64,000 bases of DNA from Acidobacteria bacterium UBA2990 (GTDB taxonomy: Bacteria; Acidobacteriota; Vicinamibacteria; Vicinamibacterales; UBA8438): assembly GCA_002347025.1 (NCBI GenBank), contig DEAE01000016.1:6877-70876 (forward strand), in the 5' to 3' direction. The notes under the pieces are model-generated. The model was not told where the DNA came from. It ran no database searches and saw only the letters and a list, made by a program, of their open reading frames with translations. Positions 1 to 64,000 of the stretch are shown here, one piece after another (within the stretch, counting starts at the first letter, position 1; every line of letters starts with the position of its first letter). The position numbers and the translations under genes were made by a program.

Positions 1-123
1 GACTGGCAAAGCCAATTGACGCGGCAGTAAATAATTTCGCGCGTAGCCATTAGCAACCTTCACAATATCTCCGCGACGACCAAGATATTCAACCGGTTCA
101 CGAAGAATAACCTGCACTGCCAT
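1..123 (-). CDS. rplI: 50S ribosomal protein L9, N-terminal part (gene runs off the window start)
   Basis: Reverse complement of 1-123 reads [41 protein letters not shown], the canonical L9 N-terminal domain. It is absent from the ORF track because it is truncated at the window edge. It lies downstream of rpsF-rpsR, as is usual. Confidence 0.85.
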
Positions 124-273
124 CTGTTTCGCTCCGATCAGTAGCTACCCGGGGCCATGTCTCATTTCAAGGACAGCTGGCTCTTGACAGCCAGAAAGCC
201 CAGCCAATTAATCAACTAATTCAAGTTCTCAGAAATCCATCACCGACAAGGACAGGTAATACCCCCACAAAGA

Positions 274-543
274 CTAATCAGTCACATACGGAATTAGTGC
301 CAGTTGTCTAGCTCTCTTAATTGCGGTTTGTAGCTTGCGCTGGTGGGCGGCACAAGTACCAGATAGACGTCTCGGCTGTATCTTGCCCCGTTCTGGAATA
401 CTGCCTATTAGCATTCGAACGTCCTTGTAATCTATATACGGAATCTTGTCGACGCAAAAGCGACAAACCCTCTTACGGCGAAACATGCCCCGACGAGGTC
501 GGTCAGACTTGGTGTTGGGCCCGCTTGAGCGCTCACCCCTCAT
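274..543 (-). CDS. rpsR: 30S ribosomal protein S18
   Basis: The 89-aa product contains the CRFC..IDYKD....L...I.ERGKI.PRR.SG.C...QR.L..AIKRAR.LAL pattern typical of S18. It overlaps rpsF by 4 nt (ATGA). Confidence 0.92.
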
Positions 544-1061
544 TCTTGCACCTCCGGTTTTTCATCTACCGTGACAGCGTCTGCAGGACCCTCTCTAGTT
601 GGGGAAGCTGGTTTTGACTCACCTGTTGAGGGCTCTCCTGCGGACTCACTGCTTTCGATCGATGCACTTGGCGAGTCATTATTATTCATCTCTGTCGTTG
701 ACTCAGATTCAGAAATCTCACTAGCCAACTTCCGCTTCTCAGATTCAACTCGAGCCTTACGTAGGTCCTCGTCGACCCGAACCGTAAGGTAGCGGAGAAC
801 AAGATCTCGAACCCTCAGCCGCCGACCAAGCTCACTTATTATTGTTCCAGGCCCATTAATGTGCTGAACAACGTATATCCCTTCAGTGAAGGGTCCGATA
901 GGATACGCTAGCTTCCGGCTACCCCAAAGATCGGTGCTCTCGACACTCCCGCCCAGTGCTTCGAGGTGCTCCTTAATCTCGCCTTGGACCTCTTGCAGGT
1001 CAGCGTCTGTGGCCGTCGGAGCCACTATATAGACGAGTTCGTATTGTCTTTCGTTTGCCAT
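540..1061 (-). CDS. rpsF: 30S ribosomal protein S6 with long acidic or Ser-rich C-terminal tail
   Basis: The N-terminus (YELVYIV....D....V...I...L...GG.V...D.WG.RKLAYPI) is S6-like, and the gene is in rpsF-rpsR-rplI order. Confidence 0.9.
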
Positions 1062-1198
1062 ATTGCTCCTTCTGGTCTAACGGCCACAGCCGGTGGCAAG
1101 GAGTTGAGTGGAAATTTCGATTCCTCGCGCTTCGAACGAGCCTACCTAACTAGGACACCTCAGGTCAAGATACCCGTGCCAGAACTGCCCACAGCCTT

Positions 1199-1792
1199 TC
1201 AAGACTCTGGCTCCTCGGTCTCCCATTGATTAAATACATTCATCACTTCATCAATACCAGAATCCACAAACAGAACGGCCGCATCGGCAGCTCGTCCAAC
1301 CGCCTCGTCAATCACTGGCCGCTCGGACTCAGTAAACCGCGATAGCACCCGGCCGGCTAAACCACGTTTCGGATCACCACGTCCCACGCCGATCCGCATA
1401 CGCGAAAAACCCTCTGTCGCCAGCTCATCGATGACCGAACGAAGCCCATTGTGTCCACCAGCGGACCCTTTACGTCTGGCCCGGATGCGCCCAAGATCCA
1501 AGTTCACATCTTCCGTGATCACCAGCAAATCCACCAACCGGATTCGGTAATATCGCTGAAGTGCTCCTACTGCGATTCCGCTCCGGTTCATATACGTCAG
1601 TGGTTTCACAAGAACGACGCTTTCACGTTCGCCGGAAACACTTGGGAAACTTGCAACCCCTGCATCGGCAGGACCTGATCGAAACACCAGGTCCAACCGC
1701 CGAGCAACTTCATCAACGACCTCAAACCCAACGTTGTGACGGGTGCCACAATAATTGGCACCAGGGTTGCCCAAACCAACAATAAGCTTCAC
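1199..1792 (-). CDS. pth: peptidyl-tRNA hydrolase
   Basis: MKLIVGLGNPG..Y..TRHNVGF, and later GHNGLRS, are hallmark Pth motifs. Confidence 0.93.
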   Translation of the reverse strand: MKLIVGLGNPGANYCGTRHNVGFEVVDEVARRLDLVFRSGPADAGVASFPSVSGERESVVLVKPLTYMNRSGIAVGALQRYYRIRLVDLLVITEDVNLDLGRIRARRKGSAGGHNGLRSVIDELATEGFSRMRIGVGRGDPKRGLAGRVLSRFTESERPVIDEAVGRAADAAVLFVDSGIDEVMNVFNQWETEEPES

Positions 1793-1885
1793 GGTTCAGT
1801 TAACAAGAATTAGGAACGCGCTATCAATCTTGCCTAAATAAAGTAAATACGATCAACAAATTCACGGGTACGGACTTACCTTGTG

Positions 1886-2560
1886 CTACGAGTCTGACTT
1901 CTCGTCTCCATCCTCTATCTTCGGTTCAGACTCGGCATCTGCCTCAGCAGTATCCGCTTCCTCACCCTCAACTGACGGCTCCTCTTCCAACCTAGGCGCT
2001 ATGACATGGACAATCAGCGTGTCCTGGTCGGTCACCGGTGCCCATGGCACCCCCTCAAGGAGTTCCCGCAAACGAATCCCATCACCAATCATGAGAGCCG
2101 AGATTTCAACAGAAATGCGCTCAGGAATTTCCGATGGCAAGCAGGTTATAGCGACATCACGTTGAACAAAGTCGACCACCCCCCCTTGCACCTTGACCCC
2201 CTCGGGTTCGCCGGTGAGTTCAACAGGCACGGTGACCGTAATGGCTTTGTCCATTGCCACTCGATAAAAATCAACGTGAAGAAGGTCGTGGCTAATCGGA
2301 TCAATCTGATAGTCTTTGATCAAAACTTGGTCGGCCTTCCCACCATCAAGAACCAAGCCAATGAGAGTATTAACACCACTGTCTGAGCGCAGCACATCAA
2401 GCAAAGCTTCTGGCATAACACTGACGGATAATGCTTCTCCGCCTGATGAATCACCACCTTGCCCATACACCACTCCGGGCACACGCCCTCCCCGGCGAAG
2501 CCGGCGACTAACATTCTTCCCACGTTCAGATCGTTCTTCTACATTCAGCGTAATTGCCAT
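1886..2560 (-). CDS. rplY: 50S ribosomal protein L25 / general stress protein Ctc
   Basis: The N-terminus has R...GK...RRLRR.G.VPGVVYG, followed by the long Ctc-type form with an acidic tail. It sits in the pth-ctc-prs synteny. Confidence 0.9.
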   Translation of the reverse strand: MAITLNVEERSERGKNVSRRLRRGGRVPGVVYGQGGDSSGGEALSVSVMPEALLDVLRSDSGVNTLIGLVLDGGKADQVLIKDYQIDPISHDLLHVDFYRVAMDKAITVTVPVELTGEPEGVKVQGGVVDFVQRDVAITCLPSEIPERISVEISALMIGDGIRLRELLEGVPWAPVTDQDTLIVHVIAPRLEEEPSVEGEEADTAEADAESEPKIEDGDEKSDS

Positions 2561-2596
2561 AACTAGACCTAACTAATGCGAATCAAAAAAGTCCGC

Positions 2597-3541
2597 TTAA
2601 ACGAACAGAGACGACACAGATGTCTCTTGGTGAATACTTTCAATCGCTTTCCCAAGCAACGGAGCAACTGATAATATCTCGACCTTATCAGATTCAACAA
2701 TTGCAGACCTCGGCGGTATGGTGTTGGTAACCACCAGCTTTTCGAGCGCCGAGTTATTGATCCGGTCCAAAGCTGGCCCAGATAACACACCATGAACCGC
2801 ACAGGCAAACACACCAGAAGCCCCATTGCTACGTAGTGCCTCAGCGCTATGAGTTAAGGTTCCAGCCGTGTCCACGATGTCATCCTGGATGATACATACT
2901 CGATCCTGAACTTCACCCACCACATTCATCACTTGTGCCGCCCCGTCACTGGACCGCCTTTTATCAATAATTGCTAGCTCTGCTCCCAGTCGTTTGGCAT
3001 AGGCACGCGCTCTCTCTACGCCACCCGCATCAGGCGAAACAATGGTCAGATCCTGGTCCGCCTTGCGGACCAAGTGCTCTATAAACACCGGAGCAGCGAA
3101 TAGGTGGTCGACAGGAATGTCAAAGAAGGCCTGGATTTGCGCTTTATGTAAATCCATGGTCAAGACACGGTTTGCCCCGGCGGCACTCAATAAATTCGCA
3201 ACAAGTTTGGCTGATATAGGAACCCGAGGCTTATCCTTTCGGTCCTGGCGAGCGTAGCCGTAATAAGGCATAACTGCTGTGATCCGTGACGCAGACGAGC
3301 GCCTAAACGCATCGATCATTACACACAACTCAATGATGTGAGAATCGACCGGTGTGCAGGTTGGCTGCAGGATGAAAACATCGGCACCCCGTATGTTTTC
3401 GTCGATCTGAAATGACACTTCCGTGTCAGAAAATCTCTTTAGGCTCGCTCGTCCCAAGGGAGTGCCGATGTGCTCAGCGATCTCCTTCGCTAATTGCGGG
3501 TGCGCAGTTCCGGTAAAGAGTTTTAGCTGTCTGTTCTGCAT
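2597..3541 (-). CDS. prs: ribose-phosphate pyrophosphokinase
   Basis: The 314-aa product shows LKLFTG.AHP.LA.EIA..., YYGYARQDRK and DLH..QIQ.FF..PVDHL, and a PRPP-binding loop (DDIVDTAGT). Confidence 0.95.
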   Translation of the reverse strand: MQNRQLKLFTGTAHPQLAKEIAEHIGTPLGRASLKRFSDTEVSFQIDENIRGADVFILQPTCTPVDSHIIELCVMIDAFRRSSASRITAVMPYYGYARQDRKDKPRVPISAKLVANLLSAAGANRVLTMDLHKAQIQAFFDIPVDHLFAAPVFIEHLVRKADQDLTIVSPDAGGVERARAYAKRLGAELAIIDKRRSSDGAAQVMNVVGEVQDRVCIIQDDIVDTAGTLTHSAEALRSNGASGVFACAVHGVLSGPALDRINNSALEKLVVTNTIPPRSAIVESDKVEILSVAPLLGKAIESIHQETSVSSLFV

Positions 3542-3607
3542 CGCCGTTCGATCAGATTCCCAGCATTTCCCTAGTTAAAGTGAATATGCTCAATGGCCCG
3601 CGTGGAT

Positions 3608-3683
3608 TGGCTGGGGCGGAAGGATTCGAACCTTCGAATACGGGATTCAAAGTCCCGCGCCTTAACCGCTTGGCCACGCCCCA
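3608..3683 (-). tRNA. tRNA-Gln (anticodon UUG)
   Basis: The minus strand reads TGGGGCGTGGCCAAGCGGTTAAGGCGCGGGACTTTGAATCCCGTATTCGAAGGTTCGAATCCTTCCGCCCCAGCCA. It has a 7-bp acceptor stem (UGGGGCG/CGCCCCA), an anticodon stem CGGGA/TCCCG with loop CTTTGAA (anticodon TTG), a T-arm GAAGG-TTCGAAT-CCTTC and an encoded CCA. The track ORF 3552..3743 over it is spurious. Confidence 0.9.
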
Positions 3684-3919
3684 CCTAAAGTGATTCCCCA
3701 CACCGAATGCCGTGTCTACCGACCCCCCGTACACGATAGCCAAGGCTCGAGTTCAGGCAAGGCACGGGCAACGAGCGTGATGCCAGCACAAGGCAACCAG
3801 ACTCGAAGAACAACACGAATCAACCAATACGCAGGGACTAAATTGTTACCCGCACAAACTTTCATTGTAGCCTGAGCTCACTTTACTGAGCAAGAACAGA
3901 CCATCTTCAAAGTGAACCT

Positions 3920-4957
3920 CTAGGACCTAAAGCCAGACTCCTGAGCAAGTCTGTCACGGTTCATGGTCTCTGAAATTTTCACTGTCCAGCCATCCCAACT
4001 CACACCCCTCGCAGCCTCCACTGCCATAGCCCGCTGGGCAAACAACCCAAAAACAGCCGACCCACTTCCCGTCATGGCTGCAATTTCCGCCCCGGAGTTG
4101 GCCAGCTTTCTCACGGCCCGGCGTATCTCTGGACGGCGTCCGGCTACCGGTTTCTCTAGCTCATTATCAACTCCATCCAGAGCAATGGACGAACCAATCA
4201 CCTGAGGAGACCTCCAAACTTGTCGTCCAGGAAAACCACCTCGACCACCCGTGCTGTCCCTATCTTGCTCCAACCAACCATAGGCCTCAACCGTCGAAAC
4301 CCCACGAGGTGGGACCGCAACAACTACCCAGTATCGAGGCAACTCCGCTAGCGGGTATATCTCGTCTCCTCGCCCGATCCCGAGAGCTGTGCCACCAACC
4401 AAGAAAAAAGGCCCATCAGCACCGAGTTCTGACGCAATACCATCAAGCTCGTGGTGGCCGAATGTCAGTCCCCAAAATCGGCACACACCTCGCAGCACAG
4501 CCACCGCATCCGAAGTCCCACCTCCCAATCCTGCCTGAACCGGAATACGCTTGGTAATAGTGACCTTAACACCCGTTGGATCACCATGACGGCCCGAAGC
4601 TGTCCAAAGCTTATGCATCGCGCCCCACACGAGGTTGTCTCGGTCTTGAGGGACTCCAGCCGACGAGCACCTGACCTGACACGGACCACTGATAGCTCGC
4701 AGGGTTAAGGTGTCGTACAACCTGATTGTCTGGATGATAGTGCGGAGATCATGAAAACCGTCAGGACGCTTGGCACCTACTTGCAGATCCAAGTTAACCT
4801 TAGCGTAAGCCCGAAGCCGCACAATCCCAACTGCCCGTTCCTCCGACATCTCAGCACCGAAACGCCGAGCGGTTGCTTCCGACATTTTCCCTTCCGACAC
4901 CCACAAGGATCCGACTACCTTCGCCGTCAGACGCTCTCGCAAGAGCAGTAATGACAC
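3920..4957 (-). CDS. ispE: 4-diphosphocytidyl-2-C-methyl-D-erythritol kinase; true start probably internal (Met at 4885 or 4849)
   Basis: AYAKVNL.L.V...R.DGFH.L......I.L.D.L and the GHMP-kinase loop GLGGGTSDA are present. The ORF is about 40-55 aa longer than typical IspE, so the first Met is probably not the start. Confidence 0.88.
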   Translation of the reverse strand: MSLLLLRERLTAKVVGSLWVSEGKMSEATARRFGAEMSEERAVGIVRLRAYAKVNLDLQVGAKRPDGFHDLRTIIQTIRLYDTLTLRAISGPCQVRCSSAGVPQDRDNLVWGAMHKLWTASGRHGDPTGVKVTITKRIPVQAGLGGGTSDAVAVLRGVCRFWGLTFGHHELDGIASELGADGPFFLVGGTALGIGRGDEIYPLAELPRYWVVVAVPPRGVSTVEAYGWLEQDRDSTGGRGGFPGRQVWRSPQVIGSSIALDGVDNELEKPVAGRRPEIRRAVRKLANSGAEIAAMTGSGSAVFGLFAQRAMAVEAARGVSWDGWTVKISETMNRDRLAQESGFRS

Positions 4958-4976
4958 CGCAAAACTCGTTCAAGAT

Positions 4977-5795
4977 TCACTGCCGTCCGAGAGGCACTCG
5001 CAATGGTCCAGCCCGATTCAGCTCTTCCAATGTCATAGGAACAACATTCATCGGTAGCTGCAGAGAGAAGGTCGACTTCTCAAGCTGAACATTAAGATTA
5101 AGCTGAGATAGGCTGGCTGTAATGTCAATTGGAAGTCCCGCTTGCCTGCCTACTCCCGGTTCCGTCGAAAACACTCGCACTACCGTGGGCATCCCACGCC
5201 GAAATCCACCGTACTCGATCGTCAGCCCGTCTCGGGTCCCAGCTACGAGATGGTAATCGTTTCCCATTAGTCGCAAGTACGCGCTCGCTCCGCCCGACAA
5301 ATCCACCACAATCCACCCGCCAACACTTCTCCCTCGAAGCGGTCGAGATTCTGGAACCAAACAGCCCGTCAGCACTGCAAGGAGATCTCCAGGGCCAAAG
5401 GGTATCCCCGTCAATGCGGCCAGTATATCCACAGCCGGTACATCAGTCACCACACGACCCTGTCGCGTAAGCCACAACGTCGCCTCCTCCTCAGCGGCCA
5501 CCAAATAGAAACCTGGAGTTCCGAACGGTGCAAGACCTTCCAGCCTAATAGATGCCGGCTTCGCCAAACCGGCACGCACTCTCCCGCTGAAATTTGTTTG
5601 GGTACCACGTCCTTGAATGCCAATCATCGCTTCAAAGGTGCGAACACGGCGACAATTAGCCACTACCGTATCGAAGAGGGAAGCATAAGCAGGGTACGCT
5701 ATCCCAGAACCCTGTGGGAGAATGACCCGACTCGGCGCGCAGGCTCCCGCAACAAAAAAAAACGTGACATATAGAGAGGCACGAACGAAAGTCAT
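4977..5795 (-). CDS. putative outer-membrane lipoprotein, LolB-like by position
   Basis: It has a hydrophobic N-terminus ending ..FFFVAGAC (signal or lipobox-like). It occupies the slot between the TPR protein and ispE that lolB holds in the proteobacterial lolB-ispE-prs arrangement. I see no sequence motif that proves LolB. Confidence 0.45.
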   Translation of the reverse strand: MTFVRASLYVTFFFVAGACAPSRVILPQGSGIAYPAYASLFDTVVANCRRVRTFEAMIGIQGRGTQTNFSGRVRAGLAKPASIRLEGLAPFGTPGFYLVAAEEEATLWLTRQGRVVTDVPAVDILAALTGIPFGPGDLLAVLTGCLVPESRPLRGRSVGGWIVVDLSGGASAYLRLMGNDYHLVAGTRDGLTIEYGGFRRGMPTVVRVFSTEPGVGRQAGLPIDITASLSQLNLNVQLEKSTFSLQLPMNVVPMTLEELNRAGPLRVPLGRQ

Positions 5796-5858
5796 CGTTC
5801 GCCAGGGTCTGGTCGAGGCTGGCCGAACGTATAGTGCATGAGGGTTTGCGAGAGGCGA

Positions 5859-7712
5859 CTACCGATTCAGGCGTGTCCGAGCCTCTTGGATTTTGGTTTC
5901 GACCTCTGACAAGTCGAGTCCATTTCCATCACCGGACAAAGCCCGTTCCCACGCAGAAATTGCCTCGGTATATCGTTCCAGTCTGAAAAGCAGATCACCC
6001 ATGTGATCCTGCACCACCGAGTTGCTCTGAAGCTGGTCACTGGCCCTTCGCAACGGCACTTCTGCCAATTCCAGCTCATCCTTCTTGAAGTACGCCCAAC
6101 CGAGGCTGTCGAGATAAGACCCATTCTGGGGATCAAGTTCGAGGGCACGCTGAATCAATAGCACTGACTCGTCGAGTCTCTCTCCTCGTTCAGCCAACAT
6201 ATAGCCAAGATAATTCAAGGTCTGTGCGTCATCCGGGTTGGCATCAAGCACCCTCCTAAACGCCTGTTCGGCCTCGGCAAATCGCTGGGCTCGCTCGAAC
6301 AAGGCACCTAGCTGAAACACAATCAGTGTGCTGCCAGGAAACCGGACCTCTGCTTCCTCCAAAACTCGCACAGCCTGAGAAACCCGACCGTTGTCGCTAT
6401 AAACACCAGCCAAGGCTACATGGGCAATCGGTTCGCCTATATGATCAGGTAGAGCCCGCTCAAGTAGCGAAATAGCATCGTCAACCGAACCGCGAGCCAA
6501 TAAGGCCTGTGCTTCAAGGCGAACCAAGGCCAGACTATCCGGTCTGGCTTCACGGGCCAAAGCTAAAATTTCATCCGCTTCATCGAAACGTTCAGCATCA
6601 AGATAAGTTTGTGCAAGCTGAACCTGTAGCCGAAAATTTGCAGGGACCAACTCGTTTGCTTCAGTTAGTGCGTCGATGGCTCCATCAAAATCGCCTAGCC
6701 TATGGTAGGCGACACTTAAGCTCTGAAGCAGGCCAGCAAGTTGTGGGAGCGATTCCCCATCATCACGAACCCTACCGACCAACAGAACCAGAGTGTCTGC
6801 CATGGCTCGGTACTGTCCCATCGCACCTTGTACCCGTGACAATACGAATGGCCCACGGAGCCCGCTTGGCTCAAGTTCAACAACCCGACGGGCGGCCGTC
6901 TCGGCAGTTTCATGATTATTGTTCTGCAACTCGAGTTCGGCTATCTGGAACCAAGCTTCGGTATCATCCGGGCGTAGATCCACAAGATCTCGGAGAACAC
7001 CAAGGGCGCGGTCAGGCTCCCCTGCGTTAATCAAAGACCCGGCAAGCCTACGACGGTAACGGGCGCGCCGAGGACTCAACAACACTGCCCGCTCATAAGC
7101 AGCAGCCGCAGCATCCCACTGTTGCCTAGTTTCATGAGCCGCAGCCAACATAACCAGAGCCTCTGTAAATTGAGGTTCAGCCTCCAATACCTCAGTCAAA
7201 ACCTCAATCGCACTCTCGGCTTGACCACTGGTGATGTAGAGCCTACCCAGAGTCAGATAAAGCCCGGCATCCGGCAACCCTGGGTTCCGAGCCCGCTCTA
7301 AATGATCAACAGCCTGTTCAACATCCGTCTGAACAGGATCATTCTGAGAGCTAGCTCTGGCAGCATATACAAGTCCCAGAATGCGATGGGCGTCACGGTT
7401 GTCGGGATCTCGGTCGAGAGCCGAATTACCGGCCGAAATTGCTTCATCTGACCGATTTTGACGAGCGTAAAGTTCAGCAAGCTCTGACCATATGCCAGAA
7501 GCACTCGGGTCAAGCTCAGCAGCCTGCAGATAGGCCGCTACCGCAGCATCAAAATCACCTCCACCCTGGAGCAAACGACCCAGCATAAAAGCATGGTAAG
7601 CGGTTGCCCGATCCTCAAAGCCTGACGGTTCAGATTCCGCCGACTGAGCGTGGGCAAATACTCCAGAAACCAACATGACCGCGGCAAAAAACGAACTGAC
7701 TGTTAACCGCAT
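5859..7712 (-). CDS. secreted TPR-repeat protein
   Basis: A signal peptide (MRLTVSSFFAAVMLVSGVFAHAQS) is followed by many 34-aa A/L/Y/G-patterned TPR-like repeats over 617 aa. Confidence 0.8.
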   Translation of the reverse strand: MRLTVSSFFAAVMLVSGVFAHAQSAESEPSGFEDRATAYHAFMLGRLLQGGGDFDAAVAAYLQAAELDPSASGIWSELAELYARQNRSDEAISAGNSALDRDPDNRDAHRILGLVYAARASSQNDPVQTDVEQAVDHLERARNPGLPDAGLYLTLGRLYITSGQAESAIEVLTEVLEAEPQFTEALVMLAAAHETRQQWDAAAAAYERAVLLSPRRARYRRRLAGSLINAGEPDRALGVLRDLVDLRPDDTEAWFQIAELELQNNNHETAETAARRVVELEPSGLRGPFVLSRVQGAMGQYRAMADTLVLLVGRVRDDGESLPQLAGLLQSLSVAYHRLGDFDGAIDALTEANELVPANFRLQVQLAQTYLDAERFDEADEILALAREARPDSLALVRLEAQALLARGSVDDAISLLERALPDHIGEPIAHVALAGVYSDNGRVSQAVRVLEEAEVRFPGSTLIVFQLGALFERAQRFAEAEQAFRRVLDANPDDAQTLNYLGYMLAERGERLDESVLLIQRALELDPQNGSYLDSLGWAYFKKDELELAEVPLRRASDQLQSNSVVQDHMGDLLFRLERYTEAISAWERALSGDGNGLDLSEVETKIQEARTRLNR

Positions 7713-7811
7713 ATGGGTGAGATTGTTCCACAGGATAGGGAAGCGAACAACCCACTAGCGATAGCGGCACGTCAGAATCTGGTATAGTCCGGCCTTGGAG
7801 GAGGGCTCATC

Positions 7812-7982
7812 ATGGGGATTGACGCGAAATTGTTGGAGATACTTGCCTGTCCCCAATGCAAGACACCGGTCGAATTGGTGGATAACAGCAGCGGTCTTAA
7901 ATGCCAAACCTGCAAGCGGATATTCCCTATCAAAGACGATATTCCAGTAATGCTCATCGATGAAGCTACCATGGCAGATTGA
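7812..7982 (+). CDS. Trm112/YcaR (UPF0434)-like small zinc-ribbon protein, 56 aa
   Basis: My own translation is MGIDAKLLEILACPQCKTPVELVDNSSGLKCQTCKRIFPIKDDIPVMLIDEATMAD*. The LL.ILACP.CK....L........L.C..C...FPI.DGIPVML..EA pattern is characteristic. It is below the 60-aa track cutoff. The antisense track ORF 7772..8002 is spurious. Confidence 0.8.
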   Translation: MGIDAKLLEILACPQCKTPVELVDNSSGLKCQTCKRIFPIKDDIPVMLIDEATMAD

Positions 7983-8050
7983 CGAGCGACGCCCCCGCTC
8001 AACTAACCGTAGGACACTTCAGGAAGACCAAATGTCGGGAAGGCCCTGCC

Positions 8051-9202
8051 ATGATCGCCGCCCTGGATAATTACGACAGTTCAAATCTTGAAACCACAGC
8101 ACTAATTTCCCTGTTAGGTTTTGTCGCTGCTATTCAGATCTCAATAGCCGCGGCAGGCATTCTTCTCGCGGTCACAGTGGTCCTATGGATCGCTTTACTC
8201 GGGTCTAAACGGGAATGGCCTACAGCCCCGCCGTTTTTCGGGGCCCTATTGATCTATGCCGCCATAACCCTAACATCCGCCCTATTTTCTCTAGACCCCA
8301 TCAGCAGCTTCAGCGATTCCCGCGAGATATTGCTTTTCCTAGTTGTACCGCTAGTTTACCGACTGGCTCGTGGTCGCCATGCGCAGACTGTAGCAACAAT
8401 TGTTGTAAGTGTAGGCGCCGCCAGTGCCGTTTTCGGCATTGTGCAATACGGCATACTCGAGTACGACAATCTTGGGCAGCGACCCTCCGGCAGCATGGGC
8501 CATTACATGACCTATTCAGGTCTCCTAGTACTGGTCATCGGATTGGCGACTGCTCGCGCTCTTTTTGACACACGTGAACGGACTTGGTCGGTATTGGTGC
8601 TGCCGGCACTCATCGCAGCACTAGCCGTCACTCTAACCAGAAGCAACTGGGTCGGGGCAGGCGCGGCTATAGGAATCCTGTTTCTCCTCAAAGACATTCG
8701 TCTACTAGTGGTCGTACCAGTACTTGCCGCTTTAGTTTTAGTACTGGCGCCTCCCCAGATCACAGCAAGGGCATACTCAGCATTTGATCTCCAGGATCCG
8801 ACCGTGCGTGACCGTTTCGCAATGGCACGTGCCGGCGTCAAGATCATTAAGGATTATCCACTAACAGGGGTTGGACCAGACATGGTTCAGGAAGTCTATC
8901 CTGACTATAGAGACGCGAATGCGGTTCAGAAAGAAAATCCCCACCTCCACAACGTACCGCTACAGATAGCAGCCGAACGAGGCCTGCCAGCTCTAACAAT
9001 CTGGATCGGTTTTCTGGGCCTAGTAGCGCGGGATCTCATCAAACGTCTCCGAGCCGACAAACATCATGCTCTTAGCGCCGCTGGGCTAGCAGCGGTGGTC
9101 GGAATGTTGGCCGGAGGTCTCTTCGAATACAACTTCGGTGACTCGGAATTCCTGATGTTGTTTCTTGTTCTGATCACCCTGCCTCACTGCGAAGAAACCT
9201 AG
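8051..9202 (+). CDS. O-antigen ligase / O-antigen polymerase family (Wzy_C-like) polytopic membrane protein
   Basis: It has about 10 hydrophobic segments, a central loop (LTRSNWVGAGAAIG...) and a later NPHLHNVPLQIAAERG, typical of the WaaL/Wzy_C family. The start is set at the ATG at 8051, because the track start at 7979 would overlap the Trm112-like ORF. Confidence 0.7.
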   Translation: MIAALDNYDSSNLETTALISLLGFVAAIQISIAAAGILLAVTVVLWIALLGSKREWPTAPPFFGALLIYAAITLTSALFSLDPISSFSDSREILLFLVVPLVYRLARGRHAQTVATIVVSVGAASAVFGIVQYGILEYDNLGQRPSGSMGHYMTYSGLLVLVIGLATARALFDTRERTWSVLVLPALIAALAVTLTRSNWVGAGAAIGILFLLKDIRLLVVVPVLAALVLVLAPPQITARAYSAFDLQDPTVRDRFAMARAGVKIIKDYPLTGVGPDMVQEVYPDYRDANAVQKENPHLHNVPLQIAAERGLPALTIWIGFLGLVARDLIKRLRADKHHALSAAGLAAVVGMLAGGLFEYNFGDSEFLMLFLVLITLPHCEET

Positions 9203-9270
9203 GCAATAGAAAGCGCCATGAGGTCCTCTTCCGGTGTCATGAAGGTTAGCTGGTTGGGGGCCTTGGCCAC

Positions 9271-10881
9271 TCAGTGCCGGAAATGCCGTGTTCCAGTGAA
9301 CACCATAGCGAGGCCGTGCTCCTCAGCAGCAGCAATTACCTCTTCATCTCGAACAGAACCACCTGGCTGTACAACAGCAGTTGCCCCAGTTGCTGCAATT
9401 GCGTCGAGCCCATCTCGGAACGGGAAAAAAGCATCCGAGGCCGCTACCGTGTCCAATAACGGCTTACCAGCCTTCATTGTCGCCACCTTGACGGCATCTA
9501 CCCTACTCATTTGGCCGGCACCAATGGACACCAGCCGATCAGGCGAAGCAAAGACAACAGCGTTCGACTTAACATGTGCTGCAACACGCCAGGCAAGCCT
9601 TAAAGCGGAGGCCTCTGCCTTAGTAGGCTTGCGGGAAGTCACCACCCTGCAAACAGCCGGTTCCCCCTCTGCTCGATCTCTATCCCATGAGGCACTAGCT
9701 TCGGCCACATGGTCGCTGTCCTGAACCAAGATCGCCCCCATAATCGAACGGATTTCACGGGTCAAACTAAGGTCGCCAGCGGCTGAAGAAAAATCTGCTA
9801 ACACCACTCTGAGATTCTTCTTTGTGGCCAAGATCGCTCTAGCCTCTTCGTCAGCATCAGGTGCAACGACAGCCTCAATGAAGGTAGAAGTGATCGCCGC
9901 TGCAGTTGCCTGATCAATGGGACGGTTTAGACCGACGATACCGCCAAATGCCGACAGTGAATCTACCTCTCTCGCCAAAATATAGGCCGAAGACAGCTTC
10001 TGGGCAATCGCTAGCCCGCAGGGATTCATATGCTTCACAACAACAGCAGTTGGTTCACCGAACTCGAGTGTCAATCGCGCAGCTGCATCTAGATCCAGCA
10101 GGTTGGTGAATGACAGCGGCTTGCCCTGCACCACCCTAGCTCCACCGAAGCCGGCTTTGCCTCCAGCGTAGATCGCTGCGACCTGGTGTGGATTCTCACC
10201 ATAGCGTAGAACTCGCTGTCGGGATAATTCTAAAACCATCTCGTCAGGAAGCAGGGGTTGAGTTCGCGCCGCCAACTTGCGCGTCAAGCAGCCAGCATCC
10301 ACTCCAACCGTCGATAAGACAGAAGCGATAGTTTGGTCGTACGACTGAGTGTGAGCAAATGCTTTCTGGGCTAAAGCTAGTCGGTAAGAGACACCTGGAC
10401 CGTCTGGCTGGCTCAACTCCAATAACGTCTTCTCATAGTCGCTAGGATCTACAACGACAACCACATCGCAGAAATTTTTGGATGCAGCTCGTATCAACGT
10501 AGGCCCTCCGATGTCGATGTCTTCGATCAATGCATCGACGCTAGCTTCTGGATTAGCAGCCGTCTGGGCAAACGGGTATAAATTCACTGCAACCAGATCA
10601 ATTGCCCCTATCCCATGTGCTTGAATGGCCTGGAGGTCCCCAGGCTTATCGCGCCGTGCCAAAATGCCAGCGTGTACTCCTGGGTGCAAAGTCTTAACCC
10701 GGCCGTCCATCATCTCCGGAAACCCTGTCACCTCTGAGACCTGGGCAACTGTGAACCCAGCCTCTACCAAGACTTCTGCAGTCCCGCCTGTCGAAACCAG
10801 CTCGAAACCACAAGCAATTAATCCTCGGGCAAATTCAACAACGCCCGTCTTGTCAGAAACACTGAGCAGCGCTCGTTTCAA
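9271..10881 (-). CDS. purH: bifunctional AICAR transformylase / IMP cyclohydrolase
   Basis: The product is 536 aa. The N-terminus (KRALLSVSDKTG..EFA..L...G.E.VSTGGTA) is the MGS-like domain, and the C-terminus has GGSVRD..VI.AA.EHG.AMVFTG.RHFRH. The start codon is TTG, preceded by GGAG. Confidence 0.95.
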   Translation of the reverse strand: MKRALLSVSDKTGVVEFARGLIACGFELVSTGGTAEVLVEAGFTVAQVSEVTGFPEMMDGRVKTLHPGVHAGILARRDKPGDLQAIQAHGIGAIDLVAVNLYPFAQTAANPEASVDALIEDIDIGGPTLIRAASKNFCDVVVVVDPSDYEKTLLELSQPDGPGVSYRLALAQKAFAHTQSYDQTIASVLSTVGVDAGCLTRKLAARTQPLLPDEMVLELSRQRVLRYGENPHQVAAIYAGGKAGFGGARVVQGKPLSFTNLLDLDAAARLTLEFGEPTAVVVKHMNPCGLAIAQKLSSAYILAREVDSLSAFGGIVGLNRPIDQATAAAITSTFIEAVVAPDADEEARAILATKKNLRVVLADFSSAAGDLSLTREIRSIMGAILVQDSDHVAEASASWDRDRAEGEPAVCRVVTSRKPTKAEASALRLAWRVAAHVKSNAVVFASPDRLVSIGAGQMSRVDAVKVATMKAGKPLLDTVAASDAFFPFRDGLDAIAATGATAVVQPGGSVRDEEVIAAAEEHGLAMVFTGTRHFRH

Positions 10882-11283
10882 CGGCCTATTCTCCTCTCTG
10901 AAACCTGGAAAAACCTCCCCTATTCAGTCAAAACCCTTGCTCAAGGCTACCACCGTGACAGGAATTTTTCGTCACCGCAAAAGCCAAACAACGACTGCAA
11001 AGCTTTCACTGGTGGCTAAAGCACCGCTTCTTGAGCACCGACGGAGAGGACAATCGAACTTTGCGTGTTCTTTCGAAAATCTCCTTGTCAAGAACGTAAC
11101 AGAAACAACATGATGCCAGAGACTGGAAGGTCAAGTGGCTCAATCAGCAAATATTTGCCGATCACCAACGACTATTCTGTACCTGCGTCAGGTCTACCGC
11201 TAAGCTACTCGACGCTTTATTCAACTGAAGCTACAGGCGCACACATTGCACGGCTGTAGGCTATTTGGCTAGGCTGGACAGTA

Positions 11284-11799
11284 TCAGCGAATCAGGAACC
11301 AGAATAACGGCAACCACAGCTCACGCGCATAGGGAACAGCACGATCGTCAATCAACACGTCGCACAGATCAAGTGCTCCTACCAATTCAAAAAGAGCCCT
11401 AAGCTTGAGTGCCTCATGAGGCCTGAAACGGGCTCTGTGTCGTGTGCCTGATCCAGTCCCAGAAACAAAATACTCGGTCGAGTCCTTAGCTAATTCAACA
11501 GCCCGTTCATAGTCATCCCCATCAAATCTAGGGAAGACAACCGTCACAGAAAAGGGTGGCTTCGACGTTTCACCTAACACTATTCTTCGAAGATCTGGGT
11601 TAAGGATCGCTAACTCCTCAGCAGTCGGCTCCTCGGAAACGCCAACATAGGGCCAAAATCGATCAGAGGGCCGATAGGCAGGCTGGTTGGTGCCGCCGTG
11701 TGGGGTATTGCCGGACTGGCTTGAAGCCTTGCTCATTGGTCGAGGAAGATCAGATGATATCCTGAACCCCTTCGTCTCGGCAAGAGACTGACGCACCAT
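11284..11799 (-). CDS. hypothetical protein (171 aa; start may be the internal Met at 11736)
   Basis: This is a long ORF with no competing frame and no motif I recognise. It is divergent from selA, with only 24 bp between the track coordinates. Confidence 0.5.
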   Translation of the reverse strand: MVRQSLAETKGFRISSDLPRPMSKASSQSGNTPHGGTNQPAYRPSDRFWPYVGVSEEPTAEELAILNPDLRRIVLGETSKPPFSVTVVFPRFDGDDYERAVELAKDSTEYFVSGTGSGTRHRARFRPHEALKLRALFELVGALDLCDVLIDDRAVPYARELWLPLFWFLIR

Positions 11800-11823
11800 T
11801 AAGAATTACGTCCTTATTTAGCG

Positions 11824-13206
11824 ATGACCAAACTCAGGCTCCTACCGTCTATCGAGCATCTACGTCAGCGTGATGCCATCCGTAGCCTCACAACAGATTA
11901 CGGACCAAAAGCAACCCTAGCCACCTTGCGCACGGTGGTCGAGAGCCTTCGCCAGGAAATCAGCAATTCAGACCAGCCACAACCCGACGACCGCGAGCAG
12001 GCCGCTATCATCATTGAACAACGTACAGCCTTAAAGCTCGCATCCGCATTCAAGCCATCCCTCACGTCAGTAATCAACGCGACTGGGGTCATTGTCCACA
12101 CAAATCTAGGCCGAGCACCTCTAGCAGCAAACATTGCCCAGCATGTTGCCGGGCTAGCAGGCAACTACACCAACCTTGAATATAGCCTAACCACGGGTCA
12201 ACGCGGCTCTCGGCACATACATTCAGCACACCTGCTGACTCACCTCACTGGCGCACCGGCCGCTTTGGTCGTCAACAACAACGCAGCCGCCGTAATGCTT
12301 ACTCTTGCCGCACTTGCCAAAGGACGAGAGGTTATCGTTTCACGCGGCGAACTCGTAGAAATCGGTGGTGGCTTCAGAATCCCAGACATTATGCGGCAGT
12401 CTGGCACCCAACTTCGCGAGGTCGGCACAACCAACAAAACCCGAGTTGCAGACTTTGCAGCTGCCATAAATGATAGAACGGCCTTGATCCTAGTTGTGCA
12501 CCCATCGAACTTCCGAATAGAAGGATTCACCGAAAAACCCAACCTCACCGACCTAGTTACCCTTGGCAAACGTTTCAATATTCCCATCGTAGAGGACCTA
12601 GGCAGCGGAAACCTACTACCTCTCTCCAAAGAAACAATCGATGATCCGTCGGTAAGAACCAGTATCTCGGCCGGTGTCTCTGTGTGTTGCTTTAGTGGCG
12701 ACAAGCTTTTGGGTGGACCTCAGGCTGGCATCATCATTGGGCACGAAGATCTACTCAAACAACTGAGCAGACACCCTCTGATGCGCGTTCTTCGAGTCGA
12801 TAAATTGACCCTTTCGGCCCTCGAAGCCACGCTACTTGAGTATGCTAGTGGCCGAGCATCTGCAACCGTTCCTGTGGTCAGAATGATCCAAACAACGGTG
12901 GAAGAGATCGAAGTCAGAGCCACCGCCCTGGCTGGTAGTCTACTGGAAAACCAATACCTTAAAGTCGATACAATCACAGGCACCTCCACTGTCGGCGGCG
13001 GCAGCGCACCAGGCTCGTCGCTACCGACCAGACTCGTGCGCCTGAGGCCGCGACAAGGTTCAGTCACCAAGCTCGAAGCGAGGCTCCGGTCTCTCCAGCC
13101 ACCGATCGTCTCCCGAATAGAGAATGATGGAGTCTTACTCGACCTCAGGACAGTCATGCCTGAGCATGACAAGCAACTCACTACGCTACTGTCAGACCTA
13201 GACTGA
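11824..13206 (+). CDS. selA: L-seryl-tRNA(Sec) selenium transferase
   Basis: The product is 460 aa and shows INATGV.VHTNLGRAPL and the PLP-lysine region FSGDKLLGGPQAGII, both hallmarks of SelA. Confidence 0.9.
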   Translation: MTKLRLLPSIEHLRQRDAIRSLTTDYGPKATLATLRTVVESLRQEISNSDQPQPDDREQAAIIIEQRTALKLASAFKPSLTSVINATGVIVHTNLGRAPLAANIAQHVAGLAGNYTNLEYSLTTGQRGSRHIHSAHLLTHLTGAPAALVVNNNAAAVMLTLAALAKGREVIVSRGELVEIGGGFRIPDIMRQSGTQLREVGTTNKTRVADFAAAINDRTALILVVHPSNFRIEGFTEKPNLTDLVTLGKRFNIPIVEDLGSGNLLPLSKETIDDPSVRTSISAGVSVCCFSGDKLLGGPQAGIIIGHEDLLKQLSRHPLMRVLRVDKLTLSALEATLLEYASGRASATVPVVRMIQTTVEEIEVRATALAGSLLENQYLKVDTITGTSTVGGGSAPGSSLPTRLVRLRPRQGSVTKLEARLRSLQPPIVSRIENDGVLLDLRTVMPEHDKQLTTLLSDLD

Positions 13207-13444
13207 CGAGTTAACAGTCCAGAACTCTCGAGCTGAGTTCAGTAGCACCTTCTTTTATTTACCTGTAACTCCCGACCGATTACCGGATTCGGGTTGCAAC
13301 ATGCTGAAACAGCCAGCATCAGGTTCCCTCCGTTGGCAAACACGGGCGGCCACCTCAAGCTAGTTCCCCGCAAAATAACCCTTGCTGCTCGAAGTTACCC
13401 AAGTCAACTTGTGCCTGCTGAATGGACTAGAAAAGCAAGCGCGC

Positions 13445-13636
13445 TCAATCATTGGAAACTGGAGATGGTTTCTTACGTCGAGGACAGGCGACGCAAGTCA
13501 AAGGCTCACCAGCTGGACCAGCAAGCTCTGGCCCTCCACAGGAACCCCGGAGACAACGACCGTTGAGCATTAGGCCAACGGCCATAAAAGCTACCAAAAG
13601 TAGCATCACACCGAGAGTAAGTAAGAACAGAACCAT
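13445..13636 (-). CDS. nqrM: (Na+)-NQR maturation factor NqrM (DUF539-type)
   Basis: The 63-aa product has one N-terminal TM helix (VLFLLTLGVMLLLVAFMAVGL), then ..L.GSCGG... and a C-terminal C..C (four Cys in total). It lies immediately downstream of apbE, at the end of the nqr operon. Confidence 0.8.
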   Translation of the reverse strand: MVLFLLTLGVMLLLVAFMAVGLMLNGRCLRGSCGGPELAGPAGEPLTCVACPRRKKPSPVSND

Positions 13637-13689
13637 GACAGCGCTATCCTAGCCTGAGGTCCACTGACTAGACAGCTGGCGCTGCCCAG

Positions 13690-14742
13690 TCAGTGGACCT
13701 CTGCAACGAGTTCCTCAAAGGCAGGGGTCGCGTGGGCGGTGAAGGCATCAACACCGTCACGGACGAGGAACAGAGCTGCCCACCCCATTTTCAAAGCCAA
13801 AGCATATCCATCATCAGGACCGAGCACCTCCAGAGCCGTGGCCATCCCGTCAGCGAGCAAGCAGTGGTCAGCTATAACGCTGACCGAACCAAGCCTATGC
13901 TCAACCGGACGTGCGCTACGTGGATCGATGGTATGCGAAAAGACCAGACCGTTCACCTCCCGCGTGTTGTGATAGTCGCCAGATGTGGCCATCGCTAGAT
14001 CTTGGAGTGGCACGACTCTATGAATCCCACCTGCAGCAGTTGGCCGCTGGATCCCTATTCGCCATGGAAGATCATCCTGGTTCAGACCAGCGGTCATAAT
14101 TTCACCACCAACCTCAATCATAAAGCGCGCCAACCCGTCCTCCCGTAAAGTTGTCGCGAGTCGGTCCACTCCATAACCCTTGGCAACCGCCGAAAGGTCA
14201 CACTCGATGGCTGGATCTGTTTTACGAACTGACAATGCCACAGGGTCTAACTCAAGCTTGGCATAGCCAACCTGGTCACGCAAACGAGCCAACTCTTCTG
14301 CATTAGGAGGCAACTGAGTCGGTTCGACCGGGCCAAAGCCCCAAGCATTAACCAACGGAGCAACAGTGACATCAAGAGCCCCCCCTGACACCTCGCTCAA
14401 TTCCTGGGCGAAACTCAAGACCGCGAAGGTCTCTGGTGAAACTTCGAACCACTCTGTCCGCCTTAGTCGATTAAACTTGGACAACTCTGACGCCAGGTCA
14501 TAGTGAGACATCTTCGATTCAACCGTGTCAAGGGTCGCTTGAATCCGGTCAGCTAAACGGTCCCTCTCGGCCTGCTTCCAAATGCCCATCGCCACCACGC
14601 GCACCATATAGGTTGTTCCCATCGTTGCGCCGTCAAATACATAGACTGTCGGTTTGTGGACACTAGGTGAACACGCAAGAGCCAAGCTGAGAACCAGCAG
14701 CGCACTTGCAGACCTAAAAAACGTTGAAGCGCGTAACCCCAT
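13690..14742 (-). CDS. apbE: FAD:protein FMN transferase (flavin transferase ApbE), lipoprotein-like N-terminus
   Basis: MGT.Y.V, AxGYxVD (AVAKGYGVD), SGDY and the C-terminal ADG.ATA motifs are present. It lies directly after nqrF. Confidence 0.9.
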   Translation of the reverse strand: MGLRASTFFRSASALLVLSLALACSPSVHKPTVYVFDGATMGTTYMVRVVAMGIWKQAERDRLADRIQATLDTVESKMSHYDLASELSKFNRLRRTEWFEVSPETFAVLSFAQELSEVSGGALDVTVAPLVNAWGFGPVEPTQLPPNAEELARLRDQVGYAKLELDPVALSVRKTDPAIECDLSAVAKGYGVDRLATTLREDGLARFMIEVGGEIMTAGLNQDDLPWRIGIQRPTAAGGIHRVVPLQDLAMATSGDYHNTREVNGLVFSHTIDPRSARPVEHRLGSVSVIADHCLLADGMATALEVLGPDDGYALALKMGWAALFLVRDGVDAFTAHATPAFEELVAEVH

Positions 14743-14750
14743 GCAATAGC

Positions 14751-15980
14751 CTACGAACCAAAATCGTCATAGAGGATGTTCTCGCGTTCAACGCCCAGTG
14801 TGTCAAGCATATCCATGCACGCCTTGAGCATCATTGGTGGGCCACAGAGGTAATACTCTATGTCCTCCGGTGCGGGGTGGTCCTTGAGGTAGTTCTCGAG
14901 CACAACCTGGTGGATAAATCCTGTGTGGCCGGTCCAGTGGTCTTCTGGCAGCGGCTCGGATAGTGCCAGATGCCAATTAAAGTTCTCGTACCTTCTGGCA
15001 ATGGCGTCAAAATCATCGCAATAAAACGCTTCGCGCAGACTACGTGCACCATACCAGTAAGAAACCTTTCTGGATGTGCGTAGACGTTGGAATTGGTCGA
15101 AGATATGTGACCGCATTGGTGCCATGCCAGCTCCGCCACCTACAAAGACCATCTCAGCCTGACTTTCCTTAGCGAAAAACTCACCAAATGGTCCCGAGAT
15201 CGTAACTTCGTCTCCGGGTTGCAAACCGAAAATATAGGAACTCATCTTACCTGGCGGGGTGCCTTCTGGCGCACGGGGAGGCGGTGAGGCAACCCGCACG
15301 TTCAGCATTATGACACCACGCTCTTCAGGATAGTTCGCCATCGAATAGGCCCTTGTGACTGGTTCATCCACCGTCGATGTGTATCGCCACAGATCAAATT
15401 TGTCCCAGTCAGGACGGTACTCCTCATCGATTTGAAAGTCAGAGTATTTGACCGAGCCTTCGGGGGCTTCAACCTGGATGTATCCTCCCGCGCGAAACGG
15501 CACGGACTCACCCTGAGGTAGTTCCAAAACGAGCTCCTTGATGAACGTCGCAACGTTGTTGTTCGAGCGGACCTTGCAACGCCACTTTTGGACGCTGAAG
15601 ACTTCTGGAGGCAATGTAACCACCATATCTTGTTTGACCTTCACCTGACAGGAAAGCCTCGAGCCGCAGCGAGCCTCACCGCGTGAGATATGGCTCAGCT
15701 CAGTTGGTAATATTGCCCCCCCTCCTTGCTGAACTTTGACTACACAGACACCACAACTGCCCTTGCCTCCACAAGCCGACGGTATGAAAATTCGGTTGGC
15801 TGCAAGAGTTTCAAGCAAGGTTCCACCAGCGTTTGCACGAAATGCCTTATCGAGATCGTCATTTACCGTAATCGTCACATCGCCAGTAGAAACCAACTGC
15901 TGCCTTGCAAGCATTAACAGGCCCACGAGTGACACAATTGTCAGCGTAAACATTCCGACCCCGAGTAGCACAGTGGTCAC
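14751..15980 (-). CDS. nqrF: Na+-translocating NADH:quinone reductase subunit F
   Basis: It has a TM helix, a 2Fe-2S ferredoxin motif (CGG.GSCG.C) and FAD/NADH-binding motifs (RAYSMAN; GGGAGMAPM). The track ORF (488 aa, to 16217) over-extends. A GTG at 15980 overlaps the nqrE stop (GTGA) and gives a 409-aa protein. Confidence 0.92.
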
Positions 15981-16591
15981 AACTGCACTCCCGCAAAAGC
16001 CATAAACCCAATGGCCATCAAACCAACCAGAATGAAAGTTAATCCCAACCCTCGCAGACCAGCAGGTGGATTGCTGTAGCGCAAACGTTCGCGAATGCCA
16101 GCCAAAGCAACTATTGCTAGTGCCCACCCAAGACCAGATCCAAAACCGAAGACAGCACTTTCCCCAAGGCCGTAGTTGCGCTCCATCATCCAAAGAGAAG
16201 CTCCAAGAATTGCGCAATTGACCGCAATCAATGGGAGAAAAATACCAAGCGCTGTGTAAAGTCTTGGCATAAAACGGTCTAGGGTCATTTCGACGATCTG
16301 GGTCATCGCTGCAATAGTGCCGATAAAAGTCAGGAATGCAAGAAACGACAGATCATAAGTGGCCAGTGCTGGGGATATCCAAACCAAGGCTCCTGGCTTC
16401 AGAGCATAGGTATAGACCAGGTTGTTAAGGGGCACTGTCACGGTGAGCACAAACACGACAGCGCCACCAAGTCCGAGTGCTGTGGAAACCTGCTTCGAAA
16501 CCGCAAGGAACGAACACATACCCAGAAAAAACGCAAGGGCCATGTTTTCCACAAATATCGATTTGACTACTAGGTTCAGGTAGTGCTCCAT
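15977..16591 (-). CDS. nqrE: Na+-NQR subunit E
   Basis: A 204-aa polytopic membrane protein starting MEHYLNL..K.IF.ENMAL.FFLGMC.FLA.S, typical of the NqrE/RnfA family. Confidence 0.92.
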
Positions 16592-17211
16592 CAGTCTTGC
16601 TCAACCTGCTCTGGCTTCCACACACGAAGGACCCAGATAAAGAATCCAATGATAAAGAATGCACCGGGCGATAGAACCATCAGCCCGTTCGGGGTGTACC
16701 ATCCACCTTCACTAACCAACGGAAAAATCTGAACACCTAGCAAAGACCCAGCCCCGAACAACTCCCGCAGGACGGCAGTCCCGGCAAGAATGATGGCGTA
16801 ACCCAGGCCGTTTCCCACCCCATCGATCAAACTCATTTTCGGGGGGTTTTGCATGGCATAGGCCTCAGCGCGTCCCATAATGATGCAATTGGTGATGATC
16901 AACCCTACGAATACAGACAACTGTTTAGAGATCTCGAACAAATAAGCTTTGAGCACCTGGTCGACAACTATCACAAGCGACGCAATGATGGTTAACTGCA
17001 CGATAATCCTGATATTTGTAGGTATCAAATGTCGCAATAAGCTCACAAACAGGTTCGAAAACAACAGCACAAAGACTACAGCACCGCTCATGACTAGAGC
17101 CGAATCGAGCTTAGTGGTAACCGCAAGGGCCGAACAGATACCAAGGACCTGTAGAGCAATTGGGTTGTTGTTGAACAGGGGGTCGATTAGTGCATCACGC
17201 GACTTAGACAT
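16591..17211 (-). CDS. nqrD: Na+-NQR subunit D
   Basis: A 206-aa membrane protein with L..P...NNP...Q.LG.CSALAVT, typical of the NqrD/RnfE family. It overlaps both neighbours by 1 nt. Confidence 0.92.
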
Positions 17212-17999
17212 TAGCCTACACCCATCGCCATGCTCTGGCGCAAGCGCATCAAGTAGGGCTCGAATCCATCAAACCCAAGCCAGAATTGCAGCAAATTTGT
17301 AACACCACGGCTAGTAATCGTGGCACCAGACAACCCGTCAACAGCATATGGATCATCGGTAAGCGAGCCAGCCACCCCTTTAACAACCCTGACCACCGGA
17401 ACTAACTCATCGTTGAACGCAAGACGGCCAGGCCACAAAGCTTTCCAGCGTGGATTATCCACCTCTCCTCCCAGTCCAGGGGTCTCCTTATGCTCGTAGA
17501 ACGTCAAACCCCGTATGGTTCGCAAGTCACCGTCTAGCGCAACGAAGCCGTAAAGGGTTCCCCAGAGGCCAAGCCCTTCAATAGGCAGGACAACCAACTC
17601 AAGCTCTCCACCGTCACCTCGAACCTCATAAACAAGCGCTAACTCTGGCAACCGAGCCACTCCCGCCATATTGTCTGGAGCAACGCGGCTTCGGGCTTGA
17701 TCATTTGTAGCTAAGCGCTGATCGAAATCTTCCGGATCAAGGCCAACAACAACCTCACCGGTTCCCAAATCCAGTATGACTGGTTGGATAGGCGCAAACC
17801 GTAACTCGATCTCATCGGGCGTTAGCCGCTCCTCCTCATTGACAAGTCCAGCAACCAATAACACGTTGCGCTGCTTGTCGAGGAAAGCGTTGCGAGCCTG
17901 TAGGTCAGCCAAGACCACGTTAGACGACGACACCACCACAGCGCAGGCGAGGCAGACGCAGCCTGCAAAGACGAGGTTATAACCCACGCTACCTTGCAC
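17211..17999 (-). CDS. nqrC: Na+-NQR subunit C (FMN-binding)
   Basis: It has an N-terminal TM helix, DKQ..VL.VAGL, and the covalent-FMN site ..[11 protein letters not shown]. The likely start is the GTG at 17999, with GGAGG 6 nt upstream. The track start at 18041 overlaps nqrB by 53 nt. Confidence 0.88.
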
Positions 18000-19209
18000 G
18001 ACGAGCCTCCATTCGCCTTCGGTTGGCTCGCACAAAGACATAGTCGATCACTGGTGCAAACAGGTTCATGAATAGGATTGCCAGCATCATCCCTTCCGGA
18101 TACGCCGGGTTGACAATGCGGATTAGCACCACAAGAAAGCCAATAAGAAAGCCATAGGCATAATGCCCCGACCGTGTGGACGGACCAGATACCGGTTCGG
18201 TAGCCATGAAAACCGTGCCAAAAGCCCAGCCACCTAGCAAGAAATGCCAAAGGGGAGTCACTTCGAAGGCAGGATTGGTGTTTGAACCAACCGCATTAAT
18301 AGCCCATGCTGTCACCACCGTACCGATCGCGACGCTCACCATGATGCGCCACGAAGCAACACCTGTTGCGATCAGTACCACAGCTCCAGCTACACAAGCC
18401 AAAACCGAAGTCTCACCCATAGAACCAGGTATCAGCCCGATAAAGGCTTGCCAGGAATTAGCTATTTCTGCCACCCCCTCAACACCTGCTTCCGCTGCCC
18501 TGGCCAGAGCAGTAGCTCCACTGACCCCATCGGGAGCAGTCTCCGCAGCAACCCAAACAGAATCGCCAGACAGATTAGCCGGGTAGGCAAAGAAAAGAAA
18601 TGCTCGCCCAGTCAACGCTGGGTTCAGAACGTTCATGCCGGTTCCACCAAAAATTTCTTTACCAACAACCACGCCAAAGCTAACACCTAGCGCCACCTGC
18701 CAGAGGGGAACCGTGGCAGGCATCGTCAATGGGAAAAGCATCCCAGTCACTAAGAACCCTTCGTTGATCTCATGGCCGCGCACCACAGCAAAAACTGCCT
18801 CCCAAAGCCCGCCAACGATAAAAGTCACAAGCAACACGGGCAAGAAATACAGGGCCCCATGCACGAGACATGCCAAACTGTCACCAGGGGCAAACGCAAG
18901 TCCGAGAGCCTGCATGGCACTGGTCTGCCAGATTTCCAGTGGCTCTGCACCGGCCGCAATCGCCAAATTAGCCTGGTACCCGGTATTGTAGAGCGCCATA
19001 TAGACGCAACCAGAAAGTGCTATGACGACCGTCATCATCAAGCGCTTCATATCGAGCGCGTCGCGAACATGCGGCGCGACACGAGTTACCTCGCCAGGCG
19101 TATAGAGAAAAGTGTCCGGCGCTTCCCAAAGGGGATGGAGCCTCTCAAAACGGCCGCCGCCCTCAAAATGCCGGGCCTGCCGATCGAGCATTACACGCAA
19201 CCACTTCAT
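17989..19209 (-). CDS. nqrB: Na+-NQR subunit B
   Basis: A 406-aa polytopic protein. The FMN attachment region (DGVSGATAL) and the NqrB/RnfD-type sequence are present throughout. Confidence 0.92.
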
Positions 19210-19249
19210 CTATTTCTTGGCCTCCCAGCTCAAACCAGCCAAACCCGAG

Positions 19250-20623
19250 TCACCCTTCTGCCTCGATTGTGGCCAACACCCGACGTAGTGAGGTTCCAAA
19301 GTCCAACTTGCTCGGGCATACAAAGCTACAAAGCGCCAGATCTTCTTCATCGAGTTCAAGACAGCCTAGTTCCTCTGCCCGTTCAACATCCTGCATCACG
19401 AGAGCCCGCAACAACGGTGTCGGGAACAAGTCCATCGGCATCACCCGCTCATAGAGACCAATTGGCACAATCGCACGGCGGGAACCATTGGTCGAAGTTG
19501 TGAATGCAAAGCGACGGCCCCCGGCCAGAATTGACAGAAAAGCCCTTGACGCAGAAAACTTGTCAAGACTAGGCACTAGCCAACCAAACAGCTCACGTTT
19601 ACGTCCCTCTCTGATGAGACAGACCTGGCGATGATAACGCCCCAGAAACCCGAGAACATCACCCCCAGCCAATCGCCCACCCAAAAGAGAGCCTGATATG
19701 ACCCGGACATCACCGTCTATCGGGTCATTACCAAGGATGTCTGTAATGGCTGCTCCCAGCCTGGTCCTAATCAGTCGGGGTTGTGGCTGAGCCGGCCCAG
19801 CTAGGGCAACTACGCGATCAACAGCCAACTCACCAGTGTCGAAAAGTCGGCCGATGGCAACCACATCTTGGTAGCCAACGTGCCAGACCTGTTTGTCACG
19901 ACCAACCGGATCAAGTCGATGAATGTGCAAACCGGGAGTCCCCGCTGGATGGGCACCGACGAACTCCTCGTGGCGTACCCAGTCAGCTACTGGCACGGGC
20001 ACGCCGCTCTGGGGAGCTGTGCACAGATACACCACTCCATCGGTCAATCTCGAGAGTGCAGCTAGACCGACCTCGAAGAGCCTGTGAGCCCCCTCGAGCA
20101 CAACATCCACACGAGGAGCCAATGGCTCCGTGTCCATGGCGGTAACAAAAATCGAGCTGGGCCGTAGGCCGGGATCAGCCACTCGACTGAAGGGTCTGGC
20201 TCGAACCGCCACCCACAGACCAGACTCAACGAGGAGTTCACGCACCTCGTCGCCGGAAAGCCCAAGTGGAGACCGACCAGAAAAAGCACTAAAGCTGACT
20301 CCAGCCCCCCCCCGCCCTTCTTGCTCATCTCGACTGAGTCCGATAACAAGAGACTGGAAGCTACGGCGCTCACCTCGGTTGATCGCCACCACCGTTCCAG
20401 CCGCTGGTGCTGTGTAGCGTACGCCCCGACGCTTCTTGTCCTCGAACAGCAACTGACCGCGGCGAACATCGTCGCCTTCAGTCACGTGCATCGTGGGGCG
20501 TAAGCCAACGTAATCTTCTGCCAACAAAGCGACCCTGCGTGTCATCCGGGCAGGAGCGATCATCTGCTCTGGCTCGCCAGCAGAAGGTAGCCGTAGTCCC
20601 TGGCGGATATTATGTAGGCCCAT
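19250..20623 (-). CDS. nqrA: Na+-NQR subunit A
   Basis: A 457-aa soluble subunit. The N-terminus has I..GL.LP..G.P and the C-terminus has the CxxxCPSK-like FVCPSK, typical of NqrA. It is the first gene of the operon. Confidence 0.9.
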   Translation of the reverse strand: MGLHNIRQGLRLPSAGEPEQMIAPARMTRRVALLAEDYVGLRPTMHVTEGDDVRRGQLLFEDKKRRGVRYTAPAAGTVVAINRGERRSFQSLVIGLSRDEQEGRGGAGVSFSAFSGRSPLGLSGDEVRELLVESGLWVAVRARPFSRVADPGLRPSSIFVTAMDTEPLAPRVDVVLEGAHRLFEVGLAALSRLTDGVVYLCTAPQSGVPVPVADWVRHEEFVGAHPAGTPGLHIHRLDPVGRDKQVWHVGYQDVVAIGRLFDTGELAVDRVVALAGPAQPQPRLIRTRLGAAITDILGNDPIDGDVRVISGSLLGGRLAGGDVLGFLGRYHRQVCLIREGRKRELFGWLVPSLDKFSASRAFLSILAGGRRFAFTTSTNGSRRAIVPIGLYERVMPMDLFPTPLLRALVMQDVERAEELGCLELDEEDLALCSFVCPSKLDFGTSLRRVLATIEAEG

Positions 20624-20691
20624 GCTTACTCGGTGGAGACCTCTGAACGTCGGGCATATTCAGATTGTGAAAATTTTCTCAAACTCAGTCA

Positions 20692-20719
20692 GAAAAAACG
20701 CCGTCGAGTTTTCGACGGC
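20692..20719 (-). terminator. intrinsic-terminator-like hairpin inside the nqrA 5' leader (possible attenuator)
   Basis: The minus strand reads GCCGTCGA-AAAC-TCGACGGC, a perfect 8-bp stem at 20700..20719, followed by G-TTTTTT-CTGA. The element lies about 70 nt upstream of the nqrA ATG, and no minus-strand gene ends just upstream of it. Confidence 0.5.
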
Positions 20720-21087
20720 CAGCAGCCTCGCTTTCGATCCCCGATGTCGCATCCTACAGGATGCCTGTATGGCAAGTCAATTTACACATATCCAAACCTT
20801 CCTAATCTCATGTAACTCCAAAAACGACAGACGTTTAACCTTGACTTGTCAAGCAAGCGCGGGATAGGCTGGCCGGAGTAGGTTACGAGTTCACAGGCAG
20901 CCTTAAAGCACTGTGATATTTAGCCGGTAGCCCTAGAATGTTTGATTAGTTGTGTCATGATGGCTTAAATCTATAGAAGTTGTCCATGGAAGCATCCAAA
21001 GGCCTCCGAGCCGGCCAAAAGCCAGCAGTGTAGACCACCCCCTGGATGAGAGTTCAACCTTCTGACCAAAGAAACTAGGCCCAAAAC

Positions 21088-21288
21088 GTGCGTATCACCG
21101 TAAACGGCGACCCTTACGAATTGGACCAACCAATAACCATAAGCCGCTTACTCACCCGTCTTGAAATCGATCCGCGACGTGTAGCCATTGAGCACAACCT
21201 CGTTGTCGTTAAACGAGCCACCTACGGCTCAGTCACCCTCCAGTCTGGAGATGAGGTCGAGATCGTCAACTTTGTTGGCGGTGGGTAA
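21088..21288 (+). CDS. thiS: sulfur-carrier protein ThiS
   Basis: A 66-aa product, I.VNG......ITI..LL..L........A.E.N..VV.R......L..GD.VEIV.FVGGG, with a C-terminal Gly-Gly. It has a GTG start and lies directly upstream of thiG. Confidence 0.88.
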   Translation: MRITVNGDPYELDQPITISRLLTRLEIDPRRVAIEHNLVVVKRATYGSVTLQSGDEVEIVNFVGGG

Positions 21289-21300
21289 ATCAAATCGCCA

Positions 21301-22095
21301 ATGACACCAAATACACAGAATGACTCACTCGTAATCGCGGGCAAGACTTTCTCGTCGCGTCTGATTGTTGGCACTGGCAAATATCCCTCTCACGAGATCA
21401 TGCGGCAGGCCCATGAAGCCTCAGAAGCCACCCTCATTACCGTCGCAGTCCGCCGAGTCAATTTGACCGATCGCAACCAAGAATCGCTCCTTGATTTCAT
21501 CGACAGGGATAGGTTCGTACTCCTGCCTAATACAGCTGGTTGCTATACCGCCGAGGATGCCATTCGTACAGCGCACCTTGCCAGAGAAGTCGGGCTGTCT
21601 GAGTGGATAAAGCTGGAAGTAATCGGTGATGAACGTACCCTATTTCCTGACAACGCTGGCTTACTTGAAGCTACCAGAGCGCTAGCTAAAGAAGGCTTCG
21701 TCGTCCTACCCTACACCAATGACGATCCCGTGGCCTGTCGAAAACTGGAAGATGCTGGAGCAGCAGCTGTCATGCCACTTGGAGCGCCGATCGGTTCTGG
21801 TCTTGGCATTCAGAACCAGAACAACATTCAAATCATCCGCGAGTTTTCAAGAGTCCCGGTAATAGTCGACGCCGGTGTTGGAACAGCCTCAGATGCTGCA
21901 GTTGCCATGGAACTTGGGGCCGATGGGGTCCTGATGAATACCGCGATCGCCGGGGCTAAAGATCCAGTTGCCATGGCCGATGCCATGAAATTCGCCGTCA
22001 TAGCCGGCCGGAGAGCCTACCAGGCTGGACGGATAGTTCGACGCAGATACGCAACCGCTAGCAGTCCCCCAGAAGGCCTAGTCACAAACCCTTGA
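21301..22095 (+). CDS. thiG: thiazole synthase
   Basis: The 264-aa product shows L.I.GK.F.SRL.VGTGKY, LPNTAGC.TAE.A, KLEVIGD and VMPL.APIGSG.G, all ThiG hallmarks. Confidence 0.95.
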
Positions 22096-22289
22096 TCTCC
22101 TAACCCCAGGTCCCACGCACCGCCTACTCGCTGGGACCCCGCAGAGTATCAACTGCTGGCCGTCTATTGTTCGAGGTTGGGGACACCCGGTCAGCTGCGC
22201 CGACTGCTGCTTGCTGCGGAAGCCCTCCAGAGCCAATTTGTCACGAACAACTGCAATGCCCTTGATACAACCGTCTGCTAGCTATTGGA

Positions 22290-24353
22290 CTACGGGTCAT
22301 AGAAGGTCCACCGCACACCTGGTCCCAGTTCTCGAGTGTCCTCCTCCCCATAATCGATCGGCCGCCAGGTTCGACTCACCCAAGTCTCGATGACTACACT
22401 ATTTTGCCTGGCTTGGCGCCGCACCATAAGGCTAACCGGTTCGCTATTCTCCCGCAGGCTGTAGAGTGCCAACTTACCATCAATCCAGATCTTCAGCTCC
22501 ACTGGGTGTCGACCGGCATCTGGATGATGTACCCAGGCCGACAGCTCAATTAGTGCCCCGGACACTGGCACGACAGCCGCAGCGCGCCCAGCCGCCCATC
22601 GAAAACCATTATTAGCCCTGTCCGTTTCTTCATCGTAGAACCCATAGCCATAGTCCCAACCCGCCCGTTGTGCCCGGAAAGGAACTCGTAATTCAGACCC
22701 AGACAGGTAAGCCAATCCACCGGCATGGGTAAGCGCCACCACCCAAACACCGATCCAAAGCCGACGACTAACGCGTGGTGAAAAACTTTGGGGAATGTGA
22801 CCCACGAGTAGGGCATACCAAAAGGCCAGGGTCCAGAAAGTCAATGCAAGTGCTGGATTCTGCGTTGGCATACCAACTAGGGACGCCAAGCCCAACGCTA
22901 CTAAGGCACCACGAACAAGGCGGGCTGAGGACCCAGCAGCAATCAGACGCCTATCGGCGAGAAGCCTTAAAAACATCCATACCCACACCAGCCATCCCAC
23001 GCTACCTAACAAACCGAATTCAACCAGCTGGTGGCGAAACCAATTCTGCGCATTGTCCGGCACGACTCTCCCATAACCGAGAAGTGCGGCTACATCGGGA
23101 CTAATCACATTAAAGGCTCCAACCCCCACACCAACGAGTGGGTTCTCCAGGAACATCTGCGTAGCAGCAGCCCCGTAACCATTACGATTCCACAGCTCAA
23201 CTATCAATTCACCAACAGACACCCATGACAGAGACGGCAGCATTGGTAGGAGACGTTGCCAAGGTCCGACCATCGCCGAATTCATTGCCACTAATGAAAC
23301 TACAACCAGGCAACCAGACACCAGACCGGTGGACAGACGACCTCTTCTCCCAAATATCCTGGATTCACGTGCAGCACACCGCAACAGGACAAGCAGTACC
23401 AACAAACCTGCTATCAAGGCAGAACGGGACCCAGACACCCAAATGCCGTACCAAGACGCCGCTAGGACCAAGCCAACCAGCCAGACTGTGGCATCAGTCC
23501 GAGACCCAGCCTTCTCCTCATCCTTCCGCCCATGAGAAGCAAGAACCATGCAGATTCCGATTGCCCCCCACAACGCTGCCAGCATTCCGAATGGATTTGC
23601 ATCCATCAACATGCCAGACGAACGTCTTAAGACAGCCCAGTGGCCGGCATTAATAAAACCCGGATCCACCAGAGACTGATAGATACCCACGGACATAGAC
23701 ATCATCCAACCAACTGCTAATGGAAGGATAATGACCTTCTGAAATTGAGAGACACGGGCTCGCTGAAATTTCCCACACAACCAATCAAACCAGAGTATTC
23801 CGACACCGTGGGTCAACACGACCGACAGGAGCCAGAGATTTGCCGTCACCGGCGGCACACCAACCCCGTTGTTGGCCAGTCCGGCAGTACTACGCACCAG
23901 CTCTGGGGCGAAATCTAACTCACGCCACCAAACCACTGGCCACGATAAAGCTACCACCAAGCTCCACGATGCCAAGGGAACTCGCCAAACCCCTGGCAAG
24001 GTCCAGCGAGTCGGGTCACTCGTCCCCACCATTACGCCGACTAATCCGGCGAACCAAGGGGCTAAATCCCAAGAGCCAAAACTCCCCAACCAGAGGGCCA
24101 ACAAACCAGGTGCCAAGTAGCTGAAGGCAAGCAACATCTGGGTTGTAGCTGTCCGGAAGATACGAGCTGCTAGAAAAGCGCCAACTAAAGCCAGCAGGCT
24201 TAGCCACGCCAACGGCGGCCAAACAGCGACAGACCGTACCATCAGTGTTCCCCCTGTTAGAAGGGAGCCGACGAGGACCAGCTTAGTGCTGCGCTCGATC
24301 CACTCTGTCGCGAATGTAAGACGATTCGAGCTTTCAGCCCTCTGATCGGACAT
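22290..24353 (-). CDS. large O-antigen-ligase/polymerase-like (Wzy_C-type) membrane protein with soluble C-terminal domain
   Basis: The product is 687 aa with at least 12 hydrophobic segments and a central SGSRSALIAG loop, as in WaaL/Wzy_C proteins. The last ~130 aa are hydrophilic and look beta-rich. It is the last gene of the glycan supercluster. Confidence 0.6.
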   Translation of the reverse strand: MSDQRAESSNRLTFATEWIERSTKLVLVGSLLTGGTLMVRSVAVWPPLAWLSLLALVGAFLAARIFRTATTQMLLAFSYLAPGLLALWLGSFGSWDLAPWFAGLVGVMVGTSDPTRWTLPGVWRVPLASWSLVVALSWPVVWWRELDFAPELVRSTAGLANNGVGVPPVTANLWLLSVVLTHGVGILWFDWLCGKFQRARVSQFQKVIILPLAVGWMMSMSVGIYQSLVDPGFINAGHWAVLRRSSGMLMDANPFGMLAALWGAIGICMVLASHGRKDEEKAGSRTDATVWLVGLVLAASWYGIWVSGSRSALIAGLLVLLVLLRCAARESRIFGRRGRLSTGLVSGCLVVVSLVAMNSAMVGPWQRLLPMLPSLSWVSVGELIVELWNRNGYGAAATQMFLENPLVGVGVGAFNVISPDVAALLGYGRVVPDNAQNWFRHQLVEFGLLGSVGWLVWVWMFLRLLADRRLIAAGSSARLVRGALVALGLASLVGMPTQNPALALTFWTLAFWYALLVGHIPQSFSPRVSRRLWIGVWVVALTHAGGLAYLSGSELRVPFRAQRAGWDYGYGFYDEETDRANNGFRWAAGRAAAVVPVSGALIELSAWVHHPDAGRHPVELKIWIDGKLALYSLRENSEPVSLMVRRQARQNSVVIETWVSRTWRPIDYGEEDTRELGPGVRWTFYDP

Positions 24354-24357
24354 GGTC

Positions 24358-25500
24358 CTATATGAGCGAACGAAGTGCCAGGGAGATTAAACGGGGCTGC
24401 GCCAAACACAATCGAACCAAGATACGCCCTGCTTCATCCCGAGTATGGGTGCCCAAAATATCTAACACCTCTGGATTGAGTACGTCGAGCAATACTTCAT
24501 AATCGCTCTGGCTAAAGTGCCCAAGAGTACGCCGAACGAAACGGTGCCAATCAAGTTCCCATCGTAGGCCTCGCAAGACTCCACTGCTGCGACCCTGAAG
24601 AATTGTCTCGGCCACACCAAGCGCCCCACGGAAACCCGTCACAATGCCACCAACTGTCGTCACCTTGACATGAGCCGCCGCGTCCCCAACCAAGTAGATG
24701 TCAGCCCCACCCAACCGGCGCAATGGTTGTAGCCACTTTGTGTAGCGAGGAATTCGAGCAGCCTGAAATTCTAGTGGCTCCAAATGATGACGTTCCAGAA
24801 ATTGCTCTAGGTATTGCCGCGTGTCTGAACCTTCTTCACCAATCAGACCAAGAGCGCCTTGGGTGGGAGATTCCGGGATCAGCCAGTAAAAATAGGGGGT
24901 GTCGTCTGGTTGAAACCACACTCGAGTAGTGTCTGGCGGCAAATCTTGAGGCAAACGGACGATGGCTTGGACCAGTGGCACAGTCTGTGGCGCTGGCCAC
25001 CCAGCCGCGTGGGCTACGCGACTGAAGGTTCCATCGGCTCCAATAACAGTGGTCGCATTCAGCTCCTCAGGTTTACCGCTTCGACCAACCTCAAGGGCGA
25101 CGCCGTCGTGGGTTCCACGAAGGGTGCGAACACGGCACCCCATACGCAGTTTGACACCGGCAGCCAAAGCTTGTTCAACGAGACCTTCGTGTAAAACCGA
25201 TCGCTCCACCACCAAGTCTGGTTCTGACAGCGGGACAGTGGCCACCCTACCGTTAGTCATCAATTCAAAACGATTGATGATATTAACGACCGACCGATCA
25301 CCTGACTTTCCCAAAAGATCACGCATCCTCCGGGTGACAATAAGCGTGCGTGGTTCTGGCGCCCAGTGACTAGCTCCCTCCAATAAAGTGACAGCACGTC
25401 CCCCCCGGGCCAACAACATCCCGGCGTAAAGACCGGTCACCGAACCGCCGACTACTGTCACCGGCCTAGACGCCGCACTGCCACTAGAGTGCTCTATCAT
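24358..25500 (-). CDS. FAD-dependent oxidoreductase, geranylgeranyl-reductase-like
   Basis: It has an N-terminal GxGxxG (VVGGSVTGLYAGMLLARGGRAVTLLE) and a late LVGDAAAHVKVTTVGGI motif, typical of the geranylgeranyl reductase / FixC flavoprotein family. Confidence 0.65.
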   Translation of the reverse strand: MIEHSSGSAASRPVTVVGGSVTGLYAGMLLARGGRAVTLLEGASHWAPEPRTLIVTRRMRDLLGKSGDRSVVNIINRFELMTNGRVATVPLSEPDLVVERSVLHEGLVEQALAAGVKLRMGCRVRTLRGTHDGVALEVGRSGKPEELNATTVIGADGTFSRVAHAAGWPAPQTVPLVQAIVRLPQDLPPDTTRVWFQPDDTPYFYWLIPESPTQGALGLIGEEGSDTRQYLEQFLERHHLEPLEFQAARIPRYTKWLQPLRRLGGADIYLVGDAAAHVKVTTVGGIVTGFRGALGVAETILQGRSSGVLRGLRWELDWHRFVRRTLGHFSQSDYEVLLDVLNPEVLDILGTHTRDEAGRILVRLCLAQPRLISLALRSLI

Positions 25501-25502
25501 CC

Positions 25503-26567
25503 CTAAGAAGTCGGTTCTTGACGTTCGAACGGCGCGAGTTCAAGCCAGATGAGCGCTCCCACAGAGCAGAACCCTACAGCTCCTACCACTAAGCCGCTAA
25601 CAGGAGGCCCGAACAAGACAAGCAACCAGGCTAGCAAGCCTCCCAATATCCCGCATATATAAAGCACACTAACCGCTTGGCGATGACTCAACCCAAGTGC
25701 TACGAGCCGATGCGCCGTGTGATCTTTTCCAGGGGAGGCGAATGGAACCAGCCCACGCCGAAGCCGGGACACCGTTACTAAAGTCGTGTCAAATATTGGC
25801 ACGAGTAGCACCAAAATCGGCACCATCCAACTCACAGAAGGTGCAGTGTCTGGAAAACGAAGCTTGATGCTAAGGGTGGCCGCGATGAGCCCTAACAACA
25901 TGGCACCACCGTCGCCCAAGAATATACGGGCCGGTGCAGCATTCCACCAAAGAAAGCCGAGCGACGCTCCTAAAGTCGCTGCAGCCATCGTGCCGACCAA
26001 CACTTGTCCAGCTGCGGCGGCAAAAGAGAAAGAAAACGCTGCCACGATAGCCGCGATCCCAGCACACAGGCCATCCATATGGTCGAGAATGCTAAAAGCA
26101 GCGATGATCCCAACAAACCAGACAAAAGAAACAGCAAAGTCGAGCCAAGCCCCAGGCCAACCCAACACCGGCAGCACTGTTACAGGATGAAAAATTTCAC
26201 TGTGCATGTCGGTAGCAATCAAAATGACTGCGGCAAATGGCATCGCCAGCATTAGCTTAACCTGGTGGTGCAACATGCCTCGGTCGTCCAGCATACCGAC
26301 CACCAGAGCGAGGGTTGATGCTACAAAGATTCCCAACATCTGCGACCACTCGTCATCAGTCACAAAAACGCTAATCGAAAACACCGCAGCCAGATATACG
26401 GCCAAACCACCAAGTACCGGCATCGGTGTTGCGTGCAATTTTCTCGGACCTGGCGTATCGACCAGTCCGAACCGGAAAGCAAGGTCTCGAGCAGCAGGCG
26501 TAAAGGTCGCCGCTGCAAGAAAGGCGGCGGTGCACGCCAATAGATCAGTCATCAAGATTTTGGTCAT
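25503..26567 (-). CDS. polyprenyl-phosphate N-acetylhexosamine-1-phosphate transferase (MraY/WecA family, GT4 of the PNPT superfamily)
   Basis: A polytopic membrane protein with LDD...L....KL, DHMDGL.AG and F.GD.GAM.LG motifs. Confidence 0.85.
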   Translation of the reverse strand: MTKILMTDLLACTAAFLAAATFTPAARDLAFRFGLVDTPGPRKLHATPMPVLGGLAVYLAAVFSISVFVTDDEWSQMLGIFVASTLALVVGMLDDRGMLHHQVKLMLAMPFAAVILIATDMHSEIFHPVTVLPVLGWPGAWLDFAVSFVWFVGIIAAFSILDHMDGLCAGIAAIVAAFSFSFAAAAGQVLVGTMAAATLGASLGFLWWNAAPARIFLGDGGAMLLGLIAATLSIKLRFPDTAPSVSWMVPILVLLVPIFDTTLVTVSRLRRGLVPFASPGKDHTAHRLVALGLSHRQAVSVLYICGILGGLLAWLLVLFGPPVSGLVVGAVGFCSVGALIWLELAPFERQEPTS

Positions 26568-27628
26568 GGACGGCTAGAAGCAACGTCGAGGTCAACGAGC
26601 GGTAACCGCTCCCTCTCAATCAAATCAAATAACGGTTGCGAATCACTCAATAATCTAGGGTGCAGGCTCGCCGTGGAGGACTCAGGTATATCAACTCCCA
26701 CGTCATTCCGCAGGAAATAGGCATTCGCACCACGAGGTTCAACAAGTACAAGGCGGTATCCCTTGTCGCGACCTAGTCGCGCCAACGCCGCCAGCGAGGC
26801 TCCATAGAAATGCATGGTCAGAGACTTATAGTGCGCTCGGTCAAACGCAGGATCATACTGCACTGTGACTACTCGCTCTGGTCCGAAGGCTGGATTGAAT
26901 TCGGCGATGATCATCCGAGGCGAACAGACCGTCAGCGCCTTCCACACCCAATAGTCTGTTCCGTCAAGATCAATACTGAGCAAATCGATCTCACCTGATA
27001 GACCCCCGTCTCGCACGAGAGCATTAACATTATCAGCAGTAATCCATCCTCCATGGACGGACACTCCAAAACGTCCAAAACGTCCGGACAACCTTTGAGC
27101 CCGCCTCCTGCTGCCATCCACCATTAGACCAGTCCAGCCACATGTCTCAACCAAGAATCCTGAATTGCCACCGTTGACACCAGCCCCTAATTCCACAAAT
27201 CTGCGATTAGTGTCACCAATGAGTTTGAATAGCGCTAACGTAATGCCATCTTCCTCGTTTTGCGACAATAAATGGAACCGCTGCGACAGAACATTATGCG
27301 GAAACTCCAACCTCCCTTGGTCGACATACTGGTGACGAATCAGCGCATGCAAGTTGCGTTCGATATGCCTTAATCGACCGTCGACACCGCGATGGCCCAA
27401 CTGAGCCTCGAGTCGATCCAGTTGTGTATATATCCGCTGCAATTGGCCGATTTCTTTTGCAAGGTGCTTTTGTTGACGCACCAAAACATTAAGTCGCTCC
27501 TGCATATCTATCTGCCCGGCCCGTGACGCCAAGCCTAGTGCTTCAAGAGCAACCCTTCGGAAACGTCGACACCACAACACCAGCGTATGCATCAGACGGT
27601 TGTCCACCCGCCTGCAAAACACGGCCAC
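26564..27628 (-). CDS. family C paralog 1: N-terminal coiled coil + FkbM-like SAM-methyltransferase-like domain
   Basis: The key sequence is SQNEEDGITLALF..IG.TNRRFVELGAGVNGGNSGFL....GWTGLMVDG ... IDLLSIDLDGTDYWVWKAL. It is paralogous to 46705..47655 and 55476..56441. The true start is uncertain (M1, M13 or M42). It overlaps the WecA-like gene by ATGA. Confidence 0.6.
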   Translation of the reverse strand: MAVFCRRVDNRLMHTLVLWCRRFRRVALEALGLASRAGQIDMQERLNVLVRQQKHLAKEIGQLQRIYTQLDRLEAQLGHRGVDGRLRHIERNLHALIRHQYVDQGRLEFPHNVLSQRFHLLSQNEEDGITLALFKLIGDTNRRFVELGAGVNGGNSGFLVETCGWTGLMVDGSRRRAQRLSGRFGRFGVSVHGGWITADNVNALVRDGGLSGEIDLLSIDLDGTDYWVWKALTVCSPRMIIAEFNPAFGPERVVTVQYDPAFDRAHYKSLTMHFYGASLAALARLGRDKGYRLVLVEPRGANAYFLRNDVGVDIPESSTASLHPRLLSDSQPLFDLIERERLPLVDLDVASSRP

Positions 27629-27662
27629 AATCGGGTTCCCCGATCCAAAAAATTCCTAGCTT

Positions 27663-28904
27663 TCAAGCGAGATTCGCCTTTGTCTCATCGGTGTCACCAA
27701 ACTGCGGCAGACAGATCCCCTTCGAACCGAGCAGCTCCAGATACAACCGCTGCACATCAGTCACGAGGCGAGAGGCCATAAAGCGTCCACGCACTTCGGA
27801 ACTCGCTGCGGCTCTCATCTGCTCACTACTACCTGGGTCTGCTAGCAACCGACCTAACGCCGCCCCCAAAGCCACAGCATTGCCGGAAGGAACGAGTATA
27901 CCCGTGCGAGCATGATCGATCAGATCAGGTAATCCGCCCACCCTAGTAGCCACGACCGCACAGCCAGCCGCCATAGCCTCGATAGCCGACACAGGCGTCC
28001 CTTCATTTATCGACGATACCGCAAGTACATCTAAGTCCGAATACACCTTGGGCAAATCGTGACGCCACCCCGTAAAGAACACTCGGCCTCTTAGGTCTGG
28101 CTGACTCGCCCGTTCCTCCAAGCTACCGCGCAAGGGACCATCCCCAACCACCACAAAACGGGCCTCAGACCCGGAGGCTCGCATACAAGCAGCAGCCTCT
28201 AGAAACAGACTGTGGTTTTTTATTGGGAACAGACGCCCCACAATCCCTACCAACGGCACATCAGGCTGTAATTCAAGTTCGCGGCGAAACATACCCTTGT
28301 AACGCTTGGCATCAAACATGGGCTCCAAGTCAAGCCCCAAAGGTACAACGGTGAAACGGCTAGCTGGAGCAACCCCCAACGAGACCAAATCGTCACGCAC
28401 TCGGTTACTAACCGCAATCAGCCGATCAGACATCCTGGCTAAAACCCGTTCCATGACTAGCAGACCCGCGCTTCGCATTCGACCGTAGTAACCGGCTAGC
28501 ACGTGACCATGATATGTATGGAGAACGACGGGTACTCCGACCAGCCACGCAGCCAAACGACCAAGAAACCCGGCTTTGGCTGTGTGAGTGTGCACCACAT
28601 GTGGTCGGAACCGCCTAATAAGCGCAATCAACTTTATCAGCGCTGCCACATCCCGAGGCGCTAGGCTTGCCTGCCCGAGTATTTCTGGAATAACAACCGG
28701 TTCGACACCACGGGCTAGAGCATAATCCAGAAGTGTGCCCTCACCCGGGTTCTCCGTACCCGTCACTAACCAGGACATGAAACGTTTATCCATGCCAGAA
28801 TTCAAGAGCGAGACATGCAAAGCCGGCCCCCCAACATTGAGCCGTGCAATGACCCGCAACACCCGGATTTGGCGAGAGGATATCCCAGCAGGACTGTAGC
28901 TCAT
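27663..28904 (-). CDS. glycosyltransferase, GT4-type (GT-B fold)
   Basis: The N-terminus has R.NVGGPA.HV and the C-terminus has the EX7E region S..EGTPVSAIEAMAAGCAVVATRVGG.PDLI. Confidence 0.8.
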   Translation of the reverse strand: MSYSPAGISSRQIRVLRVIARLNVGGPALHVSLLNSGMDKRFMSWLVTGTENPGEGTLLDYALARGVEPVVIPEILGQASLAPRDVAALIKLIALIRRFRPHVVHTHTAKAGFLGRLAAWLVGVPVVLHTYHGHVLAGYYGRMRSAGLLVMERVLARMSDRLIAVSNRVRDDLVSLGVAPASRFTVVPLGLDLEPMFDAKRYKGMFRRELELQPDVPLVGIVGRLFPIKNHSLFLEAAACMRASGSEARFVVVGDGPLRGSLEERASQPDLRGRVFFTGWRHDLPKVYSDLDVLAVSSINEGTPVSAIEAMAAGCAVVATRVGGLPDLIDHARTGILVPSGNAVALGAALGRLLADPGSSEQMRAAASSEVRGRFMASRLVTDVQRLYLELLGSKGICLPQFGDTDETKANLA

Positions 28905-30835
28905 GACAGGGTTGGCAAACTCGTAGGAGCACCAGTCTGATCAAGATCGGGTCTGCGATCAATAAACGTCCGATGCCATAGTTCAAGCATGATTAATCCC
29001 CAGATCCGCATGTGATGCTGAGCTTGACCCGATTCGTGCTCATCGAGATAACGCTGCAAAGTAGCCGGTTCGAAATAACCGCGTTCGGTAGCAGTCCGTC
29101 CAAGAAGAAGGTCGCGAGCTAATTCCCGCATGCCCCCTCGCAGCCACTGGTCGATCGGAACCCCAAAACCCATCTTTCGCCTCGTCAGTATCCCTGAGGG
29201 CAAGTAGGCCCTCATTACCCGACGAAGCAGGTATTTAGGTGTCCCCAACCGCAACTTGAAAGACACTGGTAGGCTAGCAGCAAACTCCACAACGTGGTGA
29301 TCGAGCAACGGGGAGCGGACTTCAAGCGAATTCGCCATTGATGCAATATCCATCTTGACTAGAAGATCATCAGGCAAATACATCCCAACATCAGCATGAG
29401 CGAATCTCTCGACCACAGCTAACGCATTTGCGCTACGCCAGTGGCTTTCCATCAGACCCAAGGAGTCGGACTCGCCCCACGCCGCAGTAAACTCAGGTGT
29501 ATAAAGCTTGAGCTTATGCTCGACGAGTAACATACTCATCCAGCGCCCATACCGTTGAGCGGGCTCAAGATCTAAACCTCCAACAAATCGTCGTAAACGA
29601 GCCACCGCAGTTTTCGGAGTCGCTGCCGGTAACCACGCGGCCGCACTGGCGACCTGCCGCCGCAGCACCATCGGCAAGCAGTCAAGACGACTTGCCAAGA
29701 CTGCCCCAGCATAGCGGTCATAACCAAGAAACGCTTCGTCACCTCCATCGCCGCTAAGAGCTACCGTAACCGAACGTCCTGCCATTTCGGTCAGGCACCA
29801 AGTCGCCAACGCCGACGAATCAGCAAAGGGCTCATTGTAGTGATAAACCAACCTAGGCAAGAAGTCTGTAACAGCAGGTTTGACAACAAGCTCATGATGC
29901 TCGGTCTCGAAAGCAGCGGCAACCGCCCGAGCGTACGGAAGTTCGTCATACTCTGGCTCTTCAAAACCTATCGAAAATGTCTTAATGGTGCCGGACATCG
30001 AACGACGCATTAGGGCCACGACTGCGCTTGAATCAAGCCCACCACTCAGCAATGCACCCAAGGGAACGTCAGCCACTAGACGCCGCTCCACCGACCTAGC
30101 CAACAGTGCGTCAAGTTCAACCCCAAGATCACCCATAGATCCCTGCAGCTTCGGCTCGTAGTCTAGTGTCCAATAACGTGACAACCGCAATTCTCCGTCT
30201 GTCACTAACATGTAATGAGCTGGGGCCAATTTACGAATGTTCTTGAAGGCACTCAACGGCGCAGGTACGTAACCATAAGTCAAATAATGGTGGATAGCTT
30301 CCTCGTCCACCTCGTTCGGCACCGTTGTATCCTGCAGCAAAGCCTTGGGTTCAGAACCAAAAACCACCGTGTCCCCACGGTGCCAGTAAAATAGCGGCTT
30401 CTGGCCGAGGCGGTCTCGAGCCAGCATAAGGGTACGGGTCCTAGCATCCCAAAGGGCAAACGCGAACATCCCGTCAAGCTTGCGGACACATTCAGGGCCT
30501 TCATCTTCGTAAAGATGAACGATCACCTCGGTGTCGGTCTCCGACCTAAATCGGTGACCACGCATCTCAAGCTCATGACGCAGCTCGCGGAAGTTATAGA
30601 TTTCGCCGTTGAACACCAATCTGATCGAACCATCCTCATTCGACAGAGGTTGACGAGCCCGGTCCGACAGATCAATCACAGCTAACCGACTGCTACCAAG
30701 GCCAATACCGGAGGCAGTCCAAACACCCTGCGCGTCTGGTCCACGATGACTCAGAGCAGCCGTCATGTGAGCCACCAGTTTGGGGTCTACGGCCGGTTCT
30801 CCGGAACGAACTAATTTGCCTGCGATGCCACACAT
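28901..30835 (-). CDS. asparagine synthase (glutamine-hydrolysing)-like amidotransferase
   Basis: MCGIAG provides the catalytic Cys2. The Ntn glutaminase domain is followed by the PP-loop SGGLDSS. The product is 644 aa. The start overlaps the upstream GT gene by 25 nt and cannot move, because Cys2 must follow Met1. Confidence 0.85.
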   Translation of the reverse strand: MCGIAGKLVRSGEPAVDPKLVAHMTAALSHRGPDAQGVWTASGIGLGSSRLAVIDLSDRARQPLSNEDGSIRLVFNGEIYNFRELRHELEMRGHRFRSETDTEVIVHLYEDEGPECVRKLDGMFAFALWDARTRTLMLARDRLGQKPLFYWHRGDTVVFGSEPKALLQDTTVPNEVDEEAIHHYLTYGYVPAPLSAFKNIRKLAPAHYMLVTDGELRLSRYWTLDYEPKLQGSMGDLGVELDALLARSVERRLVADVPLGALLSGGLDSSAVVALMRRSMSGTIKTFSIGFEEPEYDELPYARAVAAAFETEHHELVVKPAVTDFLPRLVYHYNEPFADSSALATWCLTEMAGRSVTVALSGDGGDEAFLGYDRYAGAVLASRLDCLPMVLRRQVASAAAWLPAATPKTAVARLRRFVGGLDLEPAQRYGRWMSMLLVEHKLKLYTPEFTAAWGESDSLGLMESHWRSANALAVVERFAHADVGMYLPDDLLVKMDIASMANSLEVRSPLLDHHVVEFAASLPVSFKLRLGTPKYLLRRVMRAYLPSGILTRRKMGFGVPIDQWLRGGMRELARDLLLGRTATERGYFEPATLQRYLDEHESGQAQHHMRIWGLIMLELWHRTFIDRRPDLDQTGAPTSLPTLS

Positions 30836-32025
30836 GACCCTGAATGTCTCAATCGTTCCAAAGAAGCGTTAATCAGGCTCGACATCTCCTCTATACGAGA
30901 CTCCCAGCTGTTACTCCGAGCCACATCCAGTCGCCGATCGACCTGTAGTTGATCAACATCAGCAAGAGCTGCTGCTATCGCCAATTCGAAAGATTCAGCA
31001 TCAGCACCAATCCGTACAATGTCGCCATGTCTTTCATTGAACCGCTTGATCTCTGCCAAAGGGGTTGACACAACCCCGAGGCCCATAGCCAAATACTCAT
31101 TCAGCTTCGCTGGATAAACGTGACGGGTGTATTCCGCCATCCGGTAGGGCACGATCGCTACATCGAACGCGGCCAAATAATGCGGTACCTCAGCTGGCGC
31201 ACGAGGACCGACAGCATGCACATTAGGCAAGTTCGTCAACCTTGAAGCGTCTACCTGCAACGGTCCCACCAGCACAAAGCTCCATTCAGGTCGCCGAATC
31301 GCCACCACTTCCACCAGTTCCTGATCGACCCACTGGTGGACACCACCGAGGTACCCAACAATGGGTCTAGGGAGAGCCTGCATCTCATGCGGCCTAGTCA
31401 ATCCACCGTTTCTGGACAGCTCAAAACGCGGAAGATCGACGCCAGATGGTACCAGGTGCACATTGCCATTGACTAAGCTAGCCCTCTCAAACAAGGCTTG
31501 GGAAGTCACAAAAACCAGATCAGCTTCAGCCAAACACCGAGCTTCCGTATGAGCTAGCTGACCAGCAGCGGGTGTACTAGCTGCCAAATGGTCCACACAA
31601 TGAAAGATGGATAGCAGCGGGTTCAATGAATGGACCAGAGAGCGGCTTAAGGGAGTCGGCAGGAAATTCCAAATAATGGGCCGTTTGGCTCCCCAAGTCG
31701 ATGTCATCCGAAGAATCGCCCTTTTCATGATCGATCGATTGATCGCTTGCGCGACACCCGAGTATGGGAGTGGAAGCACTAACGGCGAATACACCTCTAC
31801 ATTCTCAGGTCTGGGCAATTGCGAGCCGTCCCCCAGCCCACCTCCACGGAGTCTGCGCCACATACGGGGTAGATCCCGTACAACCGGCGGTCGAACTCCC
31901 GTAGTCTCGACAAACAACACCCGATTGCCCTGCTCTGCGAGCGCAGACATGATCTGCTGGTGGCCTTGCCACAAGAAATCCCAGTCTATCGACGAAAGGC
32001 ATACGATGGCGTGATTCCTTAGCAT
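30811..32025 (-). CDS. glycosyltransferase, GT-B fold (GT1/GT4-like)
   Basis: The N-terminus has CLSSIDWDFLWQGHQQIM..LA..GNRVLFVE and the C-terminus has KLNEYLAMGLGVVSTPL, a pattern seen in TuaH-like GT-B enzymes. Confidence 0.65.
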   Translation of the reverse strand: MLRNHAIVCLSSIDWDFLWQGHQQIMSALAEQGNRVLFVETTGVRPPVVRDLPRMWRRLRGGGLGDGSQLPRPENVEVYSPLVLPLPYSGVAQAINRSIMKRAILRMTSTWGAKRPIIWNFLPTPLSRSLVHSLNPLLSIFHCVDHLAASTPAAGQLAHTEARCLAEADLVFVTSQALFERASLVNGNVHLVPSGVDLPRFELSRNGGLTRPHEMQALPRPIVGYLGGVHQWVDQELVEVVAIRRPEWSFVLVGPLQVDASRLTNLPNVHAVGPRAPAEVPHYLAAFDVAIVPYRMAEYTRHVYPAKLNEYLAMGLGVVSTPLAEIKRFNERHGDIVRIGADAESFELAIAAALADVDQLQVDRRLDVARSNSWESRIEEMSSLINASLERLRHSGSCVASQAN

Positions 32026-32031
32026 CGCTCC

Positions 32032-33177
32032 TTACCCACCATGTAGCTCCAGATACAGCTCTTCAGTCATGCCTACCATCCGATTGGCAGAAAAACGCTG
32101 CCGGGCAACTGCCTGACCGGCCTCGCCCAGCCGCCTCGAACGCTGTGGTGCTTTAAGTAGTTCTAACATGGCCCCCGCAAGCGCTGCAGGGTTTCTTGGT
32201 GGGACAATTCTGGCGGTGACACCATCCTCAACCACTTCAGGGATGCCTCCTACGTCTGTAGCGACCACCGCGCGACCGAGCGCCATCGCCTCAATCAACG
32301 TGATCGGCAGTCCTTCAGAGATCGATGGCACTACAACCAAATCGCTCCTTTTCATCAGCTCAAGGCTATCCCTGATCTCCCCCGTGAACGTTACCCGGTC
32401 AGCAACACCAAGCTGCTTAGCGAGCAGCTCAGCTGACGCCCGGCTCTCCCCATCTCCAGCCAAAACAAACCGTACTCGCGGGTAGACTCGAACAACTTGC
32501 GGGATTGCCCGAATCAGATACCGATGGCCCTTGATAGGGAAGAAGTTGGCCACAACTGCCACCACGGGGCTTCCTGAGCCCCAACGTTCAGACGAACCAC
32601 AAGCGACGTGTCGTTCCTGCCGCTCGACTTCATGGACGTCGACCCCATTCTGAATGACCGAGATCCGGCCTCTAGGCACCCTGATCCCAGATCTAGCCGA
32701 TAGGTCATCAGCAACGTATTGGGACGGCGCAATCACACGGTCGCAACCCCAGTAAATAGAACGAAAGACACAAGAAAACGCTTGCCGCCTAACCCGTTTG
32801 CCTCCTGTGACATCGATAGGCAGGAAGTAAGCTCCAGCGACACTACTAACCACTCGCCTAACTCCTGCCAAACGAGCTGCCAATCCACCCAAGACATCAG
32901 CGGTCCACAGATGGGTGTGCACGATGTCACAGCGAGACTCCCGCATCATTCCAGCCAACCTAGTGACTGTTGATAGCCTCCTCAAGTCGACCAAGTCAAG
33001 ACTGAATACCCTTGTGGCGTCTCGCCGATAGGTATCGAACATCACTCCTTGACCGTGGCATGCCACCGTTACTTCAAATCGGCCTGGATCCAACCCCTGT
33101 AAGAGGGTAGAGAACACTTGCTCAGCCCCCCCTACACCAGAGGCGGCAATCACGCTAAAGATTCTGATTCGTTCCAC
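32032..33177 (-). CDS. glycosyltransferase, GT4-type
   Basis: It has GVGGAEQVF and the EX7E region PSISEGLPITLIEAMALGRAVVATDVGGIPEVV. Confidence 0.8.
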   Translation of the reverse strand: MERIRIFSVIAASGVGGAEQVFSTLLQGLDPGRFEVTVACHGQGVMFDTYRRDATRVFSLDLVDLRRLSTVTRLAGMMRESRCDIVHTHLWTADVLGGLAARLAGVRRVVSSVAGAYFLPIDVTGGKRVRRQAFSCVFRSIYWGCDRVIAPSQYVADDLSARSGIRVPRGRISVIQNGVDVHEVERQERHVACGSSERWGSGSPVVAVVANFFPIKGHRYLIRAIPQVVRVYPRVRFVLAGDGESRASAELLAKQLGVADRVTFTGEIRDSLELMKRSDLVVVPSISEGLPITLIEAMALGRAVVATDVGGIPEVVEDGVTARIVPPRNPAALAGAMLELLKAPQRSRRLGEAGQAVARQRFSANRMVGMTEELYLELHGG

Positions 33178-33195
33178 GGATGGTCGACAAAAGTG

Positions 33196-35142
33196 CTAGG
33201 TCGCAGTCTCGACAAGAGCCGCCTTTATAGACGCGCTCAATCCATCAACATCCAACTGATGATGGGCTAAAACCTCATCGTTAGTTCCGCATACCGGCAA
33301 ATCTCGAACCCCAATAGATATCACCGGTAGCGCTACACCGAATCGTGCGATTCGGCTAGCTAACATCTGGCCTTGTCCAGCCTCGACATAATGGTTATCC
33401 AGAGTCACCACAAGCTTTACGCCCACTAACGTTTCCCTGAGCCAATCGGTGTCAACCCGATTTAACCAGGGCAGATCAATAACCTTCGCGCTCACACCCT
33501 CATCGCGGTCGAGTTTCTCTGCCGCATCGTAAGCGTTAGCTAGCAGCCACGGCCCAGCCCCGAAAATGACGACATCGCCACCGGCTCGGACCTCGGTCCC
33601 GATACCCAGACACAGAGCATGGTCGGCTGGTAGCCTGAAAGGTAATGGCCACCCAAGCGACACCAGACGAATGTAGCTACTCGCCTTTGTTCGATTTACA
33701 CAAAAATCAAGTGTCGCCTTCACTTCAACCTCGGAGCAAGGTTCAATAAGCAGCAAGTTCGGTACCGCGGTTAAAGCTGAGATATCCCTTACAGCTTGAT
33801 GTGAATGTCCTGGACCTCCAGGTAACAGGCCTGCCAGTGACCCTACATAGATCACCTTCGTTCCTTCGCTAGCGTTGTTGTAGATTTGCTCGTTTGGTCG
33901 AGCTGAAAGAAAGCAGGCAAACGAGTGCACGAGCGGAATCAGGTCCTGACGGGCCAGAGCACCAGCCTGTGAAACCATGTCCTGCTCAGCAATCCCACAT
34001 TCGATGAAACGCTCTGGAAATCGGCGCCGAAATTCAAGTAATCCACAATCCTTAACTAAGTCTGCATCGAGTACTACAATTGAGGAATTCCTAGCAGCCT
34101 GCTCCACCAGCGCACTCGAATAAGCGTCGACCAAACGTTCAACAGCCAAGACCGGCTTTCGAGGAGGTCGTCTTCCCTTTTCGAGAATCAATTCGCTCAG
34201 CCCAGCTTCCCGGGTGAGAACATTGGCCGAATCAATGAGTTCTGCCAATCCTCTCGCGTAAGCCTCCTCATTTGGCGCCCCGCTATGGAAGAGATAGAGG
34301 TCGTTGTCGTCTAGAGCAGTTGGGCCTTCCATAAACGACACGCCTTTACCTTTCACCGTATCGGCTATGAGCACCTTTGGGACCCCACCAATTTCGTCTA
34401 GTCGATTAAGGGCCAGTTCGATCGCACTGAAGTCGTGACCATCACAGCGTGCGGTCAGCCACCCAAAGCTAGTGAACTTCCCCTCAAGGTCGCCCAGTGA
34501 ACCCACTTCTTCGACCCAAGTGTCAGATTGGATCTTGTTGTGGTCGACTATCACGGTAATTTCGCCCAATCCAAGCTGCACAGCAGATCCAAGAGATTCC
34601 CAAATCTGTCCCTCTTGTAACTCACCGTCTCCAGTCAACACAAAGATACGACGCACCTGACCCTTCATACGCTGGGCTAACGCCATCCCCTTGGCCTTCG
34701 AAATTCCCATTCCGAGCGAACCGGTATTTGCCTGAATAAATGGTGTTTCTACATGCGGGTGACCTGCCAATCCTTCAACACGACGCAAGTTGTGCAACTG
34801 ATCGAAGTCGAGTAGCCCCAGACCGGCCAGCACGGTATAGAGTGCTGGTGCATCATGGCCTTTTGAAGAAAAGAAGAAGTCGCATTTATCTTGACCTTGG
34901 TCAAGTCCTTGCATCCTCTCCAAGAAAAGCCATGTCATGATGTCAACGGAACTGAAGCAGGTCCCAATGTGTCCAGACCAAGCTCGTGCTATCGAGTAGA
35001 AGACATTGATACGTGCGTAGGCTGCAAAAAGTGCAGCGCATTGCTCGGCTGCCAGACCAGCTTCTCTCAACTCTTTGAACGCCAGATACGGCACGTAAGA
35101 CAGCTCGTCTGATTCGACTTCTTCGAGCTGCGATTCACCCAT
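33196..35142 (-). CDS. transketolase-family enzyme (N- and C-terminal halves fused, 648 aa)
   Basis: The TPP-binding region has GH.......TGSLG.G...A.GMA and LTGDGELQEGQIWES. The pyrimidine-binding half has FIECGIAEQDMVSQAGALA. Confidence 0.8.
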   Translation of the reverse strand: MGESQLEEVESDELSYVPYLAFKELREAGLAAEQCAALFAAYARINVFYSIARAWSGHIGTCFSSVDIMTWLFLERMQGLDQGQDKCDFFFSSKGHDAPALYTVLAGLGLLDFDQLHNLRRVEGLAGHPHVETPFIQANTGSLGMGISKAKGMALAQRMKGQVRRIFVLTGDGELQEGQIWESLGSAVQLGLGEITVIVDHNKIQSDTWVEEVGSLGDLEGKFTSFGWLTARCDGHDFSAIELALNRLDEIGGVPKVLIADTVKGKGVSFMEGPTALDDNDLYLFHSGAPNEEAYARGLAELIDSANVLTREAGLSELILEKGRRPPRKPVLAVERLVDAYSSALVEQAARNSSIVVLDADLVKDCGLLEFRRRFPERFIECGIAEQDMVSQAGALARQDLIPLVHSFACFLSARPNEQIYNNASEGTKVIYVGSLAGLLPGGPGHSHQAVRDISALTAVPNLLLIEPCSEVEVKATLDFCVNRTKASSYIRLVSLGWPLPFRLPADHALCLGIGTEVRAGGDVVIFGAGPWLLANAYDAAEKLDRDEGVSAKVIDLPWLNRVDTDWLRETLVGVKLVVTLDNHYVEAGQGQMLASRIARFGVALPVISIGVRDLPVCGTNDEVLAHHQLDVDGLSASIKAALVETAT

Positions 35143-35229
35143 TTCTAACTCCCTCTCCCAAGGTCCTTACTTCAAACATCCCACCATATGAACCAGCCAA
35201 ACCTAGACCAGATCGTCCAGCCCTCGTTT

Positions 35230-36006
35230 CTAGCTTCCTGAATTCAACGATTGCCTAGAAAAGGGCAGCCGGACTATGTCCGGCAGAACAACCTCTCCCT
35301 GTCGCACCAACTCCTCAGCCAACCACCAATCTGCCTGTTCGTTGATGTCAAAACCTTCATGCCCTTCCGTAACAAATGGGACCAAGGTACTACCAGCTAT
35401 CGTCCGGGTTTCCGAAACAACACGAGTCCAAGCGATCTCCAAGCTCGCGTTTTGCACCCAAACCTCAGGAAGCGCTGGCATTTGGCTACTGTGCCAAGGT
35501 TGTTCGGATGGACCAAATGGCAGCAGCGGCAAGAGTCGATCACCTCGAATCATCCACATCTTACCGGGGTGCTGGCTAACCCTCTCTACCGCTCGCAGCG
35601 AATCAACTCCTTTAGCTCGGCGAAACACAGCCCAAGCCCGACGAATAGTCTCTACTGTTCGAAAAGGACTAGTAGGTCTGAGAATCGCGAAGCTATCGAA
35701 AGCGTCGCCACTTTTCTCAAGCGCAACCAAAGCATGATCCACCCATTCGATGTCCGGTGACCTCCCACCTGCCAACGATGCCGGTCTAAGGAACGGCACG
35801 CTGGCTCCGTAGTAACGTGCAATCTCGGCAGTCGCTGCATCATCCGTCGACACTACCACCGAACTAAAACATCCAGCGTCGAGCGCAGCAGCAATCGTGT
35901 AGGCAATTAGTGGGTGACCCGCAAACAACCGCACATTTTTCCCAGGCACACGCGCGGAACCAGCTCGGGCCGGCACGAACGCCACACAACTAGGAACAGC
36001 GCTCAT
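35230..36006 (-). CDS. acylneuraminate/ulosonate cytidylyltransferase (NeuA/KdsB family)
   Basis: AFVPARAGSARVPGKNVR.FAGHPLIAYTI is the signature N-terminus of the CMP-sugar synthetase family (CTP_transf_3 type). Confidence 0.8.
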   Translation of the reverse strand: MSAVPSCVAFVPARAGSARVPGKNVRLFAGHPLIAYTIAAALDAGCFSSVVVSTDDAATAEIARYYGASVPFLRPASLAGGRSPDIEWVDHALVALEKSGDAFDSFAILRPTSPFRTVETIRRAWAVFRRAKGVDSLRAVERVSQHPGKMWMIRGDRLLPLLPFGPSEQPWHSSQMPALPEVWVQNASLEIAWTRVVSETRTIAGSTLVPFVTEGHEGFDINEQADWWLAEELVRQGEVVLPDIVRLPFSRQSLNSGS

Positions 36007-36065
36007 TGCTCCAGGTCCTCAGACACGTTCATTCTTGAGTTCTGTTTGGAATAAGTTCCATCATG

Positions 36066-37589
36066 TCAAACACACGTGGGATCGGCATTGATGTAGATCG
36101 TTTTCCAGTCTGAATAAACATCGAGTGCCTCCGCACCGGCCTCGCGCCATCCAGTACCTGACTGCCTCACACCACCAAAGGGCATATGCGGCTCACTGCC
36201 ATAGGTAGCACCATTAATAGAGGCCACCCCGGCCTTGATACGACTCAGAAAAGTCATACCCCGGTCGATGTTCGCCGTATGAATAGCAGCAGTAAGCCCA
36301 AAAGGCGAATTGTTAGCCAGTTCTAGCGCTTCCTCAAAATCTGACACCCGATAAAGACAGGCAATCGGACCGAAAAGTTCAGCTTGAGAGATCTCGTCGG
36401 AACCGGTCGCACCTTCCAACAGTGTGGGCATCATGAAAAACCCGTTTCGGTGCGCATCATCTGTCAAACGGCCCCCACCGGTCAGTACTGTAGCCCCAGT
36501 TTGGCGGGCTCGCTCAACTGCTGCAATCATGTTCTCAAGCTGTCGCTGATTGATTACTGGTCCCAAATCATCATCATCGGCAGACCCAAGCGTCAGCCCC
36601 TGGGTGTGCTCAAGTAATTGCTCCTTGAAACGGTCATAGATTCCATCGAATACGATAAGGCGACTGCCTGATGCGCAGCGCTGTCCGGCGTTGCTAAAAG
36701 CAGACATTGCAGCCGTCGCCACAGCTCGATCGAGATCGGCGTCATCACACACAATAAGTGGATTTTTTCCGCCCAGTTCCATGCATACCTTGGCTAGCCT
36801 AGCACCAGCCGAAGCCTGAATTTGACGCCCGACATCACATGACCCAGTAAAGCTGATGAGATCGACATCCTGATGCTCAACTAGGGGTGCCCCGGCTTCT
36901 GGCCCAAATCCCTGCACGACGTTGAACACCCCAGGAGGAACTCCAACCTCGTGGAATAGTTTCGCCGCTGCCCACGCTGTCGCCGGTGTATCCTCGGAAG
37001 CTTTCATCACAGCTGTGTTACCACATAAGAGCGCCGGGTACACCTTCCACGCAACGTTCGCTATGGGTGTATTGGCTGCAATGATCAAGCCCGCGACACC
37101 AAGAGGCTGGCGAACCACCAATGAGGTACGGTTTGGGACAGCGCTAGTAGTCGTCTTACCGAAAAACCGCCGCCCTTCACCGGCCACAAAAAGCCCCATC
37201 TCGACTGCTGCCCCAGTCTCCCCTCTGGCATCCTGCCTCGATTTTCCGGTTTCAAGCGACACAATCTCAGCAAATTCTTCGGAACGATCGCGCATCAACA
37301 GCGCAGCCTCTCGCAAAAGATCGCCCCGAGAGACCGGGGTCATATCGGCCCACTCCGACTGCGCTAGGCGAGCTGCCGCCACCGCTCTCTCTATGTCAGC
37401 ATTCCCAGAACGGGCCACCGTACACAACTGTTCCCCTGTCACTGGATCAATATTCAACAGCACCTGACCATCCAGAGCCTGTTCCTCTTGGCCCTTGATG
37501 ACATTTGGAATGTAGTCCGGTATGGGTGACCTAGCGTGCATTTGAATCCGTTCTTTCGAGTATCTAGATGCGACCGCGTTGGTAAGCAC
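36066..37589 (-). CDS. NAD(P)-dependent aldehyde dehydrogenase
   Basis: It has FTGS..VG, the catalytic Glu region MELGGKNP and the catalytic Cys region NAGQRCAS. The start is either M1 or M17. Confidence 0.85.
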   Translation of the reverse strand: MLTNAVASRYSKERIQMHARSPIPDYIPNVIKGQEEQALDGQVLLNIDPVTGEQLCTVARSGNADIERAVAAARLAQSEWADMTPVSRGDLLREAALLMRDRSEEFAEIVSLETGKSRQDARGETGAAVEMGLFVAGEGRRFFGKTTTSAVPNRTSLVVRQPLGVAGLIIAANTPIANVAWKVYPALLCGNTAVMKASEDTPATAWAAAKLFHEVGVPPGVFNVVQGFGPEAGAPLVEHQDVDLISFTGSCDVGRQIQASAGARLAKVCMELGGKNPLIVCDDADLDRAVATAAMSAFSNAGQRCASGSRLIVFDGIYDRFKEQLLEHTQGLTLGSADDDDLGPVINQRQLENMIAAVERARQTGATVLTGGGRLTDDAHRNGFFMMPTLLEGATGSDEISQAELFGPIACLYRVSDFEEALELANNSPFGLTAAIHTANIDRGMTFLSRIKAGVASINGATYGSEPHMPFGGVRQSGTGWREAGAEALDVYSDWKTIYINADPTCV

Positions 37590-37631
37590 GCCCCAGTTTC
37601 AGTACAGGTGGCAGGGCGACACGGCCTTCCT

Positions 37632-38447
37632 TCACCAAGCTGTGAAACCCCCGTCCACCCTCAATTCTGTGCCTGTGACATAGGAAGATGCGTCCGACGC
37701 CAAAAACCGTAACGGTCCCCTCAGGTCAGCGTCCACAGCCATTCGACCTAGCGGAACGCGATCATTAAATTTTCGCTGAAACTCAGGGTCTTGGTCTCCC
37801 AGCACCCCTCCTGGAGATAGCGTGTTAACCCTCACTCCGTACGGCCCCCAAACCGTCGAGAAATATCGAGTCAAGTTGACCACGGCTGCCTTGGAGGCAC
37901 CGTAGGCCGGCGGCTTCAAGAAAGGTGGTTCAAGAGCCATATGGTCATAGAGACGAGCATCAGGCGAAACACTGGCATAAAGCGACCCTATGTTGATAAT
38001 CGACCCTCGACGAGCCTTCACCATCTCAGCCCCAAACACCTGTGTCACCTGGAATGTGCCCAAAGTATTGACTTCCAAAATCGTGCGGCAGACATCAAGA
38101 GGCACATCCTCTAGGCGATGAGATACTAACCCACCAACCGAAGCCGGCTGATCAATACCAGCATTGTTGACTAAGACATGTACCCCACCCAAGGTTCTCC
38201 CACAAGTGTCCCGCGCCACGATTAGTGCATCTCGATCAAGCACGTCGGCCCTATGTAGCACCAACCTGGTCTCATCGTGAACCCCTCGCAAGGATTCAAA
38301 TGCAGAGCTAATCTCGGCCCCATCCAACTCAACAGCAAAGACGGCGGCCCCCGCATCTAACAGTGCCTCAACCCAGATAGGTCCAAGCTTACCGGCCGCA
38401 CCAGTCACCACCGCAACAAGACCATCGAGACGAAACGGGTCTGACAT
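37632..38447 (-). CDS. short-chain dehydrogenase/reductase (SDR)
   Basis: It has VTGAAGKLG (TGxxxGxG), NNAG and the catalytic YGASKAA (YxxxK). Confidence 0.85.
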   Translation of the reverse strand: MSDPFRLDGLVAVVTGAAGKLGPIWVEALLDAGAAVFAVELDGAEISSAFESLRGVHDETRLVLHRADVLDRDALIVARDTCGRTLGGVHVLVNNAGIDQPASVGGLVSHRLEDVPLDVCRTILEVNTLGTFQVTQVFGAEMVKARRGSIINIGSLYASVSPDARLYDHMALEPPFLKPPAYGASKAAVVNLTRYFSTVWGPYGVRVNTLSPGGVLGDQDPEFQRKFNDRVPLGRMAVDADLRGPLRFLASDASSYVTGTELRVDGGFTAW

Positions 38448-38465
38448 AAGGCAACCAACAACCGG

Positions 38466-39545
38466 CTACTGTTCCGGGTTCGTGGAGTCCGAAGCCTCCG
38501 CTAGCTGGTCCAATGAAAGGTCGTCATCCTTGGACAAGGACACAGTGACAACAGACCCAATAACTCGGTCGATTTCGACTGGTGCAAGGCCATCACCTGG
38601 CGATTTCACAGCAACATCATCGGCGGTCAAGCGATGTCCTAGAGCTATATCGCGCGCCGCAACCAACTTCTTTCCCATCTTCACGACTGGGGCCGATTCG
38701 CTCGCAAAGACAGTCTTACGCCCATCTCCCAAGCTCTGCCGTGCGCGCTCCAAATCCCTAGTCATTTTCTTCATACCAACTGGTTCAAGCGAGAACACAT
38801 GGTCAGTGCCCTTCATTGCACGGTTAAGAGTGAAGTGCTTCTCGATTACGCGTGCACCCAAAACATATGTCACCAATGGCATCGCGATGCCATTGTCATG
38901 ACCCGAGTAACCGACAACAATATCTGGGAACTGCTTGCGATAAGTTTCGACAACCCGAAGATTGAGTTCGTCAAATTCCGCCGGATAGCCACAGGTGCAC
39001 TGCATGAGACAAAGCTGCGAATTGATCGGCATGATGGTCTCATAAGCACGTATGACATCTTCCATCGATCCACCACCAGTGCTAACAATCAGCGGCTTAC
39101 CAAACCCGGCGATATGACGTAGCAATGGCAGGTTCCGCAAGTCAGCGGACGCCACCTTATAGGCCGGCATATCAAGCATTTCCAGCATGTCGGCACTAGC
39201 AACATCAAACGCAGTGGCAAAGAAGTCTAGACCCAATTCAGCCGCATACTGCTGTAATTCAACATACTGTTCTCGGTCGAACTCAAGAGCCTCTCGGTGT
39301 TGACCGTATGTTGCACCGAAGCTATTCTCGTTCTCGTACGGCCGGTCGAACGCCGCCTGGGTAAACAGCCCGCGGTTATCTCGCTTCTGCAGCTTCACAG
39401 CACTGACCCCACAGGCCTGTGCCTGCTTGAACATCTCCTTAGCTGTTTCAAGCTTGCCTTGGTGATTGTGGCCCACTTCTGCAATCACGTAGGCAGGGCT
39501 ACGGTCGTTTACAACATGCCGTCCCAGCTTCAACTCGCGTGCCAT
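38466..39545 (-). CDS. NeuB-family ulosonic (sialic-acid-type) acid synthase with C-terminal SAF domain
   Basis: YVIAEVGHNHQG....AKEM.......GV.AVKLQKR is the NeuB TIM-barrel signature. A C-terminal SAF-like segment (..L..DD...K.PGDGL.P) is also present. ATG 39545 is preferred over the track's TTG at 39560 (GGAG lies upstream). Confidence 0.85.
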   Translation of the reverse strand: MARELKLGRHVVNDRSPAYVIAEVGHNHQGKLETAKEMFKQAQACGVSAVKLQKRDNRGLFTQAAFDRPYENENSFGATYGQHREALEFDREQYVELQQYAAELGLDFFATAFDVASADMLEMLDMPAYKVASADLRNLPLLRHIAGFGKPLIVSTGGGSMEDVIRAYETIMPINSQLCLMQCTCGYPAEFDELNLRVVETYRKQFPDIVVGYSGHDNGIAMPLVTYVLGARVIEKHFTLNRAMKGTDHVFSLEPVGMKKMTRDLERARQSLGDGRKTVFASESAPVVKMGKKLVAARDIALGHRLTADDVAVKSPGDGLAPVEIDRVIGSVVTVSLSKDDDLSLDQLAEASDSTNPEQ

Positions 39546-39699
39546 CACCCGTTTCTCCAAATTCGGAATTCATTCTTACCAAAAAATATTTAGCATTCTA
39601 GCCATGCCACCAGCGCAGAAGCCATTCTCTAGGGTTGGCATTGGTCACTCGCTGCCCTCCTACTGCCCTTGACCGGCCCTCGAGACCCCGTCCCTGACT

Positions 39700-40647
39700 T
39701 CATAACATCTTGATCCTAGCCACTAGTGAATCCCATCCCATAGCAGTGGACGCTGTTGCACGAGCATTGCCGGCAAGTGAACCTAGAATATCAGGTGACA
39801 CGGGCAGACCATCACACCGGTTGATATCGATCACATTATGCATATGCCCAAACACCTCTGGCGAATATTCATCAAGATTAGTAACAACGACTGCTCCACA
39901 GTCCATAGCTGCATTGACTGTTGTGTTGTTCGCGCGGACCCCTTTTTCAAAGAATGCCGTGAAAAAAGTTGTGTCGAGCAAATAGTTGTAGACCGCCGTG
40001 TCTGACAAATAGCCCAAGAAATAGATCTTGTTGCCATAGATTTTCTTCAACTCTTCAAACACCGCCGTAAAACTCTCATCGAAGGCGGTCCCTTCGTGGA
40101 GGGCCGTGGAGAGATACACCGAATAAGGCCGACCGGTCTTTTCGAGCAGGGCCTGGAACGTGCGGTGTAATTCCGGACGAACCTTATGAGCCATCCCAAA
40201 TGCAAACACCGAAATACCGTCCGACGCAAACCGCTGTGGTTCCAGTAGTGTCGATGGGCACCACAACTTCTCGACAGCGGCTCGGCGATTTCGCAGGCTG
40301 GCCACCAATTCGTCGTTCCCGCAAAATACCACTTCCGCCAGAGAGAGCAGCAGTTGCTCTGTTGGTGTTTCTGTCCACTCATGCAAGAAAAGCGCGAAGT
40401 GATCCCTCCACGGCGCAGTCTCTACAAGTGATGCAAGGGCCTCAGCATCGGCCTCCGCGAACTCAGAAATCTTGACAGACAGCAGAGGCCGCCGCAGCGC
40501 AGCTGCTCTATTATCAAACAAACCAAAGATCTGAACCTCCAGATGCCTGGCCAACATCACGTTAAACTTGGCAACGCCACATGTCAGCGGGTTCAAGTGG
40601 TAACCGACCACCCCATCGACATCACCACCGAACGCTGTTTCGCTCAC
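39700..40647 (-). CDS. hypothetical protein, possibly a divergent GT-B-like glycosyltransferase
   Basis: The product is 315 aa. The only hints are a C-terminal ..GVRANNTTVNAAMDCGAVVVTN.. segment resembling the EX7E region of GT4 enzymes, and ATGA coupling to the upstream gene. Confidence 0.35.
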   Translation of the reverse strand: MSETAFGGDVDGVVGYHLNPLTCGVAKFNVMLARHLEVQIFGLFDNRAAALRRPLLSVKISEFAEADAEALASLVETAPWRDHFALFLHEWTETPTEQLLLSLAEVVFCGNDELVASLRNRRAAVEKLWCPSTLLEPQRFASDGISVFAFGMAHKVRPELHRTFQALLEKTGRPYSVYLSTALHEGTAFDESFTAVFEELKKIYGNKIYFLGYLSDTAVYNYLLDTTFFTAFFEKGVRANNTTVNAAMDCGAVVVTNLDEYSPEVFGHMHNVIDINRCDGLPVSPDILGSLAGNARATASTAMGWDSLVARIKML

Positions 40648-41759
40648 CGTTGATTCTCCGGCTTTTCATAAACCAAGACGCGCCCTTTTCCCATCCAGTC
40701 AATTTTCGACTCAAGATCCTGACAACGACGAAAGCCTTCCAGCACAAACAGCACCCTCAAAAAATCCTTGTTGAGCAAAGTTATATGGGAAGGGTCAACC
40801 TCAAACTGGGTTGTCACATCCAGTAGTCCATTGGGGTCTGGGTGAAACCTCGTCGTGACATATACGTATCGGGAACTAATCCGACACAGATTTCTGACCG
40901 TCTCACGTACCTGCAAGACTGTAAGGTGTTCCATCACTTCGCGGCAGATAACAAGCTGGTAGGTATTGTCAGCAAACAGCTCAGGGTCGGCCGTGGTTCC
41001 CACTATAATCCGCTCTCTGACCTCAGGAGGGGCAAGATCGCGGCAGCTAGGGCTAAAATCGACGCCATCAGCCATAATGCCTTGCTCTTGCAGCAAATAC
41101 AGCAATACCCCTGGGCCACAGCCCACATCAAGCACGGATTCCGGTTGAAACACCTCCTTGACCACTTCCGGATGCCGCCCTTCGATCTTACGTCGAGCCT
41201 CGATCGTGTAGTCGTTATCTCCTTCTCGCCAATCACTGACAAAATACTCTGCATCATAGTGGGACGCCTGAACTGGCGCCTGCGAGCTCACAAGCTGCTC
41301 AAAGTCACAGACCTCACCGTCTGCGTCCCTCCCCAGTTGATACCGACGGAGTAATTCAGTCGAAGAGTCCAACACCGTGTCCAAGAACACGATCTCGATA
41401 CCATGTTCTACACAGATTCGGTCCTGTTCGGAAGGCAGGCGCCCCTGCCAGTCCTTCCCCTTGATGTAATGAGTTGGCCTGAGTTCTCTCAAAACCGTGC
41501 CGGTATCGCAATGGCTCACCATCGTATAGTCGATGACAGACAAGGCATCGATGACCAAGGCGCGCTCTGCACCACCCAGCAACGGAGGGTGTTTCGTAGC
41601 AACATAACTATCTGAAGCGATGTTGCACAATAACGGCATGCCAAGCGCACGAGCTTGCCTGAAATACTCAATATGTCCATGATGCAAAGGGTCAAATGCG
41701 CCGTCCACCATTGCGACACGGCCCCTATACTCTTTCAATTCATCAAATTCGAGAATCAT
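40644..41759 (-). CDS. fusion: HxGH cytidylyl/adenylyl-transferase (TagD / RfaE-domain-II-like) + class I SAM methyltransferase
   Basis: The N-terminus (VAMVDGAFDPLHHGHIEYFRQA..LG..L........D......K.......R...........VD.........KG.DW) is nucleotidyltransferase-like. The C-terminus has VLDVGCGPGVLL......G....GVDFS, methyltransferase motif I. Confidence 0.7.
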   Translation of the reverse strand: MILEFDELKEYRGRVAMVDGAFDPLHHGHIEYFRQARALGMPLLCNIASDSYVATKHPPLLGGAERALVIDALSVIDYTMVSHCDTGTVLRELRPTHYIKGKDWQGRLPSEQDRICVEHGIEIVFLDTVLDSSTELLRRYQLGRDADGEVCDFEQLVSSQAPVQASHYDAEYFVSDWREGDNDYTIEARRKIEGRHPEVVKEVFQPESVLDVGCGPGVLLYLLQEQGIMADGVDFSPSCRDLAPPEVRERIIVGTTADPELFADNTYQLVICREVMEHLTVLQVRETVRNLCRISSRYVYVTTRFHPDPNGLLDVTTQFEVDPSHITLLNKDFLRVLFVLEGFRRCQDLESKIDWMGKGRVLVYEKPENQR

Positions 41760-41777
41760 AAATAGTTTCTAATGCCT

Positions 41778-43997
41778 CTACGACAAGACACGCATGCGCG
41801 AGGCTAATGCAGGAGAGATAATCGGCTCCGCGATACCACTATCAGCCCCATCTAGTGTGTCACACAGCAACTCGACCATCGATAATTCCTTCACATCTAG
41901 AGTTACAAGGGAGGTGCCCAGATGCCTTGCCAAGCGTCGAGACACATCAAGATGAGTTGGCACCAGCTCGGCTTCATTCGAAAACAAACCGATAGTCGGC
42001 ACACCATAGAAGGGTCCAAGATAGGACAGCCCACCATATGTCCCAACAAATGCTCGAGACCGGGCAATAATCGAGCTTTGAACCTCAAGATTAGTCGTTG
42101 GCGTCATTAAGTGGTCGACCGTATGAATGCCCCTGCCGACTCCAGGATCGAAATCACGATGATCATCGACGCTCAAGCCAGTGTTCAGAAGTACCACGGG
42201 CATACGATTCGCTAGCCTCTTTATCATTCGAACAACTAGCCCGCGGTTTTCAGGCGTATCAGGAAATGATGGGCGAAAATAGAAACGGACCGCTATGAAT
42301 TTCTCTGGCAGGGTCTTGGCTAGAGCGTCGCCCCCAGTCGCAGGCATGGTCCGATAGACTGAATGCTTGTTTAATAAGCTAATCGCTCCTTTCTCATACC
42401 AGTAATAGCGGAGCAAACGATACATAATCGATGGATGTATAACGTTGACGTCGGTGAGACCGCGACGATTTTTTACAAGATTGACAATAAACTCATCGAA
42501 TGTTCCAGAAACCATCTGTTTTTGGTTGCCGCCGTCCCTCCATCTAGCATCATTGCGCTTACGGAACTGTTTCAGCGACATCATGCCGAAAATATCTTCG
42601 TGGTGCTCGGCAAAGTCTCGATACCAAGCGTGTGCGCCACCACGAGATACGACAATCAGCCGATCGCGGTCGATCTCGAATTCCTTGGTAGCCCACACCA
42701 GAAACGGAATCCAGTAAAGCACCTCAAAGCCAACCTCAGACAGCCATGGTCCGACAATGATCGGCCCTTGACCGCTCGAGGCAACTTTCAAAGCCTTTCG
42801 CATCGAGAAGACTTCAGGCCCGGATGGAACTTGATGAATTTCTTCGCGAGCCAACCAGGGAATCACCCAACCACGCATCAGTGGCAATGAAACCAAAATC
42901 CTGAGCAGAACACGACCTAGTGGAAAAGTTGCTGAACGAACCAAATCGCCCAACCTCACTCTCATGTCGCGCACGAACTTACGTCTCCCTTCATCCGTAG
43001 TAGCAACCTGCCGGCATTGTCTTTCAAGTTTTCCACAGAAGCGCATCGACCTTCTGAAAACACCTCGGCACTTTACATAAATCGGCTTCAAGAATGTTGC
43101 ATGCTCAAAGAGATCGACACGCAATTGCTTAAGTTGCTGCCTGGCATGCAGCAGACCAGCCAGCCATAGGTATCTAACACCAAACCTGAATCCAACAACA
43201 CGACCGATACGTGGGCAACATTGCCCGAGAACACCGAGGTTCCAACTCAGCACCGCAGCGTGGCCAATCCACCAAGGTAAGAATGCATACAAAGGCCGTC
43301 CATCGGGAAAGAACGCACGGCGTTGTCGTCCTAGACTAAAGATAGGACCATACCATCGCCTAAACCAAAGCACTTCTGGAACCTGCTGAAATTGTCCCTC
43401 AAGGGCAAGCTCCATCAGCAATAAGCGGTCCGGCACCAGCACCCGGCGAAAAACGCCGGCTCGTTTGATGGCGTCGGCTCTCCCTAGACCATAAATCATA
43501 TTGCCAGCGGACATATGCCTCATCGTCAACCGAAAACGGGTCCGGATATCATTAAGACCTACCGTCTCGAACATCCAAGGCTTCTTCTCGGTTAAACCAT
43601 CTGGTCCAATCCGATGGTTCTGGGGATATGCCAAAACCACGCCGGGTGATTGATCGAGAGCCCTAACAAGAACCTGTAACCAACGAGGATGCCAGATGTC
43701 GTGATCACTAGCCCAGGCAAAGTATTCCGCCGCAGGCACCTGCTCCATCGCCAAGCAGAACACTCGACGCCAATTGCCGATCATGCCCAAGCGCCTAGGG
43801 TTGCGGGAATACGTGATCCGTGAATCGTGTTTAGCGTATTCCTGAACGATATTTCCAGTCCCATCGGTCGACTGGTCGTCGACACACACAAGCCGGAAGT
43901 CCAGGAATGACTGGATCAGCAGTGATTCCAACGCTTCTGGCAGATCTTCAGCATGATTGTAAAGTGGTAGCCCAATGACGACTCGGGTCACACTCAT
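41778..43997 (-). CDS. fusion: GT2 (GT-A) glycosyltransferase + hydrophobic/basic linker + family-B GT9-like domain (B1, approx 41781..42770)
   Basis: The N-terminus (VVIGLPLYNHAEDLPEALESLL.QSF.DF.LVCVDD.STDGT, then ASDHD) is GT2-like. From about residue 405, GPIIVGPWLSEVGFEVLYWIPFL ... FIAVRFY ... FVGTYGGLSYLGPFYGVPTIGLFS matches the C-terminal domains of 47652..50348 and 50345..52219. Confidence 0.7.
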   Translation of the reverse strand: MSVTRVVIGLPLYNHAEDLPEALESLLIQSFLDFRLVCVDDQSTDGTGNIVQEYAKHDSRITYSRNPRRLGMIGNWRRVFCLAMEQVPAAEYFAWASDHDIWHPRWLQVLVRALDQSPGVVLAYPQNHRIGPDGLTEKKPWMFETVGLNDIRTRFRLTMRHMSAGNMIYGLGRADAIKRAGVFRRVLVPDRLLLMELALEGQFQQVPEVLWFRRWYGPIFSLGRQRRAFFPDGRPLYAFLPWWIGHAAVLSWNLGVLGQCCPRIGRVVGFRFGVRYLWLAGLLHARQQLKQLRVDLFEHATFLKPIYVKCRGVFRRSMRFCGKLERQCRQVATTDEGRRKFVRDMRVRLGDLVRSATFPLGRVLLRILVSLPLMRGWVIPWLAREEIHQVPSGPEVFSMRKALKVASSGQGPIIVGPWLSEVGFEVLYWIPFLVWATKEFEIDRDRLIVVSRGGAHAWYRDFAEHHEDIFGMMSLKQFRKRNDARWRDGGNQKQMVSGTFDEFIVNLVKNRRGLTDVNVIHPSIMYRLLRYYWYEKGAISLLNKHSVYRTMPATGGDALAKTLPEKFIAVRFYFRPSFPDTPENRGLVVRMIKRLANRMPVVLLNTGLSVDDHRDFDPGVGRGIHTVDHLMTPTTNLEVQSSIIARSRAFVGTYGGLSYLGPFYGVPTIGLFSNEAELVPTHLDVSRRLARHLGTSLVTLDVKELSMVELLCDTLDGADSGIAEPIISPALASRMRVLS

Positions 43998-45073
43998 AGC
44001 CTAACTCGACGCCACCCCACGACATGCTTATAGCCACTCTTTGGTAAATCGGCACCAGCGTCGAGCATCTTGGGATAACTGACCGGAAGCATCTTAACTT
44101 CATGCGGCCAGTAATATTCGCCAATTATCGAACGAACATTACTCAGTTCGCGATTGTGATGTGAGCGGTCACGGTTCAGGCTATAGAGATACGGACACTC
44201 TAGCTCGTAAGCATGGCGCACGTAGGCATGCACCTGCTGAGTAGTCATTTCCTGAAACGACACCATATTTAGCATCAAGTCGACCTGCTCTGGTTTCGAC
44301 TCAGCGTGGAACGTATCAGGAAGAAACACAAAATCAAATTCTTGCCAGTTATCGAAGGTTTCGCCAGCAGGAACCTCTCCGTAGAAGCGCACTCTAGCCT
44401 CAGGAAAAGCAGCCAACAGGTAGGTAGCTGAAAAAAGAAATAACTCCGGAAAATCAGTGATCACATAAGTTACATTGGGACACAAAGTCTTTAGCTGATA
44501 CGCAAACCCACCCCACCCAGCTCCAATCTCCCATACCAACCTTCGCTCAGTACTGTCACGAAACTCCGCAAGCACCGCTCCTGAATGCAGTGCGACCAGA
44601 ACCTCATAGAACTTCAGTGTGTCGATGTTGACAAGTTCACCATCGATTTCGAATCCGAATCCCCCCAGAAGAGGGGCTTCTGGCAACCACAAGTCAGCCT
44701 GATCTAGATCGCGAAGAGCCTCTAATTTTTCAGCAAACTGCTGGCGCTTCGTATCCAGACTAACCCTGTAATGCTGGGGCAGCAATCCCGTTAAGTTGTG
44801 CGTATGGTGCCTAAGCTGAGCAATCACCAACGGCGATGCATCCAGCATGTAATCAAACCTAGACAACTCACCAGACCAATAGTCACTCGGCACATGACCA
44901 CTGGACCTTCTGTTGTGCCCAAGAGCCAATTGGGCAATCACATGTCGGCGCACTCGAAGATATGCTTGATAAGCATGGGCATCCCGAGCCACCTGCAGGC
45001 GACGCTGCAGCTCTTTTTCCGCCAGGTCTGCCTTTGGCTCAGCGCCTGTCGTCATAGCACTCCGTTCTAACAA
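43994..45073 (-). CDS. putative class I SAM-dependent (sugar O-) methyltransferase
   Basis: VWEIGAGWGGFAYQL......V.YVITDFPE resembles a methyltransferase motif I plus an acidic post-I residue. The rest is unrecognised. It is ATGA-coupled to the GT2-B1 gene. Confidence 0.5.
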   Translation of the reverse strand: MLERSAMTTGAEPKADLAEKELQRRLQVARDAHAYQAYLRVRRHVIAQLALGHNRRSSGHVPSDYWSGELSRFDYMLDASPLVIAQLRHHTHNLTGLLPQHYRVSLDTKRQQFAEKLEALRDLDQADLWLPEAPLLGGFGFEIDGELVNIDTLKFYEVLVALHSGAVLAEFRDSTERRLVWEIGAGWGGFAYQLKTLCPNVTYVITDFPELFLFSATYLLAAFPEARVRFYGEVPAGETFDNWQEFDFVFLPDTFHAESKPEQVDLMLNMVSFQEMTTQQVHAYVRHAYELECPYLYSLNRDRSHHNRELSNVRSIIGEYYWPHEVKMLPVSYPKMLDAGADLPKSGYKHVVGWRRVRL

Positions 45074-45079
45074 AAACAG

Positions 45080-46708
45080 TCACCGAGGGTTCTGGCTCTG
45101 CTCTGATTGGGTCTTAGGCACATCACCGGATGCACTTACCGCATCTAACGCCGCCTTCGTCAATTGGGGTCGCTCTATCGTCCGAGACAAGCGGGGCAAG
45201 CGCCACTCCTGCTTAAGGCGTCCCCACCTGTTAATCATGAAACGAATCAACCGTTTCTTAAGCCTCTTGCGACTAGCTGCAAGCCCAATAGCCCACAAAA
45301 ACGCCTTAAGGGGGACGAGAAGCCCTGACACAGCGTCTGGCGGAATCGGCGCTACATGGTCTAGTCCCTCCAGCGCAGTTACGAACCGTGGTGTAGCGGG
45401 TACGTCAAATCCATGAGGCCTCACAAAGGCTTCAATGAATCGCCGACTTGAATGCGATCCACCAGTATCAATTATCGACACAAGCTGAGAGACGTGCTCA
45501 TCGAGGCTCGTCGCTCGTTGTAGATGTCCGCCATTCTCAGGCAGTAGATACTGGAAATGAAGAGTGCCAGTCTGTGTTCGGTCGAAAGAAGAGTCTATGA
45601 TTGTGAATACGGGTCGGTCTTGTATGCCGGCCTCAATCATTGCCGAGGTATTGATACCCACCACGGCCATACTGTGATGGAGGGTGTCGTAGTAATCGGC
45701 CCTGTCATCATCATCAACTGGGTTGGCACCTTGGTTCGGAAATACCACAACACTTCTATAACCTGTCAAATCAACATTCTGCCAATGGTTTGAATTATAG
45801 GGATGTGGCCTAATAAGGATCCCCAGTGTGCTCAGCGTTCCCGGTCCAAGACGGATCGCTTCAATCCACCGTTTCACGAACCGAACCTCAGTATCAGGGG
45901 CGGAAATCGAGGCCGTGGACCCAACAAAAACGATAAATGCTTCATCTACCGGAAGACCAACACGGCGGCAAAATCTTTCGCGAGACAGACGAGGCTTCCG
46001 ATCAAACCAACGATCAAAACACTGTGCGCCAGTAATAGCGATCCTGTCACCAGAAGCAGCATGAAACTCAATGGCCTCTCTCCGCTGATGGTGGTTCCAC
46101 AAAGTAACCAAATCCGGTTGAATACGCATGAGCCCCTTGGTCGTTAGGTGATCCCAAGAAGCGACGCCCAAGACGCTCGGTATCCCAACCCTCCTAGCCG
46201 ATTTAATCATATCGACCTGTGGACATTGATCGGTGACAAGAGGTGAGACAATAAGCACATCTGGGCTCACCTGTTGAAGAAACGAATCGAGATTCTTGTT
46301 ACTTGGAATCGCACGTTCACAAGCATCAAGCAAGGCAAGCAAGCGGCGAGTCTTACCTTCGGTGCTCATCTGCCACCGACCCAAGAATCGTGTCAAAGGA
46401 GGCAACACCTTACGCATTCGATTCCGCAGGTAGGGTGAGTCCGCAAAGCGAGGATGCAGATAGCGGATGTAATCCACTGTCCCACGTACACCACGAGCCA
46501 CTGGCTCCCAAACATCAGCTCGAACTGGAGTCCTACCCAGCACCTCGACCGCCCGGCCTGAGGCCTTAAATGCTGCAAGTCCTTCAGCCTGCTTGTGAGG
46601 TTGATCGAAGGCAACGGACACCTGGTGGCCGCGGGTCAATAGAGCCTCGACAACCGAATCAAAATAGCGCAGATAGCCTGGATACTGGAGGACAAACAAG
46701 AACTTCAT
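45080..46708 (-). CDS. family A paralog 1: uncharacterised GT-B-like transferase (542 aa) with basic C-terminal tail
   Basis: It starts MKFLFVLQYPGYLRYF.....L..RGHQV. Other motifs are GIPSVLGVASWDHLTTKG, FIVFVGSTAS, ILIRPHPYN, VVGINTSAMIEAGIQDRPVFTI and GTLHFQYLL. It is collinear with the N-terminal half of 47652..50348, and more distantly with 53069..54586. Confidence 0.6.
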   Translation of the reverse strand: MKFLFVLQYPGYLRYFDSVVEALLTRGHQVSVAFDQPHKQAEGLAAFKASGRAVEVLGRTPVRADVWEPVARGVRGTVDYIRYLHPRFADSPYLRNRMRKVLPPLTRFLGRWQMSTEGKTRRLLALLDACERAIPSNKNLDSFLQQVSPDVLIVSPLVTDQCPQVDMIKSARRVGIPSVLGVASWDHLTTKGLMRIQPDLVTLWNHHQRREAIEFHAASGDRIAITGAQCFDRWFDRKPRLSRERFCRRVGLPVDEAFIVFVGSTASISAPDTEVRFVKRWIEAIRLGPGTLSTLGILIRPHPYNSNHWQNVDLTGYRSVVVFPNQGANPVDDDDRADYYDTLHHSMAVVGINTSAMIEAGIQDRPVFTIIDSSFDRTQTGTLHFQYLLPENGGHLQRATSLDEHVSQLVSIIDTGGSHSSRRFIEAFVRPHGFDVPATPRFVTALEGLDHVAPIPPDAVSGLLVPLKAFLWAIGLAASRKRLKKRLIRFMINRWGRLKQEWRLPRLSRTIERPQLTKAALDAVSASGDVPKTQSEQSQNPR

Positions 46709-47655
46709 CTCACCGCCTCTGCCGGCACCGCACTACCCGGTTGGCCCTGCTCATCAACAGGCACCAGCATAAGGTCGAAACGAGTGAACTTACCGAACAC
46801 ATTCTTAATACGGTTCCCAGGCGCCTGATACGCCAGAGCTGAAGTCAGGGTCGGAAAATTCGAAGCTACGTCCTCGCGGAGAAACACCGCATTAACCCGT
46901 TCACTCGTAACTAACCGGTAGCCTTTCCGACGTCCCAAGCGGACCATCGCCTCAAGTGAGGCACCACGATAAGCTCGAGTTGGAGCAGTCTTGATAAAGA
47001 AATTTGGATCATAGGGAATCGTTGCCGAGACAGTAGGACCTAATAAATAGTTGTATTCAATGATAACCACCCTTGGTCGGCAGATAGTGAGGGCATCCCA
47101 AAGCCAAAAATCATTACCGTCAACATCTAGACTCAGGAGATCAATCTCACCTCGGAAACCAGCCTCCGCCAACACAGTATTGATATTCTCTCGAGACATC
47201 CGATGGGATTCCGTCAGAACATCCTCACTGGCGAAACGAACAGCCACCTTTTCAACTGCGGCTGGCTGTGCATCGATCATTAAACCGCTCCAACCGCACT
47301 CCTGAGCAAGAAACCCGGAGTTTCCTCCGTTGACTCCACAACCAATCTCAACGAACCGGCTATTCGTGATACCCACCTGCTTGAAAAGTTCGACCAACAA
47401 CCCGTCTTCCTCATTCTGGGACGTAACACCAAATCGACGAGAGCGAAGAAGTTTTCTTGGTGGCAAGTCAACATCTTCGAGAAACATCCTGCGAGCGACC
47501 GCACTCACAGTTCGATGCGTCTTCTGGAGTTCAACCATCGAACGTTCGAGACGTTCGAGACGTTCGAGTACCTTGTCCAGGCGGTCAGCAAGATCCGCAC
47601 CAGTCGACCTGCCAAGAATTCGCTCCCAAAGCTTTGTCAAATTCATCAGTCTCAC
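46705..47655 (-). CDS. family C paralog 2: coiled coil + FkbM-like methyltransferase-like domain
   Basis: It shows SQNEEDGLLVELF..VG.TNSRFVEIGCGVNGGNSGFL....GWSGLMIDA ... IDLLSLDVDGNDFWLWDAL. The N-terminus contains LERLERLER. It has 4-nt overlaps with both neighbours. Confidence 0.6.
   Translation of the reverse strand: MRLMNLTKLWERILGRSTGADLADRLDKVLERLERLERSMVELQKTHRTVSAVARRMFLEDVDLPPRKLLRSRRFGVTSQNEEDGLLVELFKQVGITNSRFVEIGCGVNGGNSGFLAQECGWSGLMIDAQPAAVEKVAVRFASEDVLTESHRMSRENINTVLAEAGFRGEIDLLSLDVDGNDFWLWDALTICRPRVVIIEYNYLLGPTVSATIPYDPNFFIKTAPTRAYRGASLEAMVRLGRRKGYRLVTSERVNAVFLREDVASNFPTLTSALAYQAPGNRIKNVFGKFTRFDLMLVPVDEQGQPGSAVPAEAVR
47542..47568. repeat. perfect 3 x 9-bp tandem repeat (acgttcgag) inside family C paralog 2
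   Basis: 47542..47550, 47551..47559 and 47560..47568 are identical. On the minus strand the unit reads CTCGAACGT and encodes LER-LER-LER in the coiled-coil segment. Confidence 0.95.
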
Positions 47656-50348
47656 AAACGATCTTGGGTAACCGTTGCCAACCCATGGTCAACGGCCGAC
47701 CGAGCACCGTTAGGCATTGAGGCCACGTCGCCTCCATCAGGCTGCATCAGGACATGGCTCAGCAAATCGAGCCCTTCTACATCAAGGGCTACATAGGATC
47801 CACGTTTTAACTTCGCTGCAACTCTGTACATTAAGTCCAAGTGGTGGGGTGCAACATGAGCCGGGCTGGAATAGAACGCCAACGACCTTACCCCATAGAA
47901 CGGAGCGAGGTAAGACAGTCCTCCATAGTTGCCTATGAAGGCCTGAGCTCCACAGATTACCTTGGTCTGGACGTCGAGGTTATTACTAGGCTCAAGAAGG
48001 TGATCAATTGGGTGCACCTTTCTTGTAACGTCCGGCTTTAGATCCCAATGATCATCAAGATCATAACCAGGGTTTAACAGCACGACATCCGTAGTCTCCG
48101 TTATCCGCGTGAGCAACTTTCGAACGAAGATGACATTGGCTTCGGTCTCTGGGAACGCCGTATTGTGATAGAACCGAACCGCAATATACCTGTCAGGCAA
48201 TTTAGCCGAGATATCTGATATATCGAGGCTCGGCAGGCGCTTAAAAGATGCGAAATTCTCGATAAGATTGATTGATGTACGGCTCTTCCAATAGGGATAA
48301 AAAAGTCTATACATATACATTGGGTGAAACATCTGCACGTCTCTACGCTGAATGGACACCTTTACAAGTTTGACAACCTCTCGCTCAAAATCCGTGAAAG
48401 CTCTCTGCTTCATCTGTCCAGACGCGATCTGCTCTTCATTTCTCTTTTTCAACTGCTCAGGTGTGAAAAAATCAAACACATCGACGTAGTGATTACCTAT
48501 GTTCCTGTACCAGGAAGCTACTCCGCCACGAGATACGATAATCATGCGTTCTTGATCAAATTCTCGATAAGTCTTCACCCAATTCAAGAACGGCAACCAA
48601 TAAAGCAGTTCGAACCCAACCTCGCTCAGCCACGGCCCCACAATCAGCGGGCGGTCAATCTTGTGCATCTTGTCAATGACGCGGGGAATGGCCACCATCT
48701 CTTCTGTTGGCTCATCAGGATTCATTCGCGACATAACTCGCGGAACCATATATTTCTTAACGAACCCTTTTGCCGGACGCCAACGCAACACAAGATCAAG
48801 AAGATCGAACAATGGTTTAAGTAGAAACCCGCTAACAGTCAGTGGCCTTAGCTTGCGCTGCCGTTTCACCCGCACCCGTGCAAAGTGGCGTACCACCTTC
48901 AGCCCGAGAGCCGCCGGCCACAAAACACACCTAAACAGATATAGGGGCAGTCCAAGGCGCTCAGGCGAACCAGGAGAAAGCCGTCCTAGAGCTTCAATCC
49001 CGTCGGCTATGAGCGGCGTTGCTGGTACAGCTAAGCCTTCTGGGCGAACGAACCCCTCCAGAAAGCCTTTTCGCCTCGCGTCCTCCTTGAGTCCTTCAGT
49101 GAAAGCATGACTCAGTTGTTCGACATGGCGATCAAATCCTCTGGCGTTCTGAGCCAGGCCACCACCAACTTCAAGCAAATAGTGAAAATGCAGGGTACCC
49201 TCTTGAGTTCCAGCGTGTTCCTCACTTTGAATGGTGAAGACCGGTCGACCCACAACTCCGGCTTCAATTTGAGCACTCGTGTTTACGCCGACCACCATTG
49301 CACTATGAAAGAGGGAATCAAAAAAATCGTTCTTCGAGACCTCGTCTACTGGATTGGCACCACCCAATGGCCACACTACAACATCGTTAAACTCAGCTAG
49401 ATCATACTTTTGCCATGGTTGCACATTCTGGGGATGGGGCCGAACTAGCACAGCCGCTTCGCGCACCCTGACGTCGGTCGACGTTCGCAAAGCTCGGACC
49501 CAGCGATCGACGAACGCCGCTTCATTCGGAGCGATAAACCCAGAGGAACAAACATACAGAATGAAAGGCTGGTCAACTGGTAATCTGACCTTGCTACAGA
49601 ACTCCTCTCTCGTGGTGCTCGGCTTTCGATTGAACCACTGGTCGTAGACAGGAGCCCCAGTCACCAGGACATCAGCAGCATCTACACCATGCATCTCAAC
49701 TGCCTCGTGTTTCTGGAACTCGTTCCAGACATACACGCGGTCCGGTAAGAGCCGTATCAGGCCCTTGTTTGTCAGGTTGTCCCAACTGTGAACGCACAAG
49801 CCAGTCCGGATGCCACGTGCTTGAGCACTCTTGATGTAGTCAACCTGATCTGAGCCCAGATCAACCAGTGGAGTCACCAACACAACATCTGGCTCTTGTG
49901 CAGCGATGAGCCCATCAACCCAAGAATCGGTAGGAATCGCCTGCTCAATCCACAACAGCAACTTCCAAAGCAAACGCCGGCCAGTCGCGGAGTCCACTAG
50001 GGGCAACCCGCTGAACCAAGCGATTGTTCCGGGAAGCCGTGTCTCGGCTCGTTCCCTAAGCTTTTCAGCGATCTGATACTCAGGCGCACGATAGCGCAGA
50101 TAGTCAGCCCACAGCCTTACGCCGCGAGCAAGCCCCAACCAATAGCGATACGGGGTCTTCTTTGTCAGCTCAGAATAGGTAACGCTTGGGCAATCGTCGG
50201 TCAGCTCCCAAAGCAAGCGGCCGTCACCCAGGCGGTCTTGCATCACGAACGACAAATGTATGTCGTGCCCCCGAGAAGCTAACTCACGCACGGTGGAGCC
50301 AAAATTTCGGAGTGTTCCTGGATGACGCATCGAAAAGAAGATCTTCAT
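47652..50348 (-). CDS. fusion: family A domain (A2, approx 48930..50348) + family B GT9-like domain (B2, approx 47655..48653), 898 aa
   Basis: The start is reset to the ATG at 50348 (MKIFFSMRHPG, matching MKFLFVLQYPG of A1), which forms an ATGA with the stop of the Wzt-like gene. The A motifs are GIRTGLCVHSWDNLTNKG, LVRPHPQN, VVGVNTSAQIEAGVVGRPVFTI and GTLHFHYLL. The B motifs are RPLIVGPWLSEVGFELLYWLPFL, YIAVRFY and FIGNYGGLSYLAPFYGVRSLAFYS. Confidence 0.7.
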   Translation of the reverse strand: MKIFFSMRHPGTLRNFGSTVRELASRGHDIHLSFVMQDRLGDGRLLWELTDDCPSVTYSELTKKTPYRYWLGLARGVRLWADYLRYRAPEYQIAEKLRERAETRLPGTIAWFSGLPLVDSATGRRLLWKLLLWIEQAIPTDSWVDGLIAAQEPDVVLVTPLVDLGSDQVDYIKSAQARGIRTGLCVHSWDNLTNKGLIRLLPDRVYVWNEFQKHEAVEMHGVDAADVLVTGAPVYDQWFNRKPSTTREEFCSKVRLPVDQPFILYVCSSGFIAPNEAAFVDRWVRALRTSTDVRVREAAVLVRPHPQNVQPWQKYDLAEFNDVVVWPLGGANPVDEVSKNDFFDSLFHSAMVVGVNTSAQIEAGVVGRPVFTIQSEEHAGTQEGTLHFHYLLEVGGGLAQNARGFDRHVEQLSHAFTEGLKEDARRKGFLEGFVRPEGLAVPATPLIADGIEALGRLSPGSPERLGLPLYLFRCVLWPAALGLKVVRHFARVRVKRQRKLRPLTVSGFLLKPLFDLLDLVLRWRPAKGFVKKYMVPRVMSRMNPDEPTEEMVAIPRVIDKMHKIDRPLIVGPWLSEVGFELLYWLPFLNWVKTYREFDQERMIIVSRGGVASWYRNIGNHYVDVFDFFTPEQLKKRNEEQIASGQMKQRAFTDFEREVVKLVKVSIQRRDVQMFHPMYMYRLFYPYWKSRTSINLIENFASFKRLPSLDISDISAKLPDRYIAVRFYHNTAFPETEANVIFVRKLLTRITETTDVVLLNPGYDLDDHWDLKPDVTRKVHPIDHLLEPSNNLDVQTKVICGAQAFIGNYGGLSYLAPFYGVRSLAFYSSPAHVAPHHLDLMYRVAAKLKRGSYVALDVEGLDLLSHVLMQPDGGDVASMPNGARSAVDHGLATVTQDRL

Positions 50349-52219
50349 GACAAGACCTGATCTAACCAAGCACTGAGTCGCGTCGCGGTAAGTTCACTAG
50401 CTTTCTCAAGATCGACGCACTCATCCGTAACTGTCTTCACCATGGAGCGCAAGACCCGAACATGATGCGAAAAAAGTCTGCCTTCCTTTTCAAAAATCAT
50501 CAAAGTCGGCACCCGGTAGAAAGGAGGCAATAAGGAGATGCTACCGAATGTCCCAATGTAGGCACGGGCCCCGGCTATAACCTTAGCTTGCTCCCTCAAC
50601 TGGCTCTCAGATCGGCCTGGCGCTGGCACGACCTGAACATTGTTCGAATCAGAGTTCCCCTGTAGCCGAGGAACAAAACCATCAGAATCGACCAACCTAA
50701 CCGGTAGACGTTTGGCTAGATCGAGCGATATCCAATTCATTAAATCGCGGTGCGGCTTAGTATCCTCAAAAGAAGAGCTAAACCGGAAACCTAACACCGC
50801 GTAAGGCTGAGCTTCCTTTTGGATTGACTCGGTCGTAGCTACCGGCGGAGTCAACGGCTCATAACGCGAATGCTCATCCAACCACGAATCTGGCAATGAT
50901 CCATCCCAAACCCTCGAGCATGCATTGAAGAGAAGAGAGGGATGGACTACGGCATAGTCCTTCGTATCAATCCGCTGTGCGACACATTCAAGCAGCTCGG
51001 TATCAAAATTCGATATCTGCTTCTGTTTCCAGGACCCAGTCTCTTTGATTCGGTCTCGATTTCGATGCTCAAACACATCAAATGAAACTAGGTCGCACAC
51101 ATCGATATAAGATCCCACAAGGCTGCCATACCACTCATCAACCCGTCCGCGCGACACCGCAACAACAGGCCCAGGCGGCCTACCGAATTGACTAAACATC
51201 CAGGCAACAAACGGTCGCCAATAAAGCAATTCCAGTCCCACATCAGAAAGGCACGGACCAATAATGATTGGCCTGTGTCCGTCCCAAGCCTGAGTCACAT
51301 GATGGGACACATCAGGAGCAACACCTGTTCTTTCAAGACTGCGCACAGCCCGGCGAACGATTTCGCCAGGTTCTAAGCGAACAGGGGCATCAGGTGACCG
51401 GCTACCATCCTCGACAAGCCGAGATTGCACTTGGTCTAGGCGATTGAGCCGATAAACAAACTTGTCATAAACCGGTAGGACCATCTGAGGACTACCCTCA
51501 TAAACAACATCGCCTTCATGCAAGATCATCGCGCGTGAGAAGTTCGCTTGCTCTGGAAGACCTGCCGCTACTGACGATAGAATGAGATTCGCGCCCTGCT
51601 CTAGGACCAGCCCTACACGATCCGCCACCCGTCTCGACACCGGATCGTCACCGGCCCTCGGAAAACCGTCAAAGATACGAATGTCCTTCGGAACAACTAG
51701 AGCTGACACCAACCCCAATTGACCTCCACGCTCCTTCGGCAGGTCGATGAGCTTAGTGTCCCTCTCATCTGACAACCCTGTAATATCAAGCACCTCTTCA
51801 CAGCACTTACCGGAAAGTTCGGGCTCGACGCCATGAATGGCGGTAGCAAGCTGCACACACTCCCAAACCGTCAAAAAAGCAACCATTCCCACAGGTCTGG
51901 CACCCACCAGACCCACGCGGCCACCAGCATGGACATGCCCCGCATCGGCACGCAACATCCCCGTCAACAGCTTTGCGATAGTCGTCTTGCCAGAACCTGC
52001 CGCTCCGAGAACAAGGACGTTCTCACCTTCTCGCATCGTGACGGAAAATCCTCGGATCGCCACCCACTCATCAGGTCGGAGACGATTCAGCGACCGCTTA
52101 CCAAAACGAAAAATATCTGCGAACACATGTCGACGTCCCAGCTCAAAATCAGAGGTAAATACCTTGGCAAGAGCTTTACATTCAAGCAACGTCCTGGGCC
52201 TAGCCGTGCTCATCATCAC
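50345..52219 (-). CDS. fusion: Wzt/TagH-type ABC nucleotide-binding domain with degenerate catalytic motifs (approx 51425..52219) + family B GT9-like domain (B3, approx 50348..51274)
   Basis: The Walker A motif LGAAGSGKTT is intact. The Walker B region reads IRIFDGFPRAGD, against the subfamily pattern hhhhDE.L.VGD, so Gly185 replaces the catalytic Glu. The H-loop reads LILSSV, against VSH. The signature region reads KERGGQ. The C-terminal part (RPIIIGPCLSDVGLELLYWRPF ... YIGTFGSISLLPPFYRVPTLMIFE) is homologous to B1 and B2. Confidence 0.7.
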   Translation of the reverse strand: MMMSTARPRTLLECKALAKVFTSDFELGRRHVFADIFRFGKRSLNRLRPDEWVAIRGFSVTMREGENVLVLGAAGSGKTTIAKLLTGMLRADAGHVHAGGRVGLVGARPVGMVAFLTVWECVQLATAIHGVEPELSGKCCEEVLDITGLSDERDTKLIDLPKERGGQLGLVSALVVPKDIRIFDGFPRAGDDPVSRRVADRVGLVLEQGANLILSSVAAGLPEQANFSRAMILHEGDVVYEGSPQMVLPVYDKFVYRLNRLDQVQSRLVEDGSRSPDAPVRLEPGEIVRRAVRSLERTGVAPDVSHHVTQAWDGHRPIIIGPCLSDVGLELLYWRPFVAWMFSQFGRPPGPVVAVSRGRVDEWYGSLVGSYIDVCDLVSFDVFEHRNRDRIKETGSWKQKQISNFDTELLECVAQRIDTKDYAVVHPSLLFNACSRVWDGSLPDSWLDEHSRYEPLTPPVATTESIQKEAQPYAVLGFRFSSSFEDTKPHRDLMNWISLDLAKRLPVRLVDSDGFVPRLQGNSDSNNVQVVPAPGRSESQLREQAKVIAGARAYIGTFGSISLLPPFYRVPTLMIFEKEGRLFSHHVRVLRSMVKTVTDECVDLEKASELTATRLSAWLDQVLS

Positions 52220-52253
52220 CTAACCAGTAGCATCAACAAACGGTCACCCATCC

Positions 52254-53072
52254 TCAACGCCTTGCCTGAGGCAGGCTCTGCACTGCCAGGGGCATAGCTC
52301 GTTGAAAAAACAAGTAGATGCCCCCAGCCAGCACAGCGAGAAGGGCAACACACATGAGGAAAAGCAAATCATTATCCGTGGCCCCACTAACAAGCCACCG
52401 CCGAGGAATGTTAATTAGATAAGTCAGTGGATTCCAACGGTTAACCACAGCCAGTAACCCCGTTTCTGGTTCCGCGTACAAAATAGGGGCCGTCCACAAC
52501 AGGACCGGAGCAAGCATTGGCAAACCGAAGCGAAAATCAAGGTAAACGAAGGTCAAGGGAACAAAACAAGCACCCACAATTAACCCACCCAAGACGATCA
52601 CGGGCAAGGCAAACACCCCCAGAGGTAGCGTCAAGGGTGGCGAAGCACTCGTCAGTAGGTAGGCAGATAAGAATAGCGCCCCATAAAACATCGAGTTAAA
52701 CAACACAAGTCCAGCACCGGCCGTCAGCACTGCCTCAGGACGCAATGGACCATCAACGAATGTCCGGCGCAGTCGTCTGCCGAGCCACTGCGGAGCGATG
52801 ACGGCGTCCCAGAACATCTGCCACAGTAAGAATCCGCTCAAAGCGTAAAGCACATACTCACCTGCACTCATATCACCACCGAAACCAAAGGCATTGCCTA
52901 CTAGAATCAACGGTAATACCGCCATCAAAGGACGAGCAATAGCCCATACGTATTTCAGAAAAGCCTGCCGATAGCGCGCGCGAAAATCCCTCAGGAAAAG
53001 CAGTCGTCCGACGAAAACTAATTGCCTCACACTCGATTGCTGGGTCGACTGACATCTCCAATGCTTATTCAT
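52254..53072 (-). CDS. ABC-2-type polysaccharide exporter permease (Wzm/TagG/KpsM-like)
   Basis: F.RDFRARYRQ.FL...WA...PL, followed by 6 hydrophobic segments, is typical of ABC-2 permeases. The start is reset to the ATG at 53072 (MNKHW..), which forms an ATGA with the stop of 53069..54586. The track start at 53120 would overlap by 52 nt. Confidence 0.75.
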   Translation of the reverse strand: MNKHWRCQSTQQSSVRQLVFVGRLLFLRDFRARYRQAFLKYVWAIARPLMAVLPLILVGNAFGFGGDMSAGEYVLYALSGFLLWQMFWDAVIAPQWLGRRLRRTFVDGPLRPEAVLTAGAGLVLFNSMFYGALFLSAYLLTSASPPLTLPLGVFALPVIVLGGLIVGACFVPLTFVYLDFRFGLPMLAPVLLWTAPILYAEPETGLLAVVNRWNPLTYLINIPRRWLVSGATDNDLLFLMCVALLAVLAGGIYLFFQRAMPLAVQSLPQARR

Positions 53073-54586
53073 GATTCGTTGCCCCACGCTGTTGTCTGTC
53101 GCAACGTACGGAGGACCCACCCAGCCAGACGTTCACTCGCACCACCAGCAGGAACTCCACAACAACGATGGACCAATTCACATCTCGCTTCCTCATCCTT
53201 ACTTGGGTCCACCAGATAGGAACGTACTAACTCGATTAGATCGCCTGGGCTTGTTGCAATACGAGCCGCTTGAGTCTCAACTACCGCCTGGTAGTGCTCG
53301 TACTGATAATACCGACTAATTGACAATGGTAAATCCAAGTTCGGCACCTCATCGTAGCCAACATTGACCACGGGAGTATCGAACAGGGCTGCTTCTATTG
53401 TCGTAGTCGATGCGAAATTCACGATGACGTCACTGTGCGCTAAAGTGCCAGCCAGACGACGACGGTCGCCGATGTCCGGCGTGAAAGCATCAAAGTAATG
53501 TACGCCAGGCCCACACTGAAGCCGGTGGAACGGCTTTTCCACAAACACCCGGTGCCCATCATGAAGACCTTGATACGACTCAGTGGCATCCCTGGGGTGG
53601 ACTCGCACAAGCAGCTGGACATCAGTCCCCAACTTGCTGTCTCTTGCCGCTGCAACCAAGGTTTCCACGACTTTCTCTGTGGTTGGGTACACCGGGGCAG
53701 GGGCGCTTGCTAAAGTCACTAATGGCCTTGCCGGGTCAGCCCCAAAAGCTCTAAAAAACTCCTGCCTCGTCGGAATGGTGTCACCCTGGCTATACACATC
53801 AAACGACACTGGTCCTGTGACCGCCACGCGATCGGGATGAAACCCGTGATAACGAACCGCCTCGGTCCGCATGGTCTCATTCCATACAGCCAAATGGTCA
53901 ACAGGGAGAACGGTGTGGTATTTGGATGAGAGATTGTCCCACCCAAGATCGACTCCCATTTGGGGCACACCAAAGGCCTTGGCTGCATAAATAAGCGGTA
54001 CCTCCAGGGGAAGGAATCCTGCAGTGGAAGTCACCAACATTACCGGCCGATAGGTTTCGAATAGACTTCGGTAACCTTCTAGATTAGTTATAGCCTGCGC
54101 TAGACGAAACCACCTACTCCGCGATAGCGGTAGGCGGCAAACGACTGCCTTGATCGCACTTAACAATTTCCGTCCACGCCACCCATCGAGCAATCTGGCC
54201 CGATCACGCTGAAGGCGAACCGCACGCAGCTTAGACTCCAGAAGAAATTTCTCGCTCAGGATAGAATCGACCACCCGCTCGAGGATTCCTGGTCTGAACT
54301 CAGGTAACGGCAGACAAATCACACCGGCACATTTGAGTTCGTTGGCCAGCCGGTCGTCTGAAGCGAACGGCGACAAGACTGCAATTCTTAGACTCGGCCG
54401 CGCATCAAGCAGGAAACGGAGAAACGACCCGCGAGCTAGGTCGGCCACATGGTGACCAGCCGGCACTGACAAAAAGATCGTCGACTGGCCGACTCGTGGA
54501 CCAGACAAAGAGTGATCTAATAGCCCTTCTATCGTCTCTTTCGTTGGTCCTATCGGCAAGCTCGAAGTGACCATCATAGGATGCAA
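53069..54586 (-). CDS. family A paralog 3 (divergent): uncharacterised GT-B-like transferase, 505 aa
   Basis: GVPQMGVDLGWDNLSSKY, AVWNE..R.EAV.YHGF..DRV.VTGPV.FD, LLVRVHPRD and VIVNFASTTTIEAALFDTPVVNV are collinear with the A1/A2 motifs. Confidence 0.55.
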   Translation of the reverse strand: MHPMMVTSSLPIGPTKETIEGLLDHSLSGPRVGQSTIFLSVPAGHHVADLARGSFLRFLLDARPSLRIAVLSPFASDDRLANELKCAGVICLPLPEFRPGILERVVDSILSEKFLLESKLRAVRLQRDRARLLDGWRGRKLLSAIKAVVCRLPLSRSRWFRLAQAITNLEGYRSLFETYRPVMLVTSTAGFLPLEVPLIYAAKAFGVPQMGVDLGWDNLSSKYHTVLPVDHLAVWNETMRTEAVRYHGFHPDRVAVTGPVSFDVYSQGDTIPTRQEFFRAFGADPARPLVTLASAPAPVYPTTEKVVETLVAAARDSKLGTDVQLLVRVHPRDATESYQGLHDGHRVFVEKPFHRLQCGPGVHYFDAFTPDIGDRRRLAGTLAHSDVIVNFASTTTIEAALFDTPVVNVGYDEVPNLDLPLSISRYYQYEHYQAVVETQAARIATSPGDLIELVRSYLVDPSKDEEARCELVHRCCGVPAGGASERLAGWVLRTLRQTTAWGNES

Positions 54587-54587
54587 G

Positions 54588-55088
54588 TTACGTCTTTGCT
54601 TGTGCGATCAAGTCGCAGACTTCACGCACAGCGCCGTAGCCCCCCATCCGCGAAGTAATGAATTGGGCAACGTCCTGTACTTCAGGATAAGCATCAGCTA
54701 CACAAATCGAAATGCCAACATTTCGCAGACAGTCCAGATCGTTGACATCGTTACCAACATAAGCCACGGCCCTCAGATCAAGCCCACGCTCTGTAATAAT
54801 TGTTCGAAGGGTCGCCCATTTGGTATCACCAAGGCCTTGTTTACACTCTAGTTGTAGCTTCGTAGCACGAGCCGATACAACAGGATTGGTCTCTGTTGAC
54901 AGAACCATACAATCGACGCCGACCCGACCTAACATCTGCACACCTAGCCCATCCGACCTGGAACAATAAACAGATTCCCGGCCATCTTCTCCGACTAAAA
55001 CTCGGTTGTCCGTGAACACCCCATCAAAGTCAAAAACAACGAAGGTAACCGCACTGAGGTGATCCTTTGTGATTGGTATAGCCATCAT
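54588..55088 (-). CDS. KdsC-family HAD phosphatase (ulosonate-phosphate phosphatase)
   Basis: It has VVFDFDGVFTDN (the DxD nucleophile motif), ....DG.G...L...G......ST......V..RA..L and YVGNDVND, typical of Kdo-8-P / Kdn-9-P phosphatases. Confidence 0.8.
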   Translation of the reverse strand: MMAIPITKDHLSAVTFVVFDFDGVFTDNRVLVGEDGRESVYCSRSDGLGVQMLGRVGVDCMVLSTETNPVVSARATKLQLECKQGLGDTKWATLRTIITERGLDLRAVAYVGNDVNDLDCLRNVGISICVADAYPEVQDVAQFITSRMGGYGAVREVCDLIAQAKT

Positions 55089-55297
55089 TCGGACCGAACT
55101 TGATGAATCTTGGCCCTACCAGTCTTAAAACGGATGGTGCCGACATGCCTAGATCCAAAATTCGAACCAAGCAGAACATCAGTCATACCACCCCGCATAA
55201 TCTGACGCAGCCGCCTGAAACCGGCCAAAAGAAAGTAAATTTCCCCTCCCGCCATCAAGTAGCACGCTGACTCGCCCTTTGCCGACCCGACGCCCAT
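55085..55297 (-). CDS. possible small ORF translationally coupled to the KdsC-like gene (up to 70 aa; very uncertain)
   Basis: The only support is that its TGA overlaps the kdsC-like ATG as ATGA (55085..55088), and that it lies in an otherwise unexplained 387-bp gap. It has no recognisable motif. Confidence 0.2.
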   Translation of the reverse strand: MGVGSAKGESACYLMAGGEIYFLLAGFRRLRQIMRGGMTDVLLGSNFGSRHVGTIRFKTGRAKIHQVRSE

Positions 55298-55475
55298 GGC
55301 TCCCGGCCAACTTTGCCGACGAATTTTCTCGGTGAAGCCTCTGAGAGGGAAAACTGATCAGGGGATACAGGGGTAACAGCCAACAAGTTGAACAAATTTT
55401 ACAGTATGGCACGGCGGCGATCAATATGCATCACCTGCTGGTATCACTACCTAGGACACCGACAGTCTGGCCAAA

Positions 55476-56441
55476 TCACACTTCGAACTCGACAAGCGGT
55501 AGGTTGGCGGCCGCCACATATTTGTAGATGTCCTCTTGTTTCCTACGCATCCAAACGTCGTAACGCTTTAGCAGTCTAAAAGCATCAGCTGGGCTACAAG
55601 CTGGAATCTCTGCACCGACATCATTACGGAGAAAATAAGCATTTACCCCGGTGGGCTCAGTTGCTACTAGTCGATACCCTTTAGCAGCACCGAGTTTAGC
55701 CAGAGCCGCTAGCGAAGCACCATAGTAAACAAATCGATGCTTATGCACGTCAAATTGTGGATCGTAGGGAATCGTAACGGCTCGGTCTGGTCCAAAAGCA
55801 GAATTGTATTCCACGACAACGACCCTCGGCGAACAAGCTGTTACAGCCTCCCAAACCCAATAATCATTCCCATCAAGATCGATACTCATAAAATCGATCT
55901 CGCCATCCAGTCCAGCATTGGCAATCAACTCGTTAATGTTTTCACGGGTAATCCAGGCACCTAACGCGACCACGCCAGGAAAACGCCGACCAACTTGCAC
56001 CATCCGCTCTTTATCACCATCAAGCATCAACCCTGTCCACCCCAACTCACTTGCGAGACAGGCTGAATTACCTCCACTCAGGCCAGACCCTACTTCCACG
56101 AACCGACGATTAGTTGAACCAATCTGTTCAAAGATCGCCAATGTGATGCCATCCTCTTCGTTTTGAGAGTTCAGACGATACCTACGAACCATTAAACGCT
56201 GAGGGTAGGGCAGGCTTTCTGAATCCAAGTGGTGCATACGAAGGACAGCCTGCACGTCCGGACCCAACCGCGAGACCCGTCGAGACACCTTCATCAAAAC
56301 CGTAGTCATTGCCTGCTGCTCAGTCTCGAGGGTTTCCAACCTCTTGTTGGCTGCGGTCAATTCCAAACGCAGGAGGCGAATCTCATCTAGCAACTCTTGA
56401 TAAGCACGGCCGGTCTCCACATCTTCATCCTCAATCATCAC
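55476..56441 (-). CDS. family C paralog 3: coiled coil + FkbM-like methyltransferase-like domain
   Basis: It shows SQNEEDGITLAIF..IG.TNRRFVEVGSGLSGGNSACL....GWTGLMLDG ... IDFMSIDLDGNDYWVWEAV. It is ATGA-coupled to the upstream 133-aa gene. Confidence 0.6.
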   Translation of the reverse strand: MMIEDEDVETGRAYQELLDEIRLLRLELTAANKRLETLETEQQAMTTVLMKVSRRVSRLGPDVQAVLRMHHLDSESLPYPQRLMVRRYRLNSQNEEDGITLAIFEQIGSTNRRFVEVGSGLSGGNSACLASELGWTGLMLDGDKERMVQVGRRFPGVVALGAWITRENINELIANAGLDGEIDFMSIDLDGNDYWVWEAVTACSPRVVVVEYNSAFGPDRAVTIPYDPQFDVHKHRFVYYGASLAALAKLGAAKGYRLVATEPTGVNAYFLRNDVGAEIPACSPADAFRLLKRYDVWMRRKQEDIYKYVAAANLPLVEFEV

Positions 56442-56839
56442 GATTTTAACTTTCGAGCCAGGTCAGCCTCTAAGTCAACATGGCGACGCACCCCTGTGAG
56501 CTCCTTGGCTGCCCTGTCCAAACGACTTTTAACTGCCAGTGCTTGCGATCGAAATGCCGCCGTTACAAGTGACAGATCAGACAACAGCAGCCCGTGAATT
56601 AATACTTCATCAGCCTCAAACGAAGGTCCTTCACCGAGCTGGACAGCCAGACGCCCTGCACGTTGTAACAAAGGCTCAAGCACAGGTTCCATCTCCCGAC
56701 ACATCGTAGCGTCAGGTTCGTCCGGCATAGCAATGGAGTTAGCAACCCGGACTGCACGAATAGCAGACCGGAGCCTGCAGTCCAATGCCTCAAGACGTTG
56801 TTCCAGTGTATTCGCAGCCATCGGACTAGCAAGATTCAA
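56438..56839 (-). CDS. hypothetical alpha-helical / coiled-coil protein (133 aa), first gene of the minus-strand supercluster
   Basis: The sequence is heptad-like and Leu/Arg/Ala-rich. It overlaps family C paralog 3 by 4 nt and has no enzymatic motif. Confidence 0.45.
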   Translation of the reverse strand: MNLASPMAANTLEQRLEALDCRLRSAIRAVRVANSIAMPDEPDATMCREMEPVLEPLLQRAGRLAVQLGEGPSFEADEVLIHGLLLSDLSLVTAAFRSQALAVKSRLDRAAKELTGVRRHVDLEADLARKLKS

Positions 56840-56950
56840 GCTAGGGTTGGTTGGGTTTCATCTTAAGCCAACGTGCGATTTTACCCCCAACGTCAATTCA
56901 AACGGCATGAAAATTGTTGCACCGAACCTACTGTGCCGATATCGTAGAGA

Positions 56951-57397
56951 GTGCTGGCAGTTGCCCAACCCATAGCAATGATTTCAGACTTTCTGGCGCT
57001 CTTTGGGCTGACATCACTAAGGCAGCTACATGCTGCCACTGCTCGAGCAGACGAACTCAAGGCTCGCGCCACCGCCTTGCAGGAGCGGCTCGAAGCAACC
57101 AAGCAAGACTCCGAACGCTGGAAACGGAAGAGTCAGCAGACTGCCGCTCGACTAGATTCAGCGAACAAGGAAGCCGAACGGTGGAAACAAAAAGACGCCG
57201 GACACCTCACCGAACTTAGCCGACTCAGTCGCGCCGAGAAATTAACCAAGCTGGCTCGAGAGCACCTATTGCTAATGGAAACCAAGCTAGACGTCATGGA
57301 AGGAGCCATAACAGTGCTCGATCGGCGAACTCGAAGCCAAAAAGAGCCGAGCAAAGTAGCTATAACGGAACCACCAGCCAATACCCACCGTGACTGA
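56951..57397 (+). CDS. hypothetical coiled-coil protein (148 aa; start could be Met at 56978)
   Basis: It contains a long charged helix, ELKARATALQERLEATKQDSERWKRKSQQTAARLDSANKEAERWKQKDAG..., with an internal ERWK(R/Q)K repeat. It is divergent from the 133-aa gene and overlaps the next gene (GTGACTGA). Confidence 0.5.
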   Translation: MLAVAQPIAMISDFLALFGLTSLRQLHAATARADELKARATALQERLEATKQDSERWKRKSQQTAARLDSANKEAERWKQKDAGHLTELSRLSRAEKLTKLAREHLLLMETKLDVMEGAITVLDRRTRSQKEPSKVAITEPPANTHRD

Positions 57398-58352
57398 CAC
57401 ACCTTTTCTCAGCATCGTCGTCACTGGCCGAAACGACGACTACGGGGGGCAGTTCGCTAGGCGCTTCATTCGTGCCCTCACCTTCAACATCGAGCAACTT
57501 GCCAACCAGAATTTGTCTGCCGAAATCCTTCTTGTTGAATGGAGTCCGGTTCCAGGCCGGCGATTACTCGCGGAAGAGGTCTTAACTTTTTTGCCGCCAT
57601 GGTGCCACAAATGGTTCACTAGCTTCATAGTCGATAGCCGATATCAAGAGGCCCTTAGCCTCAATCCAAACCTGGGGTATCTCGAATACATTGCAAAGAA
57701 TGTCGGCATCCGACGAGCCAAAGGCCACCTGATCCTAGCCACCAATACTGACATTTTGTTCAGCTCAGCCCTCATCAGCAAGATGTCGGCAGGTCAATTA
57801 ATCGATGGTCGAGTCTATCGAGCTAACAGGATCGACCTCAAACTTGGCATCGATGAAAGCAGGCTCCATAACGATTTGCTCGACAATCCAAATAACCACG
57901 TTCCTCGCACACCGATCAAGCCACCGCTCTATGCAGGTGCTGCAGGTGACTTCATCCTCCTCGACCGAGAGACTTTGAAACGGCTACGTGGGTTTAACGA
58001 GGTTTATCGAATGGCCCGTTTCGGTGTGGACCACAACTTCCTTATAAAAGCACGCTCTTCTGGGATACCCATCGAAGACATTGAAGCCCCCGTCTACCAT
58101 ATTAGCCACACCACGAGTTTCCAAGTTGCGAAACATATCGCAACCCCTAAGCAAGCCGAGCGCCTCTGGGGCTCCAAGTGGCACAACCATAACGTTATCT
58201 ACGACAACCCGGAAGAATGGGGACTAGGCAACGCGCCTGTCACAAGGATCGGAGAACGAATCTGGCAGATAGATTTTGACTGGATATCGGTTGCTCCCTT
58301 AACGGACTTACGGCGCATCGTGCTAGCCGACGTCCCCGAATTAAATTGCTGA
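57390..58352 (+). CDS. GT-A-fold glycosyltransferase-like protein (GT2-like)
   Basis: FLSIVVTGRND.....F.RRF...L......Q........EILLVEW.P, then ATNTDILFS and GDFILLDRETLKRLRGFNE, resemble GT-A enzymes with a C-terminal galactosyltransferase-type segment. It has a GTG start. Confidence 0.5.
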   Translation: MTDTPFLSIVVTGRNDDYGGQFARRFIRALTFNIEQLANQNLSAEILLVEWSPVPGRRLLAEEVLTFLPPWCHKWFTSFIVDSRYQEALSLNPNLGYLEYIAKNVGIRRAKGHLILATNTDILFSSALISKMSAGQLIDGRVYRANRIDLKLGIDESRLHNDLLDNPNNHVPRTPIKPPLYAGAAGDFILLDRETLKRLRGFNEVYRMARFGVDHNFLIKARSSGIPIEDIEAPVYHISHTTSFQVAKHIATPKQAERLWGSKWHNHNVIYDNPEEWGLGNAPVTRIGERIWQIDFDWISVAPLTDLRRIVLADVPELNC

Positions 58353-58669
58353 CATCACCCAGACATCAAGGCACTGAGATCTGTTTTCCCTCAGTAAAAT
58401 CGGCCAGCACCTTCGACAAGTTGGACAACTCACCGCCCACTTTCGGCATAAGTTTGGCGCACGAACCACTAATCAAGAATTGAAAATCAGACCAGCTCAA
58501 GCGCCTCCCAACAACAACATTGCTACCACTATGAGTGGCACAAAACCCTGATTTAGAATTTTATCCAAAACCCAAGCTGGAAACCGACAGGAGCATATAA
58601 CTGACAATCAACACTAGGCCTAGCGTCTTGCTCAAGACAAAGTCTATGCACAAATTCTCATAACCAGTC

Positions 58670-59662
58670 CTAAACCGGTTCGTTGTCAGTGGCGAGGGGT
58701 TCACATTGAAGGCGATGCAGATCGGCATCCACCATCATGGTAATCAAGCCTTTGAAATCTACAGTCGGTTGCCATCCTAACTGCGCTCGTGCTTTTGACG
58801 CGTCACCTATCAGGTGGTCGACCTCTGCAGGCCGCAGGAGATTTGGGTCGGTGTCTACATAGTCTTGCCAGTCCAACCCGACATGGCCAAAAGCTATTTG
58901 AACCAACTCTTCAACAGAACTACTAACCCCAGTGGCAACCACGTAATCATTTGGGGAATCCTGCTGTAGCATCGCCCACATCGCTCGTACATAATCGCCG
59001 GCAAAGCCCCAGTCTCTACAAGCGTTTAGATTTCCAAGCGATAAACGTTTGCCAAGCCCAAGCTTAATTCTTGCTACTCCGTCAGTAACCTTCCTAGTAA
59101 CAAACTCAAGTCCCCGACGAGGCGACTCGTGGTTGAATAGGATGCCAGAAACGGCAAACAAGTCATAACTCTCACGATAGTTGACGGTCATATAGTGGGC
59201 GAATACTTTCGACACACCGTATGGGCTTCGTGGATGAAATGGGGTTTCTTCTGTCTGCGGCGTTGCCCGCACTTTTCCAAACATTTCACTCGACGAAGCC
59301 TGATAGACCCGAATCGAAGTATCAACACGTCGAATCGCCTCGAAAAGCCGTGTTACCCCTTGGGCATTGAATTCGCCTGTCAGCAACGGTTGCTCCCAGG
59401 AAGCAGGAACGAAAGACATAGCCGCAAGGTTGTAGACTTCGTGGGGCCTTACATCAGCAACCAGATCCAATAGGGACGCTTGGTCGAGCAGGTCGGCAGA
59501 ACGCAACTGGATACGGTCCCGTAAGTGTTGAATTCGTTGCATATTGGGAGTGCTGAGGCGCCGAGTCACTCCTATGACCTCGTAGTCCTTCTGGAGCAAC
59601 AATTCCACCAAGTAAGATCCATCTTGGCCAGTAACACCGGTAACGATCGCACGCTTGGACAT
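58670..59662 (-). CDS. gmd: GDP-mannose 4,6-dehydratase
   Basis: It has [27 protein letters not shown], the SSSEMFG and YG.SK motifs, and NHESPRRG. Confidence 0.92.
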
Positions 59663-60015
59663 AGGTTGAAGTAAGAATCGATACAGTGGGTTCTCAGAAA
59701 GTGATCAAACCCCATCAAATCGGGCAGGCCGTGGAACACGGCCACGTCACATGCACACAACAACCGACCAGGCAACCCGCCGAACCCGCAAGAGGTGCCA
59801 GTGTAACCATCGGCCTTGCAAATAATCTCAGCATAGCCCAACCTACCCTAAGGTGTGACCGAGCTGGTAAGCGGGCTCCATGAAAGCCCCCCTCTGAGCG
59901 AGCGGAAACGCCAACTTAGAGACGCACCTCCAAGCAGCACGTAAAGGCTAGAGACTTTATCATAGAAGCTCTTAGGAGAATTTATTCTAGGATCTGAACT
60001 TTTAGGTATCTCGGA

Positions 60016-61116
60016 GTGGAAGAAATCGATCTACTGATCATCGGAGGCGGGGTCATAGGCTTAGCATGCGCGTGCGAAACAGCCAGTCCAAAACGAACGG
60101 TTTGCCTACTTGAACGGCACCAACGGTTAGGCACCGTAACAAGCACACACAACAGCGGAGTCATCCACTCCGGCATCTACTACCCAACAGGCTCACTCAA
60201 GGCTAAGTTGTGCCTAGAGGGACGAGAAGCACTTTATGGGTTCTGCGCACAGCACCATGTCCCTCACCAACAGACCGGAAAACTGATCTTGGCCGAAGCT
60301 GGAAAAGACAGTAGTGGCCTCCAAGCCCTTCTCGACCGTGGCCTAGCCAACGGTGTCGAGAATCTTGAGATAATTGCCGGCAGTGTTGTTACCAAACTCG
60401 AACCGAACGTGGCCGCTCGCTCGGCATTGTGGTCTCCATCGACCGGTATTGTTGATACAGAAGCTCTGGTGCGAACATTGCAACATAAAGCTGAAAATCA
60501 AGGTGTGATCATACTGCCAGCCATGCCCTTGATCGGTGGCAACGCTCATCAAGATTGGGTGGAACTTCACACACCAGTCGAAGCGATTCGAGCGCGGACA
60601 GTTATTAATGCTGCAGGCCTTGAAGCAGACAACATCTCAGCCATATTGGGCGGCCTAAGGTTTCACATCTATCCTTGTCGTGGTGAGTATGCTGAACTCG
60701 ATTGCAAAGGTCCTGAACAAATCAGCAGGCCCGTTTACCCTGAGCCGATAGCAGTCGCCGGGCATCTGGGAGTTCACCTCACACCAACAACCTGGGGCAC
60801 AATCATGATTGGGCCAACTTCTCACTATCAAGAAGCCAAAGACGACTACGAGAGTGAGCGTATTCCAGTCGAGGAGTTCTTGGAGCCTACGCGAAACCTT
60901 CTGCCATCAGTGCAACTCGAAAATCTGAGACTTGGCAGTAGCGGTATCAGGGCCAAGCTTAGCGCCGATCCAACAGTATTTTCTGACTTCCTTATCGAAC
61001 GCGATCCGAAACAACAACTCATGATTCATGCGGCTGGAATCGACTCACCTGGACTCACAGCATGTATTGCTATAGCTCGCCGGGTAGCAAAACTTGTCGA
61101 CGATGTACTGAATTAG
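60016..61116 (+). CDS. FAD-dependent oxidoreductase, L-2-hydroxyglutarate oxidase (LhgO)-like
   Basis: DLLIIGGGVIGLA (GxGxxG) sits at the N-terminus, and HNSGVIHSGIYYP.GSLKAKLC.EG is typical of the LhgO / glycerol-3-P-dehydrogenase-like family. It has a GTG start. Confidence 0.7.
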   Translation: MEEIDLLIIGGGVIGLACACETASPKRTVCLLERHQRLGTVTSTHNSGVIHSGIYYPTGSLKAKLCLEGREALYGFCAQHHVPHQQTGKLILAEAGKDSSGLQALLDRGLANGVENLEIIAGSVVTKLEPNVAARSALWSPSTGIVDTEALVRTLQHKAENQGVIILPAMPLIGGNAHQDWVELHTPVEAIRARTVINAAGLEADNISAILGGLRFHIYPCRGEYAELDCKGPEQISRPVYPEPIAVAGHLGVHLTPTTWGTIMIGPTSHYQEAKDDYESERIPVEEFLEPTRNLLPSVQLENLRLGSSGIRAKLSADPTVFSDFLIERDPKQQLMIHAAGIDSPGLTACIAIARRVAKLVDDVLN

Positions 61117-61127
61117 CAACAATAAAA

Positions 61128-62018
61128 TCACTCCATCTTTCCCAAAGCCATCGCTTGCCGTTCGGCAAGATAGCGACCAAGAGCATCTTCCCATGTTGGC
61201 ATGGGAATACCTGCAGCCGCGAGCTTTTGGTTCGACAGCGCACAAAATTTTGGCCGGACAGCACGTAGCTCTACCTCGTCAATAGTTACAGGCAAAAGGT
61301 CAGAGTCACTCTCAAGTCGCCCCGCCGCGGCCCGGGCAATCTCAAACCAAGTTGCCGAACCAGTGTTGACGCAATGATAGATCCCAGCCTCAGGCTGAAG
61401 CCGAACTAACTCTAGAGTCGCTGTCGAAACATCAGGAACATAACTCGGCGATACGGTGCGGTCTGAGAAACCATAAACTGGACGTCCCTCCAGCAGGGCA
61501 TCCACCATCCGATCAAGAGTGCTTCCACTCTGCAAACGTCCACCAACTGCTGGTTCTTCCCCACCACCAAAGAGACTTTCGACGCGGAGAACGTAGTGAT
61601 TCGGCGCTAACCTTGCAAACCACTCGCCAACCAATTTCGAAGTCGCATACACACTCTGGGGCCTCGGATCCGTGGACTCACAATGCAGTCGATCTGTCTC
61701 GCCATCGAACACAAAATCAGTGCTGTAATGTACAAACATGGCCCCAATCTGCTTTGCGGCTTCAGCCAATGATCGCACAGCCAACCCATTTACCTGCATG
61801 GCCGTAACGGGTTCAACCTCGGCCCCATCAACATCGTTGTATGCGGCACAGTTGACTATGACAGCAGGCGCAGCTTTCTTGATGACCCGCAGAACTGCCT
61901 CTTGATCGGTGATATCAAGCTCATCGCGAGGCAACGCTACAACCTGCCATTCATCAGCAAACACCCTAGCCATTTCTCGCCCTAATTGGCCGGCAGCACC
62001 GGCGACAAGAACCGTCAT
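61128..62018 (-). CDS. dTDP-4-dehydrorhamnose reductase family (RmlD-type) NAD(P)-dependent sugar reductase
   Basis: It has VLVAGAAGQLG.........W.V.AL.R.ELDITD, NCAAYN.VD.AE and YSTDFVFDG, with the catalytic Y..SK (YATSK). Confidence 0.8.
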   Translation of the reverse strand: MTVLVAGAAGQLGREMARVFADEWQVVALPRDELDITDQEAVLRVIKKAAPAVIVNCAAYNDVDGAEVEPVTAMQVNGLAVRSLAEAAKQIGAMFVHYSTDFVFDGETDRLHCESTDPRPQSVYATSKLVGEWFARLAPNHYVLRVESLFGGGEEPAVGGRLQSGSTLDRMVDALLEGRPVYGFSDRTVSPSYVPDVSTATLELVRLQPEAGIYHCVNTGSATWFEIARAAAGRLESDSDLLPVTIDEVELRAVRPKFCALSNQKLAAAGIPMPTWEDALGRYLAERQAMALGKME

Positions 62019-62485
62019 TGCTGTTTTATCGCGGCTCTGGCTTCCCTATCAGCCTCCCGCCGTCGAAGCGTCTCCCTTTTATCGTGCTCACGCTTGCCTT
62101 TAGCCAAGCTCACTACCACCTTCACAAATCCGCTCTTAAAATACATCCGGACAGGCACCAGGGTCATTCCTCGCTCTAACACCTTTCCAATCAGCTTTCG
62201 GAGCTCTCCTTTGTGGAGAAGGAGCTTACGTCGGCGCATAGGTTCGTGGTCAGCGTAACCACGGTGACTATAAGGGCTAATATGGGCATTGTAGAGAAAA
62301 ATCTCCCCCTTCTCGACGCGTCCATAGCTATCCCTCAAATTCACGCGGCCTTCACGAATTGCCTTTACTTCAGTTCCGAGTAGCACGATCCCAGCCTCAA
62401 AAGTGTCAAAGAGAATGTAATCGTGCCTAGCTTTCCGGTTCTCCGCAATCAACTTCGCGTCCGGTGGTATTTCAGTAGCGCGCAT
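62015..62485 (-). CDS. smpB: SsrA-binding protein
   Basis: It shows IAENRKARHDY.....FEAGIVL.GTEVK..R.G...L.DSY, and later LLLHK.E..KL. Confidence 0.95.
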   Translation of the reverse strand: MRATEIPPDAKLIAENRKARHDYILFDTFEAGIVLLGTEVKAIREGRVNLRDSYGRVEKGEIFLYNAHISPYSHRGYADHEPMRRRKLLLHKGELRKLIGKVLERGMTLVPVRMYFKSGFVKVVVSLAKGKREHDKRETLRRREADREARAAIKQQ

Positions 62486-62643
62486 AGTGGTGAGGTTTAT
62501 TCCAACTCAATTCACTCGGTGGCAAAAGTGCAATTCTTTTCTACAGAATTGCTTGCAACCACCTCAGCTGAGTTTCTCAGTCGACACGGCCCTAGAATTG
62601 ATGTCCTCAGACAGCTCGAATGACTTCCGCGGCAAGAAAAAAT

Positions 62644-63582
62644 TTAATGAGGTTGGCCATTACCGCTTGGGAACCTTCCTTCCGACATCGAAAACGATCT
62701 CCCGGCCAATTTTGCAGCCAGCTCAACCGCATTAATCAAACTCGTCTCATCAGCCACACCTTTACCTGCGATATCAAACGCAGTCCCATGGTCTACAGAT
62801 GTTCTTATGATCGGAAGTCCTAGGGTGACGTTGACCGCCTCCCCAAACGCGGCCATTTTGATAGGAATCAGTCCCTGGTCGTGGTAACAAGCAATAACCG
62901 CATCATACCGACCGTCGATCGCCTGCCTGAATACTGTGTCCGCTGGAAGCGGACCCACCACATTCACTCCCCTTTCTCGAACCGACTTTACTGCCGGAAC
63001 AAGCACATCGAGGTCCTCTTGCCCGAATAAGCCGCCTTCTCCGGCGTGAGGATTGAGGCCAGCCACCGCAAGCCTCGGCTTCTCCACACCGAAACGAGGC
63101 AACTCAGCCGCAGCAAGTAAGACAACAGTCTCCACCCGAGATTGGGTAAGTAACTGAGGCACCGCTGAAAGAGGCACATGCACCGTTGCCAAGATGACGG
63201 AAAGGCGAGGAGAGTAAAACATCATCGCCACATCCTCAACTCCGGTGAGATGGGAAAGTAATTCTGTGTGACCACGCCATACTGAACCAGCTAGATCCAA
63301 GGCTTGCTTATTAATTGGGCCAGTAACTATTGCGTCAAGGCGCCCAGCCAAGGCATCGGCGACAGCCTTCTCAATCGCCTCGAGTGCGGCTAAACCAGCA
63401 GCAGCGGACAAAACCCCAGGACTGAAGCAAGCACGCTCACTCGATGATTTAGGACCGTAGAGTACCGGCTGACAGACACTAGTGACCCGTCTGTTAGCAA
63501 TCGCTGCCAAAGCTATCTCAGGCCCGATCCCAGCTGGATCTCCCATCGTAACGCCAACCCGAACACGATTCCTGACTTCCAT
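62644..63582 (-). CDS. pdxA: 4-hydroxythreonine-4-phosphate dehydrogenase
   Basis: It has GDPAGIGPEI, GLNPHAGE.G.FG.E, YHDQGLIP.K and TSVDHGTAFDIAG. Confidence 0.92.
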   Translation of the reverse strand: MEVRNRVRVGVTMGDPAGIGPEIALAAIANRRVTSVCQPVLYGPKSSSERACFSPGVLSAAAGLAALEAIEKAVADALAGRLDAIVTGPINKQALDLAGSVWRGHTELLSHLTGVEDVAMMFYSPRLSVILATVHVPLSAVPQLLTQSRVETVVLLAAAELPRFGVEKPRLAVAGLNPHAGEGGLFGQEDLDVLVPAVKSVRERGVNVVGPLPADTVFRQAIDGRYDAVIACYHDQGLIPIKMAAFGEAVNVTLGLPIIRTSVDHGTAFDIAGKGVADETSLINAVELAAKLAGRSFSMSEGRFPSGNGQPH

Positions 63583-63639
63583 GAATCAATCAACGACTGC
63601 CTGATCGACAAAGGTTTTATAAACCCGTCCCGTCACAAC

Positions 63640-64000
63640 TCAAACTCTGCGGCCACAGTCGCCGCAATCCTTTCCACAGTCTGTCCCGCAACCACCGACT
63701 GCTCGATCACAGCTTGACTCATGGGCGCATCCAGCAAACTGGTCACCCTTGGCATTAGGGAGTTCATATCGAAGACAGCACTTTAAACGACCACAGGCAC
63801 CTGAAAGTCTGGACGGATTCAGGCTAAGGTTCTGCTTCTTTGCCATCTTGATAGAAATTGATTCAAACGAGTTCAACCAGGTCGTGCAACACAGTGGCCT
63901 GCCACATGTTCCGTAGCCGCCAAGCAACTTTGCCTCGTCCCGCGCACCGATCTGCCGCATCTCAATCCGCACTCTAAATTCGCTAGCGAGCTCTCGAACC
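63640..64000 (-). CDS. PSP1 domain protein (YaaT-like), C-terminal part; gene continues beyond window end
   Basis: It shows IEMRQIGARDEAK..GG.G.CGR.LCC..WL..FE.ISIKMAK.Q.LSLNP...SG.CGRLKCCL.YE, the PSP1 C-terminal signature. Confidence 0.85.
   Translation of the reverse strand, partial: VRELASEFRVRIEMRQIGARDEAKLLGGYGTCGRPLCCTTWLNSFESISIKMAKKQNLSLNPSRLSGACGRLKCCLRYELPNAKGDQFAGCAHESSCDRAVGGCGTDCGKDCGDCGRRV

Follow-up and report, generated by a model that had tools for sequence, protein, structure and literature searches.

Three paralogous methyltransferase-fold proteins with heptad-rich arms as probable sugar-chain decorating enzymes in a surface-sugar gene cluster of a marine Acidobacterium

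In an uncultured marine Acidobacterium, a gene cluster for surface sugars encodes three paralogous proteins, C1, C2 and C3, that most likely decorate the sugar chain. In the reading we favor, to which we assign a probability of roughly 60%, they are three subfunctionalised glycan methyltransferases that are tethered into the assembly complex and act on the cytoplasmic side on lipid-linked glycan. We examined them within a window of 64,000 nucleotides, the whole stretch of DNA that was analysed. The three open reading frames are present on the minus strand at the coordinates given in a preliminary description of this DNA, their translations are free of stops, and the genome holds no family-C copies other than these. 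The GTG starts listed for them probably lie a few codons upstream of the true ones, since database proteins of 98–100% identity begin at in-frame ATGs: P0393 for C1 (342 aa, 99% identical), P0124 for C2 (313 aa, 98%) and P0004 for C3 (320 aa, 100%). The three genes and their neighbors are arranged as follows.

25503..26567, minus strand: WecA-like initiating transferase (Glycos_transf_4), whose ATG overlaps the C1 stop (ATGA)
26564..27592/27628, minus strand: C1, putative methyltransferase paralog of family C, likely 342 aa from the ATG at 27592; arm at residues 1-109, predicted catalytic domain from S110
45080..46708, minus strand: A1, family-A putative transferase of 542 aa, whose ATG overlaps the C2 stop (ATGA)
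46705..47646/47655, minus strand: C2, putative methyltransferase paralog of family C, likely 313 aa from the ATG at 47646; arm at residues 1-75
47652..50369, minus strand: A2-B, 905-aa fusion of family-A and family-B domains, whose stop abuts/overlaps the C2 start
50345..53120, minus strand: exporter genes, encoding a 624-aa ABC-type ATPase and a 288-aa protein
53069..55088, minus strand: A3, a family-A paralog of 505 aa, with a KdsC-type HAD phosphatase; both separate the exporter genes from C3
55476..56438/56441, minus strand: C3, putative methyltransferase paralog of family C, likely 320 aa from the ATG at 56438; one helix at 4-71, then a Rossmann-type methyltransferase domain
56438..56839, minus strand: h133, helical protein of 133 aa; its stop codon runs into the C3 start

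The end-to-end paralogy claimed for the three proteins is borne out by a MAFFT alignment, with pairwise identities of 40–47%, and by pairwise BLASTP matches that are far above chance (49%, E 2e-83; 41%, E 1e-68; 46%, E 3e-64). The motifs on which that claim was built, SQNEEDG, FVExGxGxxGGNS, GW(T/S)GLMxD, GEIDxxSxDxDGxD(Y/F)WxW, GASL and KGYRLV, are invariant in C1-C3 and are invariant or almost so across 92 homologs. Structure prediction gave confident models for C3 (AlphaFold pLDDT 93.7, pTM 0.86) and C1 (pLDDT 89.5), and both adopt the class I SAM-methyltransferase fold, a Rossmann-like alpha/beta domain with the canonical strand order. In fold searches against the PDB the C3 and C1 models returned 154 and 277 matches at E<=1e-3, and all of those listed are class I SAM methyltransferases. 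Motif I, E116-x-G118-x-G120 in C3 numbering, follows strand 113-117, and D141 ends strand 136-141; both are invariant or nearly so in the 92 sequences. Each of the three paralogs retains all 34 family-wide invariant residues, among them Asp141 and those of the GxGxG loop and the DxDGxD cluster, a retention that argues for selection on catalysis and makes it unlikely that C1-C3 are pseudoenzymes.

The proposal that these are FkbM-like methyltransferases is supported by the fold matches, by Methyltransf_21 matches (E<=0.01) in 36 of the 92 family-C homologs, and by the invariant GxGxG loop and strand-2 acidic residue. At the level of individual profiles the outcome is divided. C2 is the only paralog above the Pfam PF05050 (Methyltransf_21) gathering threshold of 22.7 bits, with a partial match of 23.7 bits that spans model positions 85-152 of 173, whereas C3 falls below it (12.7 bits, E 0.14) and C1 does not match; among NCBIfam models, no relevant methyltransferase match was found for any of the three. 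Family C shares with FkbM (PF05050/TIGR01444) the class I SAM fold, the Gly-rich loop after strand 1 and a frequent occurrence in glycan loci. The strand-4 region of FkbM carries a IDLLKIDVEGAE-type motif, and the alignment to the Pfam model falls in the strand-4 region of family C, IDLLSxDxDGxD. Two features set family C apart from FkbM, an invariant SQNEEDG cap and a helical arm at the N-terminus. Because the Pfam model is matched marginally, we regard C1-C3 as distant relatives of FkbM, not clear members, that belong to an unnamed FkbM-related family.

That family is large and widespread. It comprises 9,563 clusters at 50% identity, found in ten or more bacterial phyla as well as in one archaeon and one cyanophage, and among the annotated matches listed its members are "hypothetical" throughout; homologs in annotated plasmid (RefSeq) and phage collections are likewise called only "hypothetical protein". 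Family-C genes adjoin glycan genes in every locus examined, in natural fusions family C and a canonical FkbM domain occur side by side as distinct modules, and distant members sit in Wzy/Wzc-type loci, in which, to our knowledge, chains are not terminated in the cytoplasm. Full-text searches of papers for an SQNGED/SQNEEDG-type motif found nothing, and searches of the literature on FkbM and O-antigen chain length, or on Vicinamibacter polysaccharides and methyltransferases, found no study of family C. When profiles of the three and of the 92 sequences were run against all PDB sequences, no significant relative emerged, and the arm matched only sub-threshold coiled-coil noise.

In the fold searches with the C3 and C1 models two sugar C-methyltransferases, TcaB9 and KijD1, ranked highest (Foldseek E 2e-5 and 4e-6, probability 1.0), and the EvdMO1 sugar O-methyltransferase domain and cation-dependent O-methyltransferases also appear among the matches listed. 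TcaB9 and KijD1 share the methyltransferase core fold but have neither the coiled-coil arm nor the SQNEEDG motif; their N-terminal domain binds zinc, and their substrates are dTDP-sugars. Since these best matches are nucleotide-sugar C3-methyltransferases, the substrate might be a precursor and not the polymer: C1-C3 would then methylate soluble activated precursors, either nucleotide-sugars or the CMP-ulosonic acid of the neighboring pathway, before transfer, and their arms would merely di- or trimerise them. A NeuB/CMP-transferase ulosonic-acid pathway and a cytidylyltransferase-methyltransferase fusion, both encoded in the locus, would fit such chemistry. The matches, however, combine 15–18% identity with low TM-scores of about 0.3–0.4, and equally good ones act on many other substrates. 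The partners to which the three genes are coupled are transferases and not precursor genes, the cationic first helix of C1 suggests a membrane-proximal site, and three paralogs at three transferase blocks suit a polymer better than a single precursor. On balance we think precursor methylation unlikely.

The N-terminal arms distinguish C1-C3 from these enzymes. Ahead of the SQN motif they measure 109 aa in C1, 75 aa in C2 and 90 aa in C3, and no transmembrane segment was found in any of the three proteins. AlphaFold builds the C3 arm as a single helix (4-71) and the C1 arm as three (2-18, 24-65 and 69-89); the first helix of C1 is cationic and amphipathic, with a net charge of +3 to +4, and the N-terminus of C3 is acidic. 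In a 28-residue heptad test against shuffled sequences C2 and C3 gave p<=0.003 and C1 gave p=0.047, and hydrophobicity averaged over orthologs peaks at a period of 3.5 residues in 49 C3-type and 62 C1-type sequences. The preliminary description had predicted coiled-coil N-termini of 60–100 aa. The helical heptad arms are real by each of these measures, but that length is somewhat generous, as the clearly heptad part covers about 30–57 aa. Arm length is specific to the orthogroup and conserved within each (medians 75, 88 and 110 residues). The same heptad test was negative for distant homologs from Nostoc, Nevskia, Moorena, Desulfotruncus and Methanoperedens (p 0.18–1.0), and the coiled coil is therefore a trait of a clade that includes the Vicinamibacterales and not of family C as a whole.

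Phylogeny and synteny indicate that the paralogs are old, position-specific orthogroups whose order has been kept across genera. The tree resolves C1, C2 and C3 as three orthogroups (support 100/100, 99/99 and 100/99), each with its own conserved neighborhood, which rules out recent tandem duplication. The locus is colinear in another genus. Adjacency of C1 to the WecA-like gene is retained in three other genomes (G017, G027 and G014), the position of C2 between two family-A transferases is also kept, and the order C3-HAD-A3-Wzm(-ATPase) recurs in loci L045, L047 and L058. The coupled h133-C3 pair is found in two other genera (G017 L031, 14130-14546; G046 L035, 16138-16542), and the h133 homologs of such pairs share an LxSDLxLVxAxFR motif. 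ATGA coupling of each paralog to a different partner, as first described, holds for C1 with the WecA-like transferase and for C2 with A1; at the third junction the C3 start instead lies on the h133 stop in a GTGA, or overlaps it by 1 nt if translation begins at the ATG.

ABC-exporter-type genes are present in the locus, in agreement with the ABC-dependent setting originally assumed. The 624-aa ATPase contains a Walker A motif, and its C-terminal 300 aa form a family-B domain homologous to those of the GT2 protein and of A2-B; no match to a carbohydrate-binding module was detected in it, and this glycosyltransferase-like domain stands there instead. The 288-aa protein has at least five hydrophobic segments and no family match, and it is consistent with a Wzm-type permease. 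Neither a recognisable signature motif nor a Walker B Asp-Glu was found in the ATPase, and the presence of such degenerate-looking domains in the locus, like the tight coupling of C1-C3 to their partner enzymes, might suggest that one or more of the paralogs are themselves non-catalytic scaffolds, pseudo-methyltransferases that organise the transferases through their coiled coils. Set against the complete retention of the invariant residues in all three, this is very improbable.

We propose that C1-C3 use SAM, bound by the GxGxG loop and the Asp that ends strand 2, and that the acceptor would be a sugar hydroxyl. In the catalytic Rossmann domain the invariant SQNEEDG cap stands ahead of strand 1, and an acidic DxDGxD/ExN cluster after strands 4 and 5 would make up the active site, perhaps together with a metal. 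The coiled-coil arm most likely serves two purposes, oligomerisation and docking to the assembly machinery at the membrane; docking would go through the cationic amphipathic first helix in C1 and C2 and through the co-translated 133-aa helical partner in C3. To judge by gene order, C1 would work with the WecA-like initiator and the GT1 block (on a primer or adaptor), C2 with the family-A/B polymerising enzymes, and C3 with the A3/HAD/exporter block. As each paralog would serve a different stage, each would methylate a different residue or position.

Methyltransferases borne on coiled coils are known from O-antigen biosynthesis, and the preliminary description had likened C1-C3 to chain terminators and rulers of the WbdD and WbbB kind. 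That analogy is at most hypothetical, and several features speak against it: the paralogs form three ancient orthogroups with short arms, a carbohydrate-binding module is missing from the exporter ATPase, and family-C relatives occur in Wzy/Wzc-type loci. The coiled coil of WbdD, the chain-terminating methyltransferase or kinase-methyltransferase of Escherichia coli O8/O9a and Klebsiella pneumoniae O5/O3, is well over 100 residues long, and taken at that length it exceeds the arms of C1-C3 several-fold. As in WbdD, a SAM methyltransferase domain is carried on a coiled coil and encoded beside ABC-exporter-type genes, and C1 has an amphipathic helix at the distal end of its coiled coil. In contrast to WbdD, the proteins number three and have no kinase domain, the exporter ATPase they accompany has no carbohydrate-binding module to read a cap, and their sequences show no detectable similarity to WbdD. 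The arm is N-terminal in C1-C3, whereas the WbdD coiled coil, described as "extended", is C-terminal (PMC11231755). Coiled coils join terminator modules to glycosyltransferases within single multidomain polypeptides in K. pneumoniae ORF6 (O7) and WbbB (O12) (PMC11231755). Here too a modifying enzyme with a coiled coil is linked to polymerising transferases, through translational coupling to family-A/B genes, but the modules are separate proteins and a role of family C in termination is putative.

If one paralog were nonetheless a WbdD-like terminator, C3 with h133 would be the most plausible: a terminal methyl cap would stop polymerisation, the arm would act as a molecular ruler, and the other two could do likewise on different glycan domains. 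Every characterised terminator has a coiled coil (PMC11231755), the arms have conserved heptads and orthogroup-specific lengths, and ABC-exporter-type genes lie in the locus with the order C3-HAD-A3-Wzm-ATPase conserved. Weighing on the other side are the number of orthogroups, three and not one, the heptad stretches of only about 30–57 aa, the family-B domain in place of a carbohydrate-binding module, the lack of a kinase domain or any sequence relation to WbdD, and the Wzy/Wzc loci of the wider family. Known terminators (the WbdD kinase/methyltransferase, GT99 and GT137) were absent from the PDB profile searches and from the top 50 fold matches. We consider termination rather unlikely overall, but one paralog may still have a capping role, with C3 as a minority candidate, because arm lengths are conserved by orthogroup and C3 lies near the exporter genes. 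More speculative, and improbable in our view, is a graded set of stalks, in which lengths of about 75, 88 and 110 residues would set the distance between enzyme and membrane complex, and initiation, elongation and termination would each have a dedicated methyltransferase. C3 and the 133-aa adaptor would then add the terminating mark in a system whose exporter has neither a cap-reading module nor the catalytic ATPase residues; by analogy, this would be a multi-ruler variation on the WbdD principle. A related idea is that a heteromeric coiled coil might unite the paralogs into one multi-headed enzyme.

Three subfunctionalised methyltransferases tethered into glycan assembly remain our preferred reading, and it bears on annotation well beyond this locus. 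Neither Pfam nor NCBIfam has a model for family C, and if its members were named glycan methyltransferases, thousands of polysaccharide loci would be better annotated. In the Vicinamibacterales, families A, B and C together make up a transferable, uncharacterised module set that builds an acidic-sugar polymer. The orthogroup-specific arm lengths offer a testable handle on how modifying enzymes are placed in ABC-type glycan assembly, and they also allow the coiled-coil ruler principle to be tested beyond terminators.

The three family C genes, which encode paralogs with an FkbM-like methyltransferase domain behind an N-terminal helical arm, are as follows:

26564..27628, minus strand: C1, an ORF of 354 residues from its listed GTG
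46705..47655, minus strand: C2, an ORF of 316 residues from its listed GTG
55476..56441, minus strand: C3, an ORF of 321 residues from its listed GTG

In-frame ATGs a few residues downstream of the listed GTGs are the starts of 98-100% identical database proteins, which points to likely products of 342 aa for C1 (ATG at 27592), 313 aa for C2 (47646) and 320 aa for C3 (56438). As had been proposed, the three align end to end, with 40-47% identity by MAFFT and 41-49% by pairwise BLASTP (49%, E 2e-83; 41%, E 1e-68; 46%, E 3e-64), and each motif quoted in the preliminary description was found, invariant across C1, C2 and C3 in the MAFFT alignment. A genome-wide search returned exactly these three copies and none elsewhere. 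The junctions also match the proposed coupling to three different partners: the stop of C1 shares an ATGA with the start of the WecA-like gene, the stop of C2 does so with the start of the 542-aa family A (transferase-like) gene A1, and the C3 start is overlapped by the stop of a gene for a 133-aa helical protein, through GTGA or by one base in common with the ATG. The start of C2 is abutted by the stop of the gene for A2-B, a 905-aa putative transferase.

Structure prediction gives a clear answer on the fold. The C3 model (92-sequence alignment; pLDDT 93.7, pTM 0.86) consists of a single helix (residues 4-71) that leads into a Rossmann-type domain, and the C1 model (pLDDT 89.5) has helices 2-18, 24-65 and 69-89 ahead of the same domain. 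The two models had 154 and 277 PDB matches in Foldseek searches (E<=1e-3), and those listed are class I SAM-dependent methyltransferases throughout; the sugar C3-methyltransferases TcaB9 and KijD1 rank highest, and the EvdMO1 sugar O-methyltransferase domain and cation-dependent O-methyltransferases are also among them. SAM-binding landmarks are invariant or nearly so across the 92 homologs and fall at the expected places in the C3 model, with E116-x-G118-x-G120 after strand 1, D141 at the end of strand 2, the acidic cluster D188-x-D190-G-x-D193 after strand 4, and E211/N213 after strand 5. By analogy with catechol-type O-methyltransferases, the acidic cluster may bind a metal. Every family-wide invariant residue is retained in C1, C2 and C3, and this speaks for catalytic activity in all three; that they serve as non-catalytic scaffolds seems very improbable.

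The methyltransferase part of the proposed interpretation is supported; the Pfam match to FkbM is marginal. C2 just passes the Methyltransf_21 (FkbM) threshold, with 23.7 bits where 22.7 are required, and aligns to positions 85-152 of the 173 in the model; C3 falls below threshold (E 0.14), C1 does not match that model, no NCBIfam model is matched by any of the three, and profile searches of all PDB sequences gave nothing significant for the family. The FkbM model is matched at E<=0.01 by 36 of the 92 homologs, and in three metagenomic proteins of ~605-632 aa (P0273, P0291 and P0296) an N-terminal family C module is followed, as a natural fusion, by a canonical FkbM domain (Methyltransf_21, E about 1e-22) at the C-terminus. 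These fusions look like double methyltransferases. The marginal match, the 36 homologs and the fusions argue for placing family C as an FkbM-related yet separate, unnamed clade.

The proposed coiled-coil N-terminus is supported by a heptad test, by helical periodicity and by the modelled helices. With a 28-residue window compared against shuffles, C2 and C3 gave p<=0.003 and C1 p 0.047, with <=0.003 in most orthologs; the test was not significant for distant homologs, which retain a ~60-aa extension with a basic, amphipathic start. Ortholog-averaged hydrophobicity has a sharp maximum at a 3.5-residue period, not at 3.6 (power 79 versus 36 for C3 residues 4-60; 53.5 versus 22 for C1 residues 24-65), a pattern that marks a coiled coil rather than a plain amphipathic helix. 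Measured in database homologs from the start codon to the SQN motif, arm length is specific to the orthogroup, with medians of 75 aa for C2 (IQR 73-77, n=81), 88 aa for C3 (81-91, n=99) and 110 aa for C1 (106-122, n=75). C1 begins with an amphipathic helix of net charge +3 to +4, and the C3 N-terminus is acidic (net charge -6); no hydrophobic transmembrane segment was found in C1-C3. A helix of 68 residues extends ~10 nm, about double the breadth of a domain this large, and on this geometry much of the arm would project from the catalytic domain.

C1-C3 lie inside a single long minus-strand glycan locus (~22.3-59.7 kb of the window). By increasing coordinate, the reverse of transcription, its genes encode:

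Wzy_C-like 687-aa protein; flavoprotein; WecA-like initiator; C1
GT1 transferases and AsnB-type amidotransferase
NeuB / CMP-transferase / transketolase / ALDH / SDR acidic-sugar pathway
cytidylyltransferase-methyltransferase fusion; GT2 fused to a family B domain; another methyltransferase
A1; C2; A2-B; ABC-type ATPase fused to a family B domain
288-aa multi-spanning protein; A3 (505-aa putative transferase); KdsC-type HAD phosphatase; C3; 133-aa protein

The ~300-aa family B domain is common to three minus-strand proteins, occupying residues 409-719 (the C-terminus) of the GT2 protein (41778-43997), 573-881 of the 905-aa protein (47652-50369) and 314-615 of the ATPase (50345-52219), with 26-42% identity.

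The paralogs are old and position-specific. Family C occurs in 16 of 61 relatives, in 1-5 copies that are clustered as a rule. In G017, a genome of another genus, the whole locus is colinear, with C3, C2 and C1 at the same three places; at L033 2543-4896 an additional copy stands in tandem at the C1 position, and in the tree it falls outside the C1 clade. Another genome, G002, carries three C1-type copies in tandem (L039 12230-15542). The order GT1-C1-WecA-flavoprotein is kept in G027 and G014, and G046 retains C3-type and C2-type genes amid family A/B genes. In a maximum-likelihood tree the three orthogroups track gene position (support 100/100 for C1, 99/99 for C2, 100/99 for C3). All three nest in a clade of 22 rows (100/100), together with sequences from Planctomycetota and Actinomycetota. 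In the 80 loci from species representatives, family A, A-B, GT2-B, cytidylyltransferase-methyltransferase and NeuB homologs regularly flank members of this clade, whereas distant family C members lack such flanks; the A/B/C modules thus travel together. Beyond Acidobacteriota, the coiled-coil clade is found in an Actinomycetes MAG (L064), a Euzebyales MAG (L071) and a Planctomycetota MAG (L073), where family A/B, cytidylyltransferase-methyltransferase and 315-aa unknown-protein homologs accompany it, which suggests that the module set may have been transferred between phyla as one unit.

The 133-aa partner of C3 has no family match. Homologous genes lie upstream of, and overlap, C3 orthologs in two other genera, so the pair is a conserved module. 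Across the three genera (56438-56839, minus strand, here; L031 14130-14546; L035 16138-16542) the copies have an LxSDLxLVxAxFR motif in common. An overlapping plus-strand gene pair (56951-57397 and 57390-58352), transcribed divergently from this module, encodes a charged coiled-coil protein of ~140-148 aa with an LDV(I/M)EGA..VLDRRTR motif and a 320-aa protein without a family match; this pair is kept in the same two loci (L031 12648-14793, L035 19240-20002).

The preliminary description had likened C1-C3 to the coiled-coil chain terminators WbdD and WbbB, an analogy that we find unsupported. ABC-dependent systems characterised so far use one terminator with a coiled-coil ruler, and the carbohydrate-binding module of the exporter ATPase reads the cap (PMC11231755). 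Here the coiled coils are present but short, the enzymes number three and belong to three old orthogroups, and C1-C3 have neither a kinase domain nor any sequence relation to WbdD. A Walker A motif (GAAGSGKT) is present in the locus ATPase, but neither an LSGGQ-type signature nor an hhhhDE Walker B Asp-Glu turned up in a simple pattern scan; the C-terminal 300 residues of the ATPase, at the place where Wzt proteins carry the carbohydrate-binding module, are not such a module but are homologous to the family B domain of the GT2 and 905-aa proteins. The wider family also occurs in Wzy/Wzc-type loci of Nostoc linckia and Nevskia soli. Polymerisation in Wzy/Wzc-type systems is periplasmic, and a cytoplasmic terminator is not needed. 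We therefore conclude that the basic job of family C is most likely glycan modification. That one paralog of the coiled-coil clade caps the glycan we regard as unlikely; C3 would be the best candidate because it lies beside A3, the HAD phosphatase and exporter genes and has a putative adaptor protein.

The data show three active-looking methyltransferase paralogs, coiled-coil arms of distinct conserved lengths, and partnerships fixed in gene order and translational coupling; to the model that we infer for them we assign a probability of about 0.6. Each arm would hold its enzyme together as a homo-oligomer docked at the membrane's cytoplasmic face or on partner enzymes; an amphipathic first helix would serve for this in C1 and C2, and the 133-aa protein in C3. 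Each enzyme would methylate its own residue or position of an undecaprenyl-linked glycan at its own stage. The primer or adaptor would fall to C1, the repeat polymer to C2, and the part near export, or the terminal part, to C3. That soluble precursors are methylated instead is a slightly more doubtful proposition than capping.

A family C profile matched 9,563 clusters among 1.84 billion representative proteins at E<=1e-3 (1,960 at E<=1e-30), and the named matches listed are "hypothetical protein" without exception. Within the species-representative genomes, Vicinamibacterales/Acidobacteriota MAGs are the nearest relatives; those further removed occur in Actinomycetota, Planctomycetota, Bacteroidota, Cyanobacteriota, Gemmatimonadota, Pseudomonadota and Bacillota, and in an archaeon, a Methanoperedens. 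In the T4-like cyanophage Synechococcus phage S-SM2 (GU071095.1 / NC_015279.1, 152229-152768) the catalytic domain has a homolog (31% identity, E 2e-14), likewise annotated 'hypothetical protein'.

FkbM-related glycan methyltransferases are a known kind of enzyme, and the principle itself is unsurprising. What is new is that three position-specific paralogs carry coiled-coil arms at the N-terminus, in three fixed classes of length, within a large unnamed family. The system lends itself to a clean test of whether modifying enzymes, as well as terminators, are positioned by coiled coils.

Follow-up and report, generated by a model that had tools for sequence, protein, structure and literature searches.

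Kdn is made in Bacteroides thetaiotaomicron by a known three-enzyme route, consisting of a Kdn-9-phosphate synthase, a Kdn-9-phosphate phosphatase and a CMP-Kdn synthetase, and the bacterial Neu5Ac pathway employs NeuC, NeuB and NeuA, with a synthase that needs Arg314 (N. meningitidis numbering). Tailoring of an ulosonic acid after condensation has a precedent in Shewanella Kdo8N, where KdnB oxidises C8 of Kdo and KdnA transaminates it, such that the terminal carbon is modified via an aldehyde. Substrate-shifted relatives of transketolase (TK) are likewise known (e.g. sulfo-TK and apulose-4-P transketolase). The C7 sugar Dha (3-deoxy-D-lyxo-hept-2-ulosaric acid) occurs in plant rhamnogalacturonan II, prasinophyte scales and the LPS core of Rhizobiaceae, and neither the way it is made nor its nucleotide form has been described (PMC3355719, PMC12168206).

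The stretch of DNA analysed here (the window, 64,000 nucleotides) holds a marine acidobacterial surface-sugar locus. At 33196-39545 on the minus strand lies a tightly packed five-gene core (intergenic gaps of 18–90 nt) with the transcription order NeuB-SDR-ALDH-CMP synthetase-TK, and a KdsC-type phosphatase gene is found 15 kb upstream (Table 1). Pfam and NCBIfam profile searches bear out the domain identity of each core gene and of the phosphatase, in agreement with the original prediction of a NeuB, CMP-ulosonate synthetase and KdsC-type set, and the catalytic motifs of the cassette enzymes are intact on inspection. The dehydrogenases SDR and ALDH are indeed encoded between synthase and synthetase, whereas TK, placed there as well by that prediction, comes after the synthetase. 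For ALDH, the annotation of identical public contigs makes 37541 the most probable start (491 aa). No Epimerase_2, DegT or acetyltransferase domain was detected by Pfam in ORFs of at least 150 aa across the 64-kb window or, below that length, in the ORFs of the cluster, and tblastn of the window with a genuine NeuC query (best E 0.17) or a DegT query found neither enzyme, so that the predicted lack of amino-sugar enzymes holds. NeuC, aminotransferase and acetyltransferase are equally missing from the B. thetaiotaomicron Kdn pathway, which shares with the cassette a NeuB-family synthase, a KdsC-family C0 HAD phosphatase, a NeuA-type synthetase and a phosphorylated intermediate; the cassette differs in its interleaved, co-conserved SDR, ALDH and TK-like enzymes. 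As had been stated earlier, we found no published pathway that combines NeuB, SDR, ALDH, a NeuA-type synthetase and TK.

Table 1. Features of the surface-sugar locus, with the evidence for each assignment.
Feature	Coordinates	Strand	Evidence
Fused transketolase-like ThDP enzyme (TK)	33196..35142	-	Pfam Transketolase_N/pyr/C
NeuA-type CMP-ulosonate synthetase	35230..36006	-	Pfam CTP_transf_3
NAD(P)-dependent aldehyde dehydrogenase (ALDH)	36066..37541	-	Pfam Aldedh 513 bits; ELGGK and GQRC motifs
Short-chain dehydrogenase (SDR)	37632..38447	-	Pfam adh_short_C2; NNAG and YGASK motifs
NeuB-family PEP-condensing ulosonate synthase	38466..39545	-	Pfam NeuB 253 bits and SAF
GT-B fold glycosyltransferase, Pfam-less family	39700..40647	-	AF2 pLDDT 86; Foldseek top GT4 BshA, 2jjm, E ~1e-9
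Cytidylyltransferase-like and SAM methyltransferase fusion	40644..41759	-	Pfam CTP_transf_like and Methyltransf_23/25
Putative ulosonate transferase, paralogue 3	45080..46708	-	Weak BFO_1060_trans; matches cluster 11
Putative ulosonate transferase, paralogue 2 (905 aa, multidomain)	47652..50369	-	Weak BFO_1060_trans; matches cluster 11
ABC exporter pair	50345..53120	-	ATPase and permease
Wzt/TagH-like ATPase, long C-terminal extension	50345-52219	-	PDB matches TarH, Wzt, TagH
KpsM/Wzm-like permease	52254-53120	-	Weak KpsM NCBIfam match
Putative ulosonate transferase (BFO_1060-like), paralogue 1 of 3	53069..54586	-	Weak NCBIfam BFO_1060_trans and TIGR04396
KdsC-type (C0 HAD) ulosonate-phosphate phosphatase	54588..55088	-	Pfam Hydrolase_3; DFD motif
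Remaining glycan assembly genes	25503..33177	-	Pfam
WecA-like initiating transferase	25503-26567	-	Pfam
AsnB-like amidotransferase	28901-30835	-	633 bits to TIGR03108, sub-cutoff
354-aa protein of unknown kind and three GT4/GT1 transferases	within 25503..33177	-	Pfam

The synthase is remotely related to NeuB of N. meningitidis (phmmer, 157 bits) and falls below the NCBIfam cutoffs for both NeuB_NnaB (288 bits, cutoff 400) and PseI (221 bits, cutoff 340). Asp, Lys and Ser replace Glu134, Phe288 and Arg314 of the meningococcal enzyme; these positions read D/K/S or D/K/I in cassette NeuBs, whereas NeuBs of NeuC-type loci (see below) carry E/M/R, as in Neu5Ac synthase. Together with the lack of NeuC in the window, the loss of Arg314 and Glu134 sets the locus apart from the Neu5Ac pathway, with which it shares synthase and synthetase families, and a sugar phosphate rather than ManNAc is the predicted NeuB substrate. 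The phosphatase scores 111 bits against the NCBIfam KdsC model (cutoff 208) and 88 bits, also sub-cutoff, against the Kdn-9-P phosphatase model; thus, as compared with the Kdn pathway, both synthase and phosphatase lie under curated equivalog cutoffs. In many related loci a KdsC homologue is the gene immediately after NeuB, in the closest relative (L003) the phosphatase is only 4 kb from NeuB, and 35 of 52 related loci with NeuB encode a phosphatase of the KdsC or HAD2 type, frequently right behind NeuB. Given these associations and the D/K/S residues, the non-aminated, phosphate-dependent, Kdn-like route originally proposed stands as the best reading. The CMP synthetase reaches 131 bits (sub-cutoff) with the NCBIfam PseF model, and the solved structures closest to it are those of NeuA/CMP-Neu5Ac synthetases, whereas KdsB aligns over the N-terminal 65 residues only.

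Conservation of the gene set was assessed in the 80 top-ranking of at least 592 matches to the TK family, these 80 coming from species-representative genomes of at least 10 phyla; the co-occurrence figures rest on them and might differ in remoter members of the family. Among the 66 informative loci (at least 6 kb upstream of the TK gene), NeuB is present in 52, the CMP synthetase in 51, and SDR and ALDH in 50 each, mostly in conserved order. The arrangement NeuB-(KdsC)-SDR-ALDH-CMP synthetase-TK is shared by 50–52 of these 66 loci, with carriers in Acidobacteriota, Proteobacteria, Chloroflexota, Planctomycetota, Melainabacteria, Saccharibacteria and further groups. One carrier (L048) belongs to the Rhizobiaceae. 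Ciceribacter sichuanensis S101 is among the carriers. The loci have two mutually exclusive front ends, i.e. phosphatase-type (17 with KdsC, 23 with HAD2) and NeuC-type (8 by tblastn, 7 at ≥50% coverage), both with the same SDR-TK-ALDH trio. Two of the eight NeuC-type loci also hold NeuB and NeuA, and thus a genuine Neu5Ac-type set (L049 and L079, the latter in the order SDR-TK-ALDH-NeuC-NeuB-NeuA-transferase), and in four no NeuB was seen within 10 kb. Variants with only NeuB-(KdsC)-SDR-TK exist, and SDR and TK form the tightest pair across all cassette variants.

The TK-like protein shares with canonical transketolase (EC 2.2.1.1) the three-domain ThDP fold, the GDG-N metal/diphosphate motif, the activating Glu and the catalytic His residues; its top NCBIfam transketolase score is 366 bits (cutoff 488), and the nearest structure is the human-type TK 4kxu. 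Across the family (n = 64), the equivalents of His37, His77, His110, His258, Glu366 and Asn185 show no variation and that of Asp155 is retained in 63 members. This set takes in the residues for cofactor binding and catalysis, among them the His to which the donor CH2OH binds. In contrast, all four phosphate-binding residues are gone (Arg318 deleted, Ser345 to Asp, His416 to Leu and Arg474 to Ser/Asn), and the hydroxyl-reading Asp424 is Pro (active-site membership from PMC8016368). The gene also lies in a glycan locus, unlike canonical transketolase of the pentose phosphate pathway. Retention of the catalytic set with loss of the phosphate site points to a phosphate-free hydroxymethyl-ketone as substrate. 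The SDR may provide such a group, as its nearest NCBIfam and PDB relatives (mannonate oxidoreductase, gluconate 5-dehydrogenase, KduD and galactitol dehydrogenase), which are also the nearest characterised ones, oxidise sugar acids or polyols at the penultimate hydroxyl, and it is predicted to turn that hydroxyl of the ulosonate side chain into a ketone. TK would then remove the terminal two carbons from the oxidised side chain, and the ALDH, with top NCBIfam models for 2-keto-acid semialdehydes (2,5-dioxovalerate and alpha-ketoglutarate semialdehyde dehydrogenases), is predicted to convert the resulting aldehyde to a carboxylate; all SDR and ALDH scores are under curated cutoffs, which makes substrate calls by best match weak.

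On the basis of enzyme families, active-site residues and synteny, we suggest, with a probability of about 0.45, that the trio modifies the completed sugar and does not build its acceptor, taking a Kdn-like C9 acid to a C7 dicarboxylic, CMP-activated sugar. NeuB would join PEP to a common hexose 6-phosphate (mannose 6-phosphate being the simplest) to give a Kdn-9-phosphate-like C9 acid, and the phosphatase would free the terminal CH2OH. Oxidation of the C8 hydroxyl by SDR would create a HOCH2-CO-CHOH- terminus, i.e. a transketolase donor; cleavage of C7-C8 by TK would take off a glycolaldehyde C2 unit and leave a C7 aldehyde on the pyranose ring, which ALDH would oxidise to a 3-deoxy-hept-2-ulosaric acid before the NeuA-type enzyme activates it with CMP. 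Viewed from C9, 8-keto-Kdn or 8-keto-Neu5Ac is 3S,4R (D-threo), the configuration that transketolases require, and the loss of Asp424 fits, as the ring oxygen would stand where the donor C4-OH normally is. Tailoring after condensation is favoured because the Kdn and NeuC/Neu5Ac routes have in common the C7-C9 glycerol tail of the finished C9 sugar, and because a KdsC-type phosphatase directly after NeuB, as in many related loci, implies that NeuB acts while the tail is in place and carries its phosphate, so that trimming comes later. Against it, glycolaldehyde release is atypical for transketolases, and no acceptor for the removed C2 unit is evident. Kdo8N formation differs in using a metal-dependent alcohol dehydrogenase and an aminotransferase, with neither carbon loss nor a ThDP enzyme. 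The predicted product would be not Kdn but a sugar of the same class as Dha (2-keto-3-deoxy C7 pyranose, carboxyls at C1 and C7), although a Kdn precursor would give the L-arabino isomer, and the known D-lyxo form would need a different hexose. To our knowledge, no natural glycan with the L-arabino heptulosaric acid has been reported.

The original prediction instead had TK, SDR and ALDH act before condensation, shaping an unusual aldose or aldose phosphate that NeuB would turn into a new ulosonic acid, higher or lower. Chemically, these enzymes are able to remodel sugars, gene order does not fix reaction order and trimming of a free hexose could even yield the same C7 diacid, but the proposal is unlikely given that a KdsC beside NeuB implies phosphorylated substrate and product while TK has no phosphate-binding residue, that a 6-phosphate masks the terminal CH2OH which must be free in a transketolase donor, and that the same trio accompanies the NeuC/ManNAc route with its different acceptor. 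This part of the prediction is therefore not supported in the form given, and as a whole the prediction is partly supported. An ordinary Kdn-type acid, with the trio supplying a glycolyl, glyceroyl or other C2/C3 acid substituent or a hydroxypyruvate C2 donor, would agree with the NeuB, KdsC (88 bits to the Kdn-9-P phosphatase model) and NeuA match to the B. thetaiotaomicron route, with the donation of glycolyl units by ThDP enzymes of the TK superfamily in natural-product pathways and with the non-specific best matches of ALDH. It is nonetheless improbable, as no acyltransferase or carrier protein is co-conserved with the cassette, the trio genes sit in among those for synthase and synthetase rather than being appended, in positions kept across phyla and two front ends, and the NeuB-(KdsC)-SDR-TK variants tie SDR and TK to the NeuB product. 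Finally, chain lengthening by TK in the synthetic direction, with SDR reducing the resulting ketone to give a C10/C11 or branched ulosonic acid and ALDH serving a separate step, can draw on the reversibility of transketolases, the ability of an SDR to reduce a ketose and the tight SDR-TK pairing, but is very improbable since the only cassette source of an ulosonate aldehyde acceptor is TK cleavage itself, the ALDH, essentially irreversible towards acid, is left without a substrate, and the NeuA-type synthetase and KdsC phosphatase fit a normal C9 intermediate.

Under the preferred reading, i.e. tailoring of the C9 acid, BFO_1060-like or KpsC/S-like transferases would attach the activated sugar to a glycan that starts from a WecA-type primer and is exported through the ABC transporter. 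In 45 loci, candidate CMP-ulosonate transferases are encoded after the cassette. Paralogue 1 is homologous to cluster 11, a family encoded immediately behind TK in 13 loci, and is 36% identical to the last product of the L079 operon. The GT-B glycosyltransferase, with no Pfam or NCBIfam match, has 2210 homologues and occurs in 22 loci; where the cassette takes its acidobacterial form, the gene always lies immediately upstream of NeuB. The cytidylyltransferase-like/methyltransferase fusion is accessory to the cassette in Acidobacteriota (split into two genes in L005 and L006).

The grouping of these genes exceeds chance and is no local oddity; the cassette is widely conserved, and we found no earlier description of it in the literature. 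As actinomycete (L086, L087) and Polyangia (L060–L062, L076) relatives lack ALDH and the CMP synthetase, and a few relatives have the transketolase alone, the TK family is not tied to one end product. In the acidobacterium, the core and the phosphatase may, at somewhat less than even odds, constitute a self-contained cassette for a CMP-activated, non-aminated ulosonic acid with a shortened and oxidised side chain.

The nonulosonic acid genes lie in a single minus-strand glycan array that runs from ~56.8 kb down to 22.3 kb of the window, flanked by a ThiG gene and an Na+-NQR operon on one side and by rmlB/rmlD-like genes on the other. Pfam and NCBIfam calls, together with intact catalytic motifs, bear out the original prediction of a NeuB-type synthase, an SDR, an aldehyde dehydrogenase (ALDH), a CMP-synthetase, a fused transketolase-like protein (TK) and a KdsC-type phosphatase at this locus; the TK gene, which had been placed between synthase and synthetase, follows the synthetase instead. 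All five cassette proteins score under the curated NCBIfam cutoffs of the nearest named families and are therefore divergent members. Proteins identical to those of the window are found on marine metagenome contigs, Tara Oceans included, and the nearest named relatives are MAGs of Vicinamibacteria/Acidobacteriota that are 76-82% identical over the cassette (L009; L numbers denote related loci that carry the TK family in other genomes).

Features of the cassette and its surroundings (window coordinates)
Feature	Position	Strand	Remark
NeuB + SAF synthase	38466-39545	-	first cassette gene in transcription order
SDR	37632-38447	-	second cassette gene
ALDH	36066-37541	-	third cassette gene
CTP_transf_3 cytidylyltransferase	35230-36006	-	fourth cassette gene
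Fused three-domain transketolase-like protein (TK)	33196-35142	-	fifth cassette gene
KdsC-type HAD phosphatase	54588-55088		
BFO_1060-like paralogue 1	53069-54586		weak resemblance to Tannerella BFO_1060 transferase
BFO_1060-like paralogue 2	47652-50369		as above
BFO_1060-like paralogue 3	45080-46708		as above
Pfam-less protein upstream of NeuB	39700-40647		
Pfam-less protein beside KdsC	55476-56441	-	321 aa
Cytidylyltransferase-like/methyltransferase fusion	40644-41759	-	TagD/RfaE-II-like domain
Geranylgeranyl-reductase-family flavoprotein	24358-25500	-	
AsnB-like amidotransferase	28901-30835	-	glutamine-dependent
Wzy_C/O-antigen-ligase-like membrane protein	22290-24353	-	large
Wzy_C/O-antigen-ligase-like membrane protein	7979-9202	+	13 kb outside the glycan locus, amid housekeeping genes
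Protein with no Pfam/NCBIfam match	57390-58352	+	320 aa; edge of glycan locus
Protein with no Pfam/NCBIfam match	26564-27628	-	354 aa; inside glycan locus

The TK has thousands of close homologues, and three long contigs share the order NeuB-SDR-ALDH-cytidylyltransferase-TK, with a HAD phosphatase or glycosyltransferases next in line. A survey with two family-specific peptide patterns, taking one genome per GTDB species, returned at least 592 relatives, and co-occurrence was counted in the best 80 of these only, 66 of which have at least 6 kb upstream of the TK gene. The best 80 of the at least 592 include Acidobacteriota, Alpha-, Beta- and Gammaproteobacteria, Myxococcota, Chloroflexota, Gemmatimonadota, Planctomycetota, Cyanobacteria/Melainabacteria, Actinomycetota, Rokubacteria, Saccharibacteria and Parcubacteria. 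Carriers in culture include Ciceribacter sichuanensis S101, Polaromonas sp. SLM_MC1B_02-E07, Amycolatopsis sp. NPDC059657 and Streptomyces sp. NBC_01237. As automated ORF clustering under-counts genes in high-G+C loci, the counts were redone by tblastn; among the 66 loci (from the best 80 of at least 592), NeuB is present in 52, the cytidylyltransferase in 51, and the SDR and the ALDH in 50 each, with the same order and spacing in most. Low-G+C genomes give a clean map of NeuB-KdsC-SDR-ALDH-cytidylyltransferase-TK. Thus, NeuB-SDR-ALDH-cytidylyltransferase-TK is a conserved cassette and not a coincidence. Smaller versions also occur. Two actinomycete loci, L086 (Amycolatopsis sp. NPDC059657, 8102-11890) and L087 (Streptomyces sp. 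NBC_01237, 10123-13908), hold only NeuB-SDR-TK at 54-58% identity to the window proteins, and no ALDH, CMP-synthetase or phosphatase was found within 10 kb in either of these high-G+C loci, where gene calls are unreliable; here the same chemistry may serve to make a small molecule. Four Polyangia loci (L060, L061, L062 and L076) have NeuB (without the SAF domain), KdsC and SDR and lack ALDH and CMP-synthetase, the three genes present being on the strand opposite TK in 3 of the 4, and at L044, L046, L067, L068 and L078 the TK stands without any partner.

The synthase belongs to the NeuB family (PF03102; Pfam NeuB 253 bits, SAF 39 bits) and keeps the equivalents of E25, H215 and H236, with a score of 288 bits against the 399.65 cutoff of the NeuB_NnaB equivalog (TIGR03569). 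Relative to N. meningitidis NeuB, mutants of which are deposited as PDB 4ipi and 4ipj, Glu134 is replaced by Asp, Phe288 by Lys and Arg314 by Ser, and a proteobacterial subtype has Asp/Lys/Ile at the same positions. Arg314 of the N. meningitidis enzyme is essential according to Joseph et al. (2013), as cited in PMC8208679. The cassette NeuB is accordingly predicted, from its sequence, not to be a ManNAc enzyme. One Nitrosomonadaceae locus (L045) carries two NeuB genes, at ~1790 and 4199, one with the classical Glu134/Arg314 and the other with the Asp/Lys/Ile of the cassette and KdsC next to it on the downstream side; downstream of its TK there is a DegT gene. Within the window, the absence of amino-sugar enzymes claimed earlier is confirmed: Pfam detected no Epimerase_2 (NeuC), DegT or N-acetyltransferase domain among ORFs of at least 150 aa, tblastn with a genuine NeuC gave a best E of 0.17, and tblastn with a DegT gave no match. 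A Neu5Ac pathway (NeuC/NeuB/NeuA) is not recognized, nor is a pseudaminic or legionaminic one (PseI 221 bits against 340), and neither is a Kdo pathway (KdsD/KdsA/KdsC/KdsB), the synthase being NeuB-type and not KdsA (DAHP_synth_1) and the synthetase being NeuA-type, matched over its full length by NeuA structures and at residues 6-75 only by KdsB models and structures. The phosphatase has the KdsC-family fold and DxD motif, from which specificity is not readable, and scores 88 bits against 180 for the Kdn-9-P phosphatase model NF058599 and 111 against 208 for KdsC, under both cutoffs. Among the best 80 of at least 592 matches, 35 of the 52 NeuB-containing loci have a phosphatase, KdsC-type in 17 loci and HAD2-type in 23, never together. 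The NeuB-phosphatase distance is 4 kb in the closest complete genome; the 15 kb of the window are due solely to an inserted block of transferase, methyltransferase and ABC-exporter genes. A phosphate-dependent, non-aminated, Kdn-like front end, as had been proposed, is supported by the residue changes in NeuB, by the phosphatase next to it and by the lack of NeuC, and the additional co-conservation of SDR, ALDH and TK argues against Kdn as the final sugar.

A second front end was found in eight loci (L049, L057, L059, L063, L064, L069, L072 and L079), which carry the three additional enzymes as a tight SDR-TK-ALDH block and, directly after it, an Epimerase_2 protein whose 333 bits exceed the curated NeuC_NnaA cutoff of 236. 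At L079 and L049, the next genes after this NeuC are a NeuB in which Glu134 and Arg314 are retained and then a NeuA, and L079 ends with a BFO_1060-like transferase; in four of the NeuC-type loci no NeuB was found within 10 kb. Neither a KdsC nor a HAD2 phosphatase ever occurs in the NeuC-type loci among the best 80 of at least 592. The same trio therefore stands beside two routes whose acceptors differ, ManNAc in one and a sugar phosphate in the other, and the only product feature common to both is the C7-C9 glycerol side chain of a sialic-acid-type sugar. It had been suggested that SDR, TK and ALDH build or trim the NeuB acceptor before condensation, which is hard to reconcile with one trio serving two routes with different acceptors. 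The arrangement points to tailoring of the condensed sugar, and we consider it probable that the trio acts on the NeuB product rather than on its substrate.

The closest solved relative of the TK is the human-type transketolase. When 64 family members are aligned with the human enzyme by MAFFT, the counterparts of His37, His77, His110, His258, Glu366, Asn185 and yeast His481 (H58, H96, H128, H286, E386, N202 and H448 in the window TK) are invariant in all 64, and that of Asp155 (D172) is kept in 63, such that the ThDP/metal motif, activating Glu and catalytic His of transketolase (EC 2.2.1.1) are in place. None of the four residues that bind the substrate phosphate in transketolase crystal structures is kept: Arg318 is deleted, Asp stands in for Ser345, Leu for His416 and Ser/Asn for Arg474 (Asp365, Leu436 and Ser495 in the window TK). 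PMC8016368 counts all four, and Asp424, which is Pro in this family, among the active-site residues of human transketolase. By its phosphate site and its best NCBIfam transketolase score (366 bits against a cutoff of 488), the protein differs from canonical EC 2.2.1.1 enzymes, and it is predicted to be a genuine transketolase with a different substrate pocket. As His110 binds the donor CH2OH, retention of its equivalent speaks for genuine glycolaldehyde transfer on a hydroxymethyl-ketone without phosphate; a DXS-like or decarboxylase role was rejected, as this His is invariant.

These traits fit a reaction sequence in which, after dephosphorylation, the SDR would oxidise the penultimate hydroxyl of the ulosonate. 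Its nearest characterised relatives are gluconate 5-dehydrogenase, KduD, mannonate oxidoreductase and galactitol dehydrogenase, enzymes that oxidise the penultimate hydroxyl of sugar acids and polyols. The HOCH2-CO-CHOH- terminus so formed would be a transketolase donor; seen from C9, 8-keto-Kdn and 8-keto-Neu5Ac are 3S,4R, the configuration that transketolases need, and the ring oxygen would occupy the donor C4-OH position, which fits the loss of Asp424. Cleavage by TK would leave a C7 aldehyde on the ring, and the ALDH, whose top models are 2-keto-acid semialdehyde dehydrogenases, would oxidise it irreversibly to a 3-deoxy-hept-2-ulosaric acid for activation by the NeuA-type enzyme. The substrates assigned to the SDR and the ALDH are guessed from matches under threshold. 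A C8 (Kdo-like) precursor is unlikely because C2 excision would take away the ring-closing carbon C6, and the synthetase is not of the KdsB type. If the precursor is Kdn, the product would be the L-arabino isomer, a diastereomer of 3-deoxy-D-lyxo-hept-2-ulosaric acid (Dha), to our knowledge the only well-known natural sugar of the heptulosaric class. We give this truncation of a C9 ulosonate to a C7 diacid, as predicted from the enzyme families, a probability of roughly 0.45.

The surroundings of the cassette are those of a glycan assembly locus, with a WecA-family initiating transferase, several GT4 enzymes, the AsnB-like amidotransferase, a GT2 protein, methyltransferases, a Wzt/TagH-like ATPase that matches Wzt, TarH and TagH structures (E ~1e-11) and a KpsM-like permease (weak match, 27 bits); the last two are candidate components of an ABC-transporter-dependent assembly of Wzm/Wzt or KpsM/KpsT type. 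Candidates for the CMP-sugar transferase are the three BFO_1060-like paralogues, whose family directly follows TK in 13 other loci among the best 80 of at least 592, and a 576-aa protein, bearing a faint KpsC/KpsS (Capsule_synth) signature, that takes the place after TK in other genomes. Structure prediction and Foldseek ruled out two Pfam-less neighbours as a missing precursor enzyme: that upstream of NeuB is a GT-B glycosyltransferase, and that beside KdsC has a class I methyltransferase fold. The latter, from a family of >3000 'hypothetical proteins' that recurs beside the cassette in several loci (L023, L027, L029), has a 55-residue N-terminal helix ahead of its SAM methyltransferase fold (pLDDT 82) and, on this model, may terminate chains or measure their length, like the methyltransferases of ABC-dependent O-antigen systems. 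The cytidylyltransferase-like domain fused to a SAM methyltransferase (counterparts at L005 1729-2864 and L006 2456-3528) corresponds to two adjacent genes in other Acidobacteriota, always just upstream of the cassette, and may supply the same glycan with a methylated, CDP-activated head group (a phospho-substituent). The flavoprotein, which may saturate the polyprenyl carrier lipid, lies between the WecA-like transferase and the larger Wzy_C-like protein, an arrangement shared with the closest genome (L003 18052-19251). The amidotransferase lies among glycosyltransferases, is also present at L003 and L038, and scores 633 bits with the XrtA/PEP-CTERM amidotransferase model, under its cutoff; it could amidate a sugar carboxylate, which would be notable if the sugar is a diacid.

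A full-text literature search found no paper linking NeuB-type synthases to a transketolase, and no description of this enzyme set or of bacterial ulosaric acid synthesis. The biosynthesis and nucleotide form of Dha are listed as unknown in plant cell-wall reviews of 2012 and 2025 (PMC3355719, PMC12168206), and Dha is reported from Rhizobiaceae LPS by Russa et al. (1991), as cited in PMC5713287. One cassette carrier, L048, belongs to the Rhizobiaceae; a search of PLSDB plasmids for the TK family, in which a link to Rhizobiaceae Dha was sought, returned only one Streptomyces replicon, unannotated. We classify the locus as a nonulosonic acid cluster with an undescribed, widely conserved, predicted tailoring module. 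Tentatively, we propose that this widespread module of SDR, phosphate-site-less TK and ALDH clips the last two carbons of Kdn-like and Neu5Ac-like sugars and oxidises the stump, yielding CMP-activated C7 'heptulosaric' dicarboxylic sugars, which would be the first biosynthetic route to Dha-class sugars and the first known case of a transketolase that works on the precursor of a nucleotide sugar or on a building block of a glycan. Recognition of bacterial surfaces depends to a major extent on nonulosonic acids, for which a small, well-catalogued set of pathways is known. The cassette occurs in hundreds of species-level genomes from many phyla, from soil and marine Acidobacteriota to the reduced-genome Saccharibacteria and Parcubacteria. 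The large transketolase subfamily, with its predicted remodelling to a phosphate-free substrate pocket, is of biocatalytic interest, and, if true, the proposal would mean a new class of acidic sugars on bacterial surfaces, the first ThDP-dependent C2 excision used for sugar tailoring, and a testable genetic handle on the making of heptulosaric acids such as Dha.

What the first reader, a model, noticed from the sequence alone, without database searches (positions are those of the whole stretch)
39700..58352. Main candidate for an undescribed system: a glycan-polymer machine assembled combinatorially from three recurrent, uncharacterised modules around a crippled ABC ATPase
Within 18.6 kb, almost every protein is either unrecognisable or a fusion. 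The same three building blocks recur.

**Family A (about 480 aa, GT-B-like).**
- Motifs are MK(F/I)(L/F)F....PG.LR.F, G(I/V)(P/R)...(G/C)V.SWD(N/H)LT.KG, a V(T/Y)(L/V)WN....(R/H)EA(I/V)E.H segment, (I/V)RPHP(Y/Q)N, VVG(I/V)NTSA.IEAG...RPVFTI and GTLHF.YLL.
- Copies: 45080..46708 stand-alone, 48930..50348 fused, and 53069..54586 divergent.

**Family B (about 310-335 aa).**
- It begins (G/R)P(I/L)I(V/I)GP(W/C)LS(E/D)VG.E.LYW.PF and ends (F/Y)(V/I)G(T/N)(Y/F)G(G/S)(L/I)S.L.PFY.V(P/R)(T/S)...F, a layout reminiscent of GT9 heptosyltransferase-type GT-B enzymes.
- It never occurs alone. It is fused to a GT2 domain (41778..43997), to a family A domain (47652..50348) and to the Wzt-like ABC ATPase (50345..52219).

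**Family C.** This is the coiled-coil plus FkbM-like module.

**Other components.** Around these sit a TagD/RfaE-II-like nucleotidyltransferase-methyltransferase fusion, another methyltransferase-like protein, an ABC-2 permease, two small coiled-coil proteins and a GT-A-like protein.

**Interpretation.** The xHP and NTS motifs of family A resemble the HP and S-S/T motifs of CMP/CDP-dependent GT-B transferases (the TagF, KpsS/KpsC and sialyltransferase types). That would fit the CMP-ulosonate and HxGH nucleotidyltransferase genes in the locus. I cannot name a characterised system with this architecture. The domain shuffling suggests physically coupled polymerisation, capping and export.
Basis: partly seen in the sequence, partly recalled or inferred. 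Interest (0 to 1): 0.85.

Follow-up and report, generated by a model that had tools for sequence, protein, structure and literature searches.

The report
Surface-sugar gene cluster with dead exporter ATPase
This is the polymer-building and export part of a surface-polysaccharide gene cluster from an uncultured marine Acidobacterium, built from two large unnamed enzyme families, and its exporter's ATP-burning subunit has lost its catalytic residues and is fused to one of those enzymes.

Summary
BLASTP confirms three paralogous families at the stated coordinates, and the ABC ATPase lacks the Q-loop Gln, the signature motif, the catalytic Glu and the H-loop His.

- **Family A** has a GT-B fold. 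It is a remote branch of the TagF/TagB (Glyphos_transf) superfamily, with weak matches to the Tannerella nonulosonate-transferase family.
- **Family B** has a GT-B fold closest to GT9 heptosyltransferases. No Pfam, NCBIfam or PDB sequence model recognises it.
- **Family C** is a short heptad-repeat segment plus a divergent FkbM-type methyltransferase.

The cluster is not a one-off. The same gene set, with NeuB, a CMP-ulosonate synthetase and an HxGH nucleotidyltransferase-methyltransferase, recurs in about 150 fetched loci, mostly Vicinamibacterales. The fusions are stable and old, not freshly shuffled.

Soil sister loci carry a canonical Wzt (with a weak Wzt_C match) plus Wzm. In 20 related loci plus this window, Wzm sits beside a pseudo-ATPase-B fusion instead, and the two forms never co-occur. 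The pseudo-domain is under purifying selection.

Verdict: this is an ABC-transporter-type glycan assembly line, so a known kind, with undescribed glycosyltransferase families and a new pseudo-ATPase-glycosyltransferase fusion. How export is powered is open.

The parts
39700..40647 (-). Conserved 315-aa protein of unknown family ('u315'). It always lies between the nucleotidyltransferase-methyltransferase gene and neuB.
   Evidence: No Pfam, NCBIfam or PDB hit. Seven orthologues show 61% mean column identity. Synteny is shown.
40644..41759 (-). Fusion of an HxGH nucleotidyltransferase (RfaE domain II / TagD-like, aa 7-135) with a class I SAM methyltransferase (aa 189-343).
   Evidence: CTP_transf_like 5.9e-10 and Methyltransf_23 4.1e-14. 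rfaE_dom_II 7.9e-20 and TagD 2.3e-6. Relatives appear in 37 and 34 ORFs of the related loci.
41778..43997 (-). GT2 (GT-A) glycosyltransferase at the N-terminus, fused through a partly hydrophobic linker to family B copy B1 (about 41844-42881).
   Evidence: Glycos_transf_2 2.1e-23 for aa 9-135. B1 vs B2 E=4e-81. The GT2-B architecture recurs in 22 and 20 ORFs.
43994..45073 (-). NanM-type putative sugar O-methyltransferase.
   Evidence: TIGR04371 2.8e-24, 86 bits against a cutoff of 44.
45080..46708 (-). Family A copy A1, stand-alone. GT-B fold with an RPHP motif and a C-terminal long helix containing a hydrophobic stretch (aa about 459-478).
   Evidence: AF2 model pLDDT 87.6. Foldseek places it among GT-B/epimerase_2 folds at E=5e-11. 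At least 2950 homologues have no Pfam domain.
46705..47655 (-). Family C copy C1: an N-terminal heptad-repeat segment (aa about 21-48) plus a divergent FkbM-type methyltransferase domain.
   Evidence: PF05050 6e-5, 23.7 bits against a cutoff of 22.7. 10 of 23 family members hit PF05050.
47652..50348 (-). A2-B2 fusion: family A (about 48930-50348), two hydrophobic helices, then family B (about 47736-48900). It resembles a bifunctional polymerase.
   Evidence: BLASTP. The exact 898-aa protein is found on Tara contigs. The A-B architecture occurs in 86 and 46 ORFs, and in 41 of 42 long genome loci. B2 model pLDDT is 90.7.
50345..52219 (-). Pseudo-NBD-B3 fusion: a degenerate Wzt/TagH-type ABC nucleotide-binding domain (about 51434-52087) fused to family B copy B3 (about 50357-51358).
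   Evidence: The TarH alignment and motif tables are. About 22 deep-branching full-length relatives were found. dN/dS of the pseudo-NBD is 0.05-0.21. It is never found with a canonical Wzt.
52254..53120 (-). Wzm/KpsM-like ABC-2 permease with about 6 hydrophobic segments.
   Evidence: NF050053 KpsM 5e-6, below cutoff. It lies directly beside the pseudo-NBD-B gene in 14 of the 16 related loci that hold sequence there, 13 times upstream.
53069..54586 (-). Family A copy A3, the divergent copy that is closest to the TagF/TagB and BFO_1060 families.
   Evidence: NF046086 2e-12 and TIGR04396 5e-7. 25 of 33 orthologues hit PF04464, best 1.1e-9. hhalign against family A gives E=3.9e-61.
54588..55088 (-). 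KdsC / Kdn-9-phosphate-phosphatase-type HAD phosphatase, part of the ulosonic acid pathway.
   Evidence: KdsC NF007019 4.9e-32 and Kdn-9-P phosphatase NF058599 7.5e-25.
55476..56441 (-). Family C copy C2.
   Evidence: 46% identity to C1, E=2e-64. Heptad segment at aa about 19-60.
56438..56839 (-). Small 133-aa helical protein with a heptad segment. It is the first gene of the minus-strand cluster and is conserved upstream of C2 in the type 1 loci.
   Evidence: No family hit. Orthologues occur in L005, L007, L010, L042, L086 and L134.
57390..58352 (+). Divergently transcribed, conserved 320-aa protein of unknown family.
   Evidence: No Pfam, NCBIfam or PDB hit. hhalign against the GT2 domain is negative. 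It is syntenic in 9 and 3 loci.
26564..27628 (-).
   Evidence: phmmer hit. 40% identity to C1 in alignment A3.
25503..26567 (-). WecA/MraY-family polyprenyl-phosphate sugar-phosphate transferase, the likely initiating enzyme of the same cluster.
   Evidence: TIGR02380 8.3e-30, below cutoff.
33196..39560 (-). Ulosonic acid supply genes: transketolase-like, CMP-ulosonate synthetase (35230-36006), aldehyde dehydrogenase, SDR and NeuB-type synthase (38466-39560).
   Evidence: The same set sits next to Wzm and pseudo-NBD-B in the 34-39% GC contigs L082 and L083.

Best explanation
**What it is.** The segment is the polymerisation, modification and export half of a roughly 35-kb, single-strand gene cluster (about 22.3-56.8 kb). 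The cluster builds a lipid-linked surface polysaccharide of the O-antigen or capsule type. The polysaccharide contains a CMP-activated Kdo/Kdn-like ulosonic acid. The host is a marine Acidobacterium, probably of the Vicinamibacteria.

**Shown here.**
- Family A and family B are GT-B-fold proteins.
- A is a distant branch of the TagF/TagB superfamily and carries an invariant RPHP motif.
- B is closest in fold to GT9.
- Both families are tightly linked in many genomes to neuB, a CMP-ulosonate synthetase and an HxGH nucleotidyltransferase.
- The Wzm-like permease is paired with a degenerate but selectively maintained NBD fused to B.
- Sister loci have a canonical Wzt with a weak Wzt_C match.

**Inferred.**
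- The chain is started on polyprenyl phosphate by the WecA-like enzyme and GT4 adaptors upstream.
- It is extended at the cytoplasmic face by membrane-associated A enzymes. Their donors would have a CMP or CDP leaving group, either CMP-ulosonate or a CDP-activated unit made by the HxGH enzyme.
- B enzymes (GT9-like) and the GT2 domain also extend the chain.
- The A-B fusion would work as a two-site co-polymerase, like TagF-like/GT-B capsule polymerases.
- The NanM-type, NT-fused and family C methyltransferases would modify or cap the chain.
- The Wzm and pseudo-NBD-B pair would sit at the export site and hold a B transferase at the channel entrance.
- Because the NBD cannot hydrolyse ATP in the usual way, it probably serves as a docking or nucleotide-sensing module. 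The energy source for export in this lineage is unresolved.
For: - **Paralogy:**
- **Folds:** the B model has pLDDT 90.7 and its top PDB matches are GT9 enzymes (3tov 1.4e-7, WaaC, WaaF, TibC). The A model has pLDDT 87.6 and matches GT-B/UDP-GlcNAc 2-epimerase folds at 5e-11, target TM 0.62-0.68.
- **A and TagF/BFO_1060:** NF046086 at 2e-12, 7e-6 and 1e-5. 25 of 33 A3 orthologues hit PF04464. hhalign of A against the A3 orthologues gives probability 100, E=3.9e-61. The RPHP and SWD motifs are conserved in 171 domains.
- **Co-occurrence:** of 42 genome loci of at least 18 kb fetched with B, 42 have A, 41 have A-B, 30 have NeuB, 19 have a CMP-synthetase and 19 have the NT-MT. Gene order is conserved.
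- **Pathway context:** WecA-like enzyme, GT4s, CMP-synthetase, NeuB and a KdsC-type phosphatase.
- **Exporter:** motif loss is documented. Canonical Wzt (FSSGM/LLADE/VSHD, Wzt_C 1.1e-5) plus an ABC2_membrane permease occur in sister loci. The 20 pseudo-NBD-B loci and 17 canonical-Wzt loci do not overlap. dN/dS of the pseudo-NBD is 0.05-0.21.
- **Known analogue:** TagF-like/GT-B capsule polymerases (PMC5974469).
Against: - No donor, acceptor or product is known, and no enzyme of family A or B has been assayed.
- A1 and A2 themselves do not reach significance against PF04464. Their BFO_1060 scores (25-47 bits) are far below the 200-bit cutoff.
- TagF itself was not among the top 50 structural matches of A. 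Those were mostly epimerases, so an enzymatic role other than transfer is not formally excluded.
- B's structural E-values for GT9 (1e-7 to 1e-4, TM about 0.45) are only modestly better than for other GT-B folds.
- With both composite ATP sites degenerate, a homodimeric exporter should not hydrolyse ATP. The 'export' role of this Wzm pair is therefore not established.
- A canonical Wzt elsewhere in the genome could not be checked.
- The window's permease is recognised only weakly (KpsM 5e-6, no Pfam hit).
Confidence: 0.6

Rival explanations
1. This is a teichoic-acid-like phosphodiester polymer machine. Family A enzymes are polyol- or sugar-phosphate transferases, that is, true TagF-type enzymes. 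They would use a CDP-activated substrate made by the TagD/RfaE-II-like nucleotidyltransferase. B and GT2 would add the glycosyl part, giving a poly(glycosyl-X-phosphate) as in TagF-like/GT-B capsule polymerases. The ulosonic acid would be only a side chain or cap.
For: - PF04464 hits in 25 of 33 A3 orthologues, and a faint hit for A2.
- An HxGH nucleotidyltransferase with a TagD match lies in the locus and in 37 and 34 related ORFs.
- The order A followed by GT-B is the same as in Cps3D and Cps7D.
Against: - neuB and CMP-synthetase genes are the most constant neighbours. In type 3 loci a CMP-synthetase gene directly precedes A genes.
- The nucleotidyltransferase scores better as RfaE domain II (7.9e-20) than as TagD (2.3e-6).
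- The five TagF active-site motifs and the second catalytic His were not demonstrated in A.
Confidence: 0.25
2. The pseudo-NBD-B protein is only an adaptor. The real energy comes from a canonical Wzt encoded elsewhere in the genome. The pseudo-NBD either forms a heterodimer with that Wzt or recruits the B transferase to the Wzm/Wzt complex.
For: - Only 64 kb of this genome and about 10 kb of flank at the other loci could be examined.
- The pseudo-NBD is conserved and sits next to Wzm.
Against: - None of the 20 related pseudo-NBD-B loci, nor this window, has a canonical ABC ATPase in the sequence held. In sister loci the canonical Wzt occupies the equivalent position next to Wzm.
- In a heterodimer, one site would lack the signature motif and the other would lack the catalytic Glu and His. 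Both sites would be impaired. This is an inference from the motif table.
Confidence: 0.3
3. The degenerate ATPase is decay: a dying exporter gene in a cluster that is no longer functional.
For: Four catalytic motifs are lost. Some distant relatives have even lost Walker A.
Against: - The reading frame is intact.
- The same architecture is conserved from 33% to 71% GC genomes.
- dN/dS of the pseudo-NBD is 0.05-0.21, as low as or lower than that of the B domain.
- pNBD identity among orthologues (46-57%) is at least as high as that of B (42-50%).
Confidence: 0.03

Closest known systems
ABC-transporter-dependent O-antigen assembly with terminal capping (E. coli O8/O9a WbdA/WbdD/Wzm/Wzt; Aquifex WzmWzt)
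   Same: - A WecA-type initiator.
- Cytoplasmic polymerisation by multidomain glycosyltransferases.
- Methyltransferases with heptad segments as candidate terminators.
- An ABC-2 permease.
- Soil sister loci have a canonical Wzt with a C-terminal domain weakly matching Wzt_C.
   Different: - In this lineage the NBD has lost the Q-loop Gln, the signature motif, the catalytic Glu and the H-loop His.
- It carries a GT-B transferase instead of the carbohydrate-binding module.
- The polymerising enzymes belong to undescribed families.
- The heptad segments are short, about 4-6 heptads. They are unlike WbdD's long ruler.
TagF-like/GT-B group 2 capsule polymerases (Cps3D, Cps7D; PMC5974469) and the Hib Bcs3 multi-enzyme polymerase (PMC10299916)
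   Same: - An N-terminal TagF-superfamily domain is followed by a C-terminal GT-B glycosyltransferase on one chain.
- They sit in an ABC-transporter-type locus with a nucleotidyltransferase for the activated donor.
- GT-A/TagF-type combinations also exist, recalling the mixed GT2, A and B fusions seen here.
   Different: - Family A is too distant for PF04464 to detect in A1 and A2.
- The GT-B partner there is TarM-like, whereas B is closest to GT9.
- No TPR domain was detected by Pfam.
- The constant genomic partners here are neuB and a CMP-ulosonate synthetase, not glycerol-phosphate genes.
Tannerella forsythia pseudaminic/legionaminic acid transferases (Tanf_01245, TFUB4_00887; NCBIfam NF046086 'BFO_1060 family'; PMC5420450)
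   Same: - A GT-B/TagB-superfamily protein with an HP motif.
- Encoded next to a CMP-nonulosonate pathway.
- All three A copies give weak NF046086 hits.
   Different: - Scores of 25-47 bits are far below the 200-bit family cutoff.
- A proteins are longer, with a C-terminal hydrophobic helix.
- They are multi-copy and fused to B.
- The Tannerella enzymes add a single terminal residue to a protein O-glycan.
GT9 heptosyltransferases (WaaC, WaaF, TibC)
   Same: - The best full-length structural matches of B.
- The N-terminal G-P...E...P and C-terminal G..GG.S..AP.GVP layout resembles GT9 motifs (sequence).
- An RfaE-II-like nucleotidyltransferase is in the locus.
   Different: - No PF01075 hit at any threshold.
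- About 12% identity and TM about 0.45.
- No heptose pathway genes (GmhA, HldE kinase) were seen in the window.

Membership tests
Wzt/KpsT/TagH-type ABC exporter ATPase | Walker A P-loop | tested here: met
   GAAGSGKTT aligns with the TarH and Wzt P-loop. It is lost in some distant relatives.
Wzt/KpsT/TagH-type ABC exporter ATPase | Q-loop Gln, signature (Y/F)SSG(M/Q), Walker B Asp-Glu and H-loop His | tested here: not met
   The changes are Q to F, YSSGM to PKERG, DE to DG and H to S relative to TarH. The same loss occurs in every one of the 22 representatives and all locus copies. Sister-locus Wzt proteins keep FSSGM/LLADE/VSHD.
Wzt/KpsT/TagH-type ABC exporter ATPase | C-terminal carbohydrate-binding domain (Wzt_C), in the cap-dependent subclass | tested here: not met
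   The C-terminal 330 aa are a family B GT-B domain. Sister-locus Wzt proteins have weak Wzt_C matches, 1.1e-5 and 3.5e-4.
ABC-transporter-dependent polysaccharide pathway | ABC-2 (Wzm/KpsM) permease next to the NBD gene | tested here: inconclusive
   KpsM NF050053 at 5e-6, 26.7 bits against a cutoff of 300. There is no Pfam hit. About 6 hydrophobic segments are present. The sister-locus permease hits ABC2_membrane at 8.5e-12.
ABC-transporter-dependent polysaccharide pathway | Polyprenyl-phosphate initiating transferase and cytoplasmic glycosyltransferases in one cluster, with no Wzx flippase | tested here: met
   A WecA-like enzyme at 8.3e-30, GT4s and a GT2 are present. No flippase family was hit among the ORFs scanned. 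A weak Wzy_C hit at 22290-24353 is noted.
TagF/TagB family (Pfam PF04464 Glyphos_transf) | Significant match to the family profile | tested here: inconclusive
   A1 and A3 have no hit, and A2 scores E=0.017. However, 25 of 33 A3 orthologues hit, best 1.1e-9. A is linked to the A3 orthologues by hhalign at E=3.9e-61.
TagF/TagB family (Pfam PF04464 Glyphos_transf) | Five active-site motifs with two catalytic histidines (PMC5974469) | not tested
   Only one invariant His in an RPHP motif was established. No alignment to TagF itself could be made with the sequences held.
BFO_1060 family nonulosonate transferases (NF046086) | Score above the curated cutoff of 200 bits | tested here: not met
   The scores are 25.3, 24.6 and 47.0 bits. 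This is a remote resemblance only.
GT9 heptosyltransferases | Sequence match to PF01075 or to solved GT9 chains | tested here: not met
   No Pfam hit at E<=10. No PDB sequence hit with a single sequence or a profile.
GT9 heptosyltransferases | GT-B fold superposing best on GT9 structures | tested here: met
   Foldseek gives 3tov at 1.4e-7, 2h1h at 1.2e-5 and 1psw at 1.6e-5. Query TM is 0.44-0.46, against 0.27-0.37 for other GT-B hits.
FkbM methyltransferases (PF05050) | Match above the gathering score | tested here: met
   C1 scores 23.7 bits against 22.7. 10 of 23 family members hit, best 8.8e-7. C2 alone does not hit, E=0.14.
WbdD/WbbB-type coiled-coil chain terminators | Long coiled coil acting as a ruler, plus a terminating enzyme domain that interacts with the polymerase | not testable with these tools
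   Only a crude heptad score was computed. It shows short segments of about 28-40 aa at the N-termini of C1, C2 and C3.

The most novel reading that the evidence does not exclude
In the lineages carrying the pseudo-NBD-B fusion, the Wzm permease no longer works as an ATP-driven pump. The catalytically dead NBD would dock a glycosyltransferase on the channel mouth. Chain growth, or binding of nucleotide-sugar or nucleotide, would then drive or gate translocation of the lipid-linked polymer. That would be a synthase-like, polymerisation-coupled exporter that evolved from an ABC transporter.
Probability: 0.15. Interest if true: 0.85.

Novelty: new variant of a known kind. Interest (0 to 1): 0.6.

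Why it matters
- **Uncharted enzyme families.** Family A has at least 2950 clusters at 90% identity and family B at least 1295. These are lower bounds. Neither has a Pfam, NCBIfam or solved-structure relative by sequence. Both are the core of a surface-glycan locus that is widespread in Vicinamibacterales and other uncultured soil and marine bacteria. Their glycans are unknown.
- **Genetic link to ulosonic acids.** They are linked to an unusual ulosonic acid pathway. Few ulosonate transferases have been characterised.
- **A natural experiment.** The replacement of Wzt by a conserved, catalytically dead NBD fused to a transferase bears directly on how ABC-type glycan exporters couple synthesis, end-recognition and energy use.
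- **A built-in comparison.** The sister loci with a canonical Wzt provide a ready-made control.

Tried and rejected
- **PDB sequence searches found nothing.** Single-sequence and profile searches for A, B, C, u315 and the 320-aa protein gave no hits.
- **Pfam at E<=10 on A and B domains.** Only a faint Glyphos_transf hit for A2.
- **hhalign of the 320-aa protein profile against the GT2 domain.** No relation, so 'GT-A-like' is not supported.
- **Literature searches.** Searches for Acidobacteria/Vicinamibacter nonulosonic acid transferases and for degenerate Wzt-glycosyltransferase fusions found no description.
- **First metagenome scan.** It used the full 23-sequence fusion alignment and failed because no stretch was conserved enough. 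It was repeated with a closer subset.
- **Pseudogene decay of the ATPase.** Rejected by dN/dS.
- **B3 as an inactive binding module.** Considered, but B3 keeps all 23 invariant columns of the family alignment.
- **Family A as a NeuC-like epimerase of the sugar pathway.** Considered because epimerases top the structural matches. Judged unlikely for these reasons:
  - there are 3-5 copies per locus;
  - the copies are fused to B;
  - they carry a hydrophobic C-terminal helix;
  - they are linked to TagF and BFO_1060.
- **Orthology of the stand-alone B of soil loci with B3.** Not supported by BLAST.

Full report
**Origin and layout.**
- The A2-B2 protein is found identically on Tara Oceans contigs and in the marine MAG GCA_002722875.1.
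- The closest related loci are Acidobacteria/Vicinamibacteria MAGs.
- From 56839 down to about 22290, all genes lie on the minus strand with short gaps. G+C is even at 0.51-0.56.
- The finding therefore covers the upstream half of one long cluster. The downstream half encodes the following:
  - a WecA-like initiator (25503-26567);
  - GT4 enzymes;
  - an AsnB-type amidotransferase;
  - a transketolase-like protein;
  - a CMP-ulosonate synthetase (35230-36006);
  - an aldehyde dehydrogenase;
  - an SDR;
  - NeuB (38466-39560).

**Checking the observation.**
- All-vs-all BLASTP confirms the three families with E-values from 1e-13 to 7e-113.
- Pfam recognises the GT2 domain, the nucleotidyltransferase-methyltransferase, a marginal FkbM domain in C1, and only the first third of the ABC domain. 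It finds nothing in A or B.
- A third C copy lies at 26564-27628.

**Family B.**
- 1295 homologues were found, all unnamed and without Pfam domains. Many are stand-alone proteins of about 330-430 aa.
- A 58-sequence alignment has 23 invariant columns, all kept by B1, B2 and B3.
- The AlphaFold model (pLDDT 90.7) is a two-Rossmann GT-B fold.
- Its best PDB matches are GT9 enzymes: 3tov at 1.4e-7, plus WaaC, WaaF and TibC. TM is about 0.45, modestly ahead of epimerases and GT1 enzymes.
- Sequence searches of the PDB and Pfam are negative.

**Family A.**
- At least 2950 homologues were found, typically 520-540 aa and highly conserved. Again none has a name or a Pfam domain. Longer forms of 800-940 aa are A-B fusions, or fusions to an O-methyltransferase or a GT4 domain.
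- The model (pLDDT 87.6) is GT-B, followed by a long C-terminal helix (462-510). A hydrophobic stretch (aa about 459-478) lies at the start of that helix.
- The top structural matches are UDP-GlcNAc 2-epimerases and assorted GT-B transferases.
- NCBIfam gives weak hits to the BFO_1060 family and, for A3, to TIGR04396. The BFO_1060 family comprises the Tannerella pseudaminic/legionaminic acid transferases, which carry HP and D/E-D/E-G motifs (PMC5420450).
- Orthologues of A3 bridge to a known family. 25 of 33 hit PF04464 (TagF/TagB), best 1.1e-9, and 4 hit Epimerase_2.
- hhalign links the A family to the A3 group at E=3.9e-61 over 394 columns. One caveat is that the A alignment contained the window's A3 as one of its 50 rows.
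- The RPHP, SWD, WN..Q..EA, NT[ST]A..E and G.LHF motifs are conserved in 171 A domains.
- A is thus a remote, unmodelled branch of the TagF/TagB superfamily.

**Family C.**
- 10 of 23 members reach PF05050 (FkbM), best 8.8e-7.
- Each copy starts with a short heptad-repeat segment by a crude score.
- There is no PDB relative by sequence.

**The ATPase.**
- The N-terminal 260 aa of 50345-52219 match Wzt, TagH/TarH and ABCA NBDs at 1e-11 to 1e-14.
- In the TarH alignment, the Q-loop Gln, the signature motif, the catalytic Glu and the H-loop His are all replaced.
- An exhaustive search of 1.84 billion representatives found about 22 full-length NBD-B fusions of 600-660 aa at 22-45% identity. All lack the signature motif and the H-loop His. 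The residue after the Walker B Asp varies (G, D, N, E). Four have also lost the Walker A consensus.
- No other ABC ATPase is present in the 64-kb window.
- The pseudo-NBD is at least as conserved as B among orthologues.
- Its dN/dS is 0.05-0.21 in four informative pairs. A fifth, near-identical pair gave about 0.9 from very few substitutions and is uninformative. It is a maintained, non-catalytic domain.

**Comparative survey.**
- A B-profile scan of 185,579 species genomes gave 470 matches. The best 80 are almost all Acidobacteriota/Vicinamibacterales.
- A second scan of metagenomes gave 549 matches.
- Local HMM annotation of the 160 fetched loci shows recurrent architectures:

| Architecture | Genome set | Metagenome set |
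|---|---|---|
| A alone | 112 | 38 |
| B alone | 88 | 63 |
| A-B | 86 | 46 |
| GT2-B | 22 | 20 |
| pseudo-NBD-B | 15 | 9 |

- The constant neighbours are NeuB, a CMP-synthetase, the NT-MT, a NanM-type methyltransferase and family C.
- Of 42 long genome loci, 42 have A, 41 have A-B and 30 have NeuB.
- Three layouts recur:
  - **Type 1** (this window, other marine Acidobacteria and Vicinamibacterales MAGs, and metagenome contigs of 33-71% GC): Wzm | pseudo-NBD-B | A-B | C | A | NanM | GT2-B | NT-MT | u315 | NeuB and onward.
  - **Type 2** (mostly soil): C | canonical Wzt | Wzm | A-B | B | C | A and onward.
  - **Type 3:** CMP-synthetase | A | GT2 | A | A-B | NeuB ... CMP-synthetase | B | B ... 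NT, MT.
- Type 2 Wzt proteins keep FSSGM, LLADE and VSHD, and have a weak Wzt_C match. Their permease hits ABC2_membrane.
- The 20 pseudo-NBD-B loci and the 17 canonical-Wzt loci do not overlap. The permease lies directly beside the fusion gene in 14 of the 16 related loci that hold sequence there, 13 times upstream.
- B domains cluster by fusion partner, so the fusions are ancient.

**Interpretation.**
- The locus fits the ABC-transporter-dependent pathway for lipid-linked polysaccharides.
- The nearest described analogues of the A-B protein are the TagF-like/GT-B capsule polymerases, in which two active sites on one chain alternate to build the repeat (PMC5974469).
- The donor of A (CMP-ulosonate or a CDP-activated unit) and the donor of B cannot be decided from sequence.
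- The supply genes point to a non-aminated Kdo/Kdn-like acid: NeuB, a KdsC/Kdn-9-P-type phosphatase and a CMP-synthetase, with no aminotransferase among the genes scanned. A transketolase, an SDR and an aldehyde dehydrogenase may further modify it.
- The new element is the pseudo-NBD-B fusion, which takes the place of Wzt and its binding module.
- Its most economical reading is a docking module that places a transferase at the Wzm channel. How translocation is powered is unknown.

**Verdict.** The feature is real and widespread. It is a new variant of a known kind, containing two undescribed GT-B families and a previously undescribed pseudo-ATPase-transferase fusion.

Noticed in passing
window 24358-25500 (-): A geranylgeranyl-reductase-family flavoprotein (TIGR02032 1.5e-30) lies next to the WecA-like initiating transferase. 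It could saturate the polyprenol carrier, giving a dolichol-like lipid. That would be unusual in bacteria.
   Followed up: no
   Followed up: partly
window 33196-39560 and 54588-55088; also L082 and L083: A transketolase-like protein, aldehyde dehydrogenase, SDR, NeuB, KdsC/Kdn-9-P-type phosphatase and CMP-synthetase travel together next to Wzm and pseudo-NBD-B, even in 34-39% GC contigs. No aminotransferase was seen. This suggests an unusual non-aminated ulosonic acid, possibly an oxidised dicarboxylic one.
   Followed up: partly
window 39700-40647 (-): A 315-aa protein has no Pfam, NCBIfam or PDB relative but is strongly conserved (61% mean column identity, many invariant His, Cys, Asp and Asn). 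It always lies between the nucleotidyltransferase-methyltransferase gene and neuB.
   Followed up: partly
window 57390-58352 (+): A divergently transcribed, conserved 320-aa protein has no detectable family. The GT-A reading is not supported by hhalign against the GT2 domain.
   Followed up: partly
window 22290-24353 (-) and 7979-9202 (+): A 687-aa protein has a weak Wzy_C/O-antigen-ligase match (3e-4) at the distal end of the cluster. A clear Wzy_C-family protein (3.4e-19) lies 13 kb away. These are candidates for ligation of the polymer to a lipid A-core.
   Followed up: no
window 27663-33177 (-): An AsnB-type amidotransferase resembles the XrtA/PEP-CTERM-system enzyme (TIGR03108 5e-190, below cutoff). 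It is flanked by stp2-like GT4 glycosyltransferases.
   Followed up: no
L029:4861-5805 and L044:4895-5821: Soil sister loci carry a 2OG-Fe(II) oxygenase (PF13640 5.9e-18 in L029; the L044 copy was judged by sequence similarity only) just upstream of the canonical Wzt. It is absent from the window.
   Followed up: no
window 13690-20623 (-), 11824-13206 (+): A Na+-translocating NADH:quinone reductase (NQR) operon with ApbE, and selenocysteine synthase SelA, lie upstream. This is ordinary housekeeping context.
   Followed up: no
window 55179-55424 (-): An 81-aa ORF lies in the gap between the phosphatase gene and C2. It has an odd composition and no homologues among the syntenic loci, so it is probably not a gene.
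   Followed up: no
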